Positions 1 through 64,000 of a stretch of DNA of 64,000 nt are shown one piece after another. Source of the DNA: Candidatus Latescibacterota bacterium. GTDB lineage: Bacteria; Latescibacterota; UBA2968; UBA8231. The notes under the pieces were generated by a model. It did no database searches. It was not told where the DNA came from and saw only the letters and a list, made by a program, of their open reading frames with translations. How positions within the stretch are numbered: position 1 is the first letter of the stretch; every line of letters begins with the position of its first letter. The stretch spans positions 576,001-640,000 of the forward strand of contig OZ220089.1 of NCBI GenBank assembly GCA_964291625.2, written 5' to 3'. Both the position numbers and the translations under genes were made by a program.

Positions 1-474
1 GCGGAGCTCTCCGACACCGCCCTCGACTTCGCCTCCGTGGACAGCGCCATGGGCCACGCCGCCGATCTGGCCTACGGGCTCGCCCTGGCCCGGCCGGACC
101 GGCGCGTGCTCTGCCTGAACGGCGACGGCTCGACCCTGATGTGCCTGGGGACATTGGTGACCATCGCCCAGGGAGGGGCCGCCAACTACAGCCTGATCAT
201 CACCGAGAACGGCACCTACGAGGTCACGGGAAACCAGCCCGTGCCGGGTGCCGGCGTCGTCGACTTCGAGGCCATGGCCCGCGCCGCCGGACTGCGCGAG
301 GTGCACACCATCGACGACCCCGACGACTTCGAGCGCAAGCTGCCCCTCCACTTCGAGGTCGATGGTCCGGCGGTCTTCATCTGGCGCCTCGAGCAGGGCG
401 GCGAGCCGGTGCCGCGGCCGGCGCGGCCGATCCGAGACCGCGCCCACGACCTGCGCGCCGCCCTCGCCCGCTAG
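1..474 (+). CDS. TPP-binding C-terminal domain protein (sulfopyruvate/phosphonopyruvate decarboxylase beta-subunit-like), 5' truncated by window edge
   Basis: Frame open from base 1; SAMGHA...GLALARPDRRVLCLNGDGSTLMCLGTL and ENGTYEVTG match the TPP GDG...N motif of small beta subunits. Confidence 0.8.
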   Translation, partial: AELSDTALDFASVDSAMGHAADLAYGLALARPDRRVLCLNGDGSTLMCLGTLVTIAQGGAANYSLIITENGTYEVTGNQPVPGAGVVDFEAMARAAGLREVHTIDDPDDFERKLPLHFEVDGPAVFIWRLEQGGEPVPRPARPIRDRAHDLRAALAR

Positions 475-478
475 CCTC

Positions 479-1720
479 ATGTCCTTCCCCCGGATGGCCC
501 CCTTCCGGCAGCACTTCGCCGCCGAGAGCCTCGACGACGTTCCCGCCGCGGTCTCCGCCGAGCTGGAGGGCAGCGGCCTCTCCGGCCGCATCCACCCCGG
601 GCAGCGCATCGCCGTCACCGGCGGCAGCCGCGGCATCGCCAACATCGCCGAGATCACCCGCACCGTCGTCGCGGCGGTAGCCGCCGCCGGAGGCCGGCCT
701 TTCGTCATGCCCGCCATGGGCAGCCACGGCGGCGCCACCGCCCGGGGCCAGAAGGAGGTCCTGGCCGGCTACGGCCTCCATCCGGCCGCGATGGGGTGCC
801 CGGTGGAGGCCACCATGGAGGTGGCCGAGGTGGGCAGGCTCGACGACGGCACCCCCGTCCTCGTCAACCGGCTGGCGCTGGAGGCCGACGGGGTGATCGT
901 CATCAACCGGGTCAAGCCCCACACCTCCTTCCGCGGCACCCATGAGAGCGGACTCGCCAAGATGCTGGCCATCGGTCTCGGCTGCCACCGGGGCGCCACC
1001 ATGGCCCATGCCCAGGGCGCCGAGGGCCTGGCCCGGCTGGTGCCGGCCCTCGGCGGCGCCCTTCTCGAGCGGCTGAACGTGCTCGCCGGCGTCGCCATCG
1101 TGGAGAACGCCCGCGACGAGACGGCCATGGTCGCCGGCCTGCCACCGGGCGACATCCTCTCCGGCGAAGCCCGCCTCCTCGAGGTGGCCCGCAACAACAT
1201 GCCCCGCCTCCTGGTGCGGCAGATCGACCTCCTGATCGTCGACGAGATGGGCAAGAACATCTCCGGCACCGGGATGGACACCAACGTCATCGGCCGCATG
1301 TTGCTGCCCGGGGTCGCCGAGCCCGACGAACCGGGGGTGTCGCGCATCTTCGTGCGCCGGCTCTCCGAGAATACCCATGGCAACGCAAACGGCGTGGGCC
1401 TGGCCGACGTGATCACCCGGCAGCTCTTCGATGCCATCGACTTCGAGGCGACCTACGCCAACGCCTTCACCTCGACCTTCCTCAACCGGGCCTACGTCCC
1501 CATCGTCAAGAAAGACGACCGCGAGGCGGTCGCCTCCATGCTCGAGGTCCTGCGCCTCGACGACGGCGGCGCCCTGCGCGCGGCCCGCATCCGCAACACG
1601 CTGGAGGTGGCGAACATCCAGCTGAGCGAGGCCCTGGCGCGCGACAGCGGCCACCCCGATCTGGAACGCCTCGGCGACTTCGAGCCCATGCGATTCACCG
1701 ACGACGGAGCCCTGGTCTGA
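479..1720 (+). CDS. LarA-superfamily (lactate racemase domain, DUF2088-type) protein
   Basis: ATG at 479 just after upstream stop; motifs GSRGIANI, PAMGSHGGAT, NRVKPHT, GKNISGTGMDTNVIGR, GNANGVGLAD. Confidence 0.75.
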   Translation: MSFPRMAPFRQHFAAESLDDVPAAVSAELEGSGLSGRIHPGQRIAVTGGSRGIANIAEITRTVVAAVAAAGGRPFVMPAMGSHGGATARGQKEVLAGYGLHPAAMGCPVEATMEVAEVGRLDDGTPVLVNRLALEADGVIVINRVKPHTSFRGTHESGLAKMLAIGLGCHRGATMAHAQGAEGLARLVPALGGALLERLNVLAGVAIVENARDETAMVAGLPPGDILSGEARLLEVARNNMPRLLVRQIDLLIVDEMGKNISGTGMDTNVIGRMLLPGVAEPDEPGVSRIFVRRLSENTHGNANGVGLADVITRQLFDAIDFEATYANAFTSTFLNRAYVPIVKKDDREAVASMLEVLRLDDGGALRAARIRNTLEVANIQLSEALARDSGHPDLERLGDFEPMRFTDDGALV

Positions 1721-2490
1721 CCGCCCCGGAAGACCCCTTCGACCTCTCCGGCCGGGTGGCGCTGGTCACCGGCTGCCGGCGCGGGATCGGCAGGGCGATG
1801 ACCGCCGCCCTGGCTCGGGCTGGCGCCGACGTGATCGGCGTCTCGGCGTCCCTGGAGGAAGACGGCAGCGCCGTGGAGCGGGAAGTGGCGGCCCTGGGCA
1901 GATCCTTCGCCCCCTACCGGTGCGACTTCTCCGACCGCGGGGCTCTGCGGGCCTTCATCGACCGCGTGCGGTCCGACCATCCGCGCATCGACATCCTCGT
2001 CAACAACGCCGGCACGATCCTGCGGAAAGCGGCGGCCGAGCACCCCGACGAGTACTGGGACCGCACCCTGGAGATCAATCTGAGCGCCCAGTTCGTCCTC
2101 ACCCGCGAGATCGGCGGCCGGATGGCCGACCGGGGGTGCGGAAAGGTGATCTTCATCGCCTCGGTCCTGAGCTTTCAGGGAGGTATCACCGTCCCCGGTT
2201 ACAGCGCCAGCAAGGGCGGGATCCACACCCTGACCATGGCCTTCGCCAACGAATGGGCCTCCCGGGGCGTAAACGTAAACGCCATCGCGCCGGGCTACGT
2301 GACCACCGACAACACCGAGGCGTTGCGTCAGGACCCCGGTCGAAACGCCTCCATCCTCGCCCGCATCCCCGCGGGGCGCTGGGGCGAGGCGGAGGACTTC
2401 GGCGGCCCCGTGGTCTTCCTCGCCTCGGAGGCCTCGCGCTACGTCCACGGCGCGACCCTGCTCGTGGACGGAGGCTGGATGGGGCGCTGA
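1717..2490 (+). CDS. kduD: 2-dehydro-3-deoxy-D-gluconate 5-dehydrogenase (SDR)
   Basis: FDLSGRVALVTGCRRGIG, NNAG, ASVLSFQGGITVPGYSASKGG, ANEWAS, VDGGWMGR; start either CTG 1717 (overlapping upstream TGA) or GTG 1756. Confidence 0.85.
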   Translation: MTAPEDPFDLSGRVALVTGCRRGIGRAMTAALARAGADVIGVSASLEEDGSAVEREVAALGRSFAPYRCDFSDRGALRAFIDRVRSDHPRIDILVNNAGTILRKAAAEHPDEYWDRTLEINLSAQFVLTREIGGRMADRGCGKVIFIASVLSFQGGITVPGYSASKGGIHTLTMAFANEWASRGVNVNAIAPGYVTTDNTEALRQDPGRNASILARIPAGRWGEAEDFGGPVVFLASEASRYVHGATLLVDGGWMGR

Positions 2491-2518
2491 GAACGGCCGT
2501 TGGCGGGAGATTTTGCCC

Positions 2519-2547
2519 TTGACAAGCCGAGAGTCTTTTCCCATTTA
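2519..2547 (+). promoter_or_regulatory. Candidate sigma70 promoter for the 2750 gene
   Basis: Perfect TTGACA at 2519-2524, weak -10 (CATTTA) at 17 bp. Confidence 0.4.
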
Positions 2548-2749
2548 TACCCCCTCTCACCAGCGGTTCTCTTTCTGCCTACCGTCCATTTGACCTGCCC
2601 ATGTAGGCAGTATTGTCGGAATCGCAATACTGTAAGGAACAGCAATGGTCTATCGGACCGAGAAAGGAGGAGAGGAGCCGATCTTCAAGAGACTGCACAG
2701 TCATCGTTTCCATCCAACCAAATTCCTCTTTGACAAGGAGCCCTTCGCA

Positions 2750-3658
2750 ATGAGGAACTGCCTTTCAGTGCTTGTCGCTCTCGGCCTCGTCTTCGGCCTG
2801 GTCGGGAGCGCCGACGCCCACATCGGGGAGAGGATCTTTCCCCTCTTCGAGCTCGGCGACGACGACATAGCCGACCTCGACTTCACGGACGACACGGTCG
2901 AGGACTGGGAGGACGTGGCCGGCGACGCGACGTACCTGCCCGTCGACTTCTTCGCGGATCCGACCGTGGGCGACGGCGCCCAGTACGATCCAGCCGACCT
3001 CGACTACCGCATCTGGTCCGCCTGGAACAGCTCCACTGGTACGATCTGGTTCGCCATGGAGCGCATCGACAACGTCTACTTCGGCAGGGAGTACGACGGC
3101 AGCAGCCCGTGGAACTACGAGGCCATCGAGGTCATGCTCGACGGCGACCACACGGGCGGCGACTACACCGGTTCGGCCAACCCGGACTGGAACGATGAGG
3201 AGAAGAAGCTCAACAACAACCGTCACGCGCAGCAGTACATCGGCGTGGCCGACGACCCCTCCGGCCGTCACGTCTTCTATCTCGGCGCCGGCGCTGAGTG
3301 GGTCAACGACCTGCCCTACGCCGACGGCGGAGGCTCCTCCGTGGGCGACGGGCCGACGGTCAGTACCATCGAGCTCTTCGTCACCCCCTTCGACGACCTG
3401 ATCTGGAACAGCCCCGATGACAGCCAGGCTTCCGACCTGTTCGACGGCAAGCTCATCGGCTACCAGATCTCGCTGCCCGACACCGACAAGGACGTTGGCC
3501 AGGATCGGGCGTTCCACACCCTGTCCGGTCAGGCTGCGACCTGGCGTTTTGCCGAGCGCTTTGTCGACGCCCGTCTGATCGGTCTGGACGACACTGGAGG
3601 CCCGCCCTCCGCCGTCGAAGAGAACTCCTGGGGCCGCATCAAGGCCGGGATGAAGTAG
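2750..3658 (+). CDS. Secreted acidic protein, CBM9/DOMON-like sugar-binding fold candidate, with C-terminal AVEENSWGRIK tail
   Basis: AAGGAG SD before ATG 2750; signal peptide MRNCLSVLVALGLVFGLVGSADA; motifs DxxVEDW, YRIWSAWN, EAIEVMLDGDH, GYQISLPDTD resemble CBM9-like domains (by eye). Confidence 0.6.
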   Translation: MRNCLSVLVALGLVFGLVGSADAHIGERIFPLFELGDDDIADLDFTDDTVEDWEDVAGDATYLPVDFFADPTVGDGAQYDPADLDYRIWSAWNSSTGTIWFAMERIDNVYFGREYDGSSPWNYEAIEVMLDGDHTGGDYTGSANPDWNDEEKKLNNNRHAQQYIGVADDPSGRHVFYLGAGAEWVNDLPYADGGGSSVGDGPTVSTIELFVTPFDDLIWNSPDDSQASDLFDGKLIGYQISLPDTDKDVGQDRAFHTLSGQAATWRFAERFVDARLIGLDDTGGPPSAVEENSWGRIKAGMK

Positions 3659-3691
3659 GGTAACCGGTTTCTACTTGTTGATTCCCATGTG

Positions 3692-3730
3692 AAGAGAGGG
3701 AGGAGCCCATTCCTCCCTCTCTTTGCACTT
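3692..3730 (+). terminator. Rho-independent terminator
   Basis: 13-bp perfect stem AAGAGAGGGAGGA-gcccat-TCCTCCCTCTCTT followed by a short T-rich tail, 33 nt after stop 3658. Confidence 0.7.
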
Positions 3731-3875
3731 GAGACGCGTTTCGGCACAAACGATTCGAGTGGTGAACGCGACCTCTGCAACTGCCGCGCAGTCCCGGACC
3801 CAGCCTCCCAGTCTTCGGGGCCGTTTTCCGGGCTGCAGTCTATGCTTGTCTACTACAACGGGAGGGAGCAGGGGA

Positions 3876-6368
3876 ATGAGAATCGGGATCTTCGCCGCGC
3901 TGGTCTTCTCGGTATGGGCGGTCGAGTCCGGCGCCGAGTTGCGCCTGTTCTCCATTCCCGGGGATGGCGACACCTGGGCCGGCATCCGGCAGGGGTCGGT
4001 CTCCGAGAACACGTACATCGAGCTCGTCGATCTCGAAGGCTACGAGGACGGCATCGGCCCCATCTTCCCGGCAAGATGGATCCCCGTTCCCGAAATACCC
4101 CTCGACCTGACCGCCGAAGAGGCGGACGCGTCCCTCGACTCCCTGCTCCTCGCTTTCTCCTACCACGTGACCCGCACCGACGTGGTGGCACCGGAGGACG
4201 TGGAGTTGGAGGACGGCACCGTCCTCGCCGCCGGGTCCATCCTGATCCCCCGATGGAGCCCCTTCCCCCGCAGCCTGGAAGGGGTGCAGTTGCTGCGCCG
4301 GGCCGGCGTCACCGAGATCCATGCCATGATCAACGTGGCCGAGTCCTTCCCCCGCCCCCCGGGCGCCGACAAGTACAACAAGAGTCTGAACCTCACCTAC
4401 CTCGCGATCTGGGAGAGAGCCCTCACCGGCATCCGCCGCCAGGAGGGCCTGGCCCGCGTCTTCGACGGCGACCCCACCAGCCACTTCGCCCGCATCGACC
4501 GGGTAGGACAGGACGTGACCCAGAAGTGGGGGCTCTACGTCGACCTGGGGCATTACTTCCCCGTCCGTCTCTTCCGCCTCTATCCCAGCCTCGAGGAGCC
4601 GGTGCGCGTCTCCGCCTACACCTTCTATCGCGGTCTGCCCGACACCGAGACGGAGATCGCCGGCCTCAGCCTGGAAGATCCGAATACAGGGCCCCTGGGT
4701 TACCCCTTGTTCAGCAAGATCGGGGATACCTTTCCCACCTGGCTCCCCGAGGCCAGCGTGCCGGTCAACCGGCAGGACACGATCGCCGTGGTCTTCGACC
4801 CGCCCGTGCAGATGCGCTATTCGAGGATGGACTTCGAGACTCCGCTGGACTACGACCTCGCCGAGATGGAGTACTACGCCGACGGTTTCGTGCGCAGCGC
4901 GGTGTACACCTCCAACGCCCTGCCTCTGCCCCCGGCAACCCTGGGCCGGATCTTCTGGGACGAGGAGAAGATCGGCGATCCCACCCGGTCGAGGATGATC
5001 GTCCGCGTGCGCACCGGCTTCACCACCGAGCCCGACGTGCTGTTCCAGATCAACTATCTCGACCGCGAGGTGGAGTGGCGCCGGGGCGAGGGAAACGCGA
5101 ACATCGTCGACAGGCGGCCCGGTTCCACCACCTGGGGCGAACTGGTGGACCTGGAGTCCAAGGACTTCAACATCGAGGCACGCGACATCTGGAGCGCCGC
5201 CCTGCCCGAGGACCGCGCCTCCATCCGCCTGAGCCGCGAGGACTACATCGGGCTTCCGGTGAGCGTGCGCGGCCGCATCGAGCCCGATCTCGAGTTCTGG
5301 AGCAGCACCCAGGTGGCCACCAACGGCGACCTGGTCCCGGCCCCGAGCGGGCGGCCCTATGTGCAGGTGGAGGTGGCCTTCACCAGCCAGTCACCGGAGT
5401 CGGCCACCATCCTGCGCAACCTCCGCATCGAGTACTCGTCCCCGCAGAGCACCGACGAGCTCTTCGGCGAGATCGCCCCGGCGGCTGAGGTCATCGCCGG
5501 CCGCGACACCTCCTTCGTGCTGGCCCTCCAGGCTTCCCTCGGCGCCGGCAACAGCGGCTTCAACCGGCTGCAGGTCTCTACCCCGGTGCGCACCGGGGGC
5601 ATCGAGGAACTGGAGATGGACCTAGGCGACGGCCAGGTGCTGCGGTTGGAGAACGAGGGCGAGGCGGAGGGAGAGATCCCCGCTGGGCGGTTCCGGGAGC
5701 TGCACGTGGCCGACGATCGGTTCGTCCTCGGCTTCCCCCGCCTCGAGCCGGCAGGCGACGGGGAGGCGCTCGAGGTGCTTCTGAAGGCCCGATTCCGCTG
5801 CCGGGTCATCGACTTCCGCACCCCCTTCACCGCCAGCGTCTTCCTCGATACACTGGGCCTGGAGGTGGAGCGCGACTACAGCTCCAGGGGGATCCTCGCC
5901 CTCGCCGGCGGTGAGAGCGCCCTCGACACCCTGGCCTTCTTCCTGCCTCAGCAGGCGACCAGCCGCGACATCGTCGACTTCGCGGCGACGGACAACCTCT
6001 CCGACCGCAACTCGCTGATAGTCACCGCCGATATCTCCGCCCAGAGCAGCCAACTGGTGAGCAACATCCGCATCGGGCCCAATCCCTTCACCCCCAACGG
6101 CGACGGCATCAACGACGAGATGACCGTCTCACTCGACGTGCAGCGACTGGTGACGCCGAAGCCCGTCCGTCTGGAGATCTTCGATCTCGGCGGCCGGCGC
6201 CTGCATCTCATCGAGCGCGAGTTGGCCTCGGGCGGCTATTCCCAGCAGTGGGACGGCCGCGACGCCAACGGGCAGTTGGTCCCACCCGGCATCTACATAC
6301 TCAGCATCTCCACCGATGCCGATGACGCCGGCGATGCCAGGACGCGCACCGTCTCCGTAGCCTACTGA
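3876..6368 (+). CDS. Secreted protein with C-terminal FTPNGDGIND/FlgD Ig-like domain (paralog 1)
   Basis: Purine-rich SD before ATG 3876; signal peptide; C-terminal NPFTPNGDGINDE...IFDLGGR...WDGRDANGQLVPPGIY...VSVAY. Confidence 0.75.
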   Translation: MRIGIFAALVFSVWAVESGAELRLFSIPGDGDTWAGIRQGSVSENTYIELVDLEGYEDGIGPIFPARWIPVPEIPLDLTAEEADASLDSLLLAFSYHVTRTDVVAPEDVELEDGTVLAAGSILIPRWSPFPRSLEGVQLLRRAGVTEIHAMINVAESFPRPPGADKYNKSLNLTYLAIWERALTGIRRQEGLARVFDGDPTSHFARIDRVGQDVTQKWGLYVDLGHYFPVRLFRLYPSLEEPVRVSAYTFYRGLPDTETEIAGLSLEDPNTGPLGYPLFSKIGDTFPTWLPEASVPVNRQDTIAVVFDPPVQMRYSRMDFETPLDYDLAEMEYYADGFVRSAVYTSNALPLPPATLGRIFWDEEKIGDPTRSRMIVRVRTGFTTEPDVLFQINYLDREVEWRRGEGNANIVDRRPGSTTWGELVDLESKDFNIEARDIWSAALPEDRASIRLSREDYIGLPVSVRGRIEPDLEFWSSTQVATNGDLVPAPSGRPYVQVEVAFTSQSPESATILRNLRIEYSSPQSTDELFGEIAPAAEVIAGRDTSFVLALQASLGAGNSGFNRLQVSTPVRTGGIEELEMDLGDGQVLRLENEGEAEGEIPAGRFRELHVADDRFVLGFPRLEPAGDGEALEVLLKARFRCRVIDFRTPFTASVFLDTLGLEVERDYSSRGILALAGGESALDTLAFFLPQQATSRDIVDFAATDNLSDRNSLIVTADISAQSSQLVSNIRIGPNPFTPNGDGINDEMTVSLDVQRLVTPKPVRLEIFDLGGRRLHLIERELASGGYSQQWDGRDANGQLVPPGIYILSISTDADDAGDARTRTVSVAY

Positions 6369-6410
6369 GGCCCCCCGAGAGTCCGAGAGTACGGAAAGAG
6401 AGGAATCGCC

Positions 6411-9400
6411 ATGAAACGGCATCTGACGTTGGGGGCGTACATCGCCCTGGTTTCCCTGCCGGAGGGTCTCCTGGCCCAGGCCGATCCCGCCTACCGACTG
6501 CAGGGCAACTCGATCCGGGTGGACCGGGTCTCCCACTGGAACAACTGGATCTACCAGAACGACCTGGTCACCAGTCTCAACGCGCCCGTCGGGGGTGTGA
6601 ACATCCTCGAGGTCGGTGCAGGCGGCCTGCGGCCCGTGTTCTTCCGCCGCAACGTCAACGTCGCTCCCACGGCCACGCACTTCACCTACAAGGACCAGGT
6701 CCGCGCCCAAGGGGCGTTGACCCAGGGGGGGACCTCCGCCAAGTCCAACGAAGGCCTGGCCGACAACGTCATCGACGGCGACCTGACCACGTTCTGGGAG
6801 CCGGACACGCCCGCCGACTACCCCAGCCGCCTGGACGCTCCCGGCCACTTCCATCTCGACGGCCTGCGCGAGTGGGAGGTGGAGATCGACCTCGGCCGGC
6901 TGGTCTTCGCCGACAGCCTGACCTTCATCTTCCCCTCGGACCAGTTCGAGGGCGAGTTCCTCGGCCAGCCGGTCAAGGCCTTCGCGGTCTTCGCCTCCAT
7001 GGGCGAACGCTTCCCCTTTCCCCTGGGCAACAATCTGCGCTTCACCCTCGTGGCCCAGGCGTCGACAGGCGTTGTCGGGGCGGACGGCGTGGAGCTGGTG
7101 CCCGTGCCCGGCACGGAGGGGAGGTACGCGCAGATGACCTTCGGCCTGGTGCCCCTGGACCGGGCCGACTGGGATCTCGACGGCATCCCCGACATCAGCG
7201 GGACCTTCCTCCAGTATATCCGCTTCAAGGCCACGGCTTCCGATCTCTGGCGCGATGCCTTCCTCGGGTCGGGCGAGGAGGCCCGTCTCGCCTATGAGGC
7301 CCTGCCCGCCGAGCGGCGCGGCGCCGTCATCTATCAGCGCCTGACGGCCGGCGGCCTGCTCGTGGACCTCCGGGACGACGGCAACCAGACAGCCCGGGAG
7401 AAGCACCAGACCCTGCCCGAGGCCAAGCGCGGGCCGATCCTGTACTACGTCAAGGAGGTCCCCCGCCTCGCCGAAGTCCAGGTCTGGACCCGGGGCGACA
7501 ACTACGCCTACCAGCCGGAGAGCCGCGCCGGCGACTCCTTCGAGCACGGCGGCCTGGGCGCGCCCGAGCTGGCCACCGACGGCAACTACGACACGGAGTG
7601 GCAGGCCAATACCTGGTCGCCCGTCTACGTCAAGGGCACCGCCTGGTACGACCTGGGCGCCGTGTTCTGGGTGGACAACCTCTCCGTGGTCAACAAGCGC
7701 ATCAACCAGAGCAACCACGGCGCCTTCATCGGCCCCGGCATTCTGGTCTCCGACGGCACCCTGCTCAAACCGGTTGCCATGGAGGACCGCGGCGACTTCA
7801 CCCAGCTCGAGGACGGGCTCCAGTGGCACAACATCATCGGCGAGGAGAAGCTCACCAACCGCACGTCCAAGGTCCGCATCTTCCAGGAGGATTTTCCCCT
7901 GCGCAAGATCCGCTTCCTGCAGATCCGCGATCTCGACATAACCGGCTCCAGTTCCGGCCGGTACGGCGCGCTGGCGACCCTGGCCGAGTTCCAGCTCTTC
8001 GGCGAGGGCTACCCGGTCAGCGTCTGGGCCTACTCGCCCCCCATCGCCCTGACCGACTCGCGGGGCGAGTTCGTCCGCAAGACCCTGCCCCGCATCAGTT
8101 GGGAAGGCGACATCATCGTCCGCGAGACCGACCCCCTCACCGGCGAGGCGGTCGAGCGCTTCGAGCCGCTGCACAGCGATCCGGATGTCCGCCTCCAGGT
8201 GCAGACCCGCACCTCCGACCAGACCGACAGCCTCTTCACCTACTTCGAGGTCGTCTCCGTCGCCGGCAGCGAGGAGCGCACGGAGGTCACCAAGGATCGC
8301 CACGACCAGATCGCCCTGCAGTGGGCGGCCTGGGAGTACTGGCAGACCCTGCCCAGCGACCAGCGGCACGCCTCGCGCCACGACGACGACGGCGACGGCC
8401 TGGAGGACGAGGACGAGATCGACTTCAAGGACAACGACGGCGACGGCCTGGTCGACGAGGACGGCAAGAAGCTGCGCCGGGCGCCGCGGTCGACCTTCGC
8501 CAGGGACGGAGAGTTGGCCTTCGTCGGCTGGAGCCCCTGGAGCGAGAGCTACCTGCCCACCAACGGCCTCAGCCAGGCGACGGTCACCTCTCCCAACCCG
8601 CGCAAGTTCATCCAGGTCCGCGTCAACATCCTGTCGGAGGATCCCTTCAAGACGGCCCGCATCCGCAGCCTGCGCATCGACCTGGCGCCTCCCGTCGCCC
8701 TGGAGCTGGTGGGGGAGCTGGCCCTGCTCAGCGACGACGGTGCCGGGCGGGCGCTGACCGATCTGGATGTTCTGCCCACCGACTACACCCCCCCCACCGG
8801 CATCGATCCCCTCAAGGCCCAGCGGTTCTCCTACTTCATCCGTTCCGCCGGGCCCGATCCGACCGTGCGCGGCGGCTTCGACGAGGTGCTGATCACCACG
8901 CCCCGCGCCTCCCGCCTCACCGGGGTCCGTCTCGGCCGAGTGGAGGTCGCCCGCAGGTCCTCCGCCCTCGACCCGGAGCAGGAGGAGACCGCCGCGGTGG
9001 CCACCCGCTTCGACCACGTCTTCGCCCCCGGCGGCGACGGGGTCTTCCGCAACGAGGCCGGTCAGATCCTGGAGCAGGTGGCGGCCGGTGCCGACTCCGT
9101 CTGGGTCCGTTTTCCCTTCTCCGTCAACACCGGCCTGCCGGGGGGGGAGCACGCCCTCATCGAGGTGCAGTTCGAGTCGCAGAGCTTCCGGGAAGGCATC
9201 GAGTACACCTCCTTCGTGCGCTCCTCCGACTCGGAGGAGGTGGTCTTCCAGCGGGTGGACATCGACTCCCGGGACGCCACCGAGCTGGTGGCCTCCTCCA
9301 CGACGAGGGTGGGCCTGGCGGAGCTCGTGGGACCGCTGATTCAGGACGTGGCGCTGGCCCGGGTCTTCACACCCAACGGAGACGGCGTCAACGACGAGTT

Positions 9401-9656
9401 GCCTGTGAGCTTCGCCCTCCTGAAGGTGCTGCAGGAGCGGCCCCTGGAAGTGGAGTTCTTCGACCTGGGGGGCCGCCTCGTCGGCCGGGGAAGGAATACG
9501 GCGGGAGCCCCCAAGGCCGGGTACAACACCTTCACCTGGGATGGCCGTGACCCGGGCGGCCGGCTGGTGGCGCCGGGGATCTACCTGTGCCGGATCAAGG
9601 TCGAGGCCGACGTCGAGGACAGCCAGTTCATGCGGCTCGTCCACGTGGCTTATTGA
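6411..9656 (+). CDS. Large secreted protein with discoidin-like segments, acidic Ca-binding repeats and C-terminal FTPNGDGVND/FlgD Ig-like domain (paralog 2)
   Basis: GAGG SD; signal peptide; NVIDGDLTTFW, IDLGRL, ATDGNYDTEW, YDLGAVFWVD (F5/8-like); DDDGDGLEDED/DNDGDGLVDED; ends VHVAY. Confidence 0.75.
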   Translation: MKRHLTLGAYIALVSLPEGLLAQADPAYRLQGNSIRVDRVSHWNNWIYQNDLVTSLNAPVGGVNILEVGAGGLRPVFFRRNVNVAPTATHFTYKDQVRAQGALTQGGTSAKSNEGLADNVIDGDLTTFWEPDTPADYPSRLDAPGHFHLDGLREWEVEIDLGRLVFADSLTFIFPSDQFEGEFLGQPVKAFAVFASMGERFPFPLGNNLRFTLVAQASTGVVGADGVELVPVPGTEGRYAQMTFGLVPLDRADWDLDGIPDISGTFLQYIRFKATASDLWRDAFLGSGEEARLAYEALPAERRGAVIYQRLTAGGLLVDLRDDGNQTAREKHQTLPEAKRGPILYYVKEVPRLAEVQVWTRGDNYAYQPESRAGDSFEHGGLGAPELATDGNYDTEWQANTWSPVYVKGTAWYDLGAVFWVDNLSVVNKRINQSNHGAFIGPGILVSDGTLLKPVAMEDRGDFTQLEDGLQWHNIIGEEKLTNRTSKVRIFQEDFPLRKIRFLQIRDLDITGSSSGRYGALATLAEFQLFGEGYPVSVWAYSPPIALTDSRGEFVRKTLPRISWEGDIIVRETDPLTGEAVERFEPLHSDPDVRLQVQTRTSDQTDSLFTYFEVVSVAGSEERTEVTKDRHDQIALQWAAWEYWQTLPSDQRHASRHDDDGDGLEDEDEIDFKDNDGDGLVDEDGKKLRRAPRSTFARDGELAFVGWSPWSESYLPTNGLSQATVTSPNPRKFIQVRVNILSEDPFKTARIRSLRIDLAPPVALELVGELALLSDDGAGRALTDLDVLPTDYTPPTGIDPLKAQRFSYFIRSAGPDPTVRGGFDEVLITTPRASRLTGVRLGRVEVARRSSALDPEQEETAAVATRFDHVFAPGGDGVFRNEAGQILEQVAAGADSVWVRFPFSVNTGLPGGEHALIEVQFESQSFREGIEYTSFVRSSDSEEVVFQRVDIDSRDATELVASSTTRVGLAELVGPLIQDVALARVFTPNGDGVNDELPVSFALLKVLQERPLEVEFFDLGGRLVGRGRNTAGAPKAGYNTFTWDGRDPGGRLVAPGIYLCRIKVEADVEDSQFMRLVHVAY
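8382..8462 (+). repeat. Two acidic DxDGDGLxDED repeats within CDS
   Basis: Translation DDDGDGLEDEDEIDFKDNDGDGLVDED. Confidence 0.7.
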
Positions 9657-9682
9657 GACAGAGCAAACAAAGGGAGGAATCT

Positions 9683-12433
9683 GTGGACATAGCGAGGAGT
9701 TGGCGCCCCGGTGCGCTGGCAGTGCTGATGCTTGGAGTGACGGCTCAGGACCTGCCGGCGCAGGAGGACTTCGGAGCCCGGCTGGGTGTGCGCCGGGGCG
9801 GCGAAGTCCATTACGCGCCAACGGGCCCCGGCGTGCTCTTCGACGCCCTGGATCCGGCGGTCAAGAAGTGGTACGTGCCGCAGGAGTTGTTCAACGAGTA
9901 CCAATGGCGGCAACAGGAGTACACCAACTACGCCCGCCGGCACTATCAGCGATTCGTGAACACCAGTCTGGAAGGTGAGTACTTCTACGATCTCTACGGC
10001 AACTACGTCACCCGGGGCCGTCTGGTCTACGACTGGAACGTGGCGGCGCCGCAGACGTCGGGCAGCAGCCTCTTCAAGACCAACTTCTACGGCTGGTTCT
10101 CCAACCTGATCGTCGCCTCGGACCAGAAGGGCCAGTACTCCTATGCCATGACCGTCGGCGACCGCATCCGCACCACCCTGACGCCGATGACCTTCTCCAA
10201 GCCGTCCTTCGCCGGCATTCAGCTGGACATGGCCACCGACAAGTACGAGGCCACCCTCCTCGTCTCCCGTCCCAGCGCCCCCGGGAACATCGAGGGGCCG
10301 GAGGCGACCAGCACCGGCCGGTTCCGGTCGAACGACACCAACCTGCTCGGGGGCCGGGGCACCGTGCAGGTGGGCGACTTCGTCAAGCTGGGCGGGACCT
10401 ACGTGAACGCCTTCAACTCCTCCACCAAGGGACAGGCCTTCCAGGGCAACCCCTTCAAGGGGACCCTGACAGAGGGCCAGAACGCCGCCGACATCACGCG
10501 CATCGAGGTGCGCCTGAGCGACGATTCGCCCGAGGACGACATCGCCGGCGCCGCCTACTACCAGGAGGAAGTGATCATCACCACCATCGACGGCGAGCGC
10601 ATCAGCAACCGCCGCCGGATCGGCGACAGCAACATCCTCGACTTCCATCCCTCCGTGCAGGGAGGCTTCCTCAACCCCCAGGGCTTCCTCTCCGCCGACG
10701 GCCGGGAGATCATCGTCCTCATCTACGACCTCACGGGACCCCAGTACCAGGCTTCCTTCGGCCCCCAGCCCGAGCAGATCCGGAACATCGAGTTCCGCTT
10801 CCTCCTGGCCAACGACTACCGCATCGACCTCACCTCCGACCGCCAGCTCAACGACAACGACCAGCCGGTCCTGCTCTCCGAGGGCATTCCGGAACGGACC
10901 CTGCGGGCGCCGGGCAACGTTCAGGACGGCTCGAACCAGGGCTTCGTGAGCGTCAAGTACGGCCTGCCCGTGGCCAACGAGATCTTCGGCGGCACCATCG
11001 ACATCACCGACGTGGGCGGTTTCTTCCTCTCCGCCGAGTACGACCGCAACCGCCAGCACTTCCGTTATCCCCGGCGGACCGAGGTGGACGTGACCAATCA
11101 CCACTCCCACAACACCTCGGCCGACGCCTGGTTCGTCAACCTCTACAAGCGGTCCTATCCCTACTTCGGTTTCGGCGAGGTCTACAGTGTCGACGCCGGC
11201 TACAGCACCAGCACCTACCTGGCGGGCACCCTGAACGACGCCGCCGACATCCACTACGACAACGAGCTCCGCTTCGTCTACGAGTTCGTGGACGACAACG
11301 ACGATCAGGACCGCAATCCAGACTGGCGTCGGGCCAACTTCGGCCACGACCGGAGGGTTTTTCCCGGGTACGACGAGAACAACGACTTCATCAACGACTA
11401 CAACCAGAACGACACGGAGTACCGCCGCAACCGGCAGCCAGACTACGAGGAGCCCTTCCTGCGCTACTCCTCGGACCGGCCCGAGTTCCTCTTCGGCATC
11501 GACATGAACAACAACGGCGTCGTCGACCGCTTCGAGAACGACGACTTCCCCGACTACCTCTACAAGAGGGACCGGCGCGGCTACAATATCTACGCCGGTG
11601 CCCACCTGGGGCCCGAGGCGCGCCTCACCGTGGGCCGCCTCGACGAGCGCCAGCTGGCAGACGACCGCCGCAACGCCACCAACTACGTTCTGCTCACCTT
11701 CGACAAGGACTACGCGGGCCTGGGGCGCGTGCAGGTCTTCAACAACTACCGGCGGGCCCAGGACGACATCCGCGACCACGTGATCGAGTGGGTCGTCCTC
11801 GAAGGCTCGCGTGGAGAGCTCATCGACTACGACGATCCCCTGCCCTTGCGCGACGGTTGGGCCAACACCCTGTACCTGGGCTACCAGTACCGGGGGGATC
11901 GCCTTCAGATGCGCAACCGGGTCAAGTGGGAGGTCATTGGCCAGTCCAACTACTCCGAGCGCCCCGTGGAGCAGCGGAACCTCCGCGAGACGGCCTCCTT
12001 CGTGGGCGTCCTCAACAAGATCGACTACACCCTCGATCTCGGCGTTTTCAAGGTCCAGCCCCGGTGGAAGAGCGAGTTCCTGCGCCAGCGCCCCTCGCCC
12101 CGGGAGAACACCCTGGTGCGCGTGGCCACCACCGAGCTGCGCGAGCTCGGCTCCCTGGTCCTGCGCCTGCCGATCCTGTCCCACACGGAGCTGCAGACGG
12201 GTCTCGAGTACCTTCTCGTGAGGCAGTTCCGCGAGGAGTTGAAGACCCACCAGTTGCGCTCGGACCGCGACGAGATGGTCTATGCCCTTCAGTTCACCAA
12301 CAACGCGGAGTACGGCGGTTACGACCTGTGGACTCAGACCGGCTTCCGGGTCTCCCGCATCGACCGTGCCTCGGCGGACAAGGCGCGGACGGAGACGACC
12401 ATGTTCGTAACCATCTTCGCCGGCGTAGAGTAG
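9683..12433 (+). CDS. Hypothetical exported protein, probable outer-membrane beta-barrel with acidic Ca-binding loops
   Basis: GGGAGG SD before GTG 9683; signal peptide; Tyr/Phe/Asn/Asp rich; alternating amphipathic strands in last ~300 aa; ends TMFVTIFAGVE. Confidence 0.6.
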   Translation: MDIARSWRPGALAVLMLGVTAQDLPAQEDFGARLGVRRGGEVHYAPTGPGVLFDALDPAVKKWYVPQELFNEYQWRQQEYTNYARRHYQRFVNTSLEGEYFYDLYGNYVTRGRLVYDWNVAAPQTSGSSLFKTNFYGWFSNLIVASDQKGQYSYAMTVGDRIRTTLTPMTFSKPSFAGIQLDMATDKYEATLLVSRPSAPGNIEGPEATSTGRFRSNDTNLLGGRGTVQVGDFVKLGGTYVNAFNSSTKGQAFQGNPFKGTLTEGQNAADITRIEVRLSDDSPEDDIAGAAYYQEEVIITTIDGERISNRRRIGDSNILDFHPSVQGGFLNPQGFLSADGREIIVLIYDLTGPQYQASFGPQPEQIRNIEFRFLLANDYRIDLTSDRQLNDNDQPVLLSEGIPERTLRAPGNVQDGSNQGFVSVKYGLPVANEIFGGTIDITDVGGFFLSAEYDRNRQHFRYPRRTEVDVTNHHSHNTSADAWFVNLYKRSYPYFGFGEVYSVDAGYSTSTYLAGTLNDAADIHYDNELRFVYEFVDDNDDQDRNPDWRRANFGHDRRVFPGYDENNDFINDYNQNDTEYRRNRQPDYEEPFLRYSSDRPEFLFGIDMNNNGVVDRFENDDFPDYLYKRDRRGYNIYAGAHLGPEARLTVGRLDERQLADDRRNATNYVLLTFDKDYAGLGRVQVFNNYRRAQDDIRDHVIEWVVLEGSRGELIDYDDPLPLRDGWANTLYLGYQYRGDRLQMRNRVKWEVIGQSNYSERPVEQRNLRETASFVGVLNKIDYTLDLGVFKVQPRWKSEFLRQRPSPRENTLVRVATTELRELGSLVLRLPILSHTELQTGLEYLLVRQFREELKTHQLRSDRDEMVYALQFTNNAEYGGYDLWTQTGFRVSRIDRASADKARTETTMFVTIFAGVE

Positions 12434-12442
12434 GAGGTGATC

Positions 12443-13198
12443 ATGACCAGGTGGCTCATTCCGCTGTTTCCGGCCCTGCTGCTTTCGGCCTGTTCCTACC
12501 GCTACTACGCGGACCCCCTCACGCCCCTCAGCGAGGCCGAGCAGGGGGAGAACAAGAGCGTCGCCGACGACGGCACGGTCACCCACACGCAGGGCCGCCT
12601 CGAAGTCGGCCTGCGGCCCATGACCGACGAGGAGCTGAACCGGCAGTTCAGCTCCTTCTCCATGGACGGGGCGGACTCCCGCAACCCCTACACCTTCGGC
12701 AACTCCACCTATTTCCGCACCGGGGAGACGCCCCAGCGCTTCACCGTTTTCCGCGCTACCATCTCCAACTACCAGTACCCGAAGGTCTACCTGGATCCCG
12801 AGAGGGTCTATATCACCACCTCCAACGGCCGCAAGTACTACGCCCTGACCCGCGAGCAGCTCTGGATCTACTACCACCGCTACGTCGGCGGAGGCCACGG
12901 CGGCGGCGACCCCGGGATGAGCGGCAACGCACACCACGTGTGGAAGGAGAGGGACGGCATCCTGCGCAACACCATGTTCCCCGACCTGCCGGTCTTCAGC
13001 GCCCAGGAGGCCGAGGGGTACCTGGTCTTCAGGCCCCTGGCTCCCGACGTGGAGGAGTTGACCGTCCACATCCCCGGCCTGGTGGTGCGCTTCGACTTCA
13101 GGGGCGACCCGGCAGAGTCGGTGGACATTGCCATGCGCTTCGAGCGGGAGATCGGCCGCGTCTACCCGGACGGCAGCAGGGTAGCCACAAACGAATAA
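12443..13198 (+). CDS. Hypothetical lipoprotein (paralog of 21812-22606)
   Basis: GGAGGT SD; lipobox LLLSA-C; blockwise similarity to the 21812-22606 product. Confidence 0.7.
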   Translation: MTRWLIPLFPALLLSACSYRYYADPLTPLSEAEQGENKSVADDGTVTHTQGRLEVGLRPMTDEELNRQFSSFSMDGADSRNPYTFGNSTYFRTGETPQRFTVFRATISNYQYPKVYLDPERVYITTSNGRKYYALTREQLWIYYHRYVGGGHGGGDPGMSGNAHHVWKERDGILRNTMFPDLPVFSAQEAEGYLVFRPLAPDVEELTVHIPGLVVRFDFRGDPAESVDIAMRFEREIGRVYPDGSRVATNE

Positions 13199-13224
13199 CA
13201 AGGTCTCCTTCGGACCATCACCTG

Positions 13225-13266
13225 ACTGCGCGGTGCCGCCGCAAGGAGGCGCCGCGCAGTTTCTTT
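13225..13266 (+). terminator. Rho-independent terminator
   Basis: ACTGCGCGGTGCC...GCAA loop...GGCGCCGCGCAGT followed by TTCTTT. Confidence 0.75.
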
Positions 13267-13274
13267 GACAGGAC

Positions 13275-14969
13275 ATGCCATCGATGAGGTGGAGATCTCT
13301 CACCCTGGGTCTGTGCGCGGCTCTCCCGGCGTGCGGCCCCCAGGCCGGGCCCGGCGATCCCGCGGCGGTACTGGCCACGGTCTCCGGGCGGCCGATCACC
13401 GCCCTGGATCTGGAAGAGTACGAGCGGACCCTGCCCTCCTACCTGCGATCGAAGAAGGAGGGAGCGGCCTCCCATGGAGAGCACCTCCGGAGCCTGGTCG
13501 ACAGGGAGCTGGTCCTGGGCGAGGCCGGCCGTCGAGGGCTGGACCGGCACCCGGACGTGGAGAGCGCCCTCTCGGCGATGGTCGATGAACGCGCCGCAGA
13601 AGAGCTGGCCGGAAGACTGGTCGACGCCCGCCTCTCGGTCACTGAAGAGGAGCTGCGCACCTTCTACGAGGAGGAGTCGCTGGGTTGGCAGGTCTGGCCC
13701 GCCCACATCCTCTCCGCCACCGAAGAGGAGGCTCGCGAAGTCATCCGCCTGCTGTCGGAGGGAGCGGATTTTGGCGGACTGGCACGGGAGCGCTCCCTGG
13801 CCGGCGACGCGGACAAGGGCGGCGATCTGCAGGCCTTCTTCGGGGCCTCGGATGCCGTGCCGACCCTGCGGGAGGGCGCCTTCCACCTCGAGGAAGGGCA
13901 GGTGAGCGAGCCGATCCGCACCTTCGAGGGCTACGAGGTGGTCAAAGTGCTGCGGAAACGGAGGCGGCCCTACGGGGAGTTGCGGCAGGAGATCTATCAG
14001 CGCCTGATGACGCGCAAGGGCTGGGAGCGGCGCACCGCCATCATCGACTCGCTCAAGAAGGCTCGCGGCCTGCGTCTCCACCGCCAAATGGTGCCGGCGG
14101 TCTTCGACGGGCTGCACGGCCGGGAGGTCGACCCGGGCCATGAGCAGGCCCCCCTGGTCGAGTACGAAGGGGGCGTCGTCACCGTCCTCGACGCCATGGA
14201 GGGGCTGCGCGACCTGGACAAGGACGCCCTGCCGCCTGACACTGCCGCCGTCGTCCGCGCACTCGAGGAGAGGTTGATCCCCGATTCCCTGCTGGTCCTC
14301 GAGGCCCGGGCCCGCGGGCTGACCGATGGGCCGGGCATGGTGGAGTGGCGGGAGAGGGAGCGCCTGGGCCTGATGGCCGCACGCCTGCGCAGCGACGTGG
14401 TGAAGGGCCGGGCCGAGGTGACGGAAGAGGAGGTGAGGGATCATTACGAGCGGAACCTGGAGTCCTACACTTCCCTGCCCGGCTTCATCTGGATGACGGA
14501 GGTCCTCCTCGACACCCGCGCCCAGGCCGATTCAATCCTCGCACGGGCGCGGGCCGGCGAAGGGCTGGAGGTGCTCGCCGCCCGCCACTCGGTGCGTCCC
14601 GGCATGAAGCCGGTGGGGGGGCACACCTTTGGGGACAGCGGCAGAGTCACCATCCAGCCCCTCTACAAGTCGCCGTACCGTACCGTCTTCGGAGACCGCA
14701 ACACCGAGGATGTGGGCGTGCTCCAGGGTCCGCTGGAGGTACAGGGGAGGTACAGCGTCTTCCGCCTGGATCAGCCTTTCGAGAAGGAGGCCGTGCCCTT
14801 CTGGCGGCTGCGCCGGCGCATCGCCGGGCAGATCCTCAGGCGGCGGGAGGCCGTCCTCTTCGAGAGCTTCCTCGATTCGCTGCACCGCGCCCATGCCGCC
14901 GAAGTGGTGATCCGCGAGGAAGCCCTCTCCCGTTACGTCGCCGCCCGTCAGAGCCTCGATCCCCCGTAG
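13275..14969 (+). CDS. Parvulin/PpiC-type peptidyl-prolyl isomerase lipoprotein (SurA/PrsA-like, two rotamase-like halves)
   Basis: Lipobox ALPA-C; VLATVSGRPIT; AHIL...GADFGGLARERS...KGGDL...EGQVSEPIRTFEGYEVVKV. Confidence 0.75.
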   Translation: MPSMRWRSLTLGLCAALPACGPQAGPGDPAAVLATVSGRPITALDLEEYERTLPSYLRSKKEGAASHGEHLRSLVDRELVLGEAGRRGLDRHPDVESALSAMVDERAAEELAGRLVDARLSVTEEELRTFYEEESLGWQVWPAHILSATEEEAREVIRLLSEGADFGGLARERSLAGDADKGGDLQAFFGASDAVPTLREGAFHLEEGQVSEPIRTFEGYEVVKVLRKRRRPYGELRQEIYQRLMTRKGWERRTAIIDSLKKARGLRLHRQMVPAVFDGLHGREVDPGHEQAPLVEYEGGVVTVLDAMEGLRDLDKDALPPDTAAVVRALEERLIPDSLLVLEARARGLTDGPGMVEWRERERLGLMAARLRSDVVKGRAEVTEEEVRDHYERNLESYTSLPGFIWMTEVLLDTRAQADSILARARAGEGLEVLAARHSVRPGMKPVGGHTFGDSGRVTIQPLYKSPYRTVFGDRNTEDVGVLQGPLEVQGRYSVFRLDQPFEKEAVPFWRLRRRIAGQILRRREAVLFESFLDSLHRAHAAEVVIREEALSRYVAARQSLDPP

Positions 14970-14982
14970 GCGAGGCTCATCC

Positions 14983-17004
14983 GTGCGGCTGAGGCTCGCG
15001 GCGCTGCTCGTCGGCCTGGGACTCGTGGCGCTCCTGGAGGGCGCCCTCCGGCTGGTCCCGGCCCTCCGGCCTCCGGCCTTCACCGTCCGCCTCGCCACGG
15101 TGGAGGACCGGACCCTCAACGCCGTCAATCCGGACTACCCGCAACGCTTCTTCGCCGGCGTTGCGGGGGACCTTCCCGCGGGCGGCGTCCGCATGACCCC
15201 CCGGCCCTACGTCGAACCCGCACCGCCGGAGGCCCTGCGGGTGCTCTTCGCCGGCGGGTCGACGGTGCAGGGCTTCCCCCACCCCAAGCGCCTGTCGGCG
15301 CCCTCCTGTCTCCAGGAGATGCTCCGGGACCTGCATCCCGGACGCCACATCGAGGTCTACAACGCCGGGATCACGGCCGCCTCGAGCTTCGCCGTTGCCC
15401 GCGCCGTGGAGGACGGTGTCCGGGCCCTGGAGGCCGACCTCGTGGTGGTCTACACGGGACATAACGAGCTCTACGGAGTGTACGGGGCCGCCTCCCTCGC
15501 CCAGGGCGGCCGGGGCCTGTGGAGCAAGAGGCTTCACTACGGGGTGATGCAATGGCGGATGACCCGCCTGGTGGTCCGGCTCCTCAGGGCCTTCGGCACC
15601 GACGAGGCTCAACCCGCGGACCTGCTGGAGACCATGTCGCGCACGGGCTCCGTCCCCGTGGACGACCCGAGACGGGAACGGGCCGCCGCCAACCTGGAGG
15701 CCAACCTGAGGGACGTGGCCGCCTTCTGCCGGGAGCGGGGCATCCCCCTGGTGCTCTGCACCCTGACCAGCAACGAGCGCGGCTTCGCGCCGGCCCGCGG
15801 CGCGCCCCCTCCGGGCGAGGAGGGCACGACGTACCTGGACCTGCTGCAGGCCGGCAGCCGCGGCCAGGCCTCCGCCGGCGCCCTGCAGGCCCTGGAAGAG
15901 GCCCGCGAGCTGCGCGAGGACGACGCCTACCTGCAATTCCTGCGCGGCCACCACCTGGAGCGCCTCGGGGACGGGTTGGCGGCGCGGCAGGCCTACCTGC
16001 AGGCCCGCGAGCTGGATACCCGGCCCTGGCGGGCGACGGCCCGGCTCACCGAGGTGGTGCGCCGGGTTGCGGCCGAGGAGGGGGCGCTCCTGGCCGAGGT
16101 GGAAGGGCGGTTCCTGGATCACAGCCCGGCCGCCGGCGTGGGCTGGGAGCTGATGGCCGACCACCTGCACCCCACCGCCGCCGGGCAGGCGCTGCTCGCC
16201 CGGGCCGTGGCCGCGGCCCTGCGCGATGCACCTCAACCCTGGGGATCCCCGTCCGAGGGGCTCCGGCGCCTCCAGGCCGACGACCGCTACCGCCAGCGCC
16301 TCGGAGACCTGCCCGTCGAGCAGCTCGCCGTCACCCGGGCCATGGCCCGCCTCTTCGCCTCTCCCCCCATGGACGAGGGCAACGAGAGCCGCGCCGAAGA
16401 TCTCCGCCGGCAGGGCGCCACCCTTGTTGCCGGGCTGAGCCCCGGAGAGCGGCGCGGGGTCGAGCGCTGGGTGCAGGGAGAAGGGCCGGACCTGCTGGCC
16501 CTGAATGTGGCCGAGGCCCTGTTCTCGGCGCGGGACTACCAGCGGGCGCGATCCTACTACCAGGCCTCCCGCCTGGAGCAGCCTTTCACGATCTGGAGCG
16601 ACTTGTGGGCCACCCTGCGCTGGGTCCGTTGCGGTCGGTTGGCTGGCCGCCCGCCGGACGAGACGGACAGGGCGGCCCTCGAGACGGTGCTGGATCGCCT
16701 GCGTTTCCTGGCCCCGGCGCCCGGATTCTCCCAAGGGCTGCAGGACTTCATCGAGGGGTACGCCCGCCACCTGCTGGGGCAAAGGGCCGGCGCCCTGGCC
16801 GCCCTCGAAGCGGCCATCCGGGATGAGGAGACACGGCGCAGGTTCTTCCCCGAGCTGCTCCATCTGCTCGTGATCGAGCTGATCGCCGCAGGCCGCCCCG
16901 GGGACGCCGAACGCTACGCGCTCCAAGTCTCCGCGGAGCTGCGCCAGGAGGCTGTCGGACGCGCCCTGGTGGAGCGCATCCGGGCAGGTGCAGCCCCACG
17001 CTGA
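14983..17004 (+). CDS. SGNH/GDSL hydrolase-like protein with TPR-like helices
   Basis: N-terminal anchor; GGSTVQG (block I), NAGI, YTGHNE (block III), DHLHP (block V). Confidence 0.7.
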   Translation: MRLRLAALLVGLGLVALLEGALRLVPALRPPAFTVRLATVEDRTLNAVNPDYPQRFFAGVAGDLPAGGVRMTPRPYVEPAPPEALRVLFAGGSTVQGFPHPKRLSAPSCLQEMLRDLHPGRHIEVYNAGITAASSFAVARAVEDGVRALEADLVVVYTGHNELYGVYGAASLAQGGRGLWSKRLHYGVMQWRMTRLVVRLLRAFGTDEAQPADLLETMSRTGSVPVDDPRRERAAANLEANLRDVAAFCRERGIPLVLCTLTSNERGFAPARGAPPPGEEGTTYLDLLQAGSRGQASAGALQALEEARELREDDAYLQFLRGHHLERLGDGLAARQAYLQARELDTRPWRATARLTEVVRRVAAEEGALLAEVEGRFLDHSPAAGVGWELMADHLHPTAAGQALLARAVAAALRDAPQPWGSPSEGLRRLQADDRYRQRLGDLPVEQLAVTRAMARLFASPPMDEGNESRAEDLRRQGATLVAGLSPGERRGVERWVQGEGPDLLALNVAEALFSARDYQRARSYYQASRLEQPFTIWSDLWATLRWVRCGRLAGRPPDETDRAALETVLDRLRFLAPAPGFSQGLQDFIEGYARHLLGQRAGALAALEAAIRDEETRRRFFPELLHLLVIELIAAGRPGDAERYALQVSAELRQEAVGRALVERIRAGAAPR

Positions 17005-17023
17005 CGTCTTTCTCCAGCCCGCC

Positions 17024-19117
17024 TCAGTCCCGGCCGGTACCGATCCGTCGATGGACTTCTGCGAGCAGGGCCTGAGCCTGGGGTGAAGGGCCCCTGGCCA
17101 GCACCTGCCGCAACCGCTCGACGGCGGCGCCGTGGCGTCCCTCTTCGGTGTCCATGAGGGCCAGGTTGACGTGGGCCTCCGGGTTTTCCGGGTCCAGCTC
17201 CAGGGCCTCCAGGAAGAGGGTCCGGGCCCTCTGAGTGCGCCCGTCGAGCAGGTGCAGGGCGCCCATGGCGACCAGGGCCTCGGGCCGCCTCTCCAGGGAC
17301 AGGGCGCGCCCATACGAGTCGAGGGCGGCCTCGGGCCGCCCGGCCTGGTGCAGGGCGCGTCCCAACTGGTAGTGGATCCGGGAGTCCCGCGGCCGGGAAG
17401 CCAGGGCCCGACGGAAGTGCTCGGCAGCAGCCGCGTAGCGCCCCTGGCCGTAGAGGAGACGGGCGTACTCGTAGTTGGCCATGCCGGATCCCGGATCAAG
17501 CTCCAGGGCGCGCAGCAGGGCGGCCCGGGCCTGCAGCGGCCGGCCCGCGTCCAGGTGGATGCGGGCGAGAAGCACGTGGGTGTCCACCCGCCGGGGATTC
17601 TCCGCCAGGGTGGCCAGGGCCGTCCGGCCGCTCTCCTCCAGGCGGCCCTGATGGTAGCAGGCCACGGCCAGATTGTGGCGCGCGTAGTTGTATCCCGGAT
17701 CCAGCTCCAGGGCCCGCCGGGAGTGGGTCTCGGACAGTGCGTACTCCCCCTTGCGCAGGTAGACCTCGCCCAGGTCGAAGTGGAGTTGGGCGTCCTCGTC
17801 GGTGGGGGCCGCCCTCCCCAGGTTGCACAGGACCAGGAGAACGGCCAGGAGCACCCCCAGCCTCGCCGCCTCCGGCCAGGATCTCCGGCGCAGGCTGCGG
17901 AGCAGACGCCAGGCCGCCAGGGCGGCAAAGACGATCAGCACGGGCAGGACCGGCATGCGGTAACGGGCGGCGGGGAAGAACAGCACGACCGAGGCCGTGT
18001 AGCCGAGAACGTAGAGCCGCAACAGGGCCGTTGGATCCCCGCGGATGCGGAGGCTCAGCCCCAGGCCGAGCAGGCCCAGGGGGGCGACCAGTCCGAAGGG
18101 CATGGAGAGGTGCCGGTCCCACAGCAGGAGACCGAGGATCCAGGAGTGCTGCCGGGCATGGTAGATGTCCTGGTTGCGCTTGACCTCCGGGCCGCTCCAG
18201 AAGTCCCGGGTCTTCCTGGCGAGGAGGCCGAGGTAGTCGAGGGGGTGGGAGGCAATCCAGGCCAGGCCCTTGCGCAGGAAGTAGGAGGACTTCGCCGCCG
18301 CGGTCACGTGGCCCGCCCTCGCCGGCTCGGAGACCATCTCCTCCCACTCCACCCCGGGCCGCAGGGCGACGGTGCGCTCGTAGTCGGCGTTGTTGCCTAT
18401 GAAGAAGTTGACGCCGCCGTTGGCCGAGACCAGGACCAGGCCCGGCTCGGCGGCCCAGTTGCGCACGGTGACGGGGAGGATCACGAGGAGTGCGCAGCCC
18501 GCGAAGGGCGCCAGGACACGCGCGGAGCGCCGCCGCCACAGGTGCCAGGCGCAGAAGAGAGCGACGAAGAGGAGGATGTTGGGGCGGGCGAGGACGGCCA
18601 GACCGGCCGTCACGCCGGCCAGGCCCCAGTCCCGGCTGCGCCCCCGGTCCTGGGCCACCACCAGGAGCTGGAGAAGCAGTAGGTCCAGGAATACCTCCAG
18701 GGGTACGGCCAGCAGCTCTCCCTCGAAGTAGAGGAAGGTGCCGCACAGGGCGGCCGCCCAGCCGGCGATCCGCGCCGCCGGCTCGCCGAAGCCGCGGCGG
18801 GCGAGGCCGTACACCAGCAGGCAGGAGAGGGCCCCCAGGAGGGCGTGGACGAGACGGATGCCGACGAAGTACGAGCCCGGCATGAGCCAGCAGACGAAGG
18901 CCAGCAGGTAGATGTAGAGGGGCGCCTGCCAGTAGGGCTCGGCACCGCCCCGGAGATCGCCGGCGGCGATGGCCAGGGCCTGGTCGAGGAAGGTGCGGGC
19001 GTCGACGACGGGTGCGTCGAAGAACGGGCTGGCGCCGTGCTGGTGGATGTAGCCCAGCCTCAGCGCCAGCGCCGCCAGCAGGAGGCAGCCGGCAAAGAGA
19101 CGGGACCCGCGGCCCAT
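17024..19117 (-). CDS. GT-C (GT39/PMT_2-like) membrane glycosyltransferase with C-terminal TPRs
   Basis: PVVDARTF luminal loop, YWQAPLY, LARPNILLF, NFFIGNN, ARYRMP; many TM segments; 6-7 TPR-like repeats (ALELDP...). Confidence 0.75.
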   Translation of the reverse strand: MGRGSRLFAGCLLLAALALRLGYIHQHGASPFFDAPVVDARTFLDQALAIAAGDLRGGAEPYWQAPLYIYLLAFVCWLMPGSYFVGIRLVHALLGALSCLLVYGLARRGFGEPAARIAGWAAALCGTFLYFEGELLAVPLEVFLDLLLLQLLVVAQDRGRSRDWGLAGVTAGLAVLARPNILLFVALFCAWHLWRRRSARVLAPFAGCALLVILPVTVRNWAAEPGLVLVSANGGVNFFIGNNADYERTVALRPGVEWEEMVSEPARAGHVTAAAKSSYFLRKGLAWIASHPLDYLGLLARKTRDFWSGPEVKRNQDIYHARQHSWILGLLLWDRHLSMPFGLVAPLGLLGLGLSLRIRGDPTALLRLYVLGYTASVVLFFPAARYRMPVLPVLIVFAALAAWRLLRSLRRRSWPEAARLGVLLAVLLVLCNLGRAAPTDEDAQLHFDLGEVYLRKGEYALSETHSRRALELDPGYNYARHNLAVACYHQGRLEESGRTALATLAENPRRVDTHVLLARIHLDAGRPLQARAALLRALELDPGSGMANYEYARLLYGQGRYAAAAEHFRRALASRPRDSRIHYQLGRALHQAGRPEAALDSYGRALSLERRPEALVAMGALHLLDGRTQRARTLFLEALELDPENPEAHVNLALMDTEEGRHGAAVERLRQVLARGPSPQAQALLAEVHRRIGTGRD

Positions 19118-19166
19118 GGCCTCGAGACGGCCCTTCGCCGGCGCCTATGGACCGGGGATCAGCGGC

Positions 19167-21815
19167 TCAATAAGCGACGGAGAGGACGCCGGAGTGCCGG
19201 GTGGAGGTGTCGTCGGAGTCGACGGCGAAACGGTAGAGATAGATCCCGGGGGGCACGAGCAGGCCGTTCTCGTCGCGGCCGTCCCAGGTGAACCGCAGGG
19301 CGCCCGCCGCCGAGTCCCCGGCCTCGATCCGGGCCAGGCGGCGCCCGGACAGGTCGTGGATGTCGAGCTCCACCTCGACCTCCTCGGTGACGAGGAAGAG
19401 GTCGAAGGAGAACACGATCTCGTCGTTGATGCCGTCGCCGTTGGGGGTGAAGGGATTGGGGCTGACGAGAGGCGCCTGCACGACGCTGCCGATATCCTGG
19501 ACCACGACGAGCCGGGAGTTGGTGCCCACGTCGGGAGTGGCGTCCCCGTCCTCGGTGGGCTGGGGGATCGCGGTGTCTCCGAGCTCGTCGTTCCACAGGG
19601 AGCTGAGGAACTGCTGGGAGCCCCGGAAGAGCCGGGAGCGGAAGACGACCTCGATGTTCTCTCCGAACTGGAAGTGCCCGGCACCCATGGAAGGCAGCTT
19701 GATCGACAGCTTGTGGGCCCCGGTGACCGGGTCGGTGACGACAGACTGGGCGAACTGCCCCAGGCTGTCGGGGCTGCCCGCGACCGGGGCGAGACGGGCG
19801 GGATGGACCTCGAGGAGAGGATCGTCGCCGGTGCCGGCGGCGATCTCCGCCCAGGCCTGCCCGTCGACGCGCAGGGTGTCGATGCGGCTGTCGACGCTGG
19901 GAACGTCGATCTCGATCCGGTTGAAGACCATCGGATCCCCCGGCCCGAAGAGCGGCCGGAGGTAGTAGCGGAAGAGGGCCTCCTCGCCGAGGGGGACGCC
20001 TGACGGGAAGATCTCGGCCACCACGCCCCCGGAGACGAGGGGCGTGTCGTAGTCGAACTCGATGAAGTCGAGGAGGGCGGCGCCGTGCTGGGGGCCGTCG
20101 AAGTAGACGCGGAACTGGATGTAGCGGGTGCCTCCGGGCAGGGGAAGCTGGACGCCGGCATCGCTCCACTCGGACTCGGGCAGGCTCTCGTCGATGAGTC
20201 CGTCCGCCAGCTTGAAGGGCGCCGACCAGTAGCTCCAGCCACGTCTCCCGTCGGCGCCGACGTCGACGCCCAGCTCGTTGTAACGCAGCTCGCGCTCGGG
20301 GATGCGGCCGTCGGTGAGCTTGATCCAGGCGAAGAGGTCGAGAGGATCGCCTTGGTCGTCGCGGTCGTCCTCGAAGCCGGGGCCCAGCCGGCGGGCGTAG
20401 ACATGGGTGTCGAGCGAGTTGCCGACCCGGAACTGGATGCGCACATCGCCGCCGAGGCCGTCGCGGCGGCCCTTCCACCGGACCTTGCCCCAGTTGACCT
20501 GGTCGCCGGGCAGGTTCAGGTCGAACTGGCCTTCGTAGGCCTCCCGCTCGCCGCCGGAGAACTGCTCGATCTCGCGGTCGTAGCGGCGGGCGCGCGGCGT
20601 GGGGACACCCACGTCGATGACGGCCGAGGTGTACTGGCCGTCGATGGCGAAGCCGTCGCCGAAGTGGCCGAGCTCGGCGATCTGGCTGAGCTTGCCCTCG
20701 GGATCGATGGAACGGATGTCGACGCGGCCGGCGACATAGGTGGGGAAGCGCAGGTTCTTGATCACCGGGGTGAGCTGATCGCGGGTGGGGGAGACCAGGG
20801 TCCTGTTGATCCCGATGGTCTCGGAATGGAGGTTGATCCCGTGCTGGTCGCCGTATTGGATGTAGTAGTTGGCGATGGTTCCTCCCGGAAGGGTCGGATG
20901 GGGGCGGAAGGTTATGCGGTTGAGGTAGTAGTAGCCCATCAGGTTCATCGCGATCCCGCCGCGGCCGTACTTGGTGCTGTTGAACTCGGTGCGGAGGTTG
21001 CCGTCCACCGCCCTCTCCGCGTCCTCCCGGCGGATGACCCCCGCCGCCGCCCAGTAGTCGCCCGAGACGGGGTCGGAGACCTCGCGGCGGAAGCCGTACT
21101 CGCTCGGCACCACCATGTAGGGCCGCTGGGTGTCCTTGCCGGGGATGACCCCGCCGAACTCGCCGGCCTTGTAGCGCTGGTTGAGCATGTAGGCGAGGTT
21201 GCGCAGGCTGTCGAGGCGGATCGGCCGGATCCAGGTGGTCACGCCGCCGCCGTGTTCGGGCATGTCGGGATCCTCGTCCACGAGCCCGTCGCCGTCGTCG
21301 TCGACGCCGTTGATGGGATCCTCGTTGAGCAGGCCGTCCCAGTCGTCGTCGTACTGACTGTAGAGGCCGTCCTCGTTGAGCAGCCCGTCGCCGTCGTTGT
21401 CGATCTGCGGATCGGGACCGTCTTCGTTGATCAGCCCGTCGATGTCGTTGTCGATCAACTCGGGCGGGTCCTCGTCGATGAGGCCGTCGCCGTCGTCGTC
21501 GATATTGTTGTCCGGGTCCTCATTGAGCTGGCCGTCGCCGTCGTTGTCGACCTGCGGGTCCTCGGGGTCCTCGTTGATCGTGCCGTCGTCGTCGTTGTCG
21601 ATGAGGTCCACGGGATCCTCGTCGATGAGACCGTCGCCGTCGTCGTCGGCCAGCAGCTCCACCGCCCAGCTGCGCCCCAAGTCGAGGCGGCCCGTCACCG
21701 GCCGCAGGATCCATGGATGCGTGCCGTCGCCGACGCGCCAACTCTTGATCTCCGCCCAGCCGTCGCCGGCCAGGAGCAGGGCGCCCAGCAGAGCCAGTGT
21801 CGATAGCCTGATCAT
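19167..21815 (-). CDS. Secreted protein with 8 acidic Ca-binding repeats and C-terminal FTPNGDGIND/FlgD Ig-like domain (paralog 3)
   Basis: Signal peptide; tandem DxDxDGxxxED repeats; NPFTPNGDGINDE...WDGRDENGLLVPPGIY...LSVAY; ATGA-coupled to upstream lipoprotein. Confidence 0.75.
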   Translation of the reverse strand: MIRLSTLALLGALLLAGDGWAEIKSWRVGDGTHPWILRPVTGRLDLGRSWAVELLADDDGDGLIDEDPVDLIDNDDDGTINEDPEDPQVDNDGDGQLNEDPDNNIDDDGDGLIDEDPPELIDNDIDGLINEDGPDPQIDNDGDGLLNEDGLYSQYDDDWDGLLNEDPINGVDDDGDGLVDEDPDMPEHGGGVTTWIRPIRLDSLRNLAYMLNQRYKAGEFGGVIPGKDTQRPYMVVPSEYGFRREVSDPVSGDYWAAAGVIRREDAERAVDGNLRTEFNSTKYGRGGIAMNLMGYYYLNRITFRPHPTLPGGTIANYYIQYGDQHGINLHSETIGINRTLVSPTRDQLTPVIKNLRFPTYVAGRVDIRSIDPEGKLSQIAELGHFGDGFAIDGQYTSAVIDVGVPTPRARRYDREIEQFSGGEREAYEGQFDLNLPGDQVNWGKVRWKGRRDGLGGDVRIQFRVGNSLDTHVYARRLGPGFEDDRDDQGDPLDLFAWIKLTDGRIPERELRYNELGVDVGADGRRGWSYWSAPFKLADGLIDESLPESEWSDAGVQLPLPGGTRYIQFRVYFDGPQHGAALLDFIEFDYDTPLVSGGVVAEIFPSGVPLGEEALFRYYLRPLFGPGDPMVFNRIEIDVPSVDSRIDTLRVDGQAWAEIAAGTGDDPLLEVHPARLAPVAGSPDSLGQFAQSVVTDPVTGAHKLSIKLPSMGAGHFQFGENIEVVFRSRLFRGSQQFLSSLWNDELGDTAIPQPTEDGDATPDVGTNSRLVVVQDIGSVVQAPLVSPNPFTPNGDGINDEIVFSFDLFLVTEEVEVELDIHDLSGRRLARIEAGDSAAGALRFTWDGRDENGLLVPPGIYLYRFAVDSDDTSTRHSGVLSVAY
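21270..21647 (-). repeat. Eight tandem acidic repeats D[DN]DxDGxx[DN]ED (16-17 aa period)
   Basis: DDDGDGLIDED, DNDDDGTINED, DNDGDGQLNED, DDDGDGLIDED, DNDIDGLINED, DNDGDGLLNED, DDDWDGLLNED, DDDGDGLVDED. Confidence 0.85.
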
Positions 21816-22606
21816 CGCGCTCCTCCGTCGATTTCCATTGCGGCAGCGGTCGAGGGCTGGTTGGTCGAGAGCGTCCGCGTGCCGTCCGGGCTGAGGCGGC
21901 CCACTTCGCGCTCGAACCGGTAGCGGATGTCCACCGTCTCCACCGGCTCGTTGCGGTGGTCGAAGCGGAGAACAGTGTCGTAAATGGTCACCTCGACCCG
22001 CGAGACATCGGGATGGAGCACCGGGAAGACGAGATAGCCCTCGAGCTCCTGGCCGCTGAAGATGACTTCCTTCCGGAACATGCTGCGCCGGGCCAGATCG
22101 ATGCGCTCCTGGTAGCGGTCGTACTCGTTGCCCCGGTAACCGAGGACATAGGTCCGGTAGTAGCTCTTCAGCTGACTCACGTCGAGGCTCCAGTAGCGGC
22201 GGCCGTTGTCGGCCGTCAGCTCCACCTGGGTCGGGTCGATCTGAACCCTCGGGAAGGCGTAGTTCTTGACGTTCAGGTGAAAGACCGTGAAGCGGGACTG
22301 ACCCTCCCCGCCCTCCCGCAGCTCGGCGTCGCCGAAGGTGAAGGGGTTCGTCGAGACGGGCCCCGACCGGGAGTGGGAGGCGAACTGGCGGTTGAGCTCG
22401 GCGTCGGTGATCGGGCGGAGCCTCACTTCGAGGCGGCCCAGTGTGTAGGTCACCGCCCCGTCGTCGGCCACCGCTACCGCTTTCTCCTGCCCGTCGGAGG
22501 GCCGGAGTGGACCGGCGTAGTAGGTGTATCCACAGCCGCTGCCGAGGAGGAGGAGAAGGCTGGCCGCGGCCGGAGGCAGGCTCTTGTTCATTTGCATAGT
22601 TCCCAT
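21812..22606 (-). CDS. Hypothetical lipoprotein (paralog of 12443-13198)
   Basis: Lipobox LLGSG-C; shares VADDGxVT, GRLEVxLRPxTDxELNRQF, RFTVF, EGYLVF, RFERExGR. Confidence 0.7.
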   Translation of the reverse strand: MGTMQMNKSLPPAAASLLLLLGSGCGYTYYAGPLRPSDGQEKAVAVADDGAVTYTLGRLEVRLRPITDAELNRQFASHSRSGPVSTNPFTFGDAELREGGEGQSRFTVFHLNVKNYAFPRVQIDPTQVELTADNGRRYWSLDVSQLKSYYRTYVLGYRGNEYDRYQERIDLARRSMFRKEVIFSGQELEGYLVFPVLHPDVSRVEVTIYDTVLRFDHRNEPVETVDIRYRFEREVGRLSPDGTRTLSTNQPSTAAAMEIDGGAR

Positions 22607-22619
22607 TCGCGGAATGCCT

Positions 22620-22649
22620 AGCCTACGGCAGCCCGGAGGGTGCTGTCAA
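22620..22649 (-). promoter_or_regulatory. Candidate sigma70 promoter for the lipoprotein-CTD protein-GT-C unit
   Basis: TTGACA-N18-TAGGCT on minus strand in the rpoN/lipoprotein gap. Confidence 0.55.
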
Positions 22650-22665
22650 GGCGGCGCGGAGAGGT

Positions 22666-24180
22666 TCAGTACACCTGCTTGCGGTAGCGCTGGGAGTTGA
22701 TCCCCAGCTGCACGCGGTACTTGGCCACCGTGCGGCGCGCGATCCGGATGCCCTCCTTGCCGAGCTCGTCGGCGATGGCCTGATCGCTGAGGGGCTCCTG
22801 CTTGTCCTCGGCCTCGATCAGGGCCGAGATGCTCTCCTTGACGCTGCGCGCCGACACCTCCTCGCCATCGTCGCGCTGCACCTTGCTGTCGAAGAAGTGC
22901 TTGAGCTCGAAGACTCCGTGCGGGGTCTGCATGTACTTGCCGTTGCTGACCCTGCTGATGGTCGACACGTGCATGCCTACGGCGTCGGCCACGTCCTGAA
23001 GGACCATCGGCCTGAGGTGGGCCGGGCCCCGCTCGAACCAGTCCATCTGCGCCCGTACGAGGTAGTTGGCCACTTTCAGCATCGTCGCCCGGCGCTGGTT
23101 GATGGCGTTGATCAGCCAACGGGCGTCGTTGAGCTTCTCCGACACGTAGGACCGGACCTCGTCCTTGCGCCGGCGGCCGTTTGCCAGCTGCGCATAGGCG
23201 CGGTTGATGGTCAGGGACGGGAGGTTGCCGTCGGTAAGGCTGACGACCCAGTCCTCTCCCACCTTGTCGACCACCAGGTCGGGGGTGATGTAGTTGACGC
23301 TGGTATCGAGGGTGAGCATGCCGGGGCTGGTGAACCCGGCCTCCACGGCGGCGCCGGCGTTCGGGTGGAGTTGCTCGATCAGCTCCATGGCCCCCTTCAG
23401 CTCTTCGTTCTCCACGCCGAGGGCGCGCGTGATCTGCGAAAAGCGGCGCCGGGTGAGATCCTCCATGTGGTGGCGCACGATCTTCGTGGCCAGCTCCAGG
23501 TCGTGGTAGTTCTCCTGGCCCTCCTTCAACTCCAGCTGGATCAGCAGGCATTCGCCCAGATCGCGGGCGCCGATGCCGGGAGGCTCGAAGGTCTGTATGA
23601 CCGCCAGGACGCGTTCCACTTCTTCCACCGGGACCGCGACCGCCTCGGCGATCTCCGCGGCCGTGCACGTCAGGTAACCGCGGTCGTCGATATTGCCGAT
23701 GATGAACTCCGCCGTCTCCACGTCCGCCCCTTCCAGATCGCTCACCAGCAGCTGCTCCTGGAGCAGCTGGATCAGGGGAGTGACGGTGGTGATGCGGTTC
23801 TCCCGGGGCTCCCGGTCCTGCTCCCAGTCCGGGTCGTACTCGGTCGTCTCCTCGTTGTAGGAGTTCTTGTCGAGCTGATCGTCGAGCAGGGCGTCCCAGT
23901 CCATCTCGTCGAGATCCTCCGGAACCTCCTCCTCCTTCAGCTCCTGCTCTTCGAGGGCGGCTTCCTGCTCGCGCGTCTCCACCTCCTCCGGCTCGGCCTC
24001 GGGCTCCAGCTCCTCCTCCACCTCCACCGCTTCCTCGAGGAGCGGGTTGATCTCCATCTGCTGCTTGATCTCGAGCTCAAGCTCCAGAGTCGACATCTGC
24101 AGGAGCTGCAGCGACTGGATCAACTGCGGCGCCAGGCGCTGCTGCAGGCTGAGGTTCTGTGACAGGCGGAGCATCGTCAC
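22666..24180 (-). CDS. rpoN: RNA polymerase sigma-54 factor
   Basis: QQRLAPQLIQSLQLLQ region I; HVSTISRV; RpoN box ARRTVAKYR; start 24180 or 24174. Confidence 0.97.
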   Translation of the reverse strand: MTMLRLSQNLSLQQRLAPQLIQSLQLLQMSTLELELEIKQQMEINPLLEEAVEVEEELEPEAEPEEVETREQEAALEEQELKEEEVPEDLDEMDWDALLDDQLDKNSYNEETTEYDPDWEQDREPRENRITTVTPLIQLLQEQLLVSDLEGADVETAEFIIGNIDDRGYLTCTAAEIAEAVAVPVEEVERVLAVIQTFEPPGIGARDLGECLLIQLELKEGQENYHDLELATKIVRHHMEDLTRRRFSQITRALGVENEELKGAMELIEQLHPNAGAAVEAGFTSPGMLTLDTSVNYITPDLVVDKVGEDWVVSLTDGNLPSLTINRAYAQLANGRRRKDEVRSYVSEKLNDARWLINAINQRRATMLKVANYLVRAQMDWFERGPAHLRPMVLQDVADAVGMHVSTISRVSNGKYMQTPHGVFELKHFFDSKVQRDDGEEVSARSVKESISALIEAEDKQEPLSDQAIADELGKEGIRIARRTVAKYRVQLGINSQRYRKQVY

Positions 24181-24242
24181 GGAAGTCGTAACTCACACTC
24201 TGGTAATGATTTGGGTCGTACAGGCGAAGACCTGCGAGGGCT

Positions 24243-24272
24243 AATGTACCCCGGTGGCCTCGAGCCTGTCAA
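24243..24272 (-). promoter_or_regulatory. Candidate sigma70 promoter of rpoN
   Basis: TTGACA-N18-TACATT on minus strand. Confidence 0.55.
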
Positions 24273-24278
24273 GGATTG

Positions 24279-24294
24279 AGGCACGGCGTTTGCT
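24279..24294 (+). promoter_or_regulatory. Sigma54 -24/-12 element, opposite orientation to rpoN
   Basis: AGGCACGGCGTTTGCT, GG-N10-GC spacing exact. Confidence 0.6.
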
Positions 24295-24323
24295 GCAAGC
24301 GTTCGCCACGCTGGCGACCCCTG

Positions 24324-25043
24324 TCATGTCAGGCGGAAACGGTCTCCCAGGTAGAGCCTCCGCACGTCCCGGTCCCGGGCCAGGTCCGGAGCGGTGCCCG
24401 AGGTCAGGATCACACCATCCACCATGATGTACGCCCGGTCGGCGATCTCGAGGGTCTCGTGAGCGTTGTGGTCGGTGATGAGGATACTGAGCCCCCGGGC
24501 GCGGAGCTCGCCGACGATGGCCTGGATGTCCTCCACGGTTCGCGGGTCGATGCCGGTGAACGGTTCGTCCAGCAGCATGTAGCGGGGCTCCGTGGCCAGG
24601 GCCCGGGCGATCTCGACGCGACGGGTCTCGCCGCCGGAGAGGCTGTCGGCGCGCTGACCCGCTCGGGCCTCCAGGTCGAGCTCGGCGAGGAGGCCGGCGG
24701 CGCGCTCCTCCCGCTCCCGGCGGGCGACGCCGCGAGCCTCGAGGACGGCGGAGACGTTCTGCGCCACCGTCAGCCCTCGAAAGATCGAGGTCTCCTGCGG
24801 CAGATAGCCGATGCCCCTGCGGGCCCGCTGATACATGGCCAGCCGGGTCAGTTCCTCCTCATCGAGCAGCACGCGGCCGCCATCGGGGCGCACGAAGCCG
24901 GTGATGCTGTGGAACGTGGTCGTCTTTCCGGCCCCATTCGGCCCGAGGAGGCCGACGACCTCGCCGGGACCGACATGGAGGGAGACGCCGTCCACCACCC
25001 TCCTCCGGCCATAGGTCTTGACGATCTCCTCGACGCGCAGCAT
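24324..25043 (-). CDS. lptB: LPS export ABC transporter ATP-binding protein
   Basis: MLRVEEIVKTYG; GPNGAGKTT; RARRGIGYLPQE; LSGGETRRVEIARAL; ILITDHN; directly upstream of rpoN. Confidence 0.93.
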   Translation of the reverse strand: MLRVEEIVKTYGRRRVVDGVSLHVGPGEVVGLLGPNGAGKTTTFHSITGFVRPDGGRVLLDEEELTRLAMYQRARRGIGYLPQETSIFRGLTVAQNVSAVLEARGVARREREERAAGLLAELDLEARAGQRADSLSGGETRRVEIARALATEPRYMLLDEPFTGIDPRTVEDIQAIVGELRARGLSILITDHNAHETLEIADRAYIMVDGVILTSGTAPDLARDRDVRRLYLGDRFRLT

Positions 25044-25054
25044 CCGTGGTCCCC

Positions 25055-26944
25055 TCAGCCGCCCCGCCCGCCCGGCTCGAATCGTCCCTCGACACCCTCG
25101 AGGACCTGCACGGCCTGCACCACCCCCTCGCGCATCCTGATCTCCAGCCGCTCTCCCTTCACGTCGTTGAGGGAGACCTCCCCTTCGGAGCCACCTCCGG
25201 CCAGCCGCAGGCGGACGCGGGCGCCGCCACTGGCGACGATCCGGCTCAAGACGCCCTCCTCGTCGAAGCTCATCTCCATCCGCTCGGCGGTGAACCGGCT
25301 CAGGCGCTCCTCCGAGGGATCCCGGTGGATCGCCTCGACCCGGCCTTCCAGGTGCAGGCTGGACAGTCTGCCGGAGGCCAGCGCCGCCCGGCCCGAGCCG
25401 GCGCGCAGCCAGGTCCGGCCGTCGCCCCGCAGGCTCCCCCGCAGGTCGCCGGGCCACGTCAGGGCCACGGGCTCCCCCTCCGCCAGCTCGACGCGGCTGC
25501 TGTCCGCGGCGAGACGGCTGCGGGCGGCCCCGGCCCGGTGGACGAACTCGACCTCGCCGAAGAGGGACGCCGGTCCCTCCGGGGTGGCGTAGACGCCTCG
25601 GAGGGCCCTCAGCTCCAGGTCGGGCGGGGCCTCGAGAAGGAATCCGCCGGTCCCGGTCAGGCGCCGCTGCGAGCCTTCGAGGATCAGTGAATCGGCGCGC
25701 AGGGTCAGCTCGCCTCCGCCCCGGCGGGGGCGCGTCAGGCGGGCATCGCTCCACAGGACGAGCCGGGCGCCGGCGGCCCCCGACCTCAGCCGCCCGGAGC
25801 GCAGATCTCCCTCGAGATCGGCAGCGTCCAGCGCCACGGCCCCGAAGGCCTCCACCTCGTCCTCCGGGCGCACCAGGCGCAGGGAGTCGGCGGTGATCCT
25901 CCGGTCCCCCTCTCGCGCCGAGGCCCCGCCGGCGGCGAGGAGGGTGTCGGTGCCCTCGCTGAGGTGGAGCCTCCGCGCCTCCAGTCCCCGCCCGTCCACC
26001 TCGGCCCGCGCCGGATCTCCCTGGATGCGCCAGCGGTCGCCGTCCTCCTCGATCGAATCCGCCCACAGGCGGGCCTCGCCCTCGACGCGCACGCCGCCGG
26101 CGGCGGCGAAGCGCGAGCGGCCCAGCTCGACGTCGATGGCCTCCGCCGTCAGGCGTCTCTGGCGGCCGCTGTCCTCCATGGACGCGGCCCCTTCCAGCAC
26201 GACCCGCCGGGTGCGGCCGTCGTAGATGGCGCTGCGGGCCCCGAAACGGCGATCCCGCCAGCCCGCGCGAGCCTGCTTGAAGACGGCCTCCAGGCGGCCG
26301 CCGCGGACCCGCAGGTCCGCGGCGGCCGCCTCCATGTGCAGGGCCCCTGCCCCGTCGCCGCCGCCCTCAGACCCGGTGAAGATGCCGGTCACCTCTTCGG
26401 CCGACCACGATGCCAGCCCGCTGTCGCCCGCGAGCCGGGCGGCGCTGAGGCGGCCATCGGGCAGGAGCAGGTCCGCGGCCGAGGGAGCGCTCAGGCTGTC
26501 GGTGCCGCGGTCCCAGCCGAGGGTGTCGGCCGTGGCCGCGACCCCGGGACCCTCGGCCTCGGCGGTGACGTTCCCCGAGAACCCGACGACATCGTGGCCG
26601 TGGTCGATGAACAGGCGGTCGGCGCGGACCCGGGTCGCGGGCCGGTTCAGGGAGTCGGCGAAGGTCACGGTCACGCCGCCGTCGGCGCGGGTGATCCGGT
26701 CCGCCAGATCGGCGACGTAGGCGGCCTCGACGGCGACGGTGGAGATGCTGCCGCGCAGGTCGAGCTCCACCTCCCAGGACTCGCGCTCGATCCCCTCCGG
26801 GGCCTCCGGCTCCGGGGACGGCGGCCCCTCGGCGGCACCGCAGCCGAGTAGTCCGAGGAGGGAGAGGGCGGTCACGGCGCCGGCGAGGCGCCGTCCAGCG
26901 TTGCAGGGTGTGAGGGGGGCCTCAGGGGGCCGAGGCGCGGACAT
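25055..26944 (-). CDS. LptC/LptA(OstA)-like beta-jellyroll protein, apparently fused or extended
   Basis: Lipobox-like LLGLLG-C; repeated ITADSL/LRADSL/GxVxV jellyroll strands; canonical position upstream of lptB. Confidence 0.6.
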   Translation of the reverse strand: MSAPRPPEAPLTPCNAGRRLAGAVTALSLLGLLGCGAAEGPPSPEPEAPEGIERESWEVELDLRGSISTVAVEAAYVADLADRITRADGGVTVTFADSLNRPATRVRADRLFIDHGHDVVGFSGNVTAEAEGPGVAATADTLGWDRGTDSLSAPSAADLLLPDGRLSAARLAGDSGLASWSAEEVTGIFTGSEGGGDGAGALHMEAAAADLRVRGGRLEAVFKQARAGWRDRRFGARSAIYDGRTRRVVLEGAASMEDSGRQRRLTAEAIDVELGRSRFAAAGGVRVEGEARLWADSIEEDGDRWRIQGDPARAEVDGRGLEARRLHLSEGTDTLLAAGGASAREGDRRITADSLRLVRPEDEVEAFGAVALDAADLEGDLRSGRLRSGAAGARLVLWSDARLTRPRRGGGELTLRADSLILEGSQRRLTGTGGFLLEAPPDLELRALRGVYATPEGPASLFGEVEFVHRAGAARSRLAADSSRVELAEGEPVALTWPGDLRGSLRGDGRTWLRAGSGRAALASGRLSSLHLEGRVEAIHRDPSEERLSRFTAERMEMSFDEEGVLSRIVASGGARVRLRLAGGGSEGEVSLNDVKGERLEIRMREGVVQAVQVLEGVEGRFEPGGRGG

Positions 26945-28700
26945 CGGCGGTCCGCTCGGCCCGGTGGACCAGGGCCGCGTCGACGAACCCGGAGAACAGG
27001 GGCGCGGGGTTGTCCATCCGGGACTTGAACTCGGGGTGGGCCTGGGTGGCGATGAAGAACGGGTGATCGGGCAGCTCGATGAACTCCATCAGGCGCGTGC
27101 CGTCGACGCGGCGGTGGTGCCCGGAGAACACCAGGCCCTCCTCCTCGAGGAGCTCGACGAAACGCGGCGAGATCTCGTAGCGGTGGCGGTGACGCTCCAG
27201 CACCACCTTGTCGCGGTCGATCATGATCTGCCCGATGCGGAAGGACTCCTCGGGGGTGTCGAGGAGTTGGCGGATGCGCGCCCCGTCCTCGAGGATCCGC
27301 CCCGAGCGCTCGTAGATCTCGAGGACCCGGCTGTCCTTGCGCAGCACCGCGGCGTAGGCGCCGAGGCGCATGCTGGCGCCGTAGCGATTCTCCTCCAGGG
27401 CGTGCTTCTGGCTTTCCTGGATGGCCACCACCTGGTAGTCGGAGTCATCGGAGAACTCCTCGGAGGTGGCGCGCTCGATGCCGGCCACGTGGCGGGCGTA
27501 CTCGATGACGGCCAGCTGCATGCCGTAGCACAGCCCCAGAAAGGGCACCCCCTGCGCGCGGGCCAGGCGGATGGCGGCGATCACCCCCTCCGCCCCCCCC
27601 TCGCCGAAGGCCCCCGGCACGATGATGCCGCCGTAGTCCAGCAACTCCTCGACGCTGCGCTCACCGCTCTCGAAGTCGCGGCCGTCGATCCAGGTGATGT
27701 CCACGCCGGTGTCGCGGGACACGCCGGCGTGCAGCAGGGACTGGTTCACGGAGATGTAGGAGTCCGTAAGCTGGAAGTCGCCGATCTCGACGTACTTGCC
27801 GACCATCGCCACGGGCAGCCTGCGGGCCGGGCTCTTGCTGTGCTCCAGCAGCCTCTCCCAGCGGCCCCAGTCGGGCTGGCGGCGGGGATCGAACCCCAAC
27901 TTTGCCAGCATCTTCGCCCCCAGCCCTTCCTCCTCCAGGCGGACCGGGATGTCGTATATCGTGGCCATGTCCGGCGCCGAGATGATGTGCTCCTTCGGCA
28001 CGTTGGCGTTGACCATGATCTTCTTCTTGCGCACATCGTCGAGGGGGGACTCGGCGCGGCAGATGATGAAGTCCGGAAAGATGCCCTGCTGGGACAGCAG
28101 CCGGATCGCCTGCTGCGTCGGCTTCGTCTTCATCTCCCCCACGTGGCTGGGAATGGGCAGATAGGTGATCAGCACGTAGAGGAAGTGCTCCTCGCCGAGC
28201 TCACGCTCCATGCCCTTCACGGCGAAGAGGAACAACTCGTTCTCGTAGTCCCCGCCGGTGCCGCCGATCTCGATGAGGACGATGTCGAATCCCTCGCCGG
28301 CCTCGACGATGCGGCGCTGCACCTCGTCGGTGAGGTGGGGGATCGGTTGCACGGTGTGGCCGAGGTACTCGCCCCGGCGCTCGCGCTCGATGACGGTGTG
28401 GTAGATCTGGCCGGTGGTCAGGTTGTTGCGCCGCGGCAGGTCGATACCCAGGAAGCGCTCGTAGTTGCCCAGGTCCTGGTCGATCTCGCCGCCGTCGTCG
28501 GTGACGAAGACCTCGCCGTGCTCGGTGGGCCGCATCGTGCCGGCGTCGTAGTTGATGTAGGGATCGATCTTGACGGCGGTGGTGCGGTACCCGTACTCGC
28601 GGAGAATGCGGCCCATGGAGGCGGTGGTGAGCCCCTTGCCGACGCCGCTCATCACGCCGCCGGCGACGACGATGAACTTGGGACCCGCGTACTCCGTCAC
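26922..28700 (-). CDS. pyrG: CTP synthase
   Basis: GGVMSGVGKG, KIDPYIN, KTKPTQ, GLCYGMQ (catalytic Cys), RHRHRYE, HPEFKS; GTG start 28700. Confidence 0.96.
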   Translation of the reverse strand: MTEYAGPKFIVVAGGVMSGVGKGLTTASMGRILREYGYRTTAVKIDPYINYDAGTMRPTEHGEVFVTDDGGEIDQDLGNYERFLGIDLPRRNNLTTGQIYHTVIERERRGEYLGHTVQPIPHLTDEVQRRIVEAGEGFDIVLIEIGGTGGDYENELFLFAVKGMERELGEEHFLYVLITYLPIPSHVGEMKTKPTQQAIRLLSQQGIFPDFIICRAESPLDDVRKKKIMVNANVPKEHIISAPDMATIYDIPVRLEEEGLGAKMLAKLGFDPRRQPDWGRWERLLEHSKSPARRLPVAMVGKYVEIGDFQLTDSYISVNQSLLHAGVSRDTGVDITWIDGRDFESGERSVEELLDYGGIIVPGAFGEGGAEGVIAAIRLARAQGVPFLGLCYGMQLAVIEYARHVAGIERATSEEFSDDSDYQVVAIQESQKHALEENRYGASMRLGAYAAVLRKDSRVLEIYERSGRILEDGARIRQLLDTPEESFRIGQIMIDRDKVVLERHRHRYEISPRFVELLEEEGLVFSGHHRRVDGTRLMEFIELPDHPFFIATQAHPEFKSRMDNPAPLFSGFVDAALVHRAERTADVRASAP

Positions 28701-28755
28701 GCTCTTCCTCCGGCTCCTGTGGCGCCGCGGCGGCCCCGGAGCCGCGCGGAGAGGC

Positions 28756-29043
28756 TCACTCGATGATCCTGGGGACCCGGAAACACCCGTCCCTCGTGTC
28801 GGGCGCCTGGGCGAGCAGTTCCGTCCGTCCGTCGAAGGGCACGGCCTCGTCCCGGCGCAGGACGCCGGCCACCGGCGTGGCGTGGGAGGTGGGCTCCACG
28901 CCGTCGGTGTCGAGCTCGTTGAGCTTTTCCATGTAGGCGAGGATGCGGCCGAGCTCGGCGGTGAGGCGCTCTTCCTGCGGCGCCGACAGATCCAGGCGGG
29001 CCAGGGCCGCAACCCGCTTCACGTCGTCGATGGTGACCGCCAT
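28756..29043 (-). CDS. gatC: Asp/Glu-tRNA amidotransferase subunit C
   Basis: VKRVAALARL...LNELDTDGVEPT...LRRDE...FRVPRIIE. Confidence 0.92.
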   Translation of the reverse strand: MAVTIDDVKRVAALARLDLSAPQEERLTAELGRILAYMEKLNELDTDGVEPTSHATPVAGVLRRDEAVPFDGRTELLAQAPDTRDGCFRVPRIIE

Positions 29044-29174
29044 GGAAGCCTCAACGAAGAAGGCCCGGGGCAGGCCCGGGCGCCGGTGAAATATGCCCCG
29101 GCCCCGGGGCCGGCGCAAGAAAGCGGCATCCTCGGCTGCCGGTCCCCGGGAGCCGCCGGGCCGCCCTATATTCG

Positions 29175-29666
29175 ATGGCCATGGCCTCCCACCGCCCCTT
29201 CACCGTCGACCAGGCGAACGGCATGATCCCCTGGCTGGAGTCGGTCCTCGAACGGCTGGACCGGCACCGGGAAAGCTGGCTCCGGCACTACGAAGGCCTG
29301 CAGATCCTGCAGACCTTGTGGGGTGACGACGTCGAGTCGGCGGATAACCCGGACCACGCCGAGCTCCTCGACCACCGCCGCGCCATGGAGACCGAGTCAG
29401 CGGCGGTGGAGAGGATCGTGCGCGAGGACATCCTCGGCCACGGGCTGCGGTTCCCCGCCGGCGGCCTGGAACAGGGGATCGTCGACTTCCCCACGACCTT
29501 CGAGGGCCGCTGGGTCTACCTGTGCTGGCGCCGCGGCGAGCCCGGGATCGGCCACTGGCACGAGGTCGACGGCGGCTTCGGCGGACGCCGCGAGATCACC
29601 GACGAGCACGTCATCGGCATGGGTCGGGACGACGAGCTCCCCGACGATTCGGTCCTCGACTTCTGA
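29175..29666 (+). CDS. DUF2203 family protein
   Basis: FTVDQAN, GIVDFP, VYLCWRRGEPGIGHWHEVDGGFGGRR. Confidence 0.85.
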   Translation: MAMASHRPFTVDQANGMIPWLESVLERLDRHRESWLRHYEGLQILQTLWGDDVESADNPDHAELLDHRRAMETESAAVERIVREDILGHGLRFPAGGLEQGIVDFPTTFEGRWVYLCWRRGEPGIGHWHEVDGGFGGRREITDEHVIGMGRDDELPDDSVLDF

Positions 29667-29690
29667 CCGTCCGGCAGCCCGCCCCCTGCC

Positions 29691-29719
29691 TTGCCAGGGT
29701 CCCCACATGATGGTATCGT
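29691..29719 (+). promoter_or_regulatory. Candidate sigma70 promoter of smc
   Basis: TTGCCA-N17-TATCGT with extended TG. Confidence 0.5.
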
Positions 29720-29801
29720 TCCACTGCTGCTCCCCAGCCGGTAGTGGTCCGCCCCCTCTCCCCCCTCCAGCGCCCGCGCCTCCGGCGAGGAGATTCCGGC
29801 C

Positions 29802-32800
29802 TTGCGCCTGACCCATCTCGACCTCTTCGGCTTCAAGTCCTTCCTCGACAAGACCGAGATCCCCTTCGGCCCCGGGATCTCCGGGATCGTGGGTCCCAAC
29901 GGCTGCGGCAAGTCCAACATCGTCGAGGCGATCCGCTGGGTCCTCGGCGAGCAGCGCGCCGGCGCCGTCCGCGGCCACCGCATGGAGGACGTGATCTTCG
30001 CCGGCACCCGGGGCCGCAAACCCCTGGGGATGTGCGAGGTATCGCTGACCATCGACAACGCCGAGCAGGGGTTGGCCATCGACTACTCGGAGGTGACGCT
30101 CACCCGCCGCCTCTTCCGCTCGGGCGACAGCGACTATCTGCTGAACAAGGTCCCCTGCCGGCTCCTCGACATCCAGAACCTGCTGATGGACACCGGCCTG
30201 GGCCCGGGAGCCTACTCCGTCATGGAGCAGGGGATGGTCGACGAGATCGTCGACGACCGGACCGAGAACCGCCGCCGCATCCTCGAGGAGGCGGCGGGGA
30301 TCACCAAGTACAAGGCCCGCCGGCGGTCGACCTGGAGCAAGCTCGAGTCGACGCGGGCGGACCTGCAGCGCATCGAGGACGTCGTCGGCGAGATCAAGCG
30401 CAACGTCGACCTCCTCGGACGGCAGGTGGGCAGGGCCCGCCGCTACCAGGAGCTCAAGGCCGAGCTCGACGACCTCGACGTGCGCCACGGACGGCACGAG
30501 TTCTTCTCTCTTCAGGAGCGGCTGCAGCCCCTGCAGCAGGAGTTCGACGAGCTGTCGAGAACGGTCGAGGCGGGGCTGACGAGGTTCACGGGCCTCGAAG
30601 CGGAGCTGGAGACGGAGCGCCTCGGCCTCACCGAGTCCGAGGGAGCCCTGCAGGAGGCCGGCCGGCGCCTCTCGCAGTGCCAGGAAGAGATCCACGCCCT
30701 CGACACGCACCTCGTCTCGTCGCGGGAGCAGCGCAAGGCCAGGGACGAGTCGATGCAGCGGGCCTCCGAACAGCGGGAGGAGTCCCGGCGCCAGCTTGGC
30801 GAGGCCGGGGCCCGCCTCGACGAGACCCGATCAAGCCTGGAGCGGTCGGAGGCCGAGGCCGCCGGAATGGCGGACCGCCTGCGGTCCCAGAAGGAGAGGA
30901 CCGGCGCCGCCGACGAGGAGTTCGACTCCGTCCGAGCTGGCCTGGAGGGCGAGAACCGCCGCCTGCGCGAGCTGCTGCGCGAGAAGAGCGAGGGCAGCGA
31001 GTCGATGGCCCGCCTGCGCAGCGAGCGCCAGGGGCTGGAACAGATGGCGGAGCACCTGCGCGCCGAGGCCGCCGAGGACGACGACGGCCTGAACCAGGCC
31101 CGCGGGTCGGTGGCGGCGGCCGAGTCGTTGCTGGAGACGCGCCGGGGGCGGATCACGGCCATCTCCGCCGCCCTGGACTCTGCCGCCAGGCGAGGGTCCG
31201 AAGCCGCCTCGGCGGCCTCCGCCCACGGCGGTCCCCTGGCCGACCTGCGCCGCGACATCGAGTCCGGGCGCGCCCGCCTGCAGGGTCTGGAGCGGCTGCG
31301 CTCCGGGTACGAGGGCTACGGCGGGGGAGTCCGGGAACTGCTCGTCGATTCCCCCTGCTCCGGGCTGTTCGAGGGCGTCCTCGGGGACCTGATCGAGGTC
31401 GAGCCAGGCCTGGAACGCGCCGTGGAGACCGCCCTGGGCGATGCCGTGGAGGCCCTCGTGGCCCGCGGGGACGAGGGCCTGCTGGAGGCCCTGGAGTACC
31501 TCCGCGGCCGCTCCGGCCGCGCCGGGATCTACCCCCTCTCCTGGCAGACCGGCCCCGGGGAACCGGCCGTGGACCCGAGCGGCGTCGACGGGGTCTCGGG
31601 GCCCTTGGCGGAGCGGGTCCGGGCGGGGGACCACCTGGCTCCGCTGTTGAACCGGCTGCTGCACAACACCTTCGTCGTGGACGATCTGCCCACGGCTGTC
31701 GCCCTCGCCCGCCGGCACCGCGGACTGCCCATGCGCCTGGTGACCGCCGGCGGCGAGGGGATCGGCACCGACGGCCGCCTGACCGGAGGCGCCGAGGCGC
31801 CGGAGGAGGGCCTGCTCCACCGGCGGCGGGAGATCGCCGAACTGCGCTTCGCTCTGTCCCGCCGGCAGGCGCGTCTGGCTGCTGCCGAGGCGCTGGCCGC
31901 GGCGGAGGTCAGGCGCTGCGGCATCCTCGATGCCCGCGTCGAGGCCCTGACCCGGGGGCTGGAGGACGAAAGCCGGGCCGAAGCCGGAGAGCGCCTGCAA
32001 CTGCGCTCCGCCCGCGAGGAACAGCACCGGCTGAGGGCCCGGCGGGAGCAGCAGCAGGCCCGTCTGGCCGCCACCGAGGGGAAGCTGCAGAAGCTGGCCG
32101 GCAGCGCCCCCCGGGAGGAGGCCCGGCTGGCCGCGATCGAGGAGGAGATCTCGGAACTCGAAGGCCGGATCCAGGCCGGGGAGGAGCGGCTGAAAGCCGC
32201 CGAGGGGGCTCGCCGGGAGCAGCAGGAGGCCCTCAACGGGTTGCGCCTGGAGAGCGTCCGGATCGACGCCGAGGCCAGGGCCCTGCGGGACGAGTGCGGG
32301 CGCCTCGAGCGCCTCCACAAGAGCCACCAGACCTCGATCGAGCGGCTGCAGGACGAGGTCGCCCGGGCCGACCGGGAGAGGGCCCGCCTGGGGGCGGAGG
32401 AAGAGGCGATCACCACCCAGCTGGCCGTCCGGCACAAGGAACGCGAGGGCCTGGAAGGCGAGCGTCAGGAGCGCCACCGCCAGTGGCAGGACCGCACCAC
32501 CGGAGCCCGCGGACTGGAGGAGGAGATCGGCCGCCTGCAGCGGGAACTGGGCGCCGATCAGGAGCGCCGCCATCGGCAGGAGCTGCAGCTGGCGGAGATG
32601 AAGGCCGAGTGCCGCCGGATCGAGGGGCGCCTGAACGAGGAGTACGAGGTTGCCGTAGCCTCCCTCGGCCCCCTGGACGAGACCGACTTCGACGCCGCCG
32701 CCGCCGCCGAGCGGCTGGAGCGCATCCGCCGCTCCATCGCCCGGCTGGGCTCGGTTGACGTGGGGGTGCTGCAGGACTACGAGGAGCAGAAGGAGCGCTA

Positions 32801-33362
32801 CGACTTCCTCTGCCGGCAGCGCGACGACCTCGAGTCGGCCGCCGAGGATCTGCGCAAGGCCCTTCAGCGCATCGACCGCGTCGCCCGGAGCAAGTTCCGC
32901 GAGACCTTCGCCGAGATCCGCGAGAAGTTCCGCGAGACCTTCGCCAGGTTCTTTCCCGGCGGCGAGGCCGATCTGTCACTGGAGGCGGACGTAGACCCCC
33001 TGGAGTCGAACATCGAGATCACCGCCCGGCCCCGCGGCAAGCGCCTGCAGAGCATCGGCCTGCTCTCCGGCGGCGAGCGTGCCCTGACGGCGATCTCCCT
33101 GCTCTTCGCCATCTACCTGGTCAAGCCGAGTCCCTGGTGCATCCTCGACGAGGTCGACGCGCCTCTGGACGACGCCAACACCGAGCGCTTCCTGCGGGTG
33201 CTGCGGGAGTTCGCACGCACCACCCAGTTCATCCTGGTGACCCACAACAAGCTGTCCATGGCATCGGCCGACTCCCTGCACGGCGTGACCATGCCGGAGG
33301 AGGGCGTGTCGCAGCTGGTCTCGGTGCAGGTTGTGGAGGAGATGCTCGAAGCGGCGGGCTGA
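29802..33362 (+). CDS. smc: Chromosome segregation protein SMC
   Basis: GFKSF, Walker A GPNGCGKSN, long coiled coils, hinge GVLGDLIEV, LSGGE, LDEVDAPLD. Confidence 0.97.
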   Translation: MRLTHLDLFGFKSFLDKTEIPFGPGISGIVGPNGCGKSNIVEAIRWVLGEQRAGAVRGHRMEDVIFAGTRGRKPLGMCEVSLTIDNAEQGLAIDYSEVTLTRRLFRSGDSDYLLNKVPCRLLDIQNLLMDTGLGPGAYSVMEQGMVDEIVDDRTENRRRILEEAAGITKYKARRRSTWSKLESTRADLQRIEDVVGEIKRNVDLLGRQVGRARRYQELKAELDDLDVRHGRHEFFSLQERLQPLQQEFDELSRTVEAGLTRFTGLEAELETERLGLTESEGALQEAGRRLSQCQEEIHALDTHLVSSREQRKARDESMQRASEQREESRRQLGEAGARLDETRSSLERSEAEAAGMADRLRSQKERTGAADEEFDSVRAGLEGENRRLRELLREKSEGSESMARLRSERQGLEQMAEHLRAEAAEDDDGLNQARGSVAAAESLLETRRGRITAISAALDSAARRGSEAASAASAHGGPLADLRRDIESGRARLQGLERLRSGYEGYGGGVRELLVDSPCSGLFEGVLGDLIEVEPGLERAVETALGDAVEALVARGDEGLLEALEYLRGRSGRAGIYPLSWQTGPGEPAVDPSGVDGVSGPLAERVRAGDHLAPLLNRLLHNTFVVDDLPTAVALARRHRGLPMRLVTAGGEGIGTDGRLTGGAEAPEEGLLHRRREIAELRFALSRRQARLAAAEALAAAEVRRCGILDARVEALTRGLEDESRAEAGERLQLRSAREEQHRLRARREQQQARLAATEGKLQKLAGSAPREEARLAAIEEEISELEGRIQAGEERLKAAEGARREQQEALNGLRLESVRIDAEARALRDECGRLERLHKSHQTSIERLQDEVARADRERARLGAEEEAITTQLAVRHKEREGLEGERQERHRQWQDRTTGARGLEEEIGRLQRELGADQERRHRQELQLAEMKAECRRIEGRLNEEYEVAVASLGPLDETDFDAAAAAERLERIRRSIARLGSVDVGVLQDYEEQKERYDFLCRQRDDLESAAEDLRKALQRIDRVARSKFRETFAEIREKFRETFARFFPGGEADLSLEADVDPLESNIEITARPRGKRLQSIGLLSGGERALTAISLLFAIYLVKPSPWCILDEVDAPLDDANTERFLRVLREFARTTQFILVTHNKLSMASADSLHGVTMPEEGVSQLVSVQVVEEMLEAAG

Positions 33363-33369
33363 GGCGGCC

Positions 33370-34224
33370 TCAGCCTTCCCGCAACCCGTACGGGTCCTGC
33401 TCCACCAGCATCCGAGCCCGTTGAGCGGTCCGCTCGTCCTTCGAGCCCAGGGCCTCCCGCAGGAAGGCCGGATTCTCCACGAGGAAACGGCGCATGGCCC
33501 CGCCGGGGTCGCCGAGGTAGTCGGCGAGCACGGCGTGCTGGGCGGCACTGATCAGGCCGCGGCGGTGCAGCTCGGCGAACAGCGCCCCGTCGACGCGCAG
33601 GCACGCCTCGGCGTCGACTCCGCAGGCGGCGATCACCTCCATCCCCCCCTGTCCGCGGTCGACGACGTTGGCGCTCACCGCCATGTCGCCGCCGCGGCCT
33701 CGCAAGGCCGGGATCCAGGCGCGCGTGTAGGAGGAGGCCTCGGTCACCAGGTCGGCCACGTGGGCGGTACGCCGTCCCCTCAGGTCCTCCACCGGGGCCA
33801 GGAGGTTCCCCTCGGCCATCAGGGCGCCGCTGTCCTTGTAGAGGTAGAGGTGCGGCAGCCCGGTCCTCAGGGCGGCGCCCGTGGAGAAGAACCAGTCCCG
33901 CCGCTCCCCTCCCGAGACCCAGTCGACCCCACCCTCGGGCTCACGTCCGCGGATCGAGGCGGCGAGAGCGTCGATCACCCCGGCATAGCCCGGGTCCGAA
34001 GCCAGTTGCGAGGAGACGCGCTCCTGCAGGCGGGCGTGGAAGTCGGCGGATCTCGACTCGGCATCGATGAAGGCGAGCAGCTCCCCGGCGCGCTCCGGGC
34101 CGCCGAAGAGGAAGTGGGTGTTGATGTAGTACGGTCCAACCGTGCCGGAGGTGTACCAGAACACCTGCCCCGGGGGCGCGATGCGCAACGCCTCGGAGCG
34201 CACGAGGGACTCGAGCAGGTCCAT
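33370..34224 (-). CDS. Type I phosphoribosyltransferase, divergent orotate PRTase-like
   Basis: FWYTSGTVGPYYIN, variant PRPP loop VADLVTEASS, VVDRGQGG; ATG overlaps rmlC stop. Confidence 0.6.
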   Translation of the reverse strand: MDLLESLVRSEALRIAPPGQVFWYTSGTVGPYYINTHFLFGGPERAGELLAFIDAESRSADFHARLQERVSSQLASDPGYAGVIDALAASIRGREPEGGVDWVSGGERRDWFFSTGAALRTGLPHLYLYKDSGALMAEGNLLAPVEDLRGRRTAHVADLVTEASSYTRAWIPALRGRGGDMAVSANVVDRGQGGMEVIAACGVDAEACLRVDGALFAELHRRGLISAAQHAVLADYLGDPGGAMRRFLVENPAFLREALGSKDERTAQRARMLVEQDPYGLREG

Positions 34225-34763
34225 CAGGGCAGGTCGGCCTCGTCGAGATCGCACAGCCGCGGATTGACGGCGTCCCGGTGGGAGATCACCGGAGGCCGGC
34301 CGGGGTCGACGCCCCAGTCGAGACCGAGGCCGGGATCGTCCCAGGCCAGGCCGTGCTCGTCGGCTCCCGTGTAGTACTGGTCGACGACGTAGAGGAAGGT
34401 CGCCTCGGAGAGGGTGTGGTAGCCGTGGGCGACCCCCGGCGGGATGAAGAGGGTGCGGAAGGACTCGCCGGCGAGCTGCAAGGTCTCGCCCAGGCCGCGG
34501 GTCGGAGAGCCCCGCCGCAGGTCGTACAGACCGACGCGCAGGGAGCCGGCCACACAGTGCCAGCAGTCGGCCTGGAGGTGGTGGAAGTGCAGGCCGCGGA
34601 GGACCCCGGGACCCGAGTGCGAGCGGTTGACCTGGAGCCGGTCCCAGGCGCGCCCGGGGAACCACTCGCGGCGGAAGATCTCGGCGAACCGGCCGCGGTC
34701 GTCGCCGAAGACGTCCAGCTCGACGGTGAAGACGCCGGCGATCCGACCTTCCTTGCGCTCCAC
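34224..34763 (-). CDS. rmlC: dTDP-4-dehydrorhamnose 3,5-epimerase
   Basis: FGDDRGRF, GVLRGLHFH, DLRRGSPT, IPPGVAHG, WDDP. Confidence 0.9.
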   Translation of the reverse strand: MERKEGRIAGVFTVELDVFGDDRGRFAEIFRREWFPGRAWDRLQVNRSHSGPGVLRGLHFHHLQADCWHCVAGSLRVGLYDLRRGSPTRGLGETLQLAGESFRTLFIPPGVAHGYHTLSEATFLYVVDQYYTGADEHGLAWDDPGLGLDWGVDPGRPPVISHRDAVNPRLCDLDEADLP

Positions 34764-34767
34764 CCCC

Positions 34768-35403
34768 TCAGCCTCCTCGGCCGCAGCACTTCTTGTGCTT
34801 GCGGCCGCTGCCGCAGGGGCAGGGGTCGTTGCGCCCCACCTTGGGCTGCTCTCGCCGGAAGGTGACCACCCGCTCCGGCAGCAGCCGCTCTCCCTCCAGC
34901 ATCTCGGCGGGGCGCCGGCCGTCGAGACCGTCTCGCGGCGTCTGCAGCCACTCGTCGTGGAGCCGGTGCAGTTCCTCCTCGCCGGGGGACTCGTGGCCGC
35001 GCTCCTGGCAGAACAGGCCGAAGTCGGCCATCAGCCGCCCCCGCGGCGAGTCGAGGACCTGCTGCAGCTGCGCGGGGTCGACACCGGGGGGAAGCGCCTG
35101 CCCGAGGGCGGCCAACTGCCCCTCGATGTCGATGCCGGGACCGGCGGCCGCTTCCGCGGGGTCCCGCGCCTCTTCCGCCGGATCTGCTTCCTCGACCGCG
35201 GCCGGACGAACCCGCGGCGCCAGCTCCGCGAGCAGGACGGCGAGGGGCTCCGCCGAGCCGGGGCGGTCGGCCGCCGCCTGCGAGGCGATCCACTCGGGAT
35301 CTTCCCCGTCCGCCAGCAGCTCCAGGATCTCCTCCGCCTCGAGCCGCCGGATGCCGTTGGTCTCGCAGAACTCCTGCAGGGTCCGTGCGGCGTCCGCCTC
35401 CAT
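34768..35403 (-). CDS. SEC-C metal-binding motif protein
   Basis: C-terminal [20 protein letters not shown]; [14 protein letters not shown]. Confidence 0.85.
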
Positions 35404-35470
35404 CTCTCTCCGCTCCTGAATGGCCGCCCGAATCTAGGCCGCGTCCCTGGCTGGTCAAAGCGGGCGGGCG

Positions 35471-35505
35471 CTCAGAACTCTGACGGAGATCCTCAGAATC
35501 CTGAG
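35471..35505. promoter_or_regulatory. Tandem palindromic operator, putative enhancer (UAS)
   Basis: CTCAGAACTCTGAC (35471) and CTCAGAATCCTGAG (35492): TCAG-N4-CTGA twice, 21 bp apart. Confidence 0.55.
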
Positions 35506-35595
35506 CCGAAAGACCTGTCCCCGGCCTTGGAACCGGATTCGTCCGGGTGTTCACAATTCCTTCGGAGACAGCTGCTTACAACAGTTCCCCGAATC

Positions 35596-35612
35596 CTGGC
35601 ACGATGATTGCC
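35596..35612 (+). promoter_or_regulatory. Sigma54 -24/-12 promoter of ECF sigma gene
   Basis: CTGGCACGATGATTGCC, near-perfect TGGCAC-N5-TTGC consensus ~55 bp before ATG 35666. Confidence 0.75.
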
Positions 35613-35665
35613 ACCAGGAGACCAGACCAGATCCCCATCAGCCCCGTCAACCGATGGAGGCAGTC

Positions 35666-36279
35666 ATGGATGCCAAGCAAGCCCTCGCTGATCGCAACCT
35701 GCTGCGGCAGGCCGCCCACGACACCAACCATCTCGCGGCCCTCGTGCGGCGCTACCGCGCCCCCTGTTCAGCTTCGTCTATCGCTTCGTGGGCGACCGCG
35801 AGACCGCCGAGGACATCGTGCAGGAGACCTTCCTGCGATGCCTGCGGCACAAGCACCAGTATCCCGCCATCGAGCAGGTCTCGACCTGGCTCTATACGAT
35901 CGCCGGCAACCTGGCCAAGACCGAGCTGCGCCGGCGCAAGCGCTGGCACTGGGTCCCCATCGGCCCGATGCCCGAGGAGGAGGAGCGCGTCTCCTGCTAC
36001 GAGCCAGTGGACTCGGACCCGCTTCCTGGCGAGTATACGGATGCGCGCAAGGTCCACTCCTCGGTGGCCCGAGCGATCGACGAGCTGCCCGCCGAGTTCC
36101 GGGAGGCGGTGGAGCTGCGCGACCTCAACGGCCTCTCCTACGAGGAGATCGCCAAGATCATCGACTGCCCGGTGGGCACGGTGAAGTCCCGCGTCAACCG
36201 GGGACGCCTGCGGCTGCAGAAGCGTCTGCGCTCCCTGGCCGACGAGTTCCTCGGAGAGCTCATGCCGGCCGCCGCCTGA
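35666..36279 (+). pseudogene. ECF (sigma70 group 4) sigma factor with a 1-nt frameshift (real or assembly error)
   Basis: N-terminus ...LAALVRRYRAP in one frame, LFSFVYRFVGDRETAEDIVQETF...STWLYTIAGN...GLSYEEIA...GTVKSRVNRGR in another; break at C5 run 35760-35764. Confidence 0.8.
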
Positions 36280-36298
36280 GTCCGCGAAAGGACCCGAC

Positions 36299-37348
36299 GT
36301 GAACGTCGACCGCTCCCTCCTGCTCTCCGACCTCGAACGCCTGCTGGTGGCTCACGGACCCTCCGGGGTCGAGGAGGAGGTCGACGCTCTGCTCCGTGAG
36401 ATGCTCCACTCCTGCGGCGAGATCCGTCAGGATGCCGCCGGCAGCCTGGTCCTCCACTTCCCGGGCCGCCGGAGCGGCGGCGCCGTCGCCGTCACCGCCC
36501 ACAAGGACGAGATCTGCATGATCGTCAAGCGGGTCGAGGCGGAGGGACGCCTGCGCGTGCAGCCCGTGGGCGGGCTCCATCCCTGGGCCGTGGGCGAGAC
36601 CCCGGTGGAGATTCTCGCCGACGAAGCGGTCCCCGGGGTGCTGTCCATCGGCTCCAAGCACGTCTCGGGCGAGAGCCCCGCCGGCGCCCTGAAGTCCGGC
36701 GCCGCCCTGACCTGGGAGAAGATGCACGTGGAGACGAAGCTCGACGCCGAGAGCCTGGAGCGCCTCGGCGTGCGGCCCGGGCGGCGCGTCGTCCTGGCGC
36801 GGGGGCGCAAGACCCCCATGTGGCTGGGAGAGGAGTTCCTGTGCGGCTACAACCTCGACTGCCGGGCGGGACTCGCCGTGCTCGTGGCCGCCGCGCGCCA
36901 GCTGCAGCGGGAGCCGCCGGACCGGGACGTCTACCTCGTGGCCAGCGCCGAGGAGGAGATCGGCGGACTCGGCGCCATCTGGTCGGTGGGCCAGCTGGCG
37001 GCGGAGACCGTCATCGCCCTCGACCTGGCCCCCGTGGCCGACGAGTACCAGATCGTCAACAGCGCCGACCCGGTCCTGCCCTGCAAGGATGTCTCCGGGC
37101 TCTACAGCCAACCCCTGATCGACCACCTGACGGGGCTGGCCGACGGTCTCGGCTTCGGCGTGCAGACCGCCGTCCTCACCAGCTACGCCAGCGACGCCAC
37201 CCTGGCCAAGGCCGCGGGATCGGCCGGCCGCGCCGCCTTGGTCGCCTATCCCGGCGACAACACCCACGGTTACGAGATCTGTCACGCCGGCGCCATCGTC
37301 AACTGCGCGCGGCTGCTGCTGGCCCTCCTGTACGACCCTCGGGGCTGA
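36299..37348 (+). CDS. M42 family metallopeptidase
   Basis: GPSGVE, AHKDEI, NLDCRAG, AEEEIG, LD, NTHGYE metal ligands. Confidence 0.85.
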   Translation: MNVDRSLLLSDLERLLVAHGPSGVEEEVDALLREMLHSCGEIRQDAAGSLVLHFPGRRSGGAVAVTAHKDEICMIVKRVEAEGRLRVQPVGGLHPWAVGETPVEILADEAVPGVLSIGSKHVSGESPAGALKSGAALTWEKMHVETKLDAESLERLGVRPGRRVVLARGRKTPMWLGEEFLCGYNLDCRAGLAVLVAAARQLQREPPDRDVYLVASAEEEIGGLGAIWSVGQLAAETVIALDLAPVADEYQIVNSADPVLPCKDVSGLYSQPLIDHLTGLADGLGFGVQTAVLTSYASDATLAKAAGSAGRAALVAYPGDNTHGYEICHAGAIVNCARLLLALLYDPRG

Positions 37349-37372
37349 AGACCCGACGCCGGCGGGGCGCCT

Positions 37373-38425
37373 TCAGTAGGCCCGGCGCACGAAGAACTCC
37401 AGCATCTCCCGCAGAAGGTCCCGCTCCTCCGTCGCCGGCAGTTCCTCCAGCAGGGCGCGGGCTTCCTGCCCGCGCCGGTCCGCCACCTCGGAGGCGTAGG
37501 CGATCGAGCCGTGCTCGTCGGCCATGCCGATGACGGTCTCGATCTGCTCCGGTGTGGTCTCCTCGCGGGCCGTGTGCAGGATCTCGAGAACGCAGCGGCG
37601 GTCGTCGCCGCCGCACTTGCGCAGCAGGTCGATGATGATCAGGGTGCGCTTGCCCTCGGCGATGTCGCCTCCCCGCTCCTTGCCGTAGGCCCCCGCCGTC
37701 AGGCCCGGAGCCTGGGCCGCGTCGCCGGCGGCGGACATCAGGTTCAGCAGGTCGTCGCGGATCTGGAAGGCGATGGCCATGGCCTCGCCGAAGTCGCCGA
37801 TGGCGCGCTGCTGCTCCTCCGGCGCCCCGGCGATGATCGCCCCCGCCGTGCAGGGCCCCCGCCCGGTGTACCAGCCGGTCTTCTTCCGCAGCATGGTCAT
37901 GAACTCCGCCTCGTCGGGGACCGTGCGGCTGCGGATCCAGCCGATGTCGTAGGCCTGCCCCTCGAAGGTCTCCCGGGAGCCGCGGAGCATCTCCTCGATC
38001 AGGGTCAGGGTCATCTCGCACCCGAGGAGCGGTCCGTTGGCGGCGAGCATCTCGAAGACCTTGGCGTACAGGGCGTCGCCGATGTTGATGCTCAGAGGCA
38101 CCCCGTGGAGGCGGTGCATGCAGGGCTCGCCGCGGCGCATCTCCGAATCGTCCTCGATGTCGTCGTGGAGCAGGGCGAAGGACTGGAACATCTCGAAGGC
38201 GGCGGCGGTGCGCGTGGCCCGGCGCAGATCGCCGCCGAGGGCAGCGCACGACAGCATCACCAGGGCCGGCCGGGAGCGCTTGCCGCCGCGCTCCGGGTAG
38301 ACGCGCATCGGGCCGTAGAGATACGCCTCGGGCTCGCGCGCGGGGAGGAAGGAGAACAGTTCCTCCTCCATGAGGGGGATGTAGCTCTCGAGGAAGGCAC
38401 GCAGCCGGGGGGATACGTCGGCCAT
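37373..38425 (-). CDS. Short-chain isoprenyl diphosphate synthase (GGPP synthase-like)
   Basis: GGKRSRP, FARM HDDIEDDSEMRRG, GQAYD, KT, SARM FQIRDDLLN, GKERGGDIAEGKRT. Confidence 0.9.
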   Translation of the reverse strand: MADVSPRLRAFLESYIPLMEEELFSFLPAREPEAYLYGPMRVYPERGGKRSRPALVMLSCAALGGDLRRATRTAAAFEMFQSFALLHDDIEDDSEMRRGEPCMHRLHGVPLSINIGDALYAKVFEMLAANGPLLGCEMTLTLIEEMLRGSRETFEGQAYDIGWIRSRTVPDEAEFMTMLRKKTGWYTGRGPCTAGAIIAGAPEEQQRAIGDFGEAMAIAFQIRDDLLNLMSAAGDAAQAPGLTAGAYGKERGGDIAEGKRTLIIIDLLRKCGGDDRRCVLEILHTAREETTPEQIETVIGMADEHGSIAYASEVADRRGQEARALLEELPATEERDLLREMLEFFVRRAY

Positions 38426-38438
38426 TCGGCCCCCCTCC

Positions 38439-38840
38439 CTACTGGCTCGGACCGGCCACCCGGAGGCGGGTCAGGGCCCTCAGCAGGGCTGCCCGGGCGC
38501 GGTCGGCGTCGATGTCGACCTGCGAGCTCAGCCGTTGCCGCGCCCGGTCGCGGGCGGCCTCGGCCCGCGTCACGTCGATCTCGGAGTCGTACTCGGCGGT
38601 CTCGGCCAGCACCGCGACGCCCTCGCCGGAGACCTCGACGAAGCCGCCGCTCACCGCCATGGACCGGCGCCCCGCCTCCTCCACGAAGGACAGGGGGCCC
38701 GCCGTCAGGGCCGCCACCATGGGGGCGTGGCGCGCCAGCACGCCGAAGGAGCCCTCGCTCCCGGGCGCCTGGAGGCTCGACACGGACCCGGAGAACAGGA
38801 CGCGCTCGGGGGTGACGATGCGCAGGGGGTAGTCGGCCAT
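38439..38840 (-). CDS. atpC: ATP synthase F1 epsilon
   Basis: IVTPER, GSFGVLARHAP, VSGGFVEV. Confidence 0.95.
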   Translation of the reverse strand: MADYPLRIVTPERVLFSGSVSSLQAPGSEGSFGVLARHAPMVAALTAGPLSFVEEAGRRSMAVSGGFVEVSGEGVAVLAETAEYDSEIDVTRAEAARDRARQRLSSQVDIDADRARAALLRALTRLRVAGPSQ

Positions 38841-38843
38841 GGG

Positions 38844-42642
<3,799 letters not shown>

Positions 42643-42688
42643 TCGGCTCTCTCGTTCCTGAATTGGTTGCAGTTGGCTGCGGCCGGCC

Positions 42689-43231
42689 TCAGGCGCTCAC
42701 CAGGCGGTCCCGGAGGCGTCGCAGCTGGGTGTCGACGGAGGCGTCGAAGACGATGTCGCCGACGCGGGCGACGAGACCGCCGCGGAGCGACTCGTCCACC
42801 TCGGCCCGGACGCTTACCCGGCGGCCGGTGTAGCGCGACAGGCGGCTGCCCAGGGCCTCGACCTGCCCGGGCGTCAGGGCCGTTGCGCTGCGGACCTCGG
42901 CGGTATCGACCCCGGCGCGCTCGTCGAGCATGGCCAGGGCCGCGTCGATCATGTCGGCCAGAGCATGGCTACGGCCCCGTGAGGCCACCAGGCGCGTGAA
43001 GTTGAGGGTGAGAGGCTGCACCTTGCCGGCCAGGACGGCCTCCAGCGCCTTCGACGCCGTGGCCCCGTCGGCGAGGCGGTTGCCGAGGAACTCCCGCAAC
43101 TCCCCGGAGGCGCGCAGGGTGGCCGCCAGCCCTTCCAGGTCGCGGCGCACCTCTACGGTGACACCGGTCTCCTCCGCCGCTTCGAGGAGGGTTACGCCGT
43201 AGCGCCGGACCAGCTCGGTTGCCTTGGCCAT
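42689..43231 (-). CDS. atpH: ATP synthase delta
   Basis: [36 protein letters not shown]; position between atpF and atpA. Confidence 0.9.
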
Positions 43232-43235
43232 CGGC

Positions 43236-43739
43236 TCAGGCGGACGGCTGCGACTGCGGCAGGCGTCCGATGAAGTCGTCGGCGAGCTTGCGGTTGCGCT
43301 CGCCATCGAGCTCGGCGTCGAGGATGGCGCCGGCGGCCTGTACTGCCATGTCGGCCGCCGCCTCGCGCAGCTCGACCAGGGCGGCGCGCTTCTCCGCCTC
43401 GATGCTCTCGGATGCCCGCTCGGCGGTCCGCTGCGCCTCCTGGCGGGCCTCCTCGACGATGCGGGCGCCCACCTGCTCGGCGGCCTCCCGCGCCTCGGCC
43501 ACGATCCGCCGCGCCTCGGACTCGGCCCCGGCGAGCCTCTCCTCGTGCTCTGCCAGCCGTGCCTCGGCCTCCTGGCGGGCCCGGTCGGCGCTCTCGAGAG
43601 AGTCGCGGATGCGTTTCTCCCGCTCGTCCAGGGCCGCCAGCAGCGGACCCCACACCTTCGCCCTGAGGATGAGGAGCACCACCGCAAAGGTGATGATCGT
43701 CCAAAGGATGAGGCCGGGATGGGGGCTGAGCAGATCCAT
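43236..43739 (-). CDS. atpF: ATP synthase Fo b
   Basis: PGLILWTIITF...WGPLLAALDERE, coiled coil. Confidence 0.93.
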   Translation of the reverse strand: MDLLSPHPGLILWTIITFAVVLLILRAKVWGPLLAALDEREKRIRDSLESADRARQEAEARLAEHEERLAGAESEARRIVAEAREAAEQVGARIVEEARQEAQRTAERASESIEAEKRAALVELREAAADMAVQAAGAILDAELDGERNRKLADDFIGRLPQSQPSA

Positions 43740-43740
43740 G

Positions 43741-43977
<237 letters not shown>

Positions 43978-44832
43978 TCAGTGTTCCGGGTGGGCGGCCA
44001 TGTTCACGAACAGGGCCGTGAGCAGCGTGAAGATGAAGGCCTGTATGCAGGCGATGAAGATGTCCAGAAGGTAGAGAGCCGCCGCCAGCGCCACCGAGGC
44101 CGGCGCCACCCAGTAGCTCTTGAGCATGATGATCATGCCCAGGAAGACGAGGATGGCGACGTGGCCGGCGATCATGTTGGCGAAGAGGCGGATGCACAGG
44201 GCGAAGGGCCTGGCCAGCATGCCGATGATCTCGATCGGCACGAGGATGATCAGCAGCGGCGCCGGCACCCCCGACGGCACCAGGTTCTTCCAGTGGCCGA
44301 AGAAGCCGTTGTTGAGGATGCCGGCCCCCTGGGCGACGGCGAAGGAGATCAGGGCGAGGGCGGCGGTGACGCTGATGTTCCCCGTCGCCGTGGCGCTGTA
44401 CGGCAGCAGGCCGAAGAGGTTGCAGTACAGGATGAAGAAGAAGACGGTGAGCAGGAACGGGAGGTAGGCGCGGCCGCCCTCTCCCATGACCGGCAGGACG
44501 ACCTCGTCGCGCAGGAAGAGGACGATCGTCTCGAGAAGGTTGGCCAGGCCCGACGGCACCAGGGCGGGGCGGCGGAAGCAGGCCAGCATGGTGAGGACGA
44601 GGAGCCCGCTCGCCAGCCACATGACCAGCACGTGGCGGGTGATGGACATGTCGACGCCGAGGATCGGCTCGGCCAGTCCGAGCGCCTCGGACAGGCCCCT
44701 CAGATCGATGTGACCGTCGAAGATGTGGTGGGCGTTGACGAAGGGCACCTCCAGGTAATCGTGGTCCAGGACGTGCCCGATTACGTCTACTTGATTGTCC
44801 GCGCCGTCGGCGGCGGACGCCTCTCCTGCCAT
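43978..44832 (-). CDS. atpB: ATP synthase Fo a
   Basis: NLFGLLP, TGNISVT, IRLFANMIAGH, IQAFIFTLL. Confidence 0.95.
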   Translation of the reverse strand: MAGEASAADGADNQVDVIGHVLDHDYLEVPFVNAHHIFDGHIDLRGLSEALGLAEPILGVDMSITRHVLVMWLASGLLVLTMLACFRRPALVPSGLANLLETIVLFLRDEVVLPVMGEGGRAYLPFLLTVFFFILYCNLFGLLPYSATATGNISVTAALALISFAVAQGAGILNNGFFGHWKNLVPSGVPAPLLIILVPIEIIGMLARPFALCIRLFANMIAGHVAILVFLGMIIMLKSYWVAPASVALAAALYLLDIFIACIQAFIFTLLTALFVNMAAHPEH

Positions 44833-44922
44833 TGACTCCACCCGGGAGTGGCCAGGGGTACTGGGAACAAGACTTGAGAAGTTGCGGAACTTGGCGGTTG
44901 GCCCTGTTGCGCGGCCGGGAGA

Positions 44923-44951
44923 AAAATGTGTGTGCCCCGAGGTCTTGTCAA
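44923..44951 (-). promoter_or_regulatory. Candidate internal sigma70 promoter upstream of atpB
   Basis: TTGACA-N17-CATTTT on minus strand in the 125-bp gap. Confidence 0.4.
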
Positions 44952-44957
44952 CAGCAC

Positions 44958-45254
44958 TCAGGGCCGCGGGGGGCGGCCGGCGCCGCGGGCCACGAGGACC
45001 ACCTCCAGGGCGAGAAAGACCAGGTAGGCCACGATCAGGCCGGCGGCGTACCCGGTCCTGTGGGTATCCGTGAACCACAGCAGAACGAGGGAGACGGCGG
45101 CCACCAGCAGCAGCCTGGCCGCGGTGCCTCCGAGGATGGCGACCACGAGGGCCCGGGGGTGCCTCGCGCCGAGGCGCAGACCGATCCAGGCGATGACGGC
45201 ACTGGCGGCGGCCACCAGGACTCCGGCCGCGGCGGCGATCCATGGATCCTGCAT
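44958..45254 (-). CDS. Small membrane protein, AtpI-like
   Basis: 3-4 TM segments, GGTAARLLL; position before atpB. Confidence 0.55.
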   Translation of the reverse strand: MQDPWIAAAAGVLVAAASAVIAWIGLRLGARHPRALVVAILGGTAARLLLVAAVSLVLLWFTDTHRTGYAAGLIVAYLVFLALEVVLVARGAGRPPRP

Positions 45255-45256
45255 GA

Positions 45257-45505
45257 TCAATCCCCTTCCTCGAGATCGTTCGGACGATCGCCGGAGACCA
45301 GGGCCCGGCAGACCTGGTAGAAGGCGGCCACGGCGCCGACGAAGGCCCCCGCGAGCAGCAGCCACGGCGACGTGTCGAGCTCGCCGTCGGCCCACCACCC
45401 GGCGGCGGCGCACACGACCACGGTCACCGCGAACTGCACGCCGAGACCGGCCAGGCGGCCGACCTCTCGAAGCGCCCCCGGCTGCCCGCCGTCCCCGGGA
45501 CTCAC
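45257..45505 (-). CDS. AtpZ/AtpI family protein
   Basis: AGLGVQFAV...GWWADGELDTSPWLLLAG; GTG start overlaps nuoN stop. Confidence 0.8.
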   Translation of the reverse strand: MSPGDGGQPGALREVGRLAGLGVQFAVTVVVCAAAGWWADGELDTSPWLLLAGAFVGAVAAFYQVCRALVSGDRPNDLEEGD

Positions 45506-46908
45506 CGGAACCCCGCCGCCGCCCCGGCGATCTCCGCCGCCCGGGCCACGGGCGCCGGCCACAGGCCCAGCAGCAGCAGCAGCCCGGCGCTCAGGAGCGC
45601 CGCCGAAAGGCTCCCCGCATCCGGCGCCGATGTCCCCGCGGTCTGCTCCCGCCCCCAGGCGACGTGGGCCGCGAAGCGGAGGAAGACCCAGGCGCTGAGC
45701 AGAGCGTTGGCCAGCAGCAGCACGGAGCCCGCCGACGGGGTCTCGACCAGACCTGCGAACAGCGCCGCGCGGGCGGGAAAGGCAGCCGTGGGCGGCAGGC
45801 CTGCGAGGGCGATGAGGCAGACGCACAGGGCGCCGCCGGCCAGCGGCTCGCGGCGGGCCAGTCCGGCCGCCGTCCCTCCCCGGGCGATGGAGCCGCTCAC
45901 CGCCAGCCCTCCCCCGAGGGCGAGGACCGCCGCCGTGAGTTGCAGCCACAGGCCGGGAGACGGGCCGGGGCCCGCCGCCAGGGCCGCCAGGCCGTATCCC
46001 GCCTGGATTACCACGCCGTACCCGAGCAGCGCCGTGAGCCTCCGCCGCCACAGGGCCAGCAGGTTGCCGGCCGTCACCGTCACCAGCGAGGCCGCCAGCA
46101 GCAGCGACGGCAGGTCCGGACGGACCTCCGCAAGGATCTCCACCAGCCGGCCCCCGACCACCAGGGCCGGCACCACGGAAACAGTCACCGTCAGCATCAC
46201 CGCCGAGGGTGCGCATCCGGCGCTGATCCCGCCCACCCAGTAGTGGAAGGGCACGACTCCGGCGCGCACGGCGAGGCCCGTCAGCAACAGACCTCCCCCG
46301 GTGACGGTCATCGCCGCGGACCCGGCGTCCATGCCCCTCGTCAGTTGTTCCCACTGGGAGGTGCCGGCTCCCGCCCACAGGCAGGCGATGCCCAGGAGGG
46401 TCAGACCCGTGGCGGCGGCCATGGGACCGGCCTGGCGCAGGGCGGCGCGGCTGGCGGCGGCGGGTCCGAGGGCGTTGCCGGCGATCAGACTCGCGGAGGA
46501 CAGCTCCAGACCGACGAACAGGACCACGAGATCCCGGGCGGAGACGGCTACCATGGCGCCCAGGACCCCCAGGGCCGTCAGGACGCCGGCCGCCGCCCGG
46601 ACACCGGCCGGGGCGGGAGAGCCCGCCGCCAGCAGGCCCGCGAGCACGGCTCCCCCCAGGATCAGCAGGTCGGCGAAGGCGGCCACCGGATCGGCGTACA
46701 GCAGTCCGTGCCGCCCCAGGGAGACGGGGTCCCAGGCCTGCAGCGACAGGGACAGGGCCACCAGCAGGCCCCCGAGGGTGAGAACGGCGGGCGCGCGGCC
46801 GGGACGACGGGGCCAGAGCACGGCGTCGAGCAGGGCCAGGCCGATGGCCAGCAGTCCCAGGCTCGTCTCCGGCGCCAGGTCCGGGCCCGCCAGGTCCGTC
46901 CATCTCAC
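45502..46908 (-). CDS. nuoN: Divergent complex I subunit N
   Basis: APETSL, DLVVLFVGLELSS, VPFHYW, GNLLAL...RLTALLGYGVVIQAGY, LAGLPPTAAF; GTGA coupling. Confidence 0.75.
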   Translation of the reverse strand: MRWTDLAGPDLAPETSLGLLAIGLALLDAVLWPRRPGRAPAVLTLGGLLVALSLSLQAWDPVSLGRHGLLYADPVAAFADLLILGGAVLAGLLAAGSPAPAGVRAAAGVLTALGVLGAMVAVSARDLVVLFVGLELSSASLIAGNALGPAAASRAALRQAGPMAAATGLTLLGIACLWAGAGTSQWEQLTRGMDAGSAAMTVTGGGLLLTGLAVRAGVVPFHYWVGGISAGCAPSAVMLTVTVSVVPALVVGGRLVEILAEVRPDLPSLLLAASLVTVTAGNLLALWRRRLTALLGYGVVIQAGYGLAALAAGPGPSPGLWLQLTAAVLALGGGLAVSGSIARGGTAAGLARREPLAGGALCVCLIALAGLPPTAAFPARAALFAGLVETPSAGSVLLLANALLSAWVFLRFAAHVAWGREQTAGTSAPDAGSLSAALLSAGLLLLLGLWPAPVARAAEIAGAAAGFR

Positions 46909-48362
46909 GGGCGGATGCCCTTCACCTGCGCGGCCGGGGCCGCCTTCACCCCCGGCTCGCCGGAGGTCGGGGGACCCGGCCGCATGCGCTCGATGACCGG
47001 CCGGGCCCCGGACAGCAGCGGCTCCGGGCGCAGACCGACGACCCCGGCGGTGACGATGAGCAGCGCCAGAACCCGGCCCAGGGCCCCGCGGCCGGACGAA
47101 ACCGGTCTCCGCGCCAGATCCACCACCGGATCGAGGAGCGCCACCGCGAGGACTCCCGATGAGAGGATGAGGAGCCAGCCCAGGCCCGGGTGGACTGACA
47201 GGACCCCCGCCACCAAGGTCAGCCAACCGGGCAAGGCCCCGCCCCCCGGGACGGCGGCCACGGTCAGACCCAGGGCCAGCCAGGCCCACGCGGTGCGCAG
47301 ACCGCCCGCTCCCCGGTCCTCGATCCACAGGGCGAGAAGGAGCAGGGAGGCGCGCGGCAGGGCGATGCCCGCGGCCAGGGCCGCGGCTCCCAGAGCCTGG
47401 AGGCTGCCTGGCGCGAAGAGACCGGCAGCCACCAGGCCGCCGGTGGAGGCCACGGCCAGGGCCGCCCGCGGGGACAGGCCGGGACGGGGCTGGACAACCG
47501 CCAGCATCGCCGTCCAAAGGGAGCTCGAGCCGGCCCACAGGACCAGCCACGTCGAGGCCGCCAGGGCTTCGGCCGGAAACAGGGCCAGCCAGAATCGCAG
47601 CAGACCGAAGGCTCCCACCGCGCACCAGGCGCCGGAGATCAGGATCCGCCCGGAGAGGGCGCCGGACGTGCACACCGGGACCAGCCAGGTATGGAACGGC
47701 ACCAGGGGGATCTGCATGGCCAGGGCCGCCGCCGCCAGCGCCGCCGCCGGCCCCCCGTGGGAGACGTCCGCGGCGGCGAGCTTGTCAACGAGGGTGCAGC
47801 CGTTCCCGGCGCCGCACAGGGCCGCGGCGGCGGCCAGCATCAGGGACCCGCTCGCCGCCCAGTGGGCGAAGCGGCGGCCGGCGCGCCCGCTGCCCGCTTC
47901 CCGGTCCAGGCCGAGGACCGCCGCCAGGGCCAGACCGGCGAGACCGTGGCCGGCGGCGGCGACCATCAGATCGCGGGTGGTCAGCACCAGGGCCATCCCG
48001 CCAGCGCCCGTCAGGGCCAGGGCCAGCCGGGCCCGGCTGGGCGCCCCCCCGAAGCGGCCCTCCACGCTCACCGCCAGCAGCAGCACCGCCGCCAGGGCCA
48101 GCAGGGCGTAGCGGTTGAGGCCGTCGATGGCCAGCGCCAGCCCGGAGCCCGTCGTCGCCAGCCACGGGGCGGTAGACCCCCAGGAGAGCTCCCGGCCGTG
48201 GGCGGCCTCCAGACATGAGAGGCCGGCGAGGAGCAGCAGACCCGCCGCGGCGGCGGTGGAGACCCTTCTTGCGGCGAGCCCCCGCAGCGGCGCCAGGGCG
48301 AGGCCCAGGGCCGCGCACAGAGGCAGCAGGACGATGCCCAGGGTCACGAAGGAGACGTCCAC
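46905..48362 (-). CDS. nuoM: Divergent complex I subunit M
   Basis: LAIDGL, PLVPFHTWL, VGAFGLLRF, VPGG; gene order. Confidence 0.7.
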   Translation of the reverse strand: MDVSFVTLGIVLLPLCAALGLALAPLRGLAARRVSTAAAAGLLLLAGLSCLEAAHGRELSWGSTAPWLATTGSGLALAIDGLNRYALLALAAVLLLAVSVEGRFGGAPSRARLALALTGAGGMALVLTTRDLMVAAAGHGLAGLALAAVLGLDREAGSGRAGRRFAHWAASGSLMLAAAAALCGAGNGCTLVDKLAAADVSHGGPAAALAAAALAMQIPLVPFHTWLVPVCTSGALSGRILISGAWCAVGAFGLLRFWLALFPAEALAASTWLVLWAGSSSLWTAMLAVVQPRPGLSPRAALAVASTGGLVAAGLFAPGSLQALGAAALAAGIALPRASLLLLALWIEDRGAGGLRTAWAWLALGLTVAAVPGGGALPGWLTLVAGVLSVHPGLGWLLILSSGVLAVALLDPVVDLARRPVSSGRGALGRVLALLIVTAGVVGLRPEPLLSGARPVIERMRPGPPTSGEPGVKAAPAAQVKGIRP

Positions 48363-48363
48363 C

Positions 48364-50043
48364 TCAGCGGCCCTCCATGCACCACAGGACCACGAGCACC
48401 ACCCCCGCGGCCAGGGCCGCCGGCCAGAGCCGCCGACTGGCGTGCTCCGCCCACGCCAGCGCCCAGCCCGCGCCGCGGAGAGCCAGGCCCAGGGCGCCCC
48501 AGGCGGCGCCGAGGACGGCGCCGTCGACGAAGGTCCACAGCCCCCGGCCCAGGGAGATGGCCGCCACGGCGACCCCCTGCTGAGCGGCGCCGGCGCCAAA
48601 CCCGCCGGCGGCAAACCGGCGCGCGGCCGAGGCCGGCCGCAGGGCCGGGTTCAGACCCCGGCGCCAGATCAGGACGGAGATCCCCACGGCCGCGGCGTTG
48701 GCCGCGGCGGCCAGTCCGAATCCGTCCAACGGGGGCGCGGGCAGGCTCATCCAGGCGAGGACGGGCAGAGCCGCGAAGACCAGCCCGGCCGAGATCGATC
48801 CGGCCGCGGTCGGGAGAGCCGGCCGGACCACCTCCTTCGCGGCGGCCCGTGGAACCGCCCCTGCAAAGGGGGCGAGGGCGAGCCGGCCCATGGCGAGGAC
48901 CGACAGGGCGAATGGGGCCAGGACGGCGGCCATCCCCGCGGGTCCGTAGCCGCCATAGGCATGCTTCAGCAGGAGTGCCTGACCCCAGAGCCCGGTGAGG
49001 GAGAGGACCGGGACCAGGACGGCGGCCAGGCACATCCACCGGGCCGCCGGCAGGGAGCCGCCCAGGCCGCCGAGCTGGTTTAGCCGCACCACCGCCGGGA
49101 GGGCGGCCCTGACCAGACCGAGGCCCGCGGCCAGGCAGAGCCGGGCGCCCAGGGCCGTGCCCAGCACCAGCCATCCCGCGATTGGATCGGCTGCGGCCGC
49201 CGCCGCCGCCAACCCGGCCTGGGCCGCCGCGATCCAACCCGGGATCCGCCGCAGTCCGCCGCTTGCCAGGGCCGCCGCCGAGGCGGCTGCGGCCGCCGCT
49301 AGGCCGACGCCGAAGACCACCTCCTGCAGGGGTCCCGCCAGTGGGCCGGACCGGGACAACAGGGATGCGCCGGCCACGGCCAGAACGCTCGCCGCGGCGC
49401 CGGAGGCCGGGCAGGACGACACCTCCAGGATCCACTGGTGGAGCGGCCAGGCGCCGAGGCCGATGACGGCGGCGAGGATGAGCAGACCTGCGGCCGGTTC
49501 CGCGTTCCAGGCGATGCCTTCGTGAGGGCCGCCTCCCGCCATTGAGGCAGCGGTTGCGGCCAGCAGGGCCACCGAACCGATTCGAGTCAGCAGCAGCAGG
49601 CGGCGGGCTCCGGCTTCGGAGACGTCCCCGGACCTGGCGGCCGTCACCAGGAGGGCGGCGACGGCGATCTCCCATCCCAGCAGCAGGGGCAGCCAGTCGG
49701 CGGCGCACGACAGCAGGACCACTCCCATGGCGGCCACCGTGACCATGGCCCGGTGGACTCCGTCGATGGCCGGCTGAGCCAGCGGATACAGCAGACCGGC
49801 GACGGCGGCGGCCCCCAGGGCAGCCGCCGCGGTCCCGTCGGCGCGCAGGCCGAACCCGAGGCTGGCGCCGCCCGCGGGACCGGCGCCGACCGCTCCCCCT
49901 GCGAACCCGGCGGCGGCAAGGCATGCGAGGAGCCGCAGAGCGTGGGCGGGCCTCGGCCGTCCGGCAAGGTCGGCGGCGGCGGCTCCGGCGAAGGCCAGGA
50001 GGACGGCGGCGAGGGCCGCACCGAGAGTCTGCGCGTCGGTCAT
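48364..50043 (-). CDS. nuoL: Divergent complex I subunit L
   Basis: LLGWE, LTRIG, WPLHQW, LNQLGGL, LTGLWGQ; gene order. Confidence 0.7.
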   Translation of the reverse strand: MTDAQTLGAALAAVLLAFAGAAAADLAGRPRPAHALRLLACLAAAGFAGGAVGAGPAGGASLGFGLRADGTAAAALGAAAVAGLLYPLAQPAIDGVHRAMVTVAAMGVVLLSCAADWLPLLLGWEIAVAALLVTAARSGDVSEAGARRLLLLTRIGSVALLAATAASMAGGGPHEGIAWNAEPAAGLLILAAVIGLGAWPLHQWILEVSSCPASGAAASVLAVAGASLLSRSGPLAGPLQEVVFGVGLAAAAAASAAALASGGLRRIPGWIAAAQAGLAAAAAAADPIAGWLVLGTALGARLCLAAGLGLVRAALPAVVRLNQLGGLGGSLPAARWMCLAAVLVPVLSLTGLWGQALLLKHAYGGYGPAGMAAVLAPFALSVLAMGRLALAPFAGAVPRAAAKEVVRPALPTAAGSISAGLVFAALPVLAWMSLPAPPLDGFGLAAAANAAAVGISVLIWRRGLNPALRPASAARRFAAGGFGAGAAQQGVAVAAISLGRGLWTFVDGAVLGAAWGALGLALRGAGWALAWAEHASRRLWPAALAAGVVLVVLWCMEGR

Positions 50044-50312
50044 GGGTGGGGCGCCTGTCCTGACTTGCCGGCAGCCTCCCGGCGGACCAGCGCCAGCACG
50101 AGGCCGGCCTGGGCCCCCGCCGCGGCGACCGCGGCGACGGCCAGCACGCGCCCCTCCCCGCCGAGGAGCGTCACCACGGCCAGCACCCCTCCGAGGATCC
50201 CCACCTGCCCGGCCACCAGCGGCGCCAGGGCATGAGGCCGGAGCAGCGCGGCCCCGACGCCGGCGGCCAGGAGCAACGCCGCCAGCGCCAGGACCCATGC
50301 GGTTGCGGTCAC
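50040..50312 (-). CDS. nuoK: Divergent complex I subunit K
   Basis: 90 aa, 3 TM, AVAAAGAQAGLVLAL; order J-K-L. Confidence 0.6.
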   Translation of the reverse strand: MTATAWVLALAALLLAAGVGAALLRPHALAPLVAGQVGILGGVLAVVTLLGGEGRVLAVAAVAAAGAQAGLVLALVRREAAGKSGQAPHP

Positions 50313-50758
50313 GAGGCTTCCATGCCGGGACCCGGCCGCCGCGAGAGGGCGCCGACCCCGACCACCGCCGAGAGCAGCAACAGGGCTCCGAGGGCGAGGA
50401 CCAGAACGCCGCTGCGCGGCGGCTCCGCGGCAGGGGATGGTCCAGCAGCCAGGCCGGCGGACAGGGCCATGGCCAGGACCACCCCCAGCCCCGCGACCAC
50501 GACCGCCGACAGCAGCCGCGTCGGACGGCTCGCGGCGCTGGCGGCCAGCGCCGCCGGGGACGAGGCCGCCAGTCCCACCGCCGCCTGCACCAGGAGCACG
50601 GCGGCGGCGGTGAAGGCGTCGTGCACGGCGGCGATGGCCGCCACCCCGGCGGCGGCGAGACCGAGGCCGACGCAGGCGCCGTGGGCGGAGCGCCAGCAGG
50701 CGGCGGCGAGGGCGCCTCCACCGGCGGCGGCGGTCGAGGCAAGCAGGATCAGTTCCAC
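50309..50758 (-). CDS. nuoJ: Divergent complex I subunit J
   Basis: 149 aa hydrophobic; SAHGA, LLLLSAVVGVGALSRR; order H-J-K. Confidence 0.55.
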   Translation of the reverse strand: MELILLASTAAAGGGALAAACWRSAHGACVGLGLAAAGVAAIAAVHDAFTAAAVLLVQAAVGLAASSPAALAASAASRPTRLLSAVVVAGLGVVLAMALSAGLAAGPSPAAEPPRSGVLVLALGALLLLSAVVGVGALSRRPGPGMEAS

Positions 50759-51681
50759 GGCAGCCACCCCGCGGAGCGGAGGACCGAGAGGGCGAGGTCG
50801 ACCAGGGCGAGGGGGACGATGCGCGTCCAGGCCGTGCGCGCGAGCCCGGCGGGCGTGCCGTCCGACAGGCTGGGACCGATGGCCACCGCCGAGGCCAGCA
50901 CCGCGGCGGCGGTCACAGCGGGCAGGATCTCCACCCATCCGGCCGCCCCCGGCAGGCCGCCGCCGAACAGGTGGCAGGCGAGGAGGGCGGCCGCCCCCAG
51001 CTGCAGATGCCGCGACAGGGACAGCCACAGCGGGCCCGTCCCGGAGGCCGGACGCAGTCCGGCCCGGCGCCCGCCGAGCACCGATCCGGTGCAGCGGCAG
51101 AGGACGGCGAGGGCCCCGACCCAGGCCGCCACCCCCGCGGGATGGGACCACAGGGGCCAGTCCCCCGGGGCGCGGGAGTACGCCGCCAGCACCGGAACGC
51201 CGTCGGTGACCAGCGCCGCCGCCACCAGCAGAAAGGCCAGGTGGCAGCCCATGATGGTCACGGCGCCCGCGCTCAGGGACCGGCGCCCCTCGGCCCCGGC
51301 GAAGGCCGCCGGCAGCATCCAGGCCTGGGCCGAAACCCCCAGCAGGGCCACCAGCACCAGCGCCTGCACCGCTCCCCCCGCGGTGGCCGCCCCCTGGGGA
51401 AACAGCCCTCCCACCCCCGCGCCGGGGGGCAGAAGAGCGACCAGGGCAAGGGCGGGCAGCAGGGCGGCGAAGGCCGCGGCACCCGCTCCGGGGGCCGGCC
51501 TCCCCGATCGTGCCATCACCTTTGCTGCGTCGGCCACGGGACCGAGGAGCGGCGGACGGCGCAGGCCGGTGACTCGGGCCCTCGCCGCACGCTCGACGAT
51601 GGCGCTGCCGTAGGCGAGACCGAGGCTGCCGAGGAGAGCGAGGAAGGCGCCGCCGGAAGAGATGTCGGCGGATGAGGTCAC
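50749..51681 (-). CDS. nuoH: Divergent complex I subunit H
   Basis: ER..ARV, GPVADAAKV, HP, LFGGG, AWTRIVPLALV. Confidence 0.65.
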   Translation of the reverse strand: MTSSADISSGGAFLALLGSLGLAYGSAIVERAARARVTGLRRPPLLGPVADAAKVMARSGRPAPGAGAAAFAALLPALALVALLPPGAGVGGLFPQGAATAGGAVQALVLVALLGVSAQAWMLPAAFAGAEGRRSLSAGAVTIMGCHLAFLLVAAALVTDGVPVLAAYSRAPGDWPLWSHPAGVAAWVGALAVLCRCTGSVLGGRRAGLRPASGTGPLWLSLSRHLQLGAAALLACHLFGGGLPGAAGWVEILPAVTAAAVLASAVAIGPSLSDGTPAGLARTAWTRIVPLALVDLALSVLRSAGWLPWN

Positions 51682-53288
51682 GGCCGGCTGACGAGGTCGG
51701 CGGCGGGGACCTGGCCGGAGCGCCGCAGCCAGCTCGTCCAGCCGCCGCCGAAGGCGGGCCCCGGCGTCGGATGGTCATCCCCGTCGAGGGTTTGGTAGTC
51801 GAGTCCGGCGAAAGGTTCGTGACGGGTCCGGGCCAGCCGCGCGAAGAACTGGTCGGCCGAATCGCGGTTCGGACCGCCGTGCCAGAGGGCGCTGAGGATC
51901 CACAGGTCCGGTCTGGCGTCGCCGGGGGGCTCGACGGCGGAGCGGACCCGCCGCACCCGTCCGAGGCCGTCGACGAAGGTGCCCTCCTTCTCGGTCCAGG
52001 CGCTCCCGCCCGCCAGGGCGATGACGGCGCCATCCACCAGCGGCGACGGGGTGAGGTCGTGGGAGATGAGCCGCGTCTCCCGGCCCCGGAGGATGCCCGG
52101 GCCCTCTCCGCACAGCGAGCCTCCCACGGCGTACACCACGTCGAGGCCGGCGGGGAGGTCGGGCGCCGGAAGCGGGGACGATCCCGTCGCCCGGGCGACG
52201 GCCCGGACGCCGGCGGCGTTCGGCCCTTTGGAGGCGCTGATCGTGAACCCTCCGGGAAAGACGCGGTCTCCCCCGGGATCCGCCTCCTCCCACAAGTAGA
52301 GCTCCGCCTTCCAGCGGCGGGCGAGCTGGATGAGCAGGAAGGCCTCCTCGTTGGTCAGGTAGGGGCTCAGGATCACCGCGGAGCGGCGCCCCTGCTCCAT
52401 CTCTTCGGCAACACCGGCCAGGGCCGTGTCCCAACCCGCCTCCCGGCCCTCCCGGCGCGGAGCCAGCAGGCGTTCGCCCTGCGGCTGCCAGCCGTAGCGG
52501 CCGTGATCGCACAGCCAGAAGCCGCCGGCCGGATCCTCCGGCCGGGGCTTGACCCTCCACACGCGGCCGTCGTGCACGTCCACCCGGGTGGCGCAGCCGC
52601 TGGCGCACCCGGCGCAAACGCTGGAGACCCCCGTCAGCCGCCACGGCGGCGGCGCCTCTCGTTCATCGGGATCGCTCAGGGCGCCCGCCGGGCACAGGTC
52701 CAGGAGGTTGCCGGTCATGGCCCCTGCGATCCGATCACCGGCGCCGGCGCCGATGCGGGCGCCGGCCCCGCCGCCTTCGACGGCCAGGCCCGGCTCCCCG
52801 GAGACCTCTTCGCCGAAGCGGACACAGCGGGTGCACAGGATGCACCGACGGCGGTCGAGGATCAGCCTCGGCCCGAGGACGAGGCGCTCCGGCTCTCCCG
52901 GCCCCACCGACGGCGTTCGGCCGCCCCCGGCAACCCGCACCGCTTCCTGCAGCTCGCACTCGCCGGCCCGCTCGCAGACGGCGCAGTCCGCCGGGTGGCG
53001 CAGCAGCAGGTCGTCGAGCACGCGCTCGCGCGCCGCCGCCGCTTCGGGCGCATCGAGGGAGACCGACATCCCCCCGCGGACCCCCTGGTTGCAGACGGTG
53101 ATCAGCTCCGGACCCCCCGGCCCCTCCAGGGAGGCGACGCACAGACGGCAGGAGGCCGGTGCCGAGAGGGCCGGATGGAAGCAGGGGTGCGGCAGCTCGC
53201 GGCCAGCCGACAGCAGGGTCGTCAGGAGGTTCGCCCCCTCCCGAGCCTCCACGGCCTCCCCGTCCACATGGATGGTGACGATGGCCAT
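51678..53288 (-). CDS. nuoG: Complex I subunit G-like Fe-S protein (short form)
   Basis: CFHP..SCRLC..C, HPADCAVCERAGEC, CILCTRC..CP, CAGCASGC..LCDHGR, EKEGTF; own ATG in TGATG overlap. Confidence 0.85.
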   Translation of the reverse strand: MAIVTIHVDGEAVEAREGANLLTTLLSAGRELPHPCFHPALSAPASCRLCVASLEGPGGPELITVCNQGVRGGMSVSLDAPEAAAARERVLDDLLLRHPADCAVCERAGECELQEAVRVAGGGRTPSVGPGEPERLVLGPRLILDRRRCILCTRCVRFGEEVSGEPGLAVEGGGAGARIGAGAGDRIAGAMTGNLLDLCPAGALSDPDEREAPPPWRLTGVSSVCAGCASGCATRVDVHDGRVWRVKPRPEDPAGGFWLCDHGRYGWQPQGERLLAPRREGREAGWDTALAGVAEEMEQGRRSAVILSPYLTNEEAFLLIQLARRWKAELYLWEEADPGGDRVFPGGFTISASKGPNAAGVRAVARATGSSPLPAPDLPAGLDVVYAVGGSLCGEGPGILRGRETRLISHDLTPSPLVDGAVIALAGGSAWTEKEGTFVDGLGRVRRVRSAVEPPGDARPDLWILSALWHGGPNRDSADQFFARLARTRHEPFAGLDYQTLDGDDHPTPGPAFGGGWTSWLRRSGQVPAADLVSRP

Positions 53289-54602
53289 CAGAACCGCACG
53301 TGGATGCTCTCGGGGGACTTCATGGACAGATCCTTGGCCACCGGGCAGCCGCCGTCCAGATGGGCCTCGAACTCCTCGGCGAAGGCGGTGGCCAGGGCGC
53401 TGATCGGCGGAACTTCCGAGGGGTCCGTGCCCGCACAGAGCCAGGGGCGAGGTGAGGGACGCGGCCCTGGAGCGCAGCTGCTCCAGCTCCCCGGCCTTCG
53501 AGGCTCCGGCCTCGAGCCGATGGAGGACGCCGGCGGCCCAGGCGAGGCCCTCGCGGCATGGCGGGCACTGGGCGCAGGACGCGCCGGCCAGGTAGGCCGC
53601 CACCAGCCGGGCCGTGTCCACGGCGCAGACCGTCTCGTCGGCGACGATGACGGCGCCCGAGCCGAAGTCGCCTTCGAGGCCGCCGCCGCCGGGGCTGCTC
53701 CAGGCCCCGGGATCGACGGGCCGGTCGAGATCGGCCTCGCGCAGCACGGGCCGGGAGCCGTACCCGGAGTGGAGGACGAACTTCAGGGGCCGGCCATCGA
53801 GCGTACCTCCCGCGAGCCCCTCCACGAGACCGCGGAAGGTGCCCGAACCGAGGGCCACCTCGTACAGGCCCGGACGGCGCACGAGGCCGCTGATGCAGAA
53901 GACCTGGGTCCCCGGCGCCGAGGCGCTGCCCACGGCGCGGAAGGCGGCGCTCCCCCCCGCCAGCACCTGCGGCAGGTAGCCGAGGGTGGAGGCGGTATGC
54001 ACGGCGGCGGGCTCGCCGAAGAGGCTGGTGGCCGGCCCCCGGGTGCCGTCCGCTGCCCTTGGCTCGGGGCGGCCGCCTTCGATCAGGTTCAGGGCCAGGC
54101 TGTCGCCCGCGGCGACCGGGAGGGATCCGGGCACGGGGTGCAGGTGAATGGACAGACCGTGGCCGCCGACCTCTCCCGACTCGCGCAGCTCCGAGAGGGC
54201 CGCGGTCAGGGCCTTCCGGGCCCGCACCGCGTCGGCGCGGATGCAGAGGAAGGCCGCCGAGGCGCCGGTGGCCAGGGCGGCGATGCGCACGCCCTCCAGG
54301 AGCCGGTGCGGGTGCCGCTCCGCCAGCTTGCGGTCGCGGAAACGGGCCGGCTCCGGCTCGAGCAGGTCGGCCACCAGGTAGCGGGCGCCGCCGCGCTCCC
54401 GCAGGGCCTTCCAGCGCTCCCCCACCGGCCGCCAGGAGCCGCCGCGGCCGCGCAGACCGGAGGCCGTCACCTCCTCGACCACCCCGTCCGCTCCCAGGGC
54501 CAGGGCCCGGGCGAGGCCGCCGCCGCCGCGCCGGCGGTAGATGTGGTAGCGGTCGACGTCGGGTACGTCGATGCCCTCGAAGAGCAGGCGGTGCTCGTTC
54601 AC
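53288..54602 (-). CDS. nuoF: Divergent complex I subunit F, frameshifted near 3' end (reads into nuoG as assembled)
   Basis: SGLRGRGG, FCISGLVRRPGLYE, GSGAVIV, SCAQCPPCREG..LC; true tail FAEEFEAHLDGGCP lies in another frame after G4 run 53420-53423. Confidence 0.8.
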
Positions 54603-55018
54603 GCCGCCTCTCCGGAGACAAGGTCGTCGAGACGCGCGGGGGTCAGCCCGTCGAAGAGGCGCCCCCCCCGCTCGAAGGCGGGCGCCGCCGAGCAGACGCC
54701 GAGGCAGGGGGCGGGGATCACCAGGTCCCCGAGACGTTCCCGCAGCCGGCGGCCGACCTCGTCGCCCCCCATGAGCCTGCAGCTCAACCCCGCGCAGACC
54801 CGCACCCGGTCCGCGGAACGGCCGCCGCCGCGGCTGGAGGCGATACCGGCGACGGCGGCGGCCGACAGTCCCGTGAGCCCGGCGATCCAGCGCGCCGCCT
54901 CGGGCTCGCAGGCGCCGCGGTCGGTCAGCACCAGGTCGATGAGGGGCATCAGGGCCCCGGAGGGGCGGGGGTAGCGGCTCAGCAGCTGCCGGGCGCGCTG
55001 CTCCAGGGCCTCGGTCAC
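54599..55018 (-). CDS. nuoE: Complex I subunit E-like 2Fe-2S protein
   Basis: RYP...ALMPL, VCAGLSC, CLGVCSAAP. Confidence 0.8.
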   Translation of the reverse strand: MTEALEQRARQLLSRYPRPSGALMPLIDLVLTDRGACEPEAARWIAGLTGLSAAAVAGIASSRGGGRSADRVRVCAGLSCRLMGGDEVGRRLRERLGDLVIPAPCLGVCSAAPAFERGGRLFDGLTPARLDDLVSGEAA

Positions 55019-56541
55019 CGGTCCATCTCGGAAGCGATGACGTTGAGGCTGGCCACCACCTGCGGTGCCTGGTCGTACCCGAGCCCGGCCAGCAGCGCCG
55101 GGAGGAGGCGGAAGTGGTACAGCGACGGAGAGCGCATGTGGACCCGGGCCGGTCCGCCGGTGCCGTCGGAGACCAGGTAGAAGGCCAGCTCGCCGTCGGC
55201 GGACTCGATGGGGAGGTAGATGTCGTGCCGGACGGGACGATACCCGTGCCCGTCCATCCAGCGCCCGAAGTGGTCGATCAGCTCGGCGGGCTCCGTGGAG
55301 CGCTCCGTCGGCCGGGGGGTCTCGTGCGCCAGGGTCGGTCCGCCGGGGGCTCCGGTCACGCACTGCCGGGCGATGGAGAGGGACTCCCCCATCTCCTCGA
55401 GACGGACCCGCGTGCGGTCGACGATGTCGCCCGAGTCCGCCGTGGGCACGCGGAACCGGACCTCCCCGTACGCGAGATAGGGATCGGTGCGCCGCACGTC
55501 CAGGTCGATACCCGCGGCGCGGGCCACCGGCCCCGTGGCCCCGGCGCCCAAGGCCTCGGCGGCGTCGAGAGCCCCGGCGCCGGAGAAGCGGCGGCGCCAG
55601 TGCCGGTGGTCCACGGTGCTGCGCAGGGCATCCGAGCGCAGCCGGTCGACGGCGCTTCCCAGGTCGGCCAGCAAGCGGATGGCGCCGGCGGGCACGTCGG
55701 CGGCGATCCCGCCGAGGCGCTGGGTGCCGGTGGCCCAGCGGCTGCCGCTGGCGGCGGAGAGGAAGCGCGCCGCCGCCTCCCGGGCGGTCAGGGCCTGGCC
55801 CCACAGGGCGGAATCAGGCCCCGCCAGGTTGGCCAGCCAGGCGCAGTGGGCGCCGACGCGGCCGATCTCGGCCAGCAGCATTCGCACCCAGTTGCACCGG
55901 GGCGGCGGCGTGATCCCCAGCAGGGCCTCGGCGGCGAGGACCGCCGCCAGCCCGGGCGCGGACGGCGCCTGCTCGTTGAGGCTCTCGGCCAGCACCGGCA
56001 GCTGGGCCCATGTGCGGCCCTCGGCGAGTCTCTCGAAGCCGCTGTGGAGCCGTCCCGGGCGGGCCGTGGCGGTCTCGATCCGGCCGCCGCGCAGGCGCGC
56101 CCCGAGGTCGAGCCGGAAGGGGGTGGCCAGGGAGGGATCGTGGATCGGCACCTCCCCCTCCGGCGGCGTTGGAGGCATCTCTCCGGGGACCATGGCCTGC
56201 GAGGCGGAGAAGAGGGGCCGCAGGTCATCCCGCCCCCCGATGCGCATCCCGAAGCGGCCGGCCATCTCCCGCTCCGGCCAGTCGGCGGCTGGCCAGACGT
56301 GGGCCAGCCCCGGCAGCTCGCCGGTGCCGGCGGCGGTCAGCCGGGTGCGGTTGCCCGCCGCCGAGCGGAGCTGGTAGACCGCCCGGAACCGAGGATCGGG
56401 GCTCGCGCCGCCCACGGCGGTGAGGTCGACGAGATGCAGGGTCGGGTCCGCGGCGAGCAGGGCCGCCGCCTGCGCCTCCAGCCGGCCGGCGGAGACCTCC
56501 AGGACCGCCGCCGCGGCCTCCGGCGGGGCGGTGGCCGTCAC
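55015..56541 (-). CDS. nuoCD: Divergent fused complex I subunit C/D
   Basis: DLTAV, WPAADWPERE..FG (C part); LHSGFE, RMLLAEIGR, TGPVARAAGI..DVRR..PY, IESADGEL, RSPS, EMDR (D part). Confidence 0.8.
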   Translation of the reverse strand: MTATAPPEAAAAVLEVSAGRLEAQAAALLAADPTLHLVDLTAVGGASPDPRFRAVYQLRSAAGNRTRLTAAGTGELPGLAHVWPAADWPEREMAGRFGMRIGGRDDLRPLFSASQAMVPGEMPPTPPEGEVPIHDPSLATPFRLDLGARLRGGRIETATARPGRLHSGFERLAEGRTWAQLPVLAESLNEQAPSAPGLAAVLAAEALLGITPPPRCNWVRMLLAEIGRVGAHCAWLANLAGPDSALWGQALTAREAAARFLSAASGSRWATGTQRLGGIAADVPAGAIRLLADLGSAVDRLRSDALRSTVDHRHWRRRFSGAGALDAAEALGAGATGPVARAAGIDLDVRRTDPYLAYGEVRFRVPTADSGDIVDRTRVRLEEMGESLSIARQCVTGAPGGPTLAHETPRPTERSTEPAELIDHFGRWMDGHGYRPVRHDIYLPIESADGELAFYLVSDGTGGPARVHMRSPSLYHFRLLPALLAGLGYDQAPQVVASLNVIASEMDR

Positions 56542-56876
56542 GTTGACTCCGCCGGGGAGGGCCGGCCTTCCCGGCGCCCGACGTGGATCAGGGCGATGAC
56601 GACGACCAGGAGGAGGAGCAGCATCGGGAGAACGGCTCCGGCGCCTTCGGGCCCCGCGGCGAGAAGCACGAGCAGCAGGACGGCGCCGGAAAGGGCCGGG
56701 GCGAGCCAGGCGAGGGGGCGCCACGAGTCCTCGGTCTCCACCTCGCCGCCGCCGGCCATGGCGGACGACGGGGGCTTCCTGGCGGGGCCGGCGAGGGCGC
56801 GCCTCAGCAGCGCGGCCAGGACCCCCAGCAGCAGCCAGAGACCGAGATAGGTGACGAGGGGCAGGTAAGCGGTCAA
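56538..56876 (-). CDS. nuoA: Divergent complex I subunit A-like protein
   Basis: 112 aa, 3 TM, YLP start; first gene of the nuo run, GTGA-coupled to nuoCD; YECG and FDxE motifs absent. Confidence 0.5.
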   Translation of the reverse strand: MTAYLPLVTYLGLWLLLGVLAALLRRALAGPARKPPSSAMAGGGEVETEDSWRPLAWLAPALSGAVLLLVLLAAGPEGAGAVLPMLLLLLVVVIALIHVGRREGRPSPAEST

Positions 56877-56934
56877 CGACCGGCCTCCCGGGGTTGGAGG
56901 TGGTCCCGGCGCCGCGGGAAACCGCCCTTCGGCT

Positions 56935-57195
56935 TCAGACGGTGGCCTTCTCGCGGACCTCCCGGAGTGGCCCCGCGGCGGGGGCCGCGGCCGGGTCGAA
57001 GCGGCCCTCGCGGCCGGTGCCGCAGGAGTCGCCGGGCCGGGCTCCGCACTCGCACATGGGCTCGCCGTCCCCGGTCTGCAGGTTGGCCAGGCCGCCGCAG
57101 GAGCCGGTGATCCTGCGGTTGCCGAGGATCACCCCCACGGCCATGCCGGCGATCACCAGGGTGAAGACGACGAGGGCTGATAGAAAGAGGGTCAT
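56935..57195 (-). CDS. nqrM: Na+-NQR maturation protein (DUF539)
   Basis: One [16 protein letters not shown], further Cys; directly after nqrF. Confidence 0.85.
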
Positions 57196-57226
57196 GGGGG
57201 ACGTGCAAGCACTCGCGGAGGGAGCC

Positions 57227-58465
57227 TCAGCTGCCGAAGTCGTCGAAGCGGATCATCTCCTCTTCGACGCCCAGATCGTCGAGCATGGCGAGGACCGCCG
57301 TGAGCATCATGGGAGGGCCGCAGAGGTAGTACTCGATGTCCTCCGGCGCCGGGTGCTTGCTGAGGTACTCGTCGAGCACGACCTGGTGGATGAACCCGGT
57401 GGGTCCGGTCCAGTTGTCCTCGGGCAGGGGCTCGGACATGGCCACGTGGAAGGAGAAGTTCGGGAACTTCTCCTCCAGGTCGCGGAAGTGGTCCTCGTAG
57501 AACAGCTCCTTGCTCGACCGCGCCCCGTACCAGTAGGAGACCTTGCGCTGCGTGCTCTCGGTGTGGAACAGGTGAAACAGGTGCGAGCGCAGGGGCGCCA
57601 TGCCGGCGCCGCCGCCGATGTAGCACATCTCGCGGTCGGTCTCCTGGATGTAGAACTCCCCGTAGGGTCCGGAGATCGTCACCTTGTCCCCCGGGTCGAG
57701 GGCGAAGGTGTACGACGAGGCCAGCCCCGGGTTGACCTTCTCCCAGCCGCCGGCCTTGCGGTCGATGGGCGGCGTGGCGATGCGGATGTTGAGCATGACC
57801 ATGTCGCCCTCGGCCGGGTGGTTGGCCATGGAGTAGGCCCGCACCACCGTCTCGGTCCCCACCGTCTGCAGGTCCCAGACCTTGAACCGGTCCCAGTCCT
57901 CGTGGAAGCGCGCGTCGATGTCGAAGTCGCGGAAGCTGCACCGGAAGGGCGGCACCTCGATCTGGATGAAGCCGCCGGACTGGAAGTCGAGGGTTTCGCC
58001 CTCGGGCAGCTTGAGGACCAGCTCCTTGATGAAGGTCGCCACGTTGTCGTTGGAGACGACCTCGCACTCCATGCGCTTCACCGAGAACACCTCGGGCGGG
58101 ACCTCGATCTGCATGTCCTGCTTGACCGTGACCTGGCACGAGAGGCGCTCCCCCTCCTTCTCCTCGCGCCGGGTGATGTGCTCCTTCTCGGTGGCCAGGA
58201 TCTCGCCGCCGCCGTCGTGGACCTTGACCCGGCACTGGGCGCAGGTGCCGCCGCCGCCGCAGGCCGAGGAGACGAAGAGTCCGTTGTCGGCGAGCACGTT
58301 CAGCAGCTTGCCGCCCGCCGGGGTGACCAGGTCGCGCTCGCCGTTGACCTCGATGTTGACGTCCCCCGTGGCCACCAGCTTCGAGCGCGCCGCCAGGATG
58401 ACGGCCACCAGGGCCAGGACCACGCCGGTGAACATGCTCACGCCGCCGAGGACGCTGTCGATCAT
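57227..58465 (-). CDS. nqrF: Na+-NQR subunit F
   Basis: [43 protein letters not shown]. Confidence 0.97.
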
Positions 58466-58479
58466 GAGTCGTCCGCTTC

Positions 58480-59094
58480 CTACAGCTGGATGCCGGAGAA
58501 GGCCATGAAGGCCATGGCCATGAGGCCCACGGTCATGAAGGTGATGCCCAGGCCGCGCAGGCCATGGGGTATGTCGGCGTAGCGCAGCTTCTCGCGGATG
58601 CCGGCGAGGCCGACGATGGCCAGGGCCCAGCCGACGCCGGAGCCGAAGCCGAAGACGACGCTCTCGCCGAAGCCGTAATCGCGCTCGACCATGAACAGGG
58701 AGCCGCCGAGGATGGCGCAGTTCACCGTGATCAGGGGCAGGAAGATGCCCAGGGCGTTGTACAGGGCCGGCACGTACTTGTCGAGGAACATCTCGAGGAT
58801 CTGAACGCTGGCGGCGATGACGCCGATGTAGCTGATGAGCCCCACGAAGGTGAGGTCGACGCCCCCGAGGCCGAGGGCGGCCAGGGCCTCCTCGCGCAGC
58901 AAGTGGCGGTAGACCAGGTTGTTCAGGGGCACGGTGATCGTCTGCACGACGACGACGGCGATGCCGAGGCCGAAGGAGGTGGAGACGCGCTTGGAGACGG
59001 CCAGGAAGGTGCACATGCCGAGGAAGAAGGCGAGGGCGATGTTCTCGACGAAGACCGCCTTGACGAAGAGGTTGAGGCCGGCCTCGAACATCAC
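58480..59094 (-). CDS. nqrE: Na+-NQR subunit E
   Basis: [31 protein letters not shown]. Confidence 0.96.
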
Positions 59095-59744
59095 ACCCCC
59101 TCCTCAAGCGGCTGATCGACCGCAGGATCTTTGGTGATCTGCCTGGGTTTGAACCATCGCAGCACCCAGATGAAGGCGCCGATGATGAAGAAGGCGCTCG
59201 GCGGCAGCAGCATCAGGCCGTTGGGCACGTACCAGCCGCCCTCCGAGGCCAGGGCCAGGATCTCGGCGCCGAAGAGCATGCCCGAGCCGAAGAGCTCGCG
59301 GAAGACGCCCACCACCAGCAGGATCAGGCTGTAGCCGAGGGCGTTGCCGAGGCCGTCGAGCATGCTCAGCCCGACGCCCTCCTTCATGGCGAAGGCCTCG
59401 GCCCGCCCCATGATGATGCAGTTGGTGATGATGAGCCCCACGAAGACCGACAACTGCTTGCTCATGCCGAAGGCATAGGCGCGCAGAAACTGGTCGACGA
59501 TGATCACCAGGGAGGCGATGACCGTCATGTGCACGATCATGCGGATGTTGGTGGGTATGTGCTGGCGGATCAGGCTGATGGCGCCGTTGGAGAACACGAG
59601 GACGAAGATCACCGCCAGGCACATGGTGACCGACGTCTCGAGCTTGCTGGTCACCGCCAGGGCCGAGCAGATCCCGAGGATCTGCAGGGCGATGGGGTTG
59701 TCCTCGAAGACGGGGGCCAGCAGGGTGTCTCGGGCCTTGCCCAT
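59091..59744 (-). CDS. nqrD: Na+-NQR subunit D
   Basis: [34 protein letters not shown]. Confidence 0.96.
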
Positions 59745-59747
59745 GGT

Positions 59748-60524
59748 TCAAGCCTCTCCTTCGTCCCGCAAGCGCTCCAGGAAGGGGCCGTAGCCCTCCC
59801 CGCCGAGCCAGTAGTGGAGCATGTCCTGCACGCCGCGCGAGGTGATGGTGGCCCCCGACAGCCCGTCGACGCTGTGCACCGCATCCGGGGCGCCGGCGGC
59901 GACGGCGCCCCGCGGGATGCGGACCGCCACCCGGCCGTCGTCGCCGAAGGCGCGCTTGCCGTTCCACTGCGCCTTCCAGGCCGGGTTGTCGACCTCGCCG
60001 CCGAGGCCGGGGGTCTCGCCGTGCTGGTAATATACGAGGCTGCGGATCGTGTTGAGGTCGTCCCGGTCGAGGGCGACGAAGCCGTAGAGGGTCGACCACA
60101 GGCCCCGGCCGAAGATCGGCATGATCACCTTGTCCACCTCTCCACGGCGGCTGACCAGGTAGACGGGCATCAGCCTGGCGCGGCGCCGGATGCCGGCGCG
60201 GCTGCCCAGCTCGGAGGTGTCCACGCCCTGCTCGGGATCGGCGGCGGCGGCGATGTAGTCGTAGGTGCCGGGATCGATGCCGTCGACGTAGCCGCCGGTG
60301 GCCAGGTCGACGACGCGGACGTCGATGCGCTCGAAGAGCTCGTCGACGCTGCCGTCCTGCTCGGAGAGGCCCGCCGCCATCAGGATGTTGCGCTTCTTGT
60401 CCAGCAGCTTGTTGATCTCCTGGGTGGGCCGCAGCACCACGGCCGCCCCGGAGACGAGGACCGAGCAGACGACGCACAGCAGGAAGGCGACGGTGAAGGT
60501 CTGGCCGATGGTCTCTCGGGCCAT
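59748..60524 (-). CDS. nqrC: Na+-NQR subunit C
   Basis: LCVVCSVLVS, GLWSTLYG, HGETPGLG, FMN site DGLSGAT. Confidence 0.95.
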   Translation of the reverse strand: MARETIGQTFTVAFLLCVVCSVLVSGAAVVLRPTQEINKLLDKKRNILMAAGLSEQDGSVDELFERIDVRVVDLATGGYVDGIDPGTYDYIAAAADPEQGVDTSELGSRAGIRRRARLMPVYLVSRRGEVDKVIMPIFGRGLWSTLYGFVALDRDDLNTIRSLVYYQHGETPGLGGEVDNPAWKAQWNGKRAFGDDGRVAVRIPRGAVAAGAPDAVHSVDGLSGATITSRGVQDMLHYWLGGEGYGPFLERLRDEGEA

Positions 60525-60535
60525 GGGGCCGTCTC

Positions 60536-61744
60536 CTACGAAACGGCGGTGCGCAGGGCGCGCCGGCGGATGTTGGCCTGCACCACGAGGTAGTCGAAGA
60601 CCGGGGCGAAGATGTTGCCGAAGAGGATGGCGAGCATCACCCCCTCCGGGAAGGCCGGATTGACGACCCGGATGAGCACGGTCATGACTCCGATGAGGGC
60701 GCCGTAGAGCCACTTGCCGAGGTTGGTGAAGGAGGCCGACACGGGGTCGGTGGCCATGTATACGCAACCGAAGGCGAAGCCTCCGAGCAACAGGTGCCAG
60801 ACGGGGTCCAGGGCGAACATGTGGTTGGTCTGGCTGTCGACCTGGTGCAGCAGCCACGCCAGCAGGAAGGTGGTGGCCGTCATGCTGGCCATGATCCGCC
60901 ACGAGCCGATGCCGGTGGCGATGAGGATGACGGCGCCGATGAGGCAGGCTAGGACCGAGGTCTCGCCCATCGACCCGGGGAGCACCCCGAGGAAGGCCTG
61001 CATCTTGGTCAGGCCCGCCTCCATGGGGGCGATGCCGTCGGCCGGCACCTGGCCGAGGGGGGTGGCCCGGGAGTAGCCGTCGACGGCGACCCAGATGCGG
61101 TCGCCCGTGATCTCCACCGGGTAGGCGAAGTAGAGGAAGGCCCGGGCCGTGAGGGCGGGGTTGAGGAAGTTCTTGCCCGTGCCCCCGAAGATCTCCTTGC
61201 CGATGACGACGCCGAAGGTGATGCCCACGGCGACCTGCCACAGGGGGATCGTCGGCGGCAGGGTGAGAGGGAAGAGCATGCCCGTCACCAGGAAGCCCTC
61301 GTTCACCTCGTGGCGGCGGATCGTCGAGAACAGGGCCTCCCAGAAGCCGCCCACGGCGTTGCAGACCAGGAAGACCGGCAGGAACCAGAGGGCGCCGTGG
61401 ACGACGTTGGCCACCAGGCTGCCCGGGTCGACGCCGACCCCGAGGACCGTGAGGACGACCCCGCGCCAGCCGTCGGCGGAGGTGCGGCCGAGCTCGGCCA
61501 GGGCCAGGTTCGCCTGGTACCCCGTGTTCCACATGGCCATGAAGATGCACGGCACCATGGCCAGGACGACGGTGATCATCATGCGCTTCAGGTCGAGCCC
61601 GTCGCGCACGTGGGCGGCGTTGCCGGTGACGTCGGAGGGGGTGTAGAGGAAGGTGTCGACGAGCTCGTAGAGCGGGTAGAGGCGCTCGAGCCGGCCGCCC
61701 CGCTCGAAGTGGGGCTCCACGGAGTCGAGGAGCTGGCGCAGCAC
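60536..61744 (-). CDS. nqrB: Na+-NQR subunit B
   Basis: [31 protein letters not shown] site DGYSRAT, MATDPVS. Confidence 0.96.
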
Positions 61745-61746
61745 GA

Positions 61747-63105
61747 TCAGAAATCCCTCTCGATGAGTTCGAGGTTCTGCCGCAGCAGCGGCCCGTACTC
61801 GGTCTTGCCCGGGCAGACGAAGGTGCACAGCCCGAGATCTTCCTCGTCGAGCTCCAGCGCGCCCAGCTCGACGGCGCGCTCGGCGTCGCCGGTGATCAGG
61901 GCCCGCAGCAGGAAGGTGGGCAGGATGTCGAGGGGCATGACCGCCTCGTAGGAGCCCACCGGCACCATGGCCCGCGGCGAGCCGTTGGTGCTGGTGTCGA
62001 AGGCGAACCGCCGCCGGGGGAGCATGGCCGAGGCGAAGACCCGCTTCACCGAGAACCTGTCGGCTCCCGGGGACTGCCAGCCGAGGAGCTCGCGCTCGCG
62101 GTTCTCGCGCACCGCCGAGACCTGCAGGTGCCAGCGGCCGAGGTAGTCGAGGGGCCCGGAGGCCTGGCGCCCGGCGAGCAGCGATCCGGAGACGACGCGC
62201 GCCTCCACCCCGGAGGTCAGCTCCCCGGCGACGAGATCGCCGATGCAGGCGCCCATGCGCGTGCGCAGGAGACGGGGCCGCTCGACCACCGGCCCGCCGA
62301 GGGCGACGACGCGCTCGTGGTTGATGCGCCCCGTCAGGAAGAGGTCGCCCACGGCGGCCACGTCCTGGTAGTTGATCCAGAACACCTGCTTCTGCAGGCC
62401 GGCGCCGTCGAGGAAGTGGATGTGGGTCCCGGCGAGGCCCGCCGGGTGGGGCCCGCCGAACTCGGCCACGGTGACGTCGGCGCCGTCCACCGGGATGGCG
62501 GCGCCCGGGGCCTTGCACAGGTAGATCTCGCCGGCGCCCAGACGGCCGAGGGCGGCCAGGCCGGCGCGGAAGGCGTCCTCGCGGCCGGCGAGGGCGGCGG
62601 CGGGGTCGGCGCACAGCGGGTTGGTGTCGATGGCGGTGACGAAAATCGAGTGGGGCCGGGTGTCGGGCAGGGGCACCTTGCTGTAGGGGCGCTGCCGCAG
62701 CCCGGTCCACAGGCCGGACTGGACGAGGGCGCCGCGGACCTGCTCGGGACTCAGATCCTCGGGGCGGCGGCCGCCGACATCGAAGGTCTCCTCGCCGCCG
62801 CGGTCGTCCAGCTCGACGATGACCGAGAGCAGCCTGCGCTTGTCGCCGCGGTGCACGCCGACCACCTTGCCGGCCCCGGGGGAGGTGAAGCGCAGGCCGG
62901 GCCTCCGCTTGTCCTCGAACAGCAACTGGCCGGCGCGGACGCTGTCGCCCTCCTGCACCGCCATGGTCGGCCGCAGGTCGTGGTAGTCGAGGCCGACGAG
63001 GGCCACCCGCTCCGGGGGCCGAGCGTCCTCCACGACCTGCCGGCACTCGCCCGTGATCGGCAGGTCGAGACCCTTGCGGAGGGTGAAGGAGCGCTTCTCA
63101 GCCAT
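61747..63105 (-). CDS. nqrA: Na+-NQR subunit A
   Basis: [32 protein letters not shown]. Confidence 0.96.
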
Positions 63106-63281
63106 GGCGGGGCGGAACGGCTGGACGTGGAGTGGCGCCCCGGAGGGCCCGATCTGGAGGCAGGGCGCAACCCGGTCGCGTCGGGTGGAAGTACAAGGCT
63201 TGCTGTCGGCGATCCGTGGGGGAGGTGTGGACTGGATACGCACCGGGAACCGGCGCTGTGACATCGTCCTGAAGTTGAGTT

Positions 63282-63310
63282 AGGTTAGGGCCGCCGCCGA
63301 GGACTGTCAA
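63282..63310 (-). promoter_or_regulatory. Candidate sigma70 promoter of the nqr operon
   Basis: TTGACA-N17-TAACCT on minus strand. Confidence 0.6.
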
Positions 63311-63390
63311 GGATTCCCGCACACCCGTCGAGATGCCATGAAAACGAGCCCGTCGGCGCCGGCCGATTGGCAGCCGAAGGTGGTGAATCG

Positions 63391-64000
63391 GTGAGCCGGA
63401 GGGTCGTCGTCACCGGCCTCGGGGCGGTGACGCCTCTCGGCTCCGGTGCGGCGCGTTTCTGGGACCGGTTGTGCGCCGGCCGGTCCGGGGTCGGGCCGAT
63501 CACCCTCTTCGATGCCGGGGCCTTCCCGGTGCGCATCGCCGGCGAGGTCGCCGGCTTCAGCCTGCCCGCCGGGATCGACCGCAAGCGCCTCCGGCGCCTG
63601 GACCGCTACGCCCTGTTCGGAGTCTCGGCGGCGCTGCAGGCCTGGCGCGACGCCGGCGTCGAGGACCACGATCCCTGGCAGGCGGGGATCGTCCTCGGTT
63701 CCAGCCACGGCGGCGAGAGCACGGCCATCCAGGCCGCGGCGGCCCTCGGTCCCCGGCCCTCGCCGAAAGCGGCCAGCCCCCTGGTGATCCCGCGCATGCT
63801 CAACAACATGGCCGCCGCCCAGGCGGCGATGCTCCTCGACCTGCGCGGCCCGGGCTTCGCCCTCGCCTCGGCGTGCGCCACCGGCGGACACGCCCTCGGC
63901 GAGGCATCCGAGATCATCCGCAGGGGGGATGCCGAGGTGATGGTCGCCGGCGCCGCCGAGGCCTGCATCACCCCCCTTACCTTGGCCGGCGACAACGCCC
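63391..64000 (+). CDS. fabF: 3-oxoacyl-ACP synthase II, 3' truncated by window edge
   Basis: MSRRVVVTGLGAVTPLG, IAGEV, LDRY, catalytic SACATG, IRRGDAEVMVAG. Confidence 0.88.
   Translation, partial: MSRRVVVTGLGAVTPLGSGAARFWDRLCAGRSGVGPITLFDAGAFPVRIAGEVAGFSLPAGIDRKRLRRLDRYALFGVSAALQAWRDAGVEDHDPWQAGIVLGSSHGGESTAIQAAAALGPRPSPKAASPLVIPRMLNNMAAAQAAMLLDLRGPGFALASACATGGHALGEASEIIRRGDAEVMVAGAAEACITPLTLAGDNA

Follow-up and report, generated by a model that had tools for sequence, protein, structure and literature searches.

The locus considered here raises the question of how a member of the Latescibacterota might display proteins that end in T9SS-like C-terminal domains (CTDs), and whether the genes around them form an export system of their own or an extension of a known one. 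It lies in a stretch of 64,000 nucleotides of Candidatus Latescibacterota bacterium (assembly GCA_964291625.2, contig OZ220089.1, positions 576,001 to 640,000), here called the window. A first-pass annotation, made from the letters and reading frames alone, had described ten open reading frames in two converging units, and had proposed an apparatus for surface display or uptake that is "analogous but distinct" with respect to the T9SS.

Gene content and conservation of the locus

All ten reading frames were found, with strands and motifs as described, and are listed by their positions in the window together with a promoter candidate.

2750..3658, plus strand: CBM9-like secreted protein (predicted sugar-binding fold) with an SWGRIK tail, 302 aa
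3876..6368, plus strand: Tyr-ending CTD cargo 1, 830 aa, with CBM32-like and Ig-like domains and a PorU-like CTD
6411..9656, plus strand: Tyr-ending CTD cargo 2, 1081 aa, immediately 5' of the barrel gene
9683..12433, plus strand: predicted outer-membrane beta-barrel of an unnamed family, 916 aa
12443..13198, plus strand: lipoprotein of an unnamed family, 251 aa, Cys17
13275..14969, plus strand: large parvulin PPIase/chaperone with a probable lipobox, 564 aa (Pfam Rotamase, 51 bits)
14983..17004, plus strand: SGNH hydrolase/acyltransferase-like protein, membrane-anchored, 673 aa (Lipase_GDSL_2, 45 bits)
17024..19117, minus strand: GT-C (PMT_2) membrane glycosyltransferase with C-terminal TPRs, 697 aa (PMT_2, 47.7 bits)
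19167..21815, minus strand: Tyr-ending CTD cargo 3 with Asp-rich repeats, 882 aa
21812..22606, minus strand: second lipoprotein paralogue, up to 264 aa
22620..22649, minus strand: promoter candidate TTGACA-18 nt-TAGGCT, in the gap that separates rpoN from the second lipoprotein gene

Family names from Pfam and NCBIfam are available only for the parvulin, the SGNH and GT-C/TPR proteins and the CTDs of the three cargo proteins; neither database matches the barrel, the two lipoproteins or the SWGRIK protein. The locus holds no glycoside hydrolase, and the window no motor genes of the ExbB/ExbD type.

The synteny that the first-pass annotation had left to be checked is conserved. Among 58 fetched loci, 44 encode a barrel at least 69% identical to that of the window, and gene order is consistent in all 44; in the subset of 34 whose flanks span the unit, all seven plus-strand genes occur in full and in order. 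Because this order is kept in 44/44 loci, and completely for the seven genes in 34/34, the gene set is not a chance arrangement. The loci compared stem from related genomes, and the other-genus loci discussed at the end may overlap with the 58 fetched.

Co-occurrence of the gene families, on which the first proposal also depended, was seen across 151 genomes of the phylum that are at least 80% complete. The barrel is present in 91, in 10 of 14 families. The lipoprotein accompanies it in 90 of these 91 and a Tyr-type CTD in 86 (at E 1e-20 or better, a threshold chosen from the score gap in the CTD search of the present genome), and neither occurs in any of the 60 barrel-negative genomes. In two of the five genomes that miss the CTD threshold (G043 and G046), a divergent Tyr-ending CTD heads the barrel cluster. 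The cargo body was detected in 84/91 barrel-positive and in 2/60 barrel-negative genomes, both borderline. Since the surveyed genomes are kin and the counts not independent (66 of the 91 barrel-positive genomes come from one family, besides the present genome), no statistic is given.

The giant barrel

The AlphaFold2 model of the barrel, calculated from a 75-sequence alignment, reaches a pLDDT of 83 and a pTM of 0.85 and consists of 23 long strands joined by alternately short and long connections, with hydrophobic residues alternating in most strands. We infer some 22-24 membrane strands, as well as an inserted beta domain at about model residues 240-415; this domain and an Asp/Asn-rich loop would both lie on the long-loop side, probably the outer one. 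Strand count and sidedness are here deduced from the strand pattern of the model. The acidic loop (37 D+N in 121 aa) holds most of the near-invariant positions of the barrel, many of its positions being 90% conserved, and probably binds calcium.

The 916-aa protein has no specific match in Pfam, NCBIfam or the PDB, and its profile retrieved nothing below E 0.03, SlpA included, from the PDB sequences. Structure searches with the model returned generic outer-membrane barrels only (TM-score at most 0.26 by query, Z at most 14), among them LptD (Z 13.9, rmsd 5.9) and an usher (Z 11.9, rmsd 6.8, 337 aligned), and no window protein matches an usher family in Pfam or NCBIfam. Neither the barrel nor 53 homologues match PorP/SprF (PF11751, TIGR03519), whose 273-position model is about three times shorter, or the Pfam families Plug and TonB_dep_Rec. 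The top Foldseek match is SlpA, at E 2.7e-7 with a TM-score of 0.20 and an rmsd above 20; Pfam SlpA_C appears weakly in 11/53 homologues (best E 2e-7, 30 bits against a cut-off of 35), confined to about 90 residues of barrel strands, and no SLH domain was matched and no long N-terminal helix is present in the model. An identity with DUF6029, suggested by an Atlas lead (score 0.89), found no support in Pfam scans of the 53 homologues.

Modelling and profile searches together make the 916-aa protein a predicted outer-membrane barrel of about 24 strands that belongs to a new family. The named homologues listed are "hypothetical protein" records labelled Latescibacterota or Gemmatimonadota. Two exceptions among them are a record labelled only "bacterium" and a 46-aa fragment named RecR. 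The present genome encodes 25 paralogues, and a tree of 44 sequences, built as a quick version, sets 12 window-type barrels apart from the core-type barrels described below.

Cargo proteins and a Tyr-ending CTD class

Cargo 1 and cargo 2 are paralogues that carry the motifs FTPNGDGIND and FTPNGDGVND and the termini VSVAY and VHVAY, respectively; the cargo proteins have N-terminal signal-like sequences, as judged by eye. In the AF2 model of cargo 1 (pLDDT 80), residues 130-316 resemble CBM32 (Z 10.7, rmsd 2.7, 121 aligned). Residues 704-810 resemble the PorU CTD (6za2; Z 12.7, rmsd 2.5, 97 aligned), which is also the best match of this CTD among 48,161 chains, with the PorZ CTD near (Z 10.4), although Z values of 10-13 only modestly exceed those of other Ig folds. 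The profile of the CTD family likewise matched the PorU CTD in the PDB (E 3e-4). PorU and PorZ are proteins that keep their CTDs, and the presence of the CTDs in the matched PDB chains is consistent with this. Cargo 2 matches Pfam FlgD_ig (28.7 bits) and weakly F5/8 type C (E 8e-4) and has three DxDxDG motifs; cargo 3 matches FlgD_ig with 43 bits and has eight such motifs. Pfam CHU_C exceeds its cut-off of 27 for cargo 1 (32 bits) and cargo 3 (29 bits), with partial coverage of the model. The type B CTD model TIGR04131 (cut-off 35) stays below cut-off for both (21.3 and 21.2 bits) and does not match cargo 2.

The SWGRIK family profile retrieved the CBM9 of a Thermotoga xylanase from the PDB (1i82, E 9e-5), and Pfam CBM9_1 was found in 3 of 25 family members (best E 0.001); these CBM-like folds are predicted, and fold likeness is no proof of sugar binding. 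SWGxIK tails number 58 in the genome, nine of them no more than 15 kb from a barrel gene. Neither the cargo nor the SWGRIK proteins yielded a catalytic domain.

Searching the genome with a CTD profile built from 21 Tyr-ending CTDs, and defining classes by the last residue and not by position, yielded 128 C-terminal domains. Those ending in Tyr number 29, and every one maps to within 15 kb of a barrel gene, as against 4 of the 99 others; 7.3% of the genome lies within this distance. The non-Tyr CTDs mostly end like RKLTLLR, and the four near barrels belong to proteins of 626-766 aa that head the core loci. Eleven of the 25 barrel genes stand directly 3' of a Tyr-CTD gene, nine behind another barrel gene, and five in neither position. 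In the window, three cargo genes share one barrel, which we count against the reading favoured below. A complex prediction for the barrel (model residues 88-906) with the cargo 1 CTD scored 0.00 twice, with controls not folded, and is uninformative on binding.

Lipoproteins, parvulin and envelope enzymes

The lipobox Cys is invariant in 23 members of the lipoprotein family, five of which match DUF4352 weakly; Atlas neighbours are unnamed or again weak DUF4352 matches, and the family profile retrieved nothing credible from the PDB. The second lipoprotein of the window is 49% identical to the first. The remaining functions of the locus accompany the barrels elsewhere in the genome as well. None of the seven parvulin paralogues is more than 15 kb away from a window-type barrel; the SGNH paralogues are near barrels in 4/4 cases, three of them at window-type loci; and five of six GT-C paralogues, at window-type loci, lie within 15 kb of a barrel, the sixth adjoining a lipoprotein paralogue. 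The SGNH protein has a hydrophobic N-terminal segment and intact GGS, GHN and DHLH motifs, but Pfam detects no TPR family in it, contrary to its earlier label, SGNH-TPR. TPRs are found at the C-terminus of the GT-C protein, which has 10 hydrophobic segments.

T9SS components encoded elsewhere

That the window contains no T9SS core gene, as noted at first pass, holds, and core genes are encoded elsewhere in the genome. The genome-wide search suggested at that stage retrieved SprA (TIGR04189, 606 bits, cut-off 200), two PorU proteins above the cut-off of 420 (571 and 536 bits) and, adjoining PorU, a PorV/PorQ-family barrel (241 bits, cut-off 90) that stays below the PorV equivalog cut-off (151 against 250). 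A third C25 protein is also present. GldK gave FGE-type matches only, all below cut-off. PorP, GldM and GldN were not found in this genome, nor GldM and GldN in any of the 151 genomes of the phylum, but the positive controls were silent in both searches and absence is thus unproven.

SprA (PF14349) was detected in 148/151 genomes and in 89 of the 91 with the barrel; in G053, which is 96% complete, the module is present and SprA gave no match. As SprA is near universal and the module is found in fewer genomes, the module appears as an add-on. The "analogous but distinct" apparatus of the first-pass annotation therefore survives as a conserved envelope module with a new barrel family, but not in its independence from the T9SS, given SprA, PorU and a PorV-family barrel in this genome and SprA in nearly all barrel-positive ones. 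Correspondence to a full T9SS, one of the known systems considered there, is in turn only half reached, because GldM, GldN and PorP were not found (with silent controls). Two simple replacements were considered. Barrel-positive genomes hold no credible PorP (two weak PF11751 matches in 91). PF11751 matches in barrel-negative genomes at first resembled PorP, but the three best are PorV/PorQ-family proteins, and the idea that the barrel replaces PorP across the phylum finds no support. A replacement of TonB-dependent receptors was rejected, with plug domains in 151/151 genomes and 24 plug matches in the present one.

Core loci and solo barrels

In addition to window-type loci, this genome has four core loci, which also occur in G017, G043 and G046. 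A Tyr-CTD gene is followed by one to three barrel genes and the gene for a TPR protein (about 1090 aa), after which most of these loci continue with DUF5683, ExbB, two ExbD, a membrane-anchored DUF4159 protein and a lipoprotein paralogue, some members being identified by eye. In the two core-locus lipoprotein paralogues tested, the lipoprotein part is joined to a C-terminal AgmX/PglI (TonB-C-like) domain that scores above cut-off, which would tie the lipoprotein family of the window to a proton-driven motor by paralogy only. The GltG model scored 20 and 34 bits against core-locus proteins, far from its cut-off of 650 and through the C-terminal domain only. No Glt/Agl equivalog exceeds its cut-off for window proteins, and the barrel family has no NCBIfam match. 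DUF4159 occurs in 151/151 genomes, so its presence is uninformative; its copy number ranges from 2 to 19 where the barrel is present and from 1 to 4 where it is absent.

In G017, about 50 barrel genes stand against only two Tyr-CTD genes. In nine regions read, of some 50 places, 10 barrel genes lie among metabolic genes with no Tyr-CTD neighbour, and a Lys-ending CTD protein is near barrels in three of the nine. Such solo barrels imply that the barrel family can work without this cargo; in the quick tree they group with the third core barrel and not with the window type. In G043, DUF4159 genes stand immediately 5' of solo barrels, and a PorV-like gene (53 bits, cut-off 90) lies between cargo and barrel.

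Relation to known systems

According to one source, type B cargo of the T9SS needs a cognate PorP/SprF barrel that is encoded directly downstream, and is independent of PorV (PMC12618676); another describes such cargo as staying bound to the barrel in a PorE-PorP-PG1035 complex (PMC9143113). The module resembles this branch (SprB-SprF, PG1035-PorP-PorE) in several respects: it has a second CTD class beside the general one, a cargo gene stands immediately 5' of the barrel gene and a lipoprotein gene follows, its loci have many paralogues, its cargo is adhesin- or lectin-like, and SprA is present. It differs in its barrel of about 900 aa, which shows no profile relationship to PorP; in a CTD of PorU/FlgD-like Ig fold that falls short of the type B cut-off; in a lipoprotein other than PorE; in that GldM/N were not found (controls silent); and in its additional parvulin, SGNH and GT-C genes and its phylum, Latescibacterota. 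The module would work like the type B branch of the T9SS, is not a member of it by profile, and is undescribed in the sources searched: no published description was found in a literature that included few subscription journals and no supplements, and the first Latescibacteria genome paper yielded no passage on such a module under the terms searched in it (PMC4454575). A 2015 survey reported complete T9SS in Bacteroidetes alone (10.1101/031039).

A second comparison concerns nutrient uptake. SusC/SusD utilisomes combine a TonB-dependent transporter with surface glycan-binding proteins. Here, too, multi-copy large barrels are co-encoded with sugar-binding-like surface proteins, and related core loci have an ExbB/ExbD motor and a TonB-C-like domain; unlike SusC, however, the barrel has no plug domain or match to the family of TonB-dependent transporters, its surface partners bear CTDs and are not lipoproteins, and the locus lacks a glycoside hydrolase.

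A proposed mechanism and its alternatives

The reading that we favour, with a probability of about 0.5, is that of a T9SS add-on in which exported lectin-like cargo is held on dedicated giant barrels for glycan capture. Cargo 1-3 would cross the inner membrane via Sec and the outer membrane via SprA. The Tyr-ending CTD would act as a second class of sorting signal that bypasses the general PorV/PorU route, would be retained, and would dock on the co-encoded giant barrel as the counterpart of PorP/SprF. Folding would be assisted by the parvulin as a dedicated helper, and the lipoprotein may be the barrel's obligate partner. The SGNH and GT-C enzymes, judging from family membership alone, probably modify envelope parts of the complex by acylation or glycosylation. 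Glycans would be captured at the cell surface by the CBM9-like protein and the displayed CBM32-like cargo. If uptake through the barrel takes place, the ExbB/ExbD motor of the core loci would power it in trans; this step is plausible and the weakest of the scheme. The T9SS translocon and processing genes, the two CTD classes, the type-B-like gene layout, the PorU/PorZ-like CTD, the co-occurrence of barrel, Tyr-type CTD and cargo body across genomes, the lack of a credible PorP in barrel-positive genomes and the sugar-binding folds argue for this reading; the solo barrels of G017, the missing SprA match in G053, the failure to find GldM/N and the lack of a motor in the window argue against it.

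The barrels might instead be substrate-specific, motor-energised receptors or transporters, and the CTD proteins co-regulated lectins that take the PorV route and stay undocked. The roughly 50 dispersed solo barrels among catabolic genes of G017 speak for such independence, as do the ExbB, ExbD and TonB-C-fused lipoproteins of the core loci and the DUF4159 genes adjoining solo barrels upstream in G043, but a separate barrel-linked CTD class is hard to square with the general route, no plug was detected in the barrel, and ordinary TonB-dependent receptors are present as well; we consider this unlikely. A related idea, which we put forward tentatively and with the odds rather against it, makes the barrels a plug-less, motor-energised transporter class unrelated to TonB-dependent receptors, with T9SS-delivered, substrate-capturing lids that carry a dedicated third CTD type; the ExbB/ExbD-type motor may in addition replace the missing GldLM in a minimal T9SS of Latescibacterota. 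T9SS independence would return if the ~24-strand barrel were itself an usher-like secretion pore for Tyr-CTD proteins, served by the parvulin as chaperone. SprA in 89/91 barrel-positive genomes, a CTD fold nearest to T9SS CTDs, the PorV-like gene between cargo and barrel in G043 and the existence of solo barrels without cargo make this unlikely as well, even though the barrel falls within the size range of ushers and LptD (generic structural matches), the chaperone is dedicated in 7/7 cases, G053 has the module and no SprA match, and GldM/N were not found.

Parallels with the Agl-Glt machinery of Myxococcus xanthus, with its GltABH, GltC, AglRQS and GltG (PMC11761067), suggest a machine for adhesion or surface motility, with the window locus supplying alternative barrel/adhesin heads that the motor pulls. 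Core loci with three barrels, a giant TPR scaffold, a TolQ/TolR-like (ExbB/ExbD-like) motor and an AgmX/GltG-type TonB-C-like domain fit this picture. Barrels and cargo, however, are unrelated to those of Agl-Glt by profile, no NCBIfam family matches the barrels, the GltG match is C-terminal and far under cut-off, the window is motor-less, the cargo bears T9SS-like CTDs, and the number of barrel paralogues, between 25 and about 50 in a genome, suits substrate diversity better, all of which leaves such a machine improbable. Equally concerned with the barrel, and very improbable, is an outer-membrane scaffold like SlpA of Deinococcus that would anchor a surface layer of CTD proteins. SlpA/OmpM resemble the present family in the great size of the barrel, its insertions and its acidic loops, which probably bind metal (metal-binding insertions are reported for SlpA, too; PMC9388160), and both Foldseek and weak SlpA_C matches point towards SlpA; but the poor superposition, the sub-threshold Pfam matches over about 90 residues, the failure of the profile to retrieve SlpA from the PDB, the lack of an SLH domain and coiled-coil stalk, the smaller number of strands (30 in Deinococcus SlpA), the multi-copy occurrence and the link to cargo set the present family apart.

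The module points to a T9SS branch outside the Bacteroidota with a new class of sorting signal, and to a new barrel family of very large members that has expanded strongly (25 here, about 50 in a relative), in an abundant lineage of uncultured bacteria from the sea and from sponges. If the barrels hold lectin-like cargo and import glycans, they would amount to a SusC/SusD equivalent assembled from other components. Because the CTD classes separate cleanly, they offer a direct test of route selection by CTD sequence, and the presence of SprA where GldM/N were not detected poses the question of the energy source of the translocon.

The minus-strand unit, promoter candidate and transcripts

Promoter and terminator scans, which covered positions 12000-24500, remained at chance level. 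The promoter proposed for the minus-strand unit falls below the threshold of the consensus scan but is kept in both same-genus loci examined, where both hexamers recur (in one as TAGCCT) and which share the rpoN-adjacent arrangement and the TTGACA candidate with the window. RNA contigs from four runs (three studies) span the plus-strand genes as far as the lipoprotein gene, and some bridge gene junctions; being assembled contigs, possibly with DNA, they carry no information on strand, level or operon structure.

Across related loci, the minus-strand unit is less fixed than the plus-strand unit. The pairing of lipoprotein and CTD gene, said to occur twice, is present in the window but local in nature: the first lipoprotein gene follows the barrel gene, and the second is co-oriented with cargo 3 in its own genus only, the two lying on opposite strands in all six other-genus loci that hold the second lipoprotein. 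In seven loci from five other genera, ASPIC/UnbV-type genes separate the SGNH gene from the cargo 3 unit in every case (in the present genome, 9/16 ASPIC genes lie at window-type loci), the GT-C gene is kept in five, and in three a second operon with two further barrels stands head to head with cargo 3.

Secretion components across the phylum

The T9SS of the Latescibacterota is possibly a minimal form that uses another energy source, as SprA is present in 148 of the 151 phylum genomes sampled, whereas a search of the 151 that had no positive control detected neither GldM nor GldN in any of them. In the relative G043, a PorV/PorQ-like gene, scoring below the cut-off, is flanked by a gene for a C-terminal domain (CTD) protein of the Tyr-ending class and by a gene of the large outer-membrane beta-barrel family.

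L097:17302-18354 (G043), PorV/PorQ-like gene, 53 bits

Lys-ending CTD proteins and the barrel expansion

The core loci, which combine a Tyr-ending CTD gene, barrels, a TPR protein and mostly ExbB/ExbD motor genes, carry at their head Lys-ending CTD proteins of about 630-770 aa, which also occur beside some solo barrels, and in which no further Pfam domain was detected in the three scanned.

L086:487-2397, Lys-ending CTD protein gene
L088:9907-11796, Lys-ending CTD protein gene
L092:737-2719, Lys-ending CTD protein gene
Genome of the window (G000), C1:24563, 370920 and 4455754, and C2:41689, Lys-ending CTD protein genes

In the relative G017, approximately 50 barrel paralogues are scattered along contig C1 (loci L086-L094) as solo genes; several of their reading frames fall short of full length, which suggests broken copies or sequencing errors. 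Around the barrels of G000, ASPIC/UnbV-FG-GAP genes are enriched, with 10 of 16 lying within 15 kb, and the window locus in this genus is devoid of them.

SWGRIK-type tails and flanking genes

The secreted SWGRIK-tail protein of the window (2750-3658, plus strand) matches no NCBIfam or Pfam model. Genome-wide, 58 ORFs of G000 end in the short tail [ST]W[GA]x[ILV]K, of which 9 lie near a barrel (<=15 kb) and most are far away, and this tail may constitute a separate sorting signal. At window 2600-3700, RNA-library contigs of the SWGRIK gene reach a word depth of 177-350 in three of the four runs compared, far above the contigs of the remaining genes, though contig depth is a measure that cannot rank genes.

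The locus is bordered on both sides by other genes.

248-2490, Lactate-racemase-N/DUF362-like protein and short-chain dehydrogenase, upstream of the locus
22666-29012, minus strand, adjoining housekeeping cluster of rpoN, LptB-like ABC ATPase, LptC/LptA-like protein and CTP synthase

Elsewhere in the window, AT skew is strong at 45502-56876.

Follow-up and report, generated by a model that had tools for sequence, protein, structure and literature searches.

What does a complex I operon encode when nuoB and nuoI are missing from it and catalytic residues of its remaining subunits are replaced? Complex I is among the most conserved bioenergetic machines. In the window (the whole 64,000-nucleotide stretch of DNA analysed here), such a block occupies positions 45502-56876 of the minus strand, and its genes, marked here with a prime, follow the order nuoA', CD', E', F', G', H', J', K', L', M', N'. 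This order, without nuoB or nuoI, was noted in a preliminary description and is real. Sequence comparisons incline us to the view that the block belongs to a conserved, redox-wired complex I derivative that probably works neither as a pump nor as an NADH:quinone oxidoreductase.

An eleven-gene block between nqrM and the ATP synthase genes

The features of the locus are as follows, in window coordinates.

56935..57195, minus strand: nqrM, end gene of the nqrA-F/nqrM cluster, 58 bp upstream of nuoA' (Pfam PF04400)
56538..56876, minus strand: nuoA'-like small membrane ORF, 112 aa (position and size only)
55015..56541, minus strand: nuoCD' fusion, 508 aa (PF00346, 203.8 bits; PF00329, 47.3 bits)
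55963..56004, minus strand: NuoD' residues 180-193, the former quinone-site Tyr stretch with Glu190 (alignments)
54599..55018, minus strand: nuoE', 139 aa (PF01257; four N1a cysteines intact)
53288..54602, minus strand: nuoF' (PF01512, PF10589; flavin/NADH motifs replaced, four N3 cysteines intact)
53405..53410, minus strand: window-specific 1-nt insertion in nuoF' (DNA alignment with four relatives)
51678..53288, minus strand: nuoG', 536 aa (PF13510, PF10588, PF22117, PF04879, PF00384)
50749..51681, minus strand: nuoH', 310 aa, highly diverged (hhalign 87%; NuoH loops absent)
50309..50767, minus strand: nuoJ'-like ORF, about 150 aa, whose start overlaps the nuoH' end (position only)
50040..50312, minus strand: nuoK'-like gene, 90 aa (both membrane Glu positions are Gln; weak hhalign match)
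48364..50043, minus strand: nuoL', 559 aa (hhalign 98.7%; TM5 Glu intact, Lys/His/Asp positions replaced)
46905..48362, minus strand: nuoM', 485 aa (PF00361, 26.8 bits)
45502..46908, minus strand: nuoN', 468 aa (PF00361, 67.8 bits)
45257..45505, minus strand: atpZ-like gene that opens the F-type ATP synthase operon (PF09527)

The upstream cluster genes nqrD, nqrE and nqrA also have Pfam matches. Within the block, 4-nt NTGA overlaps are found at 7 of the 10 internal junctions. At 56541-56538, GTGA combines the nuoA' stop with the GTG start of nuoCD', and nuoJ' starts at a GTG (50758 or 50767) upstream of the nuoH' stop at 50749-50751. These overlaps leave no space for nuoB or nuoI, as had been described. 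At the other end, the nuoN' stop and the atpZ GTG start share a further GTGA, indicating translational coupling. The genome has a single ATP-synt_C match, so the atp operon adjoining the block is its only one. A consensus scan of the coding strand from 44500 to 57600 detected no promoter-like or terminator-like sites.

Pfam Nuo families are matched by CD', E', F', G', M' and N'. The best PDB match of NuoCD' is chain 7q5y_B, the Aquifex NuoC/D 2 protein (E 1.2e-52), and those of NuoF' are NuoF-type flavoproteins. Profile-profile comparison with canonical NuoH, NuoL and NuoM using hhalign gave probabilities of 87% for H' (E 3.9e-6 across 268 columns), 98.7% for L' and 99.6% for M'; alignments of H', K' and L' to the canonical subunits are weak in places. 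The matches of nuoK' to canonical NuoK (28%, E 6e-4) and of nuoA' to canonical NuoA (E 0.0095) are weak, and nuoJ' received no support (E 0.12). Neither nuoA' nor nuoH' has a match in Pfam or NCBIfam, PF00146 matches only the canonical nuoH gene of this genome, and the AlphaFold model of nuoH' (pLDDT 43.5) is too poor for use. Among the membrane subunits, then, H', L', M' and N' are supported, K' is weakly supported, and A' and J', placed by position only, are not demonstrably Nuo subunits on these comparisons. None of the 11 operon proteins reaches any NCBIfam equivalog cut-off (252.5 vs 360 for NuoD; 235.1 vs 558.65 for NuoF). An Mrp-type cation/proton antiporter was considered and rejected: the block has no MrpE/F/G genes, and the MrpA/D-like charged positions are replaced.

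nuoB' and nuoI' are encoded elsewhere in the genome

Whole-genome scans found no NuoB or NuoI match inside the window. They located nuoB' at C1:4614717-4615112 and nuoI' at C2, about 471491-471932, both unlinked to the operon. The nuoB' cluster ligands CC, C and C(PP) are intact, and nuoI' retains two CxxCxxCxxxCP motifs; in NCBIfam, NuoB' passes just a subfamily model. The genome thus encodes homologues of every peripheral-arm subunit (B, C, D, E, F, G and I), with CD', E', F' and G' in the operon and B' and I' outside it. The same genome holds a second nuo operon, the canonical nuoABCDHIJKLMN, a possibility that the preliminary description had raised.

The surroundings of both genes are conserved, with dnaJ-apbC-nuoB'-prmA in 7/7 family loci and rny-nuoI'-dxr in 5/5. 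Five relatives (G005, G007, G025, G029 and G040) have one NuoD each, which is nqr-linked, together with one NuoB and one NuoI, both unlinked. Family genomes without the operon lack nuoB' and nuoI', according to genus tallies and a check of G011, G015 and G037. The dN of nuoB' and nuoI' is 3-4 times that of canonical nuoB and nuoI in the same genome, which places them near the peripheral-arm nuo' genes and not with the canonical copies. For G000 against G075 / G067, dN is 0.11 / 0.31 for nuoB', 0.025 / 0.094 for canonical nuoB and 0.11-0.14 / 0.36-0.54 for nuoE'F'G'. The dN/dS is 0.15-0.20 for nuoB' and 0.28 for nuoI'. A nuo operon lacking B and I, with both genes unlinked, is also found in other families of the phylum, there with canonical NuoD.

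Cluster ligands are intact and catalytic residues are replaced

All 36 Fe-S ligands (35 Cys and 1 His) of E', F', G', B' and I' are intact, and the window's genome and all aligned relatives have those of N1a, N3, N1b, N4, N5, N6a, N6b and N2. In nuoG', the N1b, N5, N4 and N7-type ligands are all retained. The ligands of the off-pathway clusters N1a and N7 are intact too, so this retention may reflect folding rather than electron transfer.

In NuoF', the G-R-G-G turn alone survives of the motifs that we take to bind FMN and NADH. The three others, seen in PDB chains and in G129 and G084 (members of other Gemmatimonadota families), are replaced. In NuoD', the His and Tyr that we take to be quinone-site residues are lost, as previously described: alignments with solved structures and with the canonical NuoD of the same genome put Glu at the Tyr position, and no His occupies the place of the canonical second His or any of the 3 residues on either side of it. 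The conserved NuoH loops, which presumably line the quinone channel, are recognizable by their motifs in canonical, G129 and G084 NuoH and are absent from the window's genus and from G065 and G066. Together, the changes in NuoD' and NuoH' support the earlier suggestion that the complex would not reduce quinone.

The membrane residues that we assume to serve proton transfer, the Lys and Glu of NuoL/M/N and two Glu of NuoK, have changed as well. Both NuoK' Glu are Gln, and NuoM' keeps none of its four charges (TM5 Glu, TM7 Lys, TM8 Lys and TM12 Glu). NuoN' keeps the TM5 Glu, has Arg in place of the TM7 and TM12 Lys, and has lost the TM8 Lys; NuoL' likewise keeps the TM5 Glu, with its remaining Lys/His/Asp positions replaced. 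The degree of loss is graded by genus, from G007, the least affected, where the NuoD Tyr is retained, to the window's genus, the most affected. G025, also less derived, has a near-canonical flavin motif.

The former Tyr site is conserved in its new state. Residues 180-193 are the most conserved 14-residue segment of NuoD' in the derived clade, with a conservation of 0.905 compared to a NuoD' mean of 0.668 (21 sequences). The motif L-N-(E/D)-Q is present in 23 of 25 database homologues of this clade; the other two are an aberrant sequence and one that leaves the site uncovered. Among the 19 other database matches, 18 have Tyr and one has Trp. The old Tyr site is Glu or Asp within an invariant Q-L-P..L-A-E..L-N-E-Q stretch.

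Reading frames and selection

Each of the ten frames, as read, is free of internal stops. Such openness carries little evidential weight at a GC content of 76.5%: the opposite strand contains open frames of 1013 and 1100 aa, and each frame across the whole region meets just 15-36 stops over its 3791 codons. Near 53407 the window has a 1-nt insertion, missing from four relatives, that shifts the final ~37 codons of nuoF' into the nuoG' frame. The two genes are thereby fused into a single ORF of 974 aa, which brings the number of ORFs to 10; of the earlier account of 11 open genes without premature stops, the part concerning stops stands and the gene count does not. The insertion, which may be real or an assembly error, is the sole uncompensated indel within a gene whose length is not a multiple of 3. 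Gap events are multiples of 3 in 4/5 cases against G068, 8/10 against G074 and 15/21 against G075, and the remainder comprise the insertion in the window, events at the F/G junction and compensated pairs.

The nuo' genes are under purifying selection. Among the genes that gave a value, NG86 dN/dS is 0.13-0.34 in the sister pair G067/G070 and 0.08-0.27 in G065/G066, with N', CD', F' and G' at 0.08-0.2; these ratios are rough, since dS in the sister pairs exceeds 1. In high-GC pairs the nuo' genes lie at 0.24-0.60, H', J' and L' reaching 0.5-0.6. Compared with canonical nuo (0.03-0.33) and nqr (0.09-0.24), selection in the high-GC pairs is clearly relaxed. The related genomes thus give dN/dS of 0.08-0.6, below 1, with one frameshift specific to the window, and not the scattered stops or frameshifts and dN/dS near 1 of a pseudogene cluster. 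In-frame indels, these ratios and conserved synteny bear out the residual selection proposed in the preliminary description.

Distribution among relatives

The order nqrF-nqrM-nuo'-atp is found in 8/8 related loci examined, from 5 genera, and the derived form was seen only directly after nqrM in these loci. No NqrF match was found in G129, whose complex I is canonical. The connection to Na+-NQR suggested earlier is, on both counts, plausible. From CD' to N' the block spans 10.8-11.75 kb in the window and in the 7 loci with enough matches to measure, about 11 kb throughout, and no partial cassettes were seen. The block is missing from most family genomes (NuoD' matches by genus: g9 0/3, g11 0/2, g13 3/31), and in 3/3 checked genomes without it nqr directly abuts atp. 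It is therefore dispensable.

Relic, working enzyme or retained complex

Could the block be a trapped relic that lost its function once Na+-NQR had taken its place and is now slowly decaying? Lying inside an nqr-atp transcription unit and coupled to the sole ATP synthase genes, it would be shielded from disruption: stops and frameshifts would be polar on atp and would be purged, and misfolded Fe-S or membrane proteins would be mildly toxic, so that frames and folds would persist until a clean deletion of everything. The GTGA overlap of nuoN' with atpZ, the single ATP-synt_C match and the coding strand devoid of promoter-like or terminator-like sites between 44500 and 57600 fit this scenario, and the coupling to the sole atp operon could on its own account for selection on open frames. 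So do the absence of the block from most of the family, with direct nqr-atp junctions, the loss of catalytic residues in all three modules, graded from G007 to the window's genus, the dN/dS of up to 0.5-0.6 for H', J' and L', and the nuoF' frameshift. However, nuoB' and nuoI' lie outside the operon and are nevertheless retained with all ligands at dN/dS 0.15-0.28, and they vanish together with the block. The undivided ~11 kb span in 7 loci and the window, the sister-pair dN/dS of 0.08-0.2 for N', CD', F' and G', and a NuoD' conservation peak that coincides with the former Tyr stretch, its new residue fixed in 23/25 homologues, also speak against decay. We consider the relic unlikely.

A still working NADH:quinone oxidoreductase with unusual residues, using for example another quinone or coupling ion, is improbable. 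In its favour, the Fe-S chain is complete, the genome has all subunit genes, and less altered relatives keep a near-canonical flavin motif (G025) or the Tyr (G007). In the window's genus, however, the flavin/NADH motifs, the NuoD His and Tyr, the NuoH loops, both NuoK Glu, 4/4 NuoM charges and 3/4 NuoN positions are replaced, and Na+-NQR and the canonical 11-gene complex are already in the genome. Least credible is the reading in the preliminary description of a complex truly without NuoB and NuoI, and hence without N2, N6a and N6b: the operon does hold neither gene, but the genome contains both, as the kind of partner copies which that description had itself named as evidence against its reading, and these carry all ligands, co-occur with the operon and are lost with it, evolve faster than the canonical copies, and in five relatives are the sole NuoB and NuoI found.

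We favour instead a conserved complex I derivative. The nuo' block would descend, within Gemmatimonadaceae, from the 14-subunit-type complex I of the phylum, in which nuoB and nuoI are encoded apart from a nuoA-CD-E-F-G-H-J-K-L-M-N operon. In Gemmatimonadaceae, the 11-gene block between nqrM and the sole atp operon would have become catalytically silenced. Its proteins are predicted to be made together with Nqr and ATP synthase and, joined by NuoB' and NuoI', to form a cluster-loaded particle of complex I shape, which would not oxidize NADH at the canonical site, reduce quinone in the canonical pocket or pump protons. This particle would be retained for a different role, one focused on the peripheral arm and on a re-tooled pocket beside cluster N2, while the membrane arm would serve as an inert anchor. 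Tentatively, we suggest that a whole complex I may have turned into a conserved 'pseudo-complex': the Fe-S wire and the shape kept, the NADH, quinone and proton sites erased, the N2-side pocket rebuilt around a fixed acidic residue. It would be co-expressed with Nqr and ATP synthase and serve in a new capacity, be it redox, sensing or scaffolding, that has no described counterpart.

If so, this lineage keeps under selection a complex I without its three catalytic functions yet with every cluster ligand, a natural experiment on the uses of complex I architecture beyond NADH:quinone coupling. Databases annotate the nuo' genes as ordinary Nuo subunits, and on this view metabolic reconstructions of Gemmatimonadaceae would err in counting the operon among proton-pumping NADH dehydrogenases. 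Since nuoB and nuoI are routinely unlinked in this phylum, operon completeness does not work there as a score for complex I.

Comparison with known systems

The bacterial 14-subunit complex I (Nuo/Nqo) has been solved for Thermus thermophilus, Escherichia coli and Aquifex aeolicus. The nuo' genes resemble it in subunit set, order and Fe-S ligand motifs, and they share the C-D fusion with E. coli and Aquifex. They differ in that B and I are encoded apart, the block sits within an nqr-atp operon, and the flavin/NADH motifs, His/Tyr, NuoH loops, NuoK Glu and most NuoL/M/N Lys/Glu are replaced.

Closer counterparts are the less derived nuoA-CD-E-F-G-H-J-K-L-M operons of G129 and G084, which likewise lack nuoB and nuoI. 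As in nuo', C and D are fused and nuoB and nuoI are unlinked, nuoI adjoining rny in both. Unlike nuo', these operons do not adjoin nqr and retain the canonical NuoD His/Tyr, the NuoF flavin motif and the NuoM and NuoK charges; in the NuoD tree, the path to the window's genus is several times as long as their branches. The canonical 11-subunit type nuoABCDHIJKLMN of the window's genome (C1, about 1.608-1.620 Mb) has core subunits homologous to nuo'. In contrast to nuo', it has nuoB and nuoI in place, no E/F/G and canonical NuoD and NuoH motifs, and evolves 3-10 times slower by dN.

Pseudoenzymes are catalytically dead homologues kept for binding, scaffolding or regulation. The literature searched contains no description of a whole respiratory machine turned pseudoenzyme-like. 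As in pseudoenzymes, catalytic residues of nuo' are lost while fold determinants (the cluster ligands) and purifying selection remain; unlike in pseudoenzymes, the loss would span a whole 13-protein respiratory machine and not one protein.

A nuo' block between nqr and atp

The genome studied here is 5.9 Mb in size and consists of two contigs; the window covers positions 576001-640000 of contig 1. The closest public relatives of the window carry the database label Gemmatimonadaceae (hereafter the family); two are labelled Latescibacterota. Eleven genes, nuoA', CD', E', F', G', H', J', K', L', M' and N', where the prime denotes a derived copy, occupy window positions 45502-56876 on the minus strand. 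They follow nqrA-F and nqrM and precede atpZ and atpB, E, F, H, A, G and C, all on the same strand:

37373-63279, minus strand: co-directional block of about 25 kb with nqrA-F, nqrM, the eleven nuo' genes, atpZ, an atpI-like ORF, atpB-E-F-H-A-G-(D)-C and a polyprenyl synthase gene
43741-43962, minus strand: ATP synthase c-subunit gene, the only one in the genome

NTGA overlaps are found at seven of the ten internal nuo' junctions and also at nuoN'/atpZ, and the junctions leave no space for nuoB or nuoI. The G+C content of 45502-56876 is 76.5% and long ORFs fill all six frames, reaching 1100 residues on the opposite strand, so that open frames alone are little evidence of function. The third-position G+C of the nuo' genes (0.85-0.94) is like that of real genes; lysine makes up 0-1.1% of the residues of their products. 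Scanning the coding strand of the block for promoters and terminators found none, an uninformative result.

Pfam matches on the minus strand identify a NuoC-NuoD fusion, NuoE, a 974-residue ORF with NuoF and NuoG domains, and two antiporter-like proteins. The five ORFs at the NuoA, H, J, K and L places match no family in Pfam or NCBIfam. Profile-profile comparison relates H' to NuoH (87%, E 3.9e-6), supports L' (98.7%) and M' (99.6%), matches K' weakly and gives no Nuo support for A' and J'. An AlphaFold2 model of NuoH', built from an eight-sequence alignment, has a mean pLDDT of 43.5, too low for use in a fold search.

The 974-residue ORF reflects one extra base near window position 53407 relative to four relatives, by which the last ~37 codons of nuoF' are shifted into the nuoG' frame. 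In the relatives, F' has a conserved tail and its stop overlaps or abuts the nuoG' ATG. In three whole-operon DNA alignments this insertion is the sole uncompensated within-gene indel whose length is not a multiple of three. It is either a real mutation or an assembly error.

The c-subunit has no Ser or Thr directly after the ion-binding Glu, a pattern that suggests a proton-type subunit, although the operon begins with the Na+-pumping NQR.

Unlinked nuoB' and nuoI'

The preliminary description saw the genes and substitutions of the block correctly, and proposed from them a complex lacking NuoB and NuoI. That proposal is not supported, because second, unlinked copies of both genes are present with every cluster cysteine retained. 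The same genome carries a canonical 11-gene operon, nuoABCDHIJKLMN, without E, F and G. The second NuoB gene, nuoB', lies between apbC and prmA, and its product is 36% identical to canonical NuoB; nuoI' lies on contig 2, between rny and dxr.

We surveyed NuoB and NuoI in 168 genomes of the phylum. Two matches to each are found in all nine other genomes of the window's genus. Five genomes (G005, G007, G025, G029 and G040) carry a single NuoB and a single NuoI, each of them unlinked, and the only NuoD in these genomes is nqr-linked. NuoB and NuoI are absent from the genera of the family that lack the block (g9, 0/3; g11, 0/2). In genus g13, NuoB and NuoI are each found in 4 of 31 genomes, and NuoD' in 3 of 31. 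The context dnaJ-apbC-nuoB'-prmA is kept in 7/7 family loci, and rny-nuoI'-dxr in 5/5.

Two genomes from other families, G129 and G084, have the same operon without B and I, with canonical NuoD, NuoF, NuoM and NuoK motifs; rny adjoins nuoI there too. The unlinked position of B and I is therefore ancestral and not a sign of an enzyme that lacks them.

In the studied genome, at locus L007, 4993-7113 (contig 1, ~4.613-4.615 Mb), nuoB' directly follows a gene for an ApbC/Mrp-type P-loop ATPase and overlaps its end. Both adjacency and overlap recur in all seven family genomes examined. Relatives of this ATPase are, we assume, Fe-S delivery factors for complex I.

Other loci were noticed in these genomes:

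G129, locus L055, 15513-19475: seven mrp-like genes directly after nuoA-CD-E-F-G-H-J-K-L-M
G084, locus L056, 2966-19713: interrupted nuo operon
Studied genome, contig 1, 2588552-2590400: second, better-conserved NuoF-like gene (PF01512, 127.7 bits) beside a weak NuoI-like match
Studied genome, contig 1, 4379026-4382994: separate trio of antiporter-like genes

The last mrp-like gene in L055 encodes a 505-residue MrpD/NuoN-like protein, and no plain nuoN is present in that locus. In L056, a 396-residue ORF separates nuoA and nuoCD, a 1.5-kb gap separates E and F, a 204-residue ORF lies between F and H, and nuoG has no match within the locus. An ORF of L056 first read as nuoN was dropped, as it matched nothing.

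Distribution and origin of the block

Synteny was compared in G068, G074, G075, G067, G070, G065, G066, G014, G025 and G007, minus two loci cut by contig ends. The order nqrF-nqrM-nuo'-atp is found in 8/8 loci, and the span from CD' to N' is ~10.8-11.75 kb in the seven loci measured and the window. In 3/3 family genomes examined that lack the block, nqrM is directly followed by atpZ, which makes the nqr-atp linkage the backbone arrangement of the family. In a tree built from 26 NuoD rows, all nqr-linked sequences group on one side of a split with support 99/98. Summed along the tree, the path leading to the window's genus is several-fold longer than canonical tips, and G007 is the least derived of the nqr-linked sequences.

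Distant NuoCD matches in Frankia, Acidobacteriota and Alphaproteobacteria were rejected as relatives, being ordinary operons with nuoB. Family members G001 and G002 (genus g2) and G059-G062 (genus g16) have a further type of nuo operon, in which matches to NuoB, NuoD and NuoI share a contig, within a few kb of each other; this NuoD has 31-34% identity to NuoD'.

Residues lost and retained

The ligands of N1a, N3, N1b, N5, N4, the N7-type site, N6a/b and N2 are retained in every aligned member. In the window's genus the losses comprise three of the four NuoF flavin/NADH motifs, the NuoD His and Tyr, the conserved NuoH loops, both NuoK Glu, all four NuoM charges and the NuoL Lys/His/Asp positions; in NuoN', two Lys are replaced by Arg and one is lost. 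The functional roles that we presume for these positions come from the complex I literature. The degree of loss is graded by genus: it has gone furthest in G065/G066 and the window's genus, G007 still has the Tyr together with the Glu and Lys of NuoM, and the flavin motif of G025 is near-canonical. The G025 row, a wrong paralogue for NuoL, is excluded from the NuoL motif comparison.

At the former Tyr, 23 of 25 database homologues in the derived clade have Glu or Asp; of the remaining two, one is aberrant and the other does not extend over this position. Tyr is present in 18 of 19 other database matches. No other window of NuoD' is as conserved as the 14 residues around the former Tyr (180-193), which score 0.905 versus a mean of 0.668. 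Judged from the alignments, the site is constrained in its new state, not drifting.

Selection and interpretation

We calculated dN/dS by NG86, as YN00 was unstable for many pairs; G005 versus G007 was left out because dS was saturated. Against the relatives G074 and G075, nuo' ratios are 0.24-0.60, compared with 0.03-0.33 for canonical nuo and 0.09-0.24 for nqr. The lower-GC sister pairs give 0.13-0.34 (G067/G070) and 0.08-0.27 (G065/G066), rough ratios since dS exceeds 1. The unlinked genes give 0.15-0.20 (nuoB') and 0.28 (nuoI').

On the sequence evidence, the block is best explained as encoding a derivative of complex I, which would be kept by selection for a non-canonical role. The Nuo' proteins would still be built into a complex and their clusters still loaded, with the three canonical activities silenced; the derivative would be expressed together with Nqr and the ATP synthase. 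The chief alternative is a relic whose frames stay open because of polar effects on the atp genes downstream. Against such a relic, nuoB' and nuoI' persist outside the operon and disappear when it does, no partial nuo' cassette is seen, dN/dS in the sister pairs is low, and the derived clade has a fixed residue in place of the Tyr.

Two other roles were considered for the complex I derivative. The first is a Na+/H+ antiporter function of the membrane arm, which has a Na+ pump on one side and an H+-type ATP synthase on the other; it was rejected as the leading idea, since the charged residues for transfer have been replaced. The second, in which NuoE'F'G' would supply the NADH module that the 11-gene complex lacks, was rejected for the degenerate flavin site.

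Full-text searches of one literature library found no paper on the derived nuo' form. Gemmatimonas aurantiaca is listed with two complex I isozymes in a survey in which genomes were scored on whether every Nuo subunit was present (Spero et al., 2015, PMC4453560).
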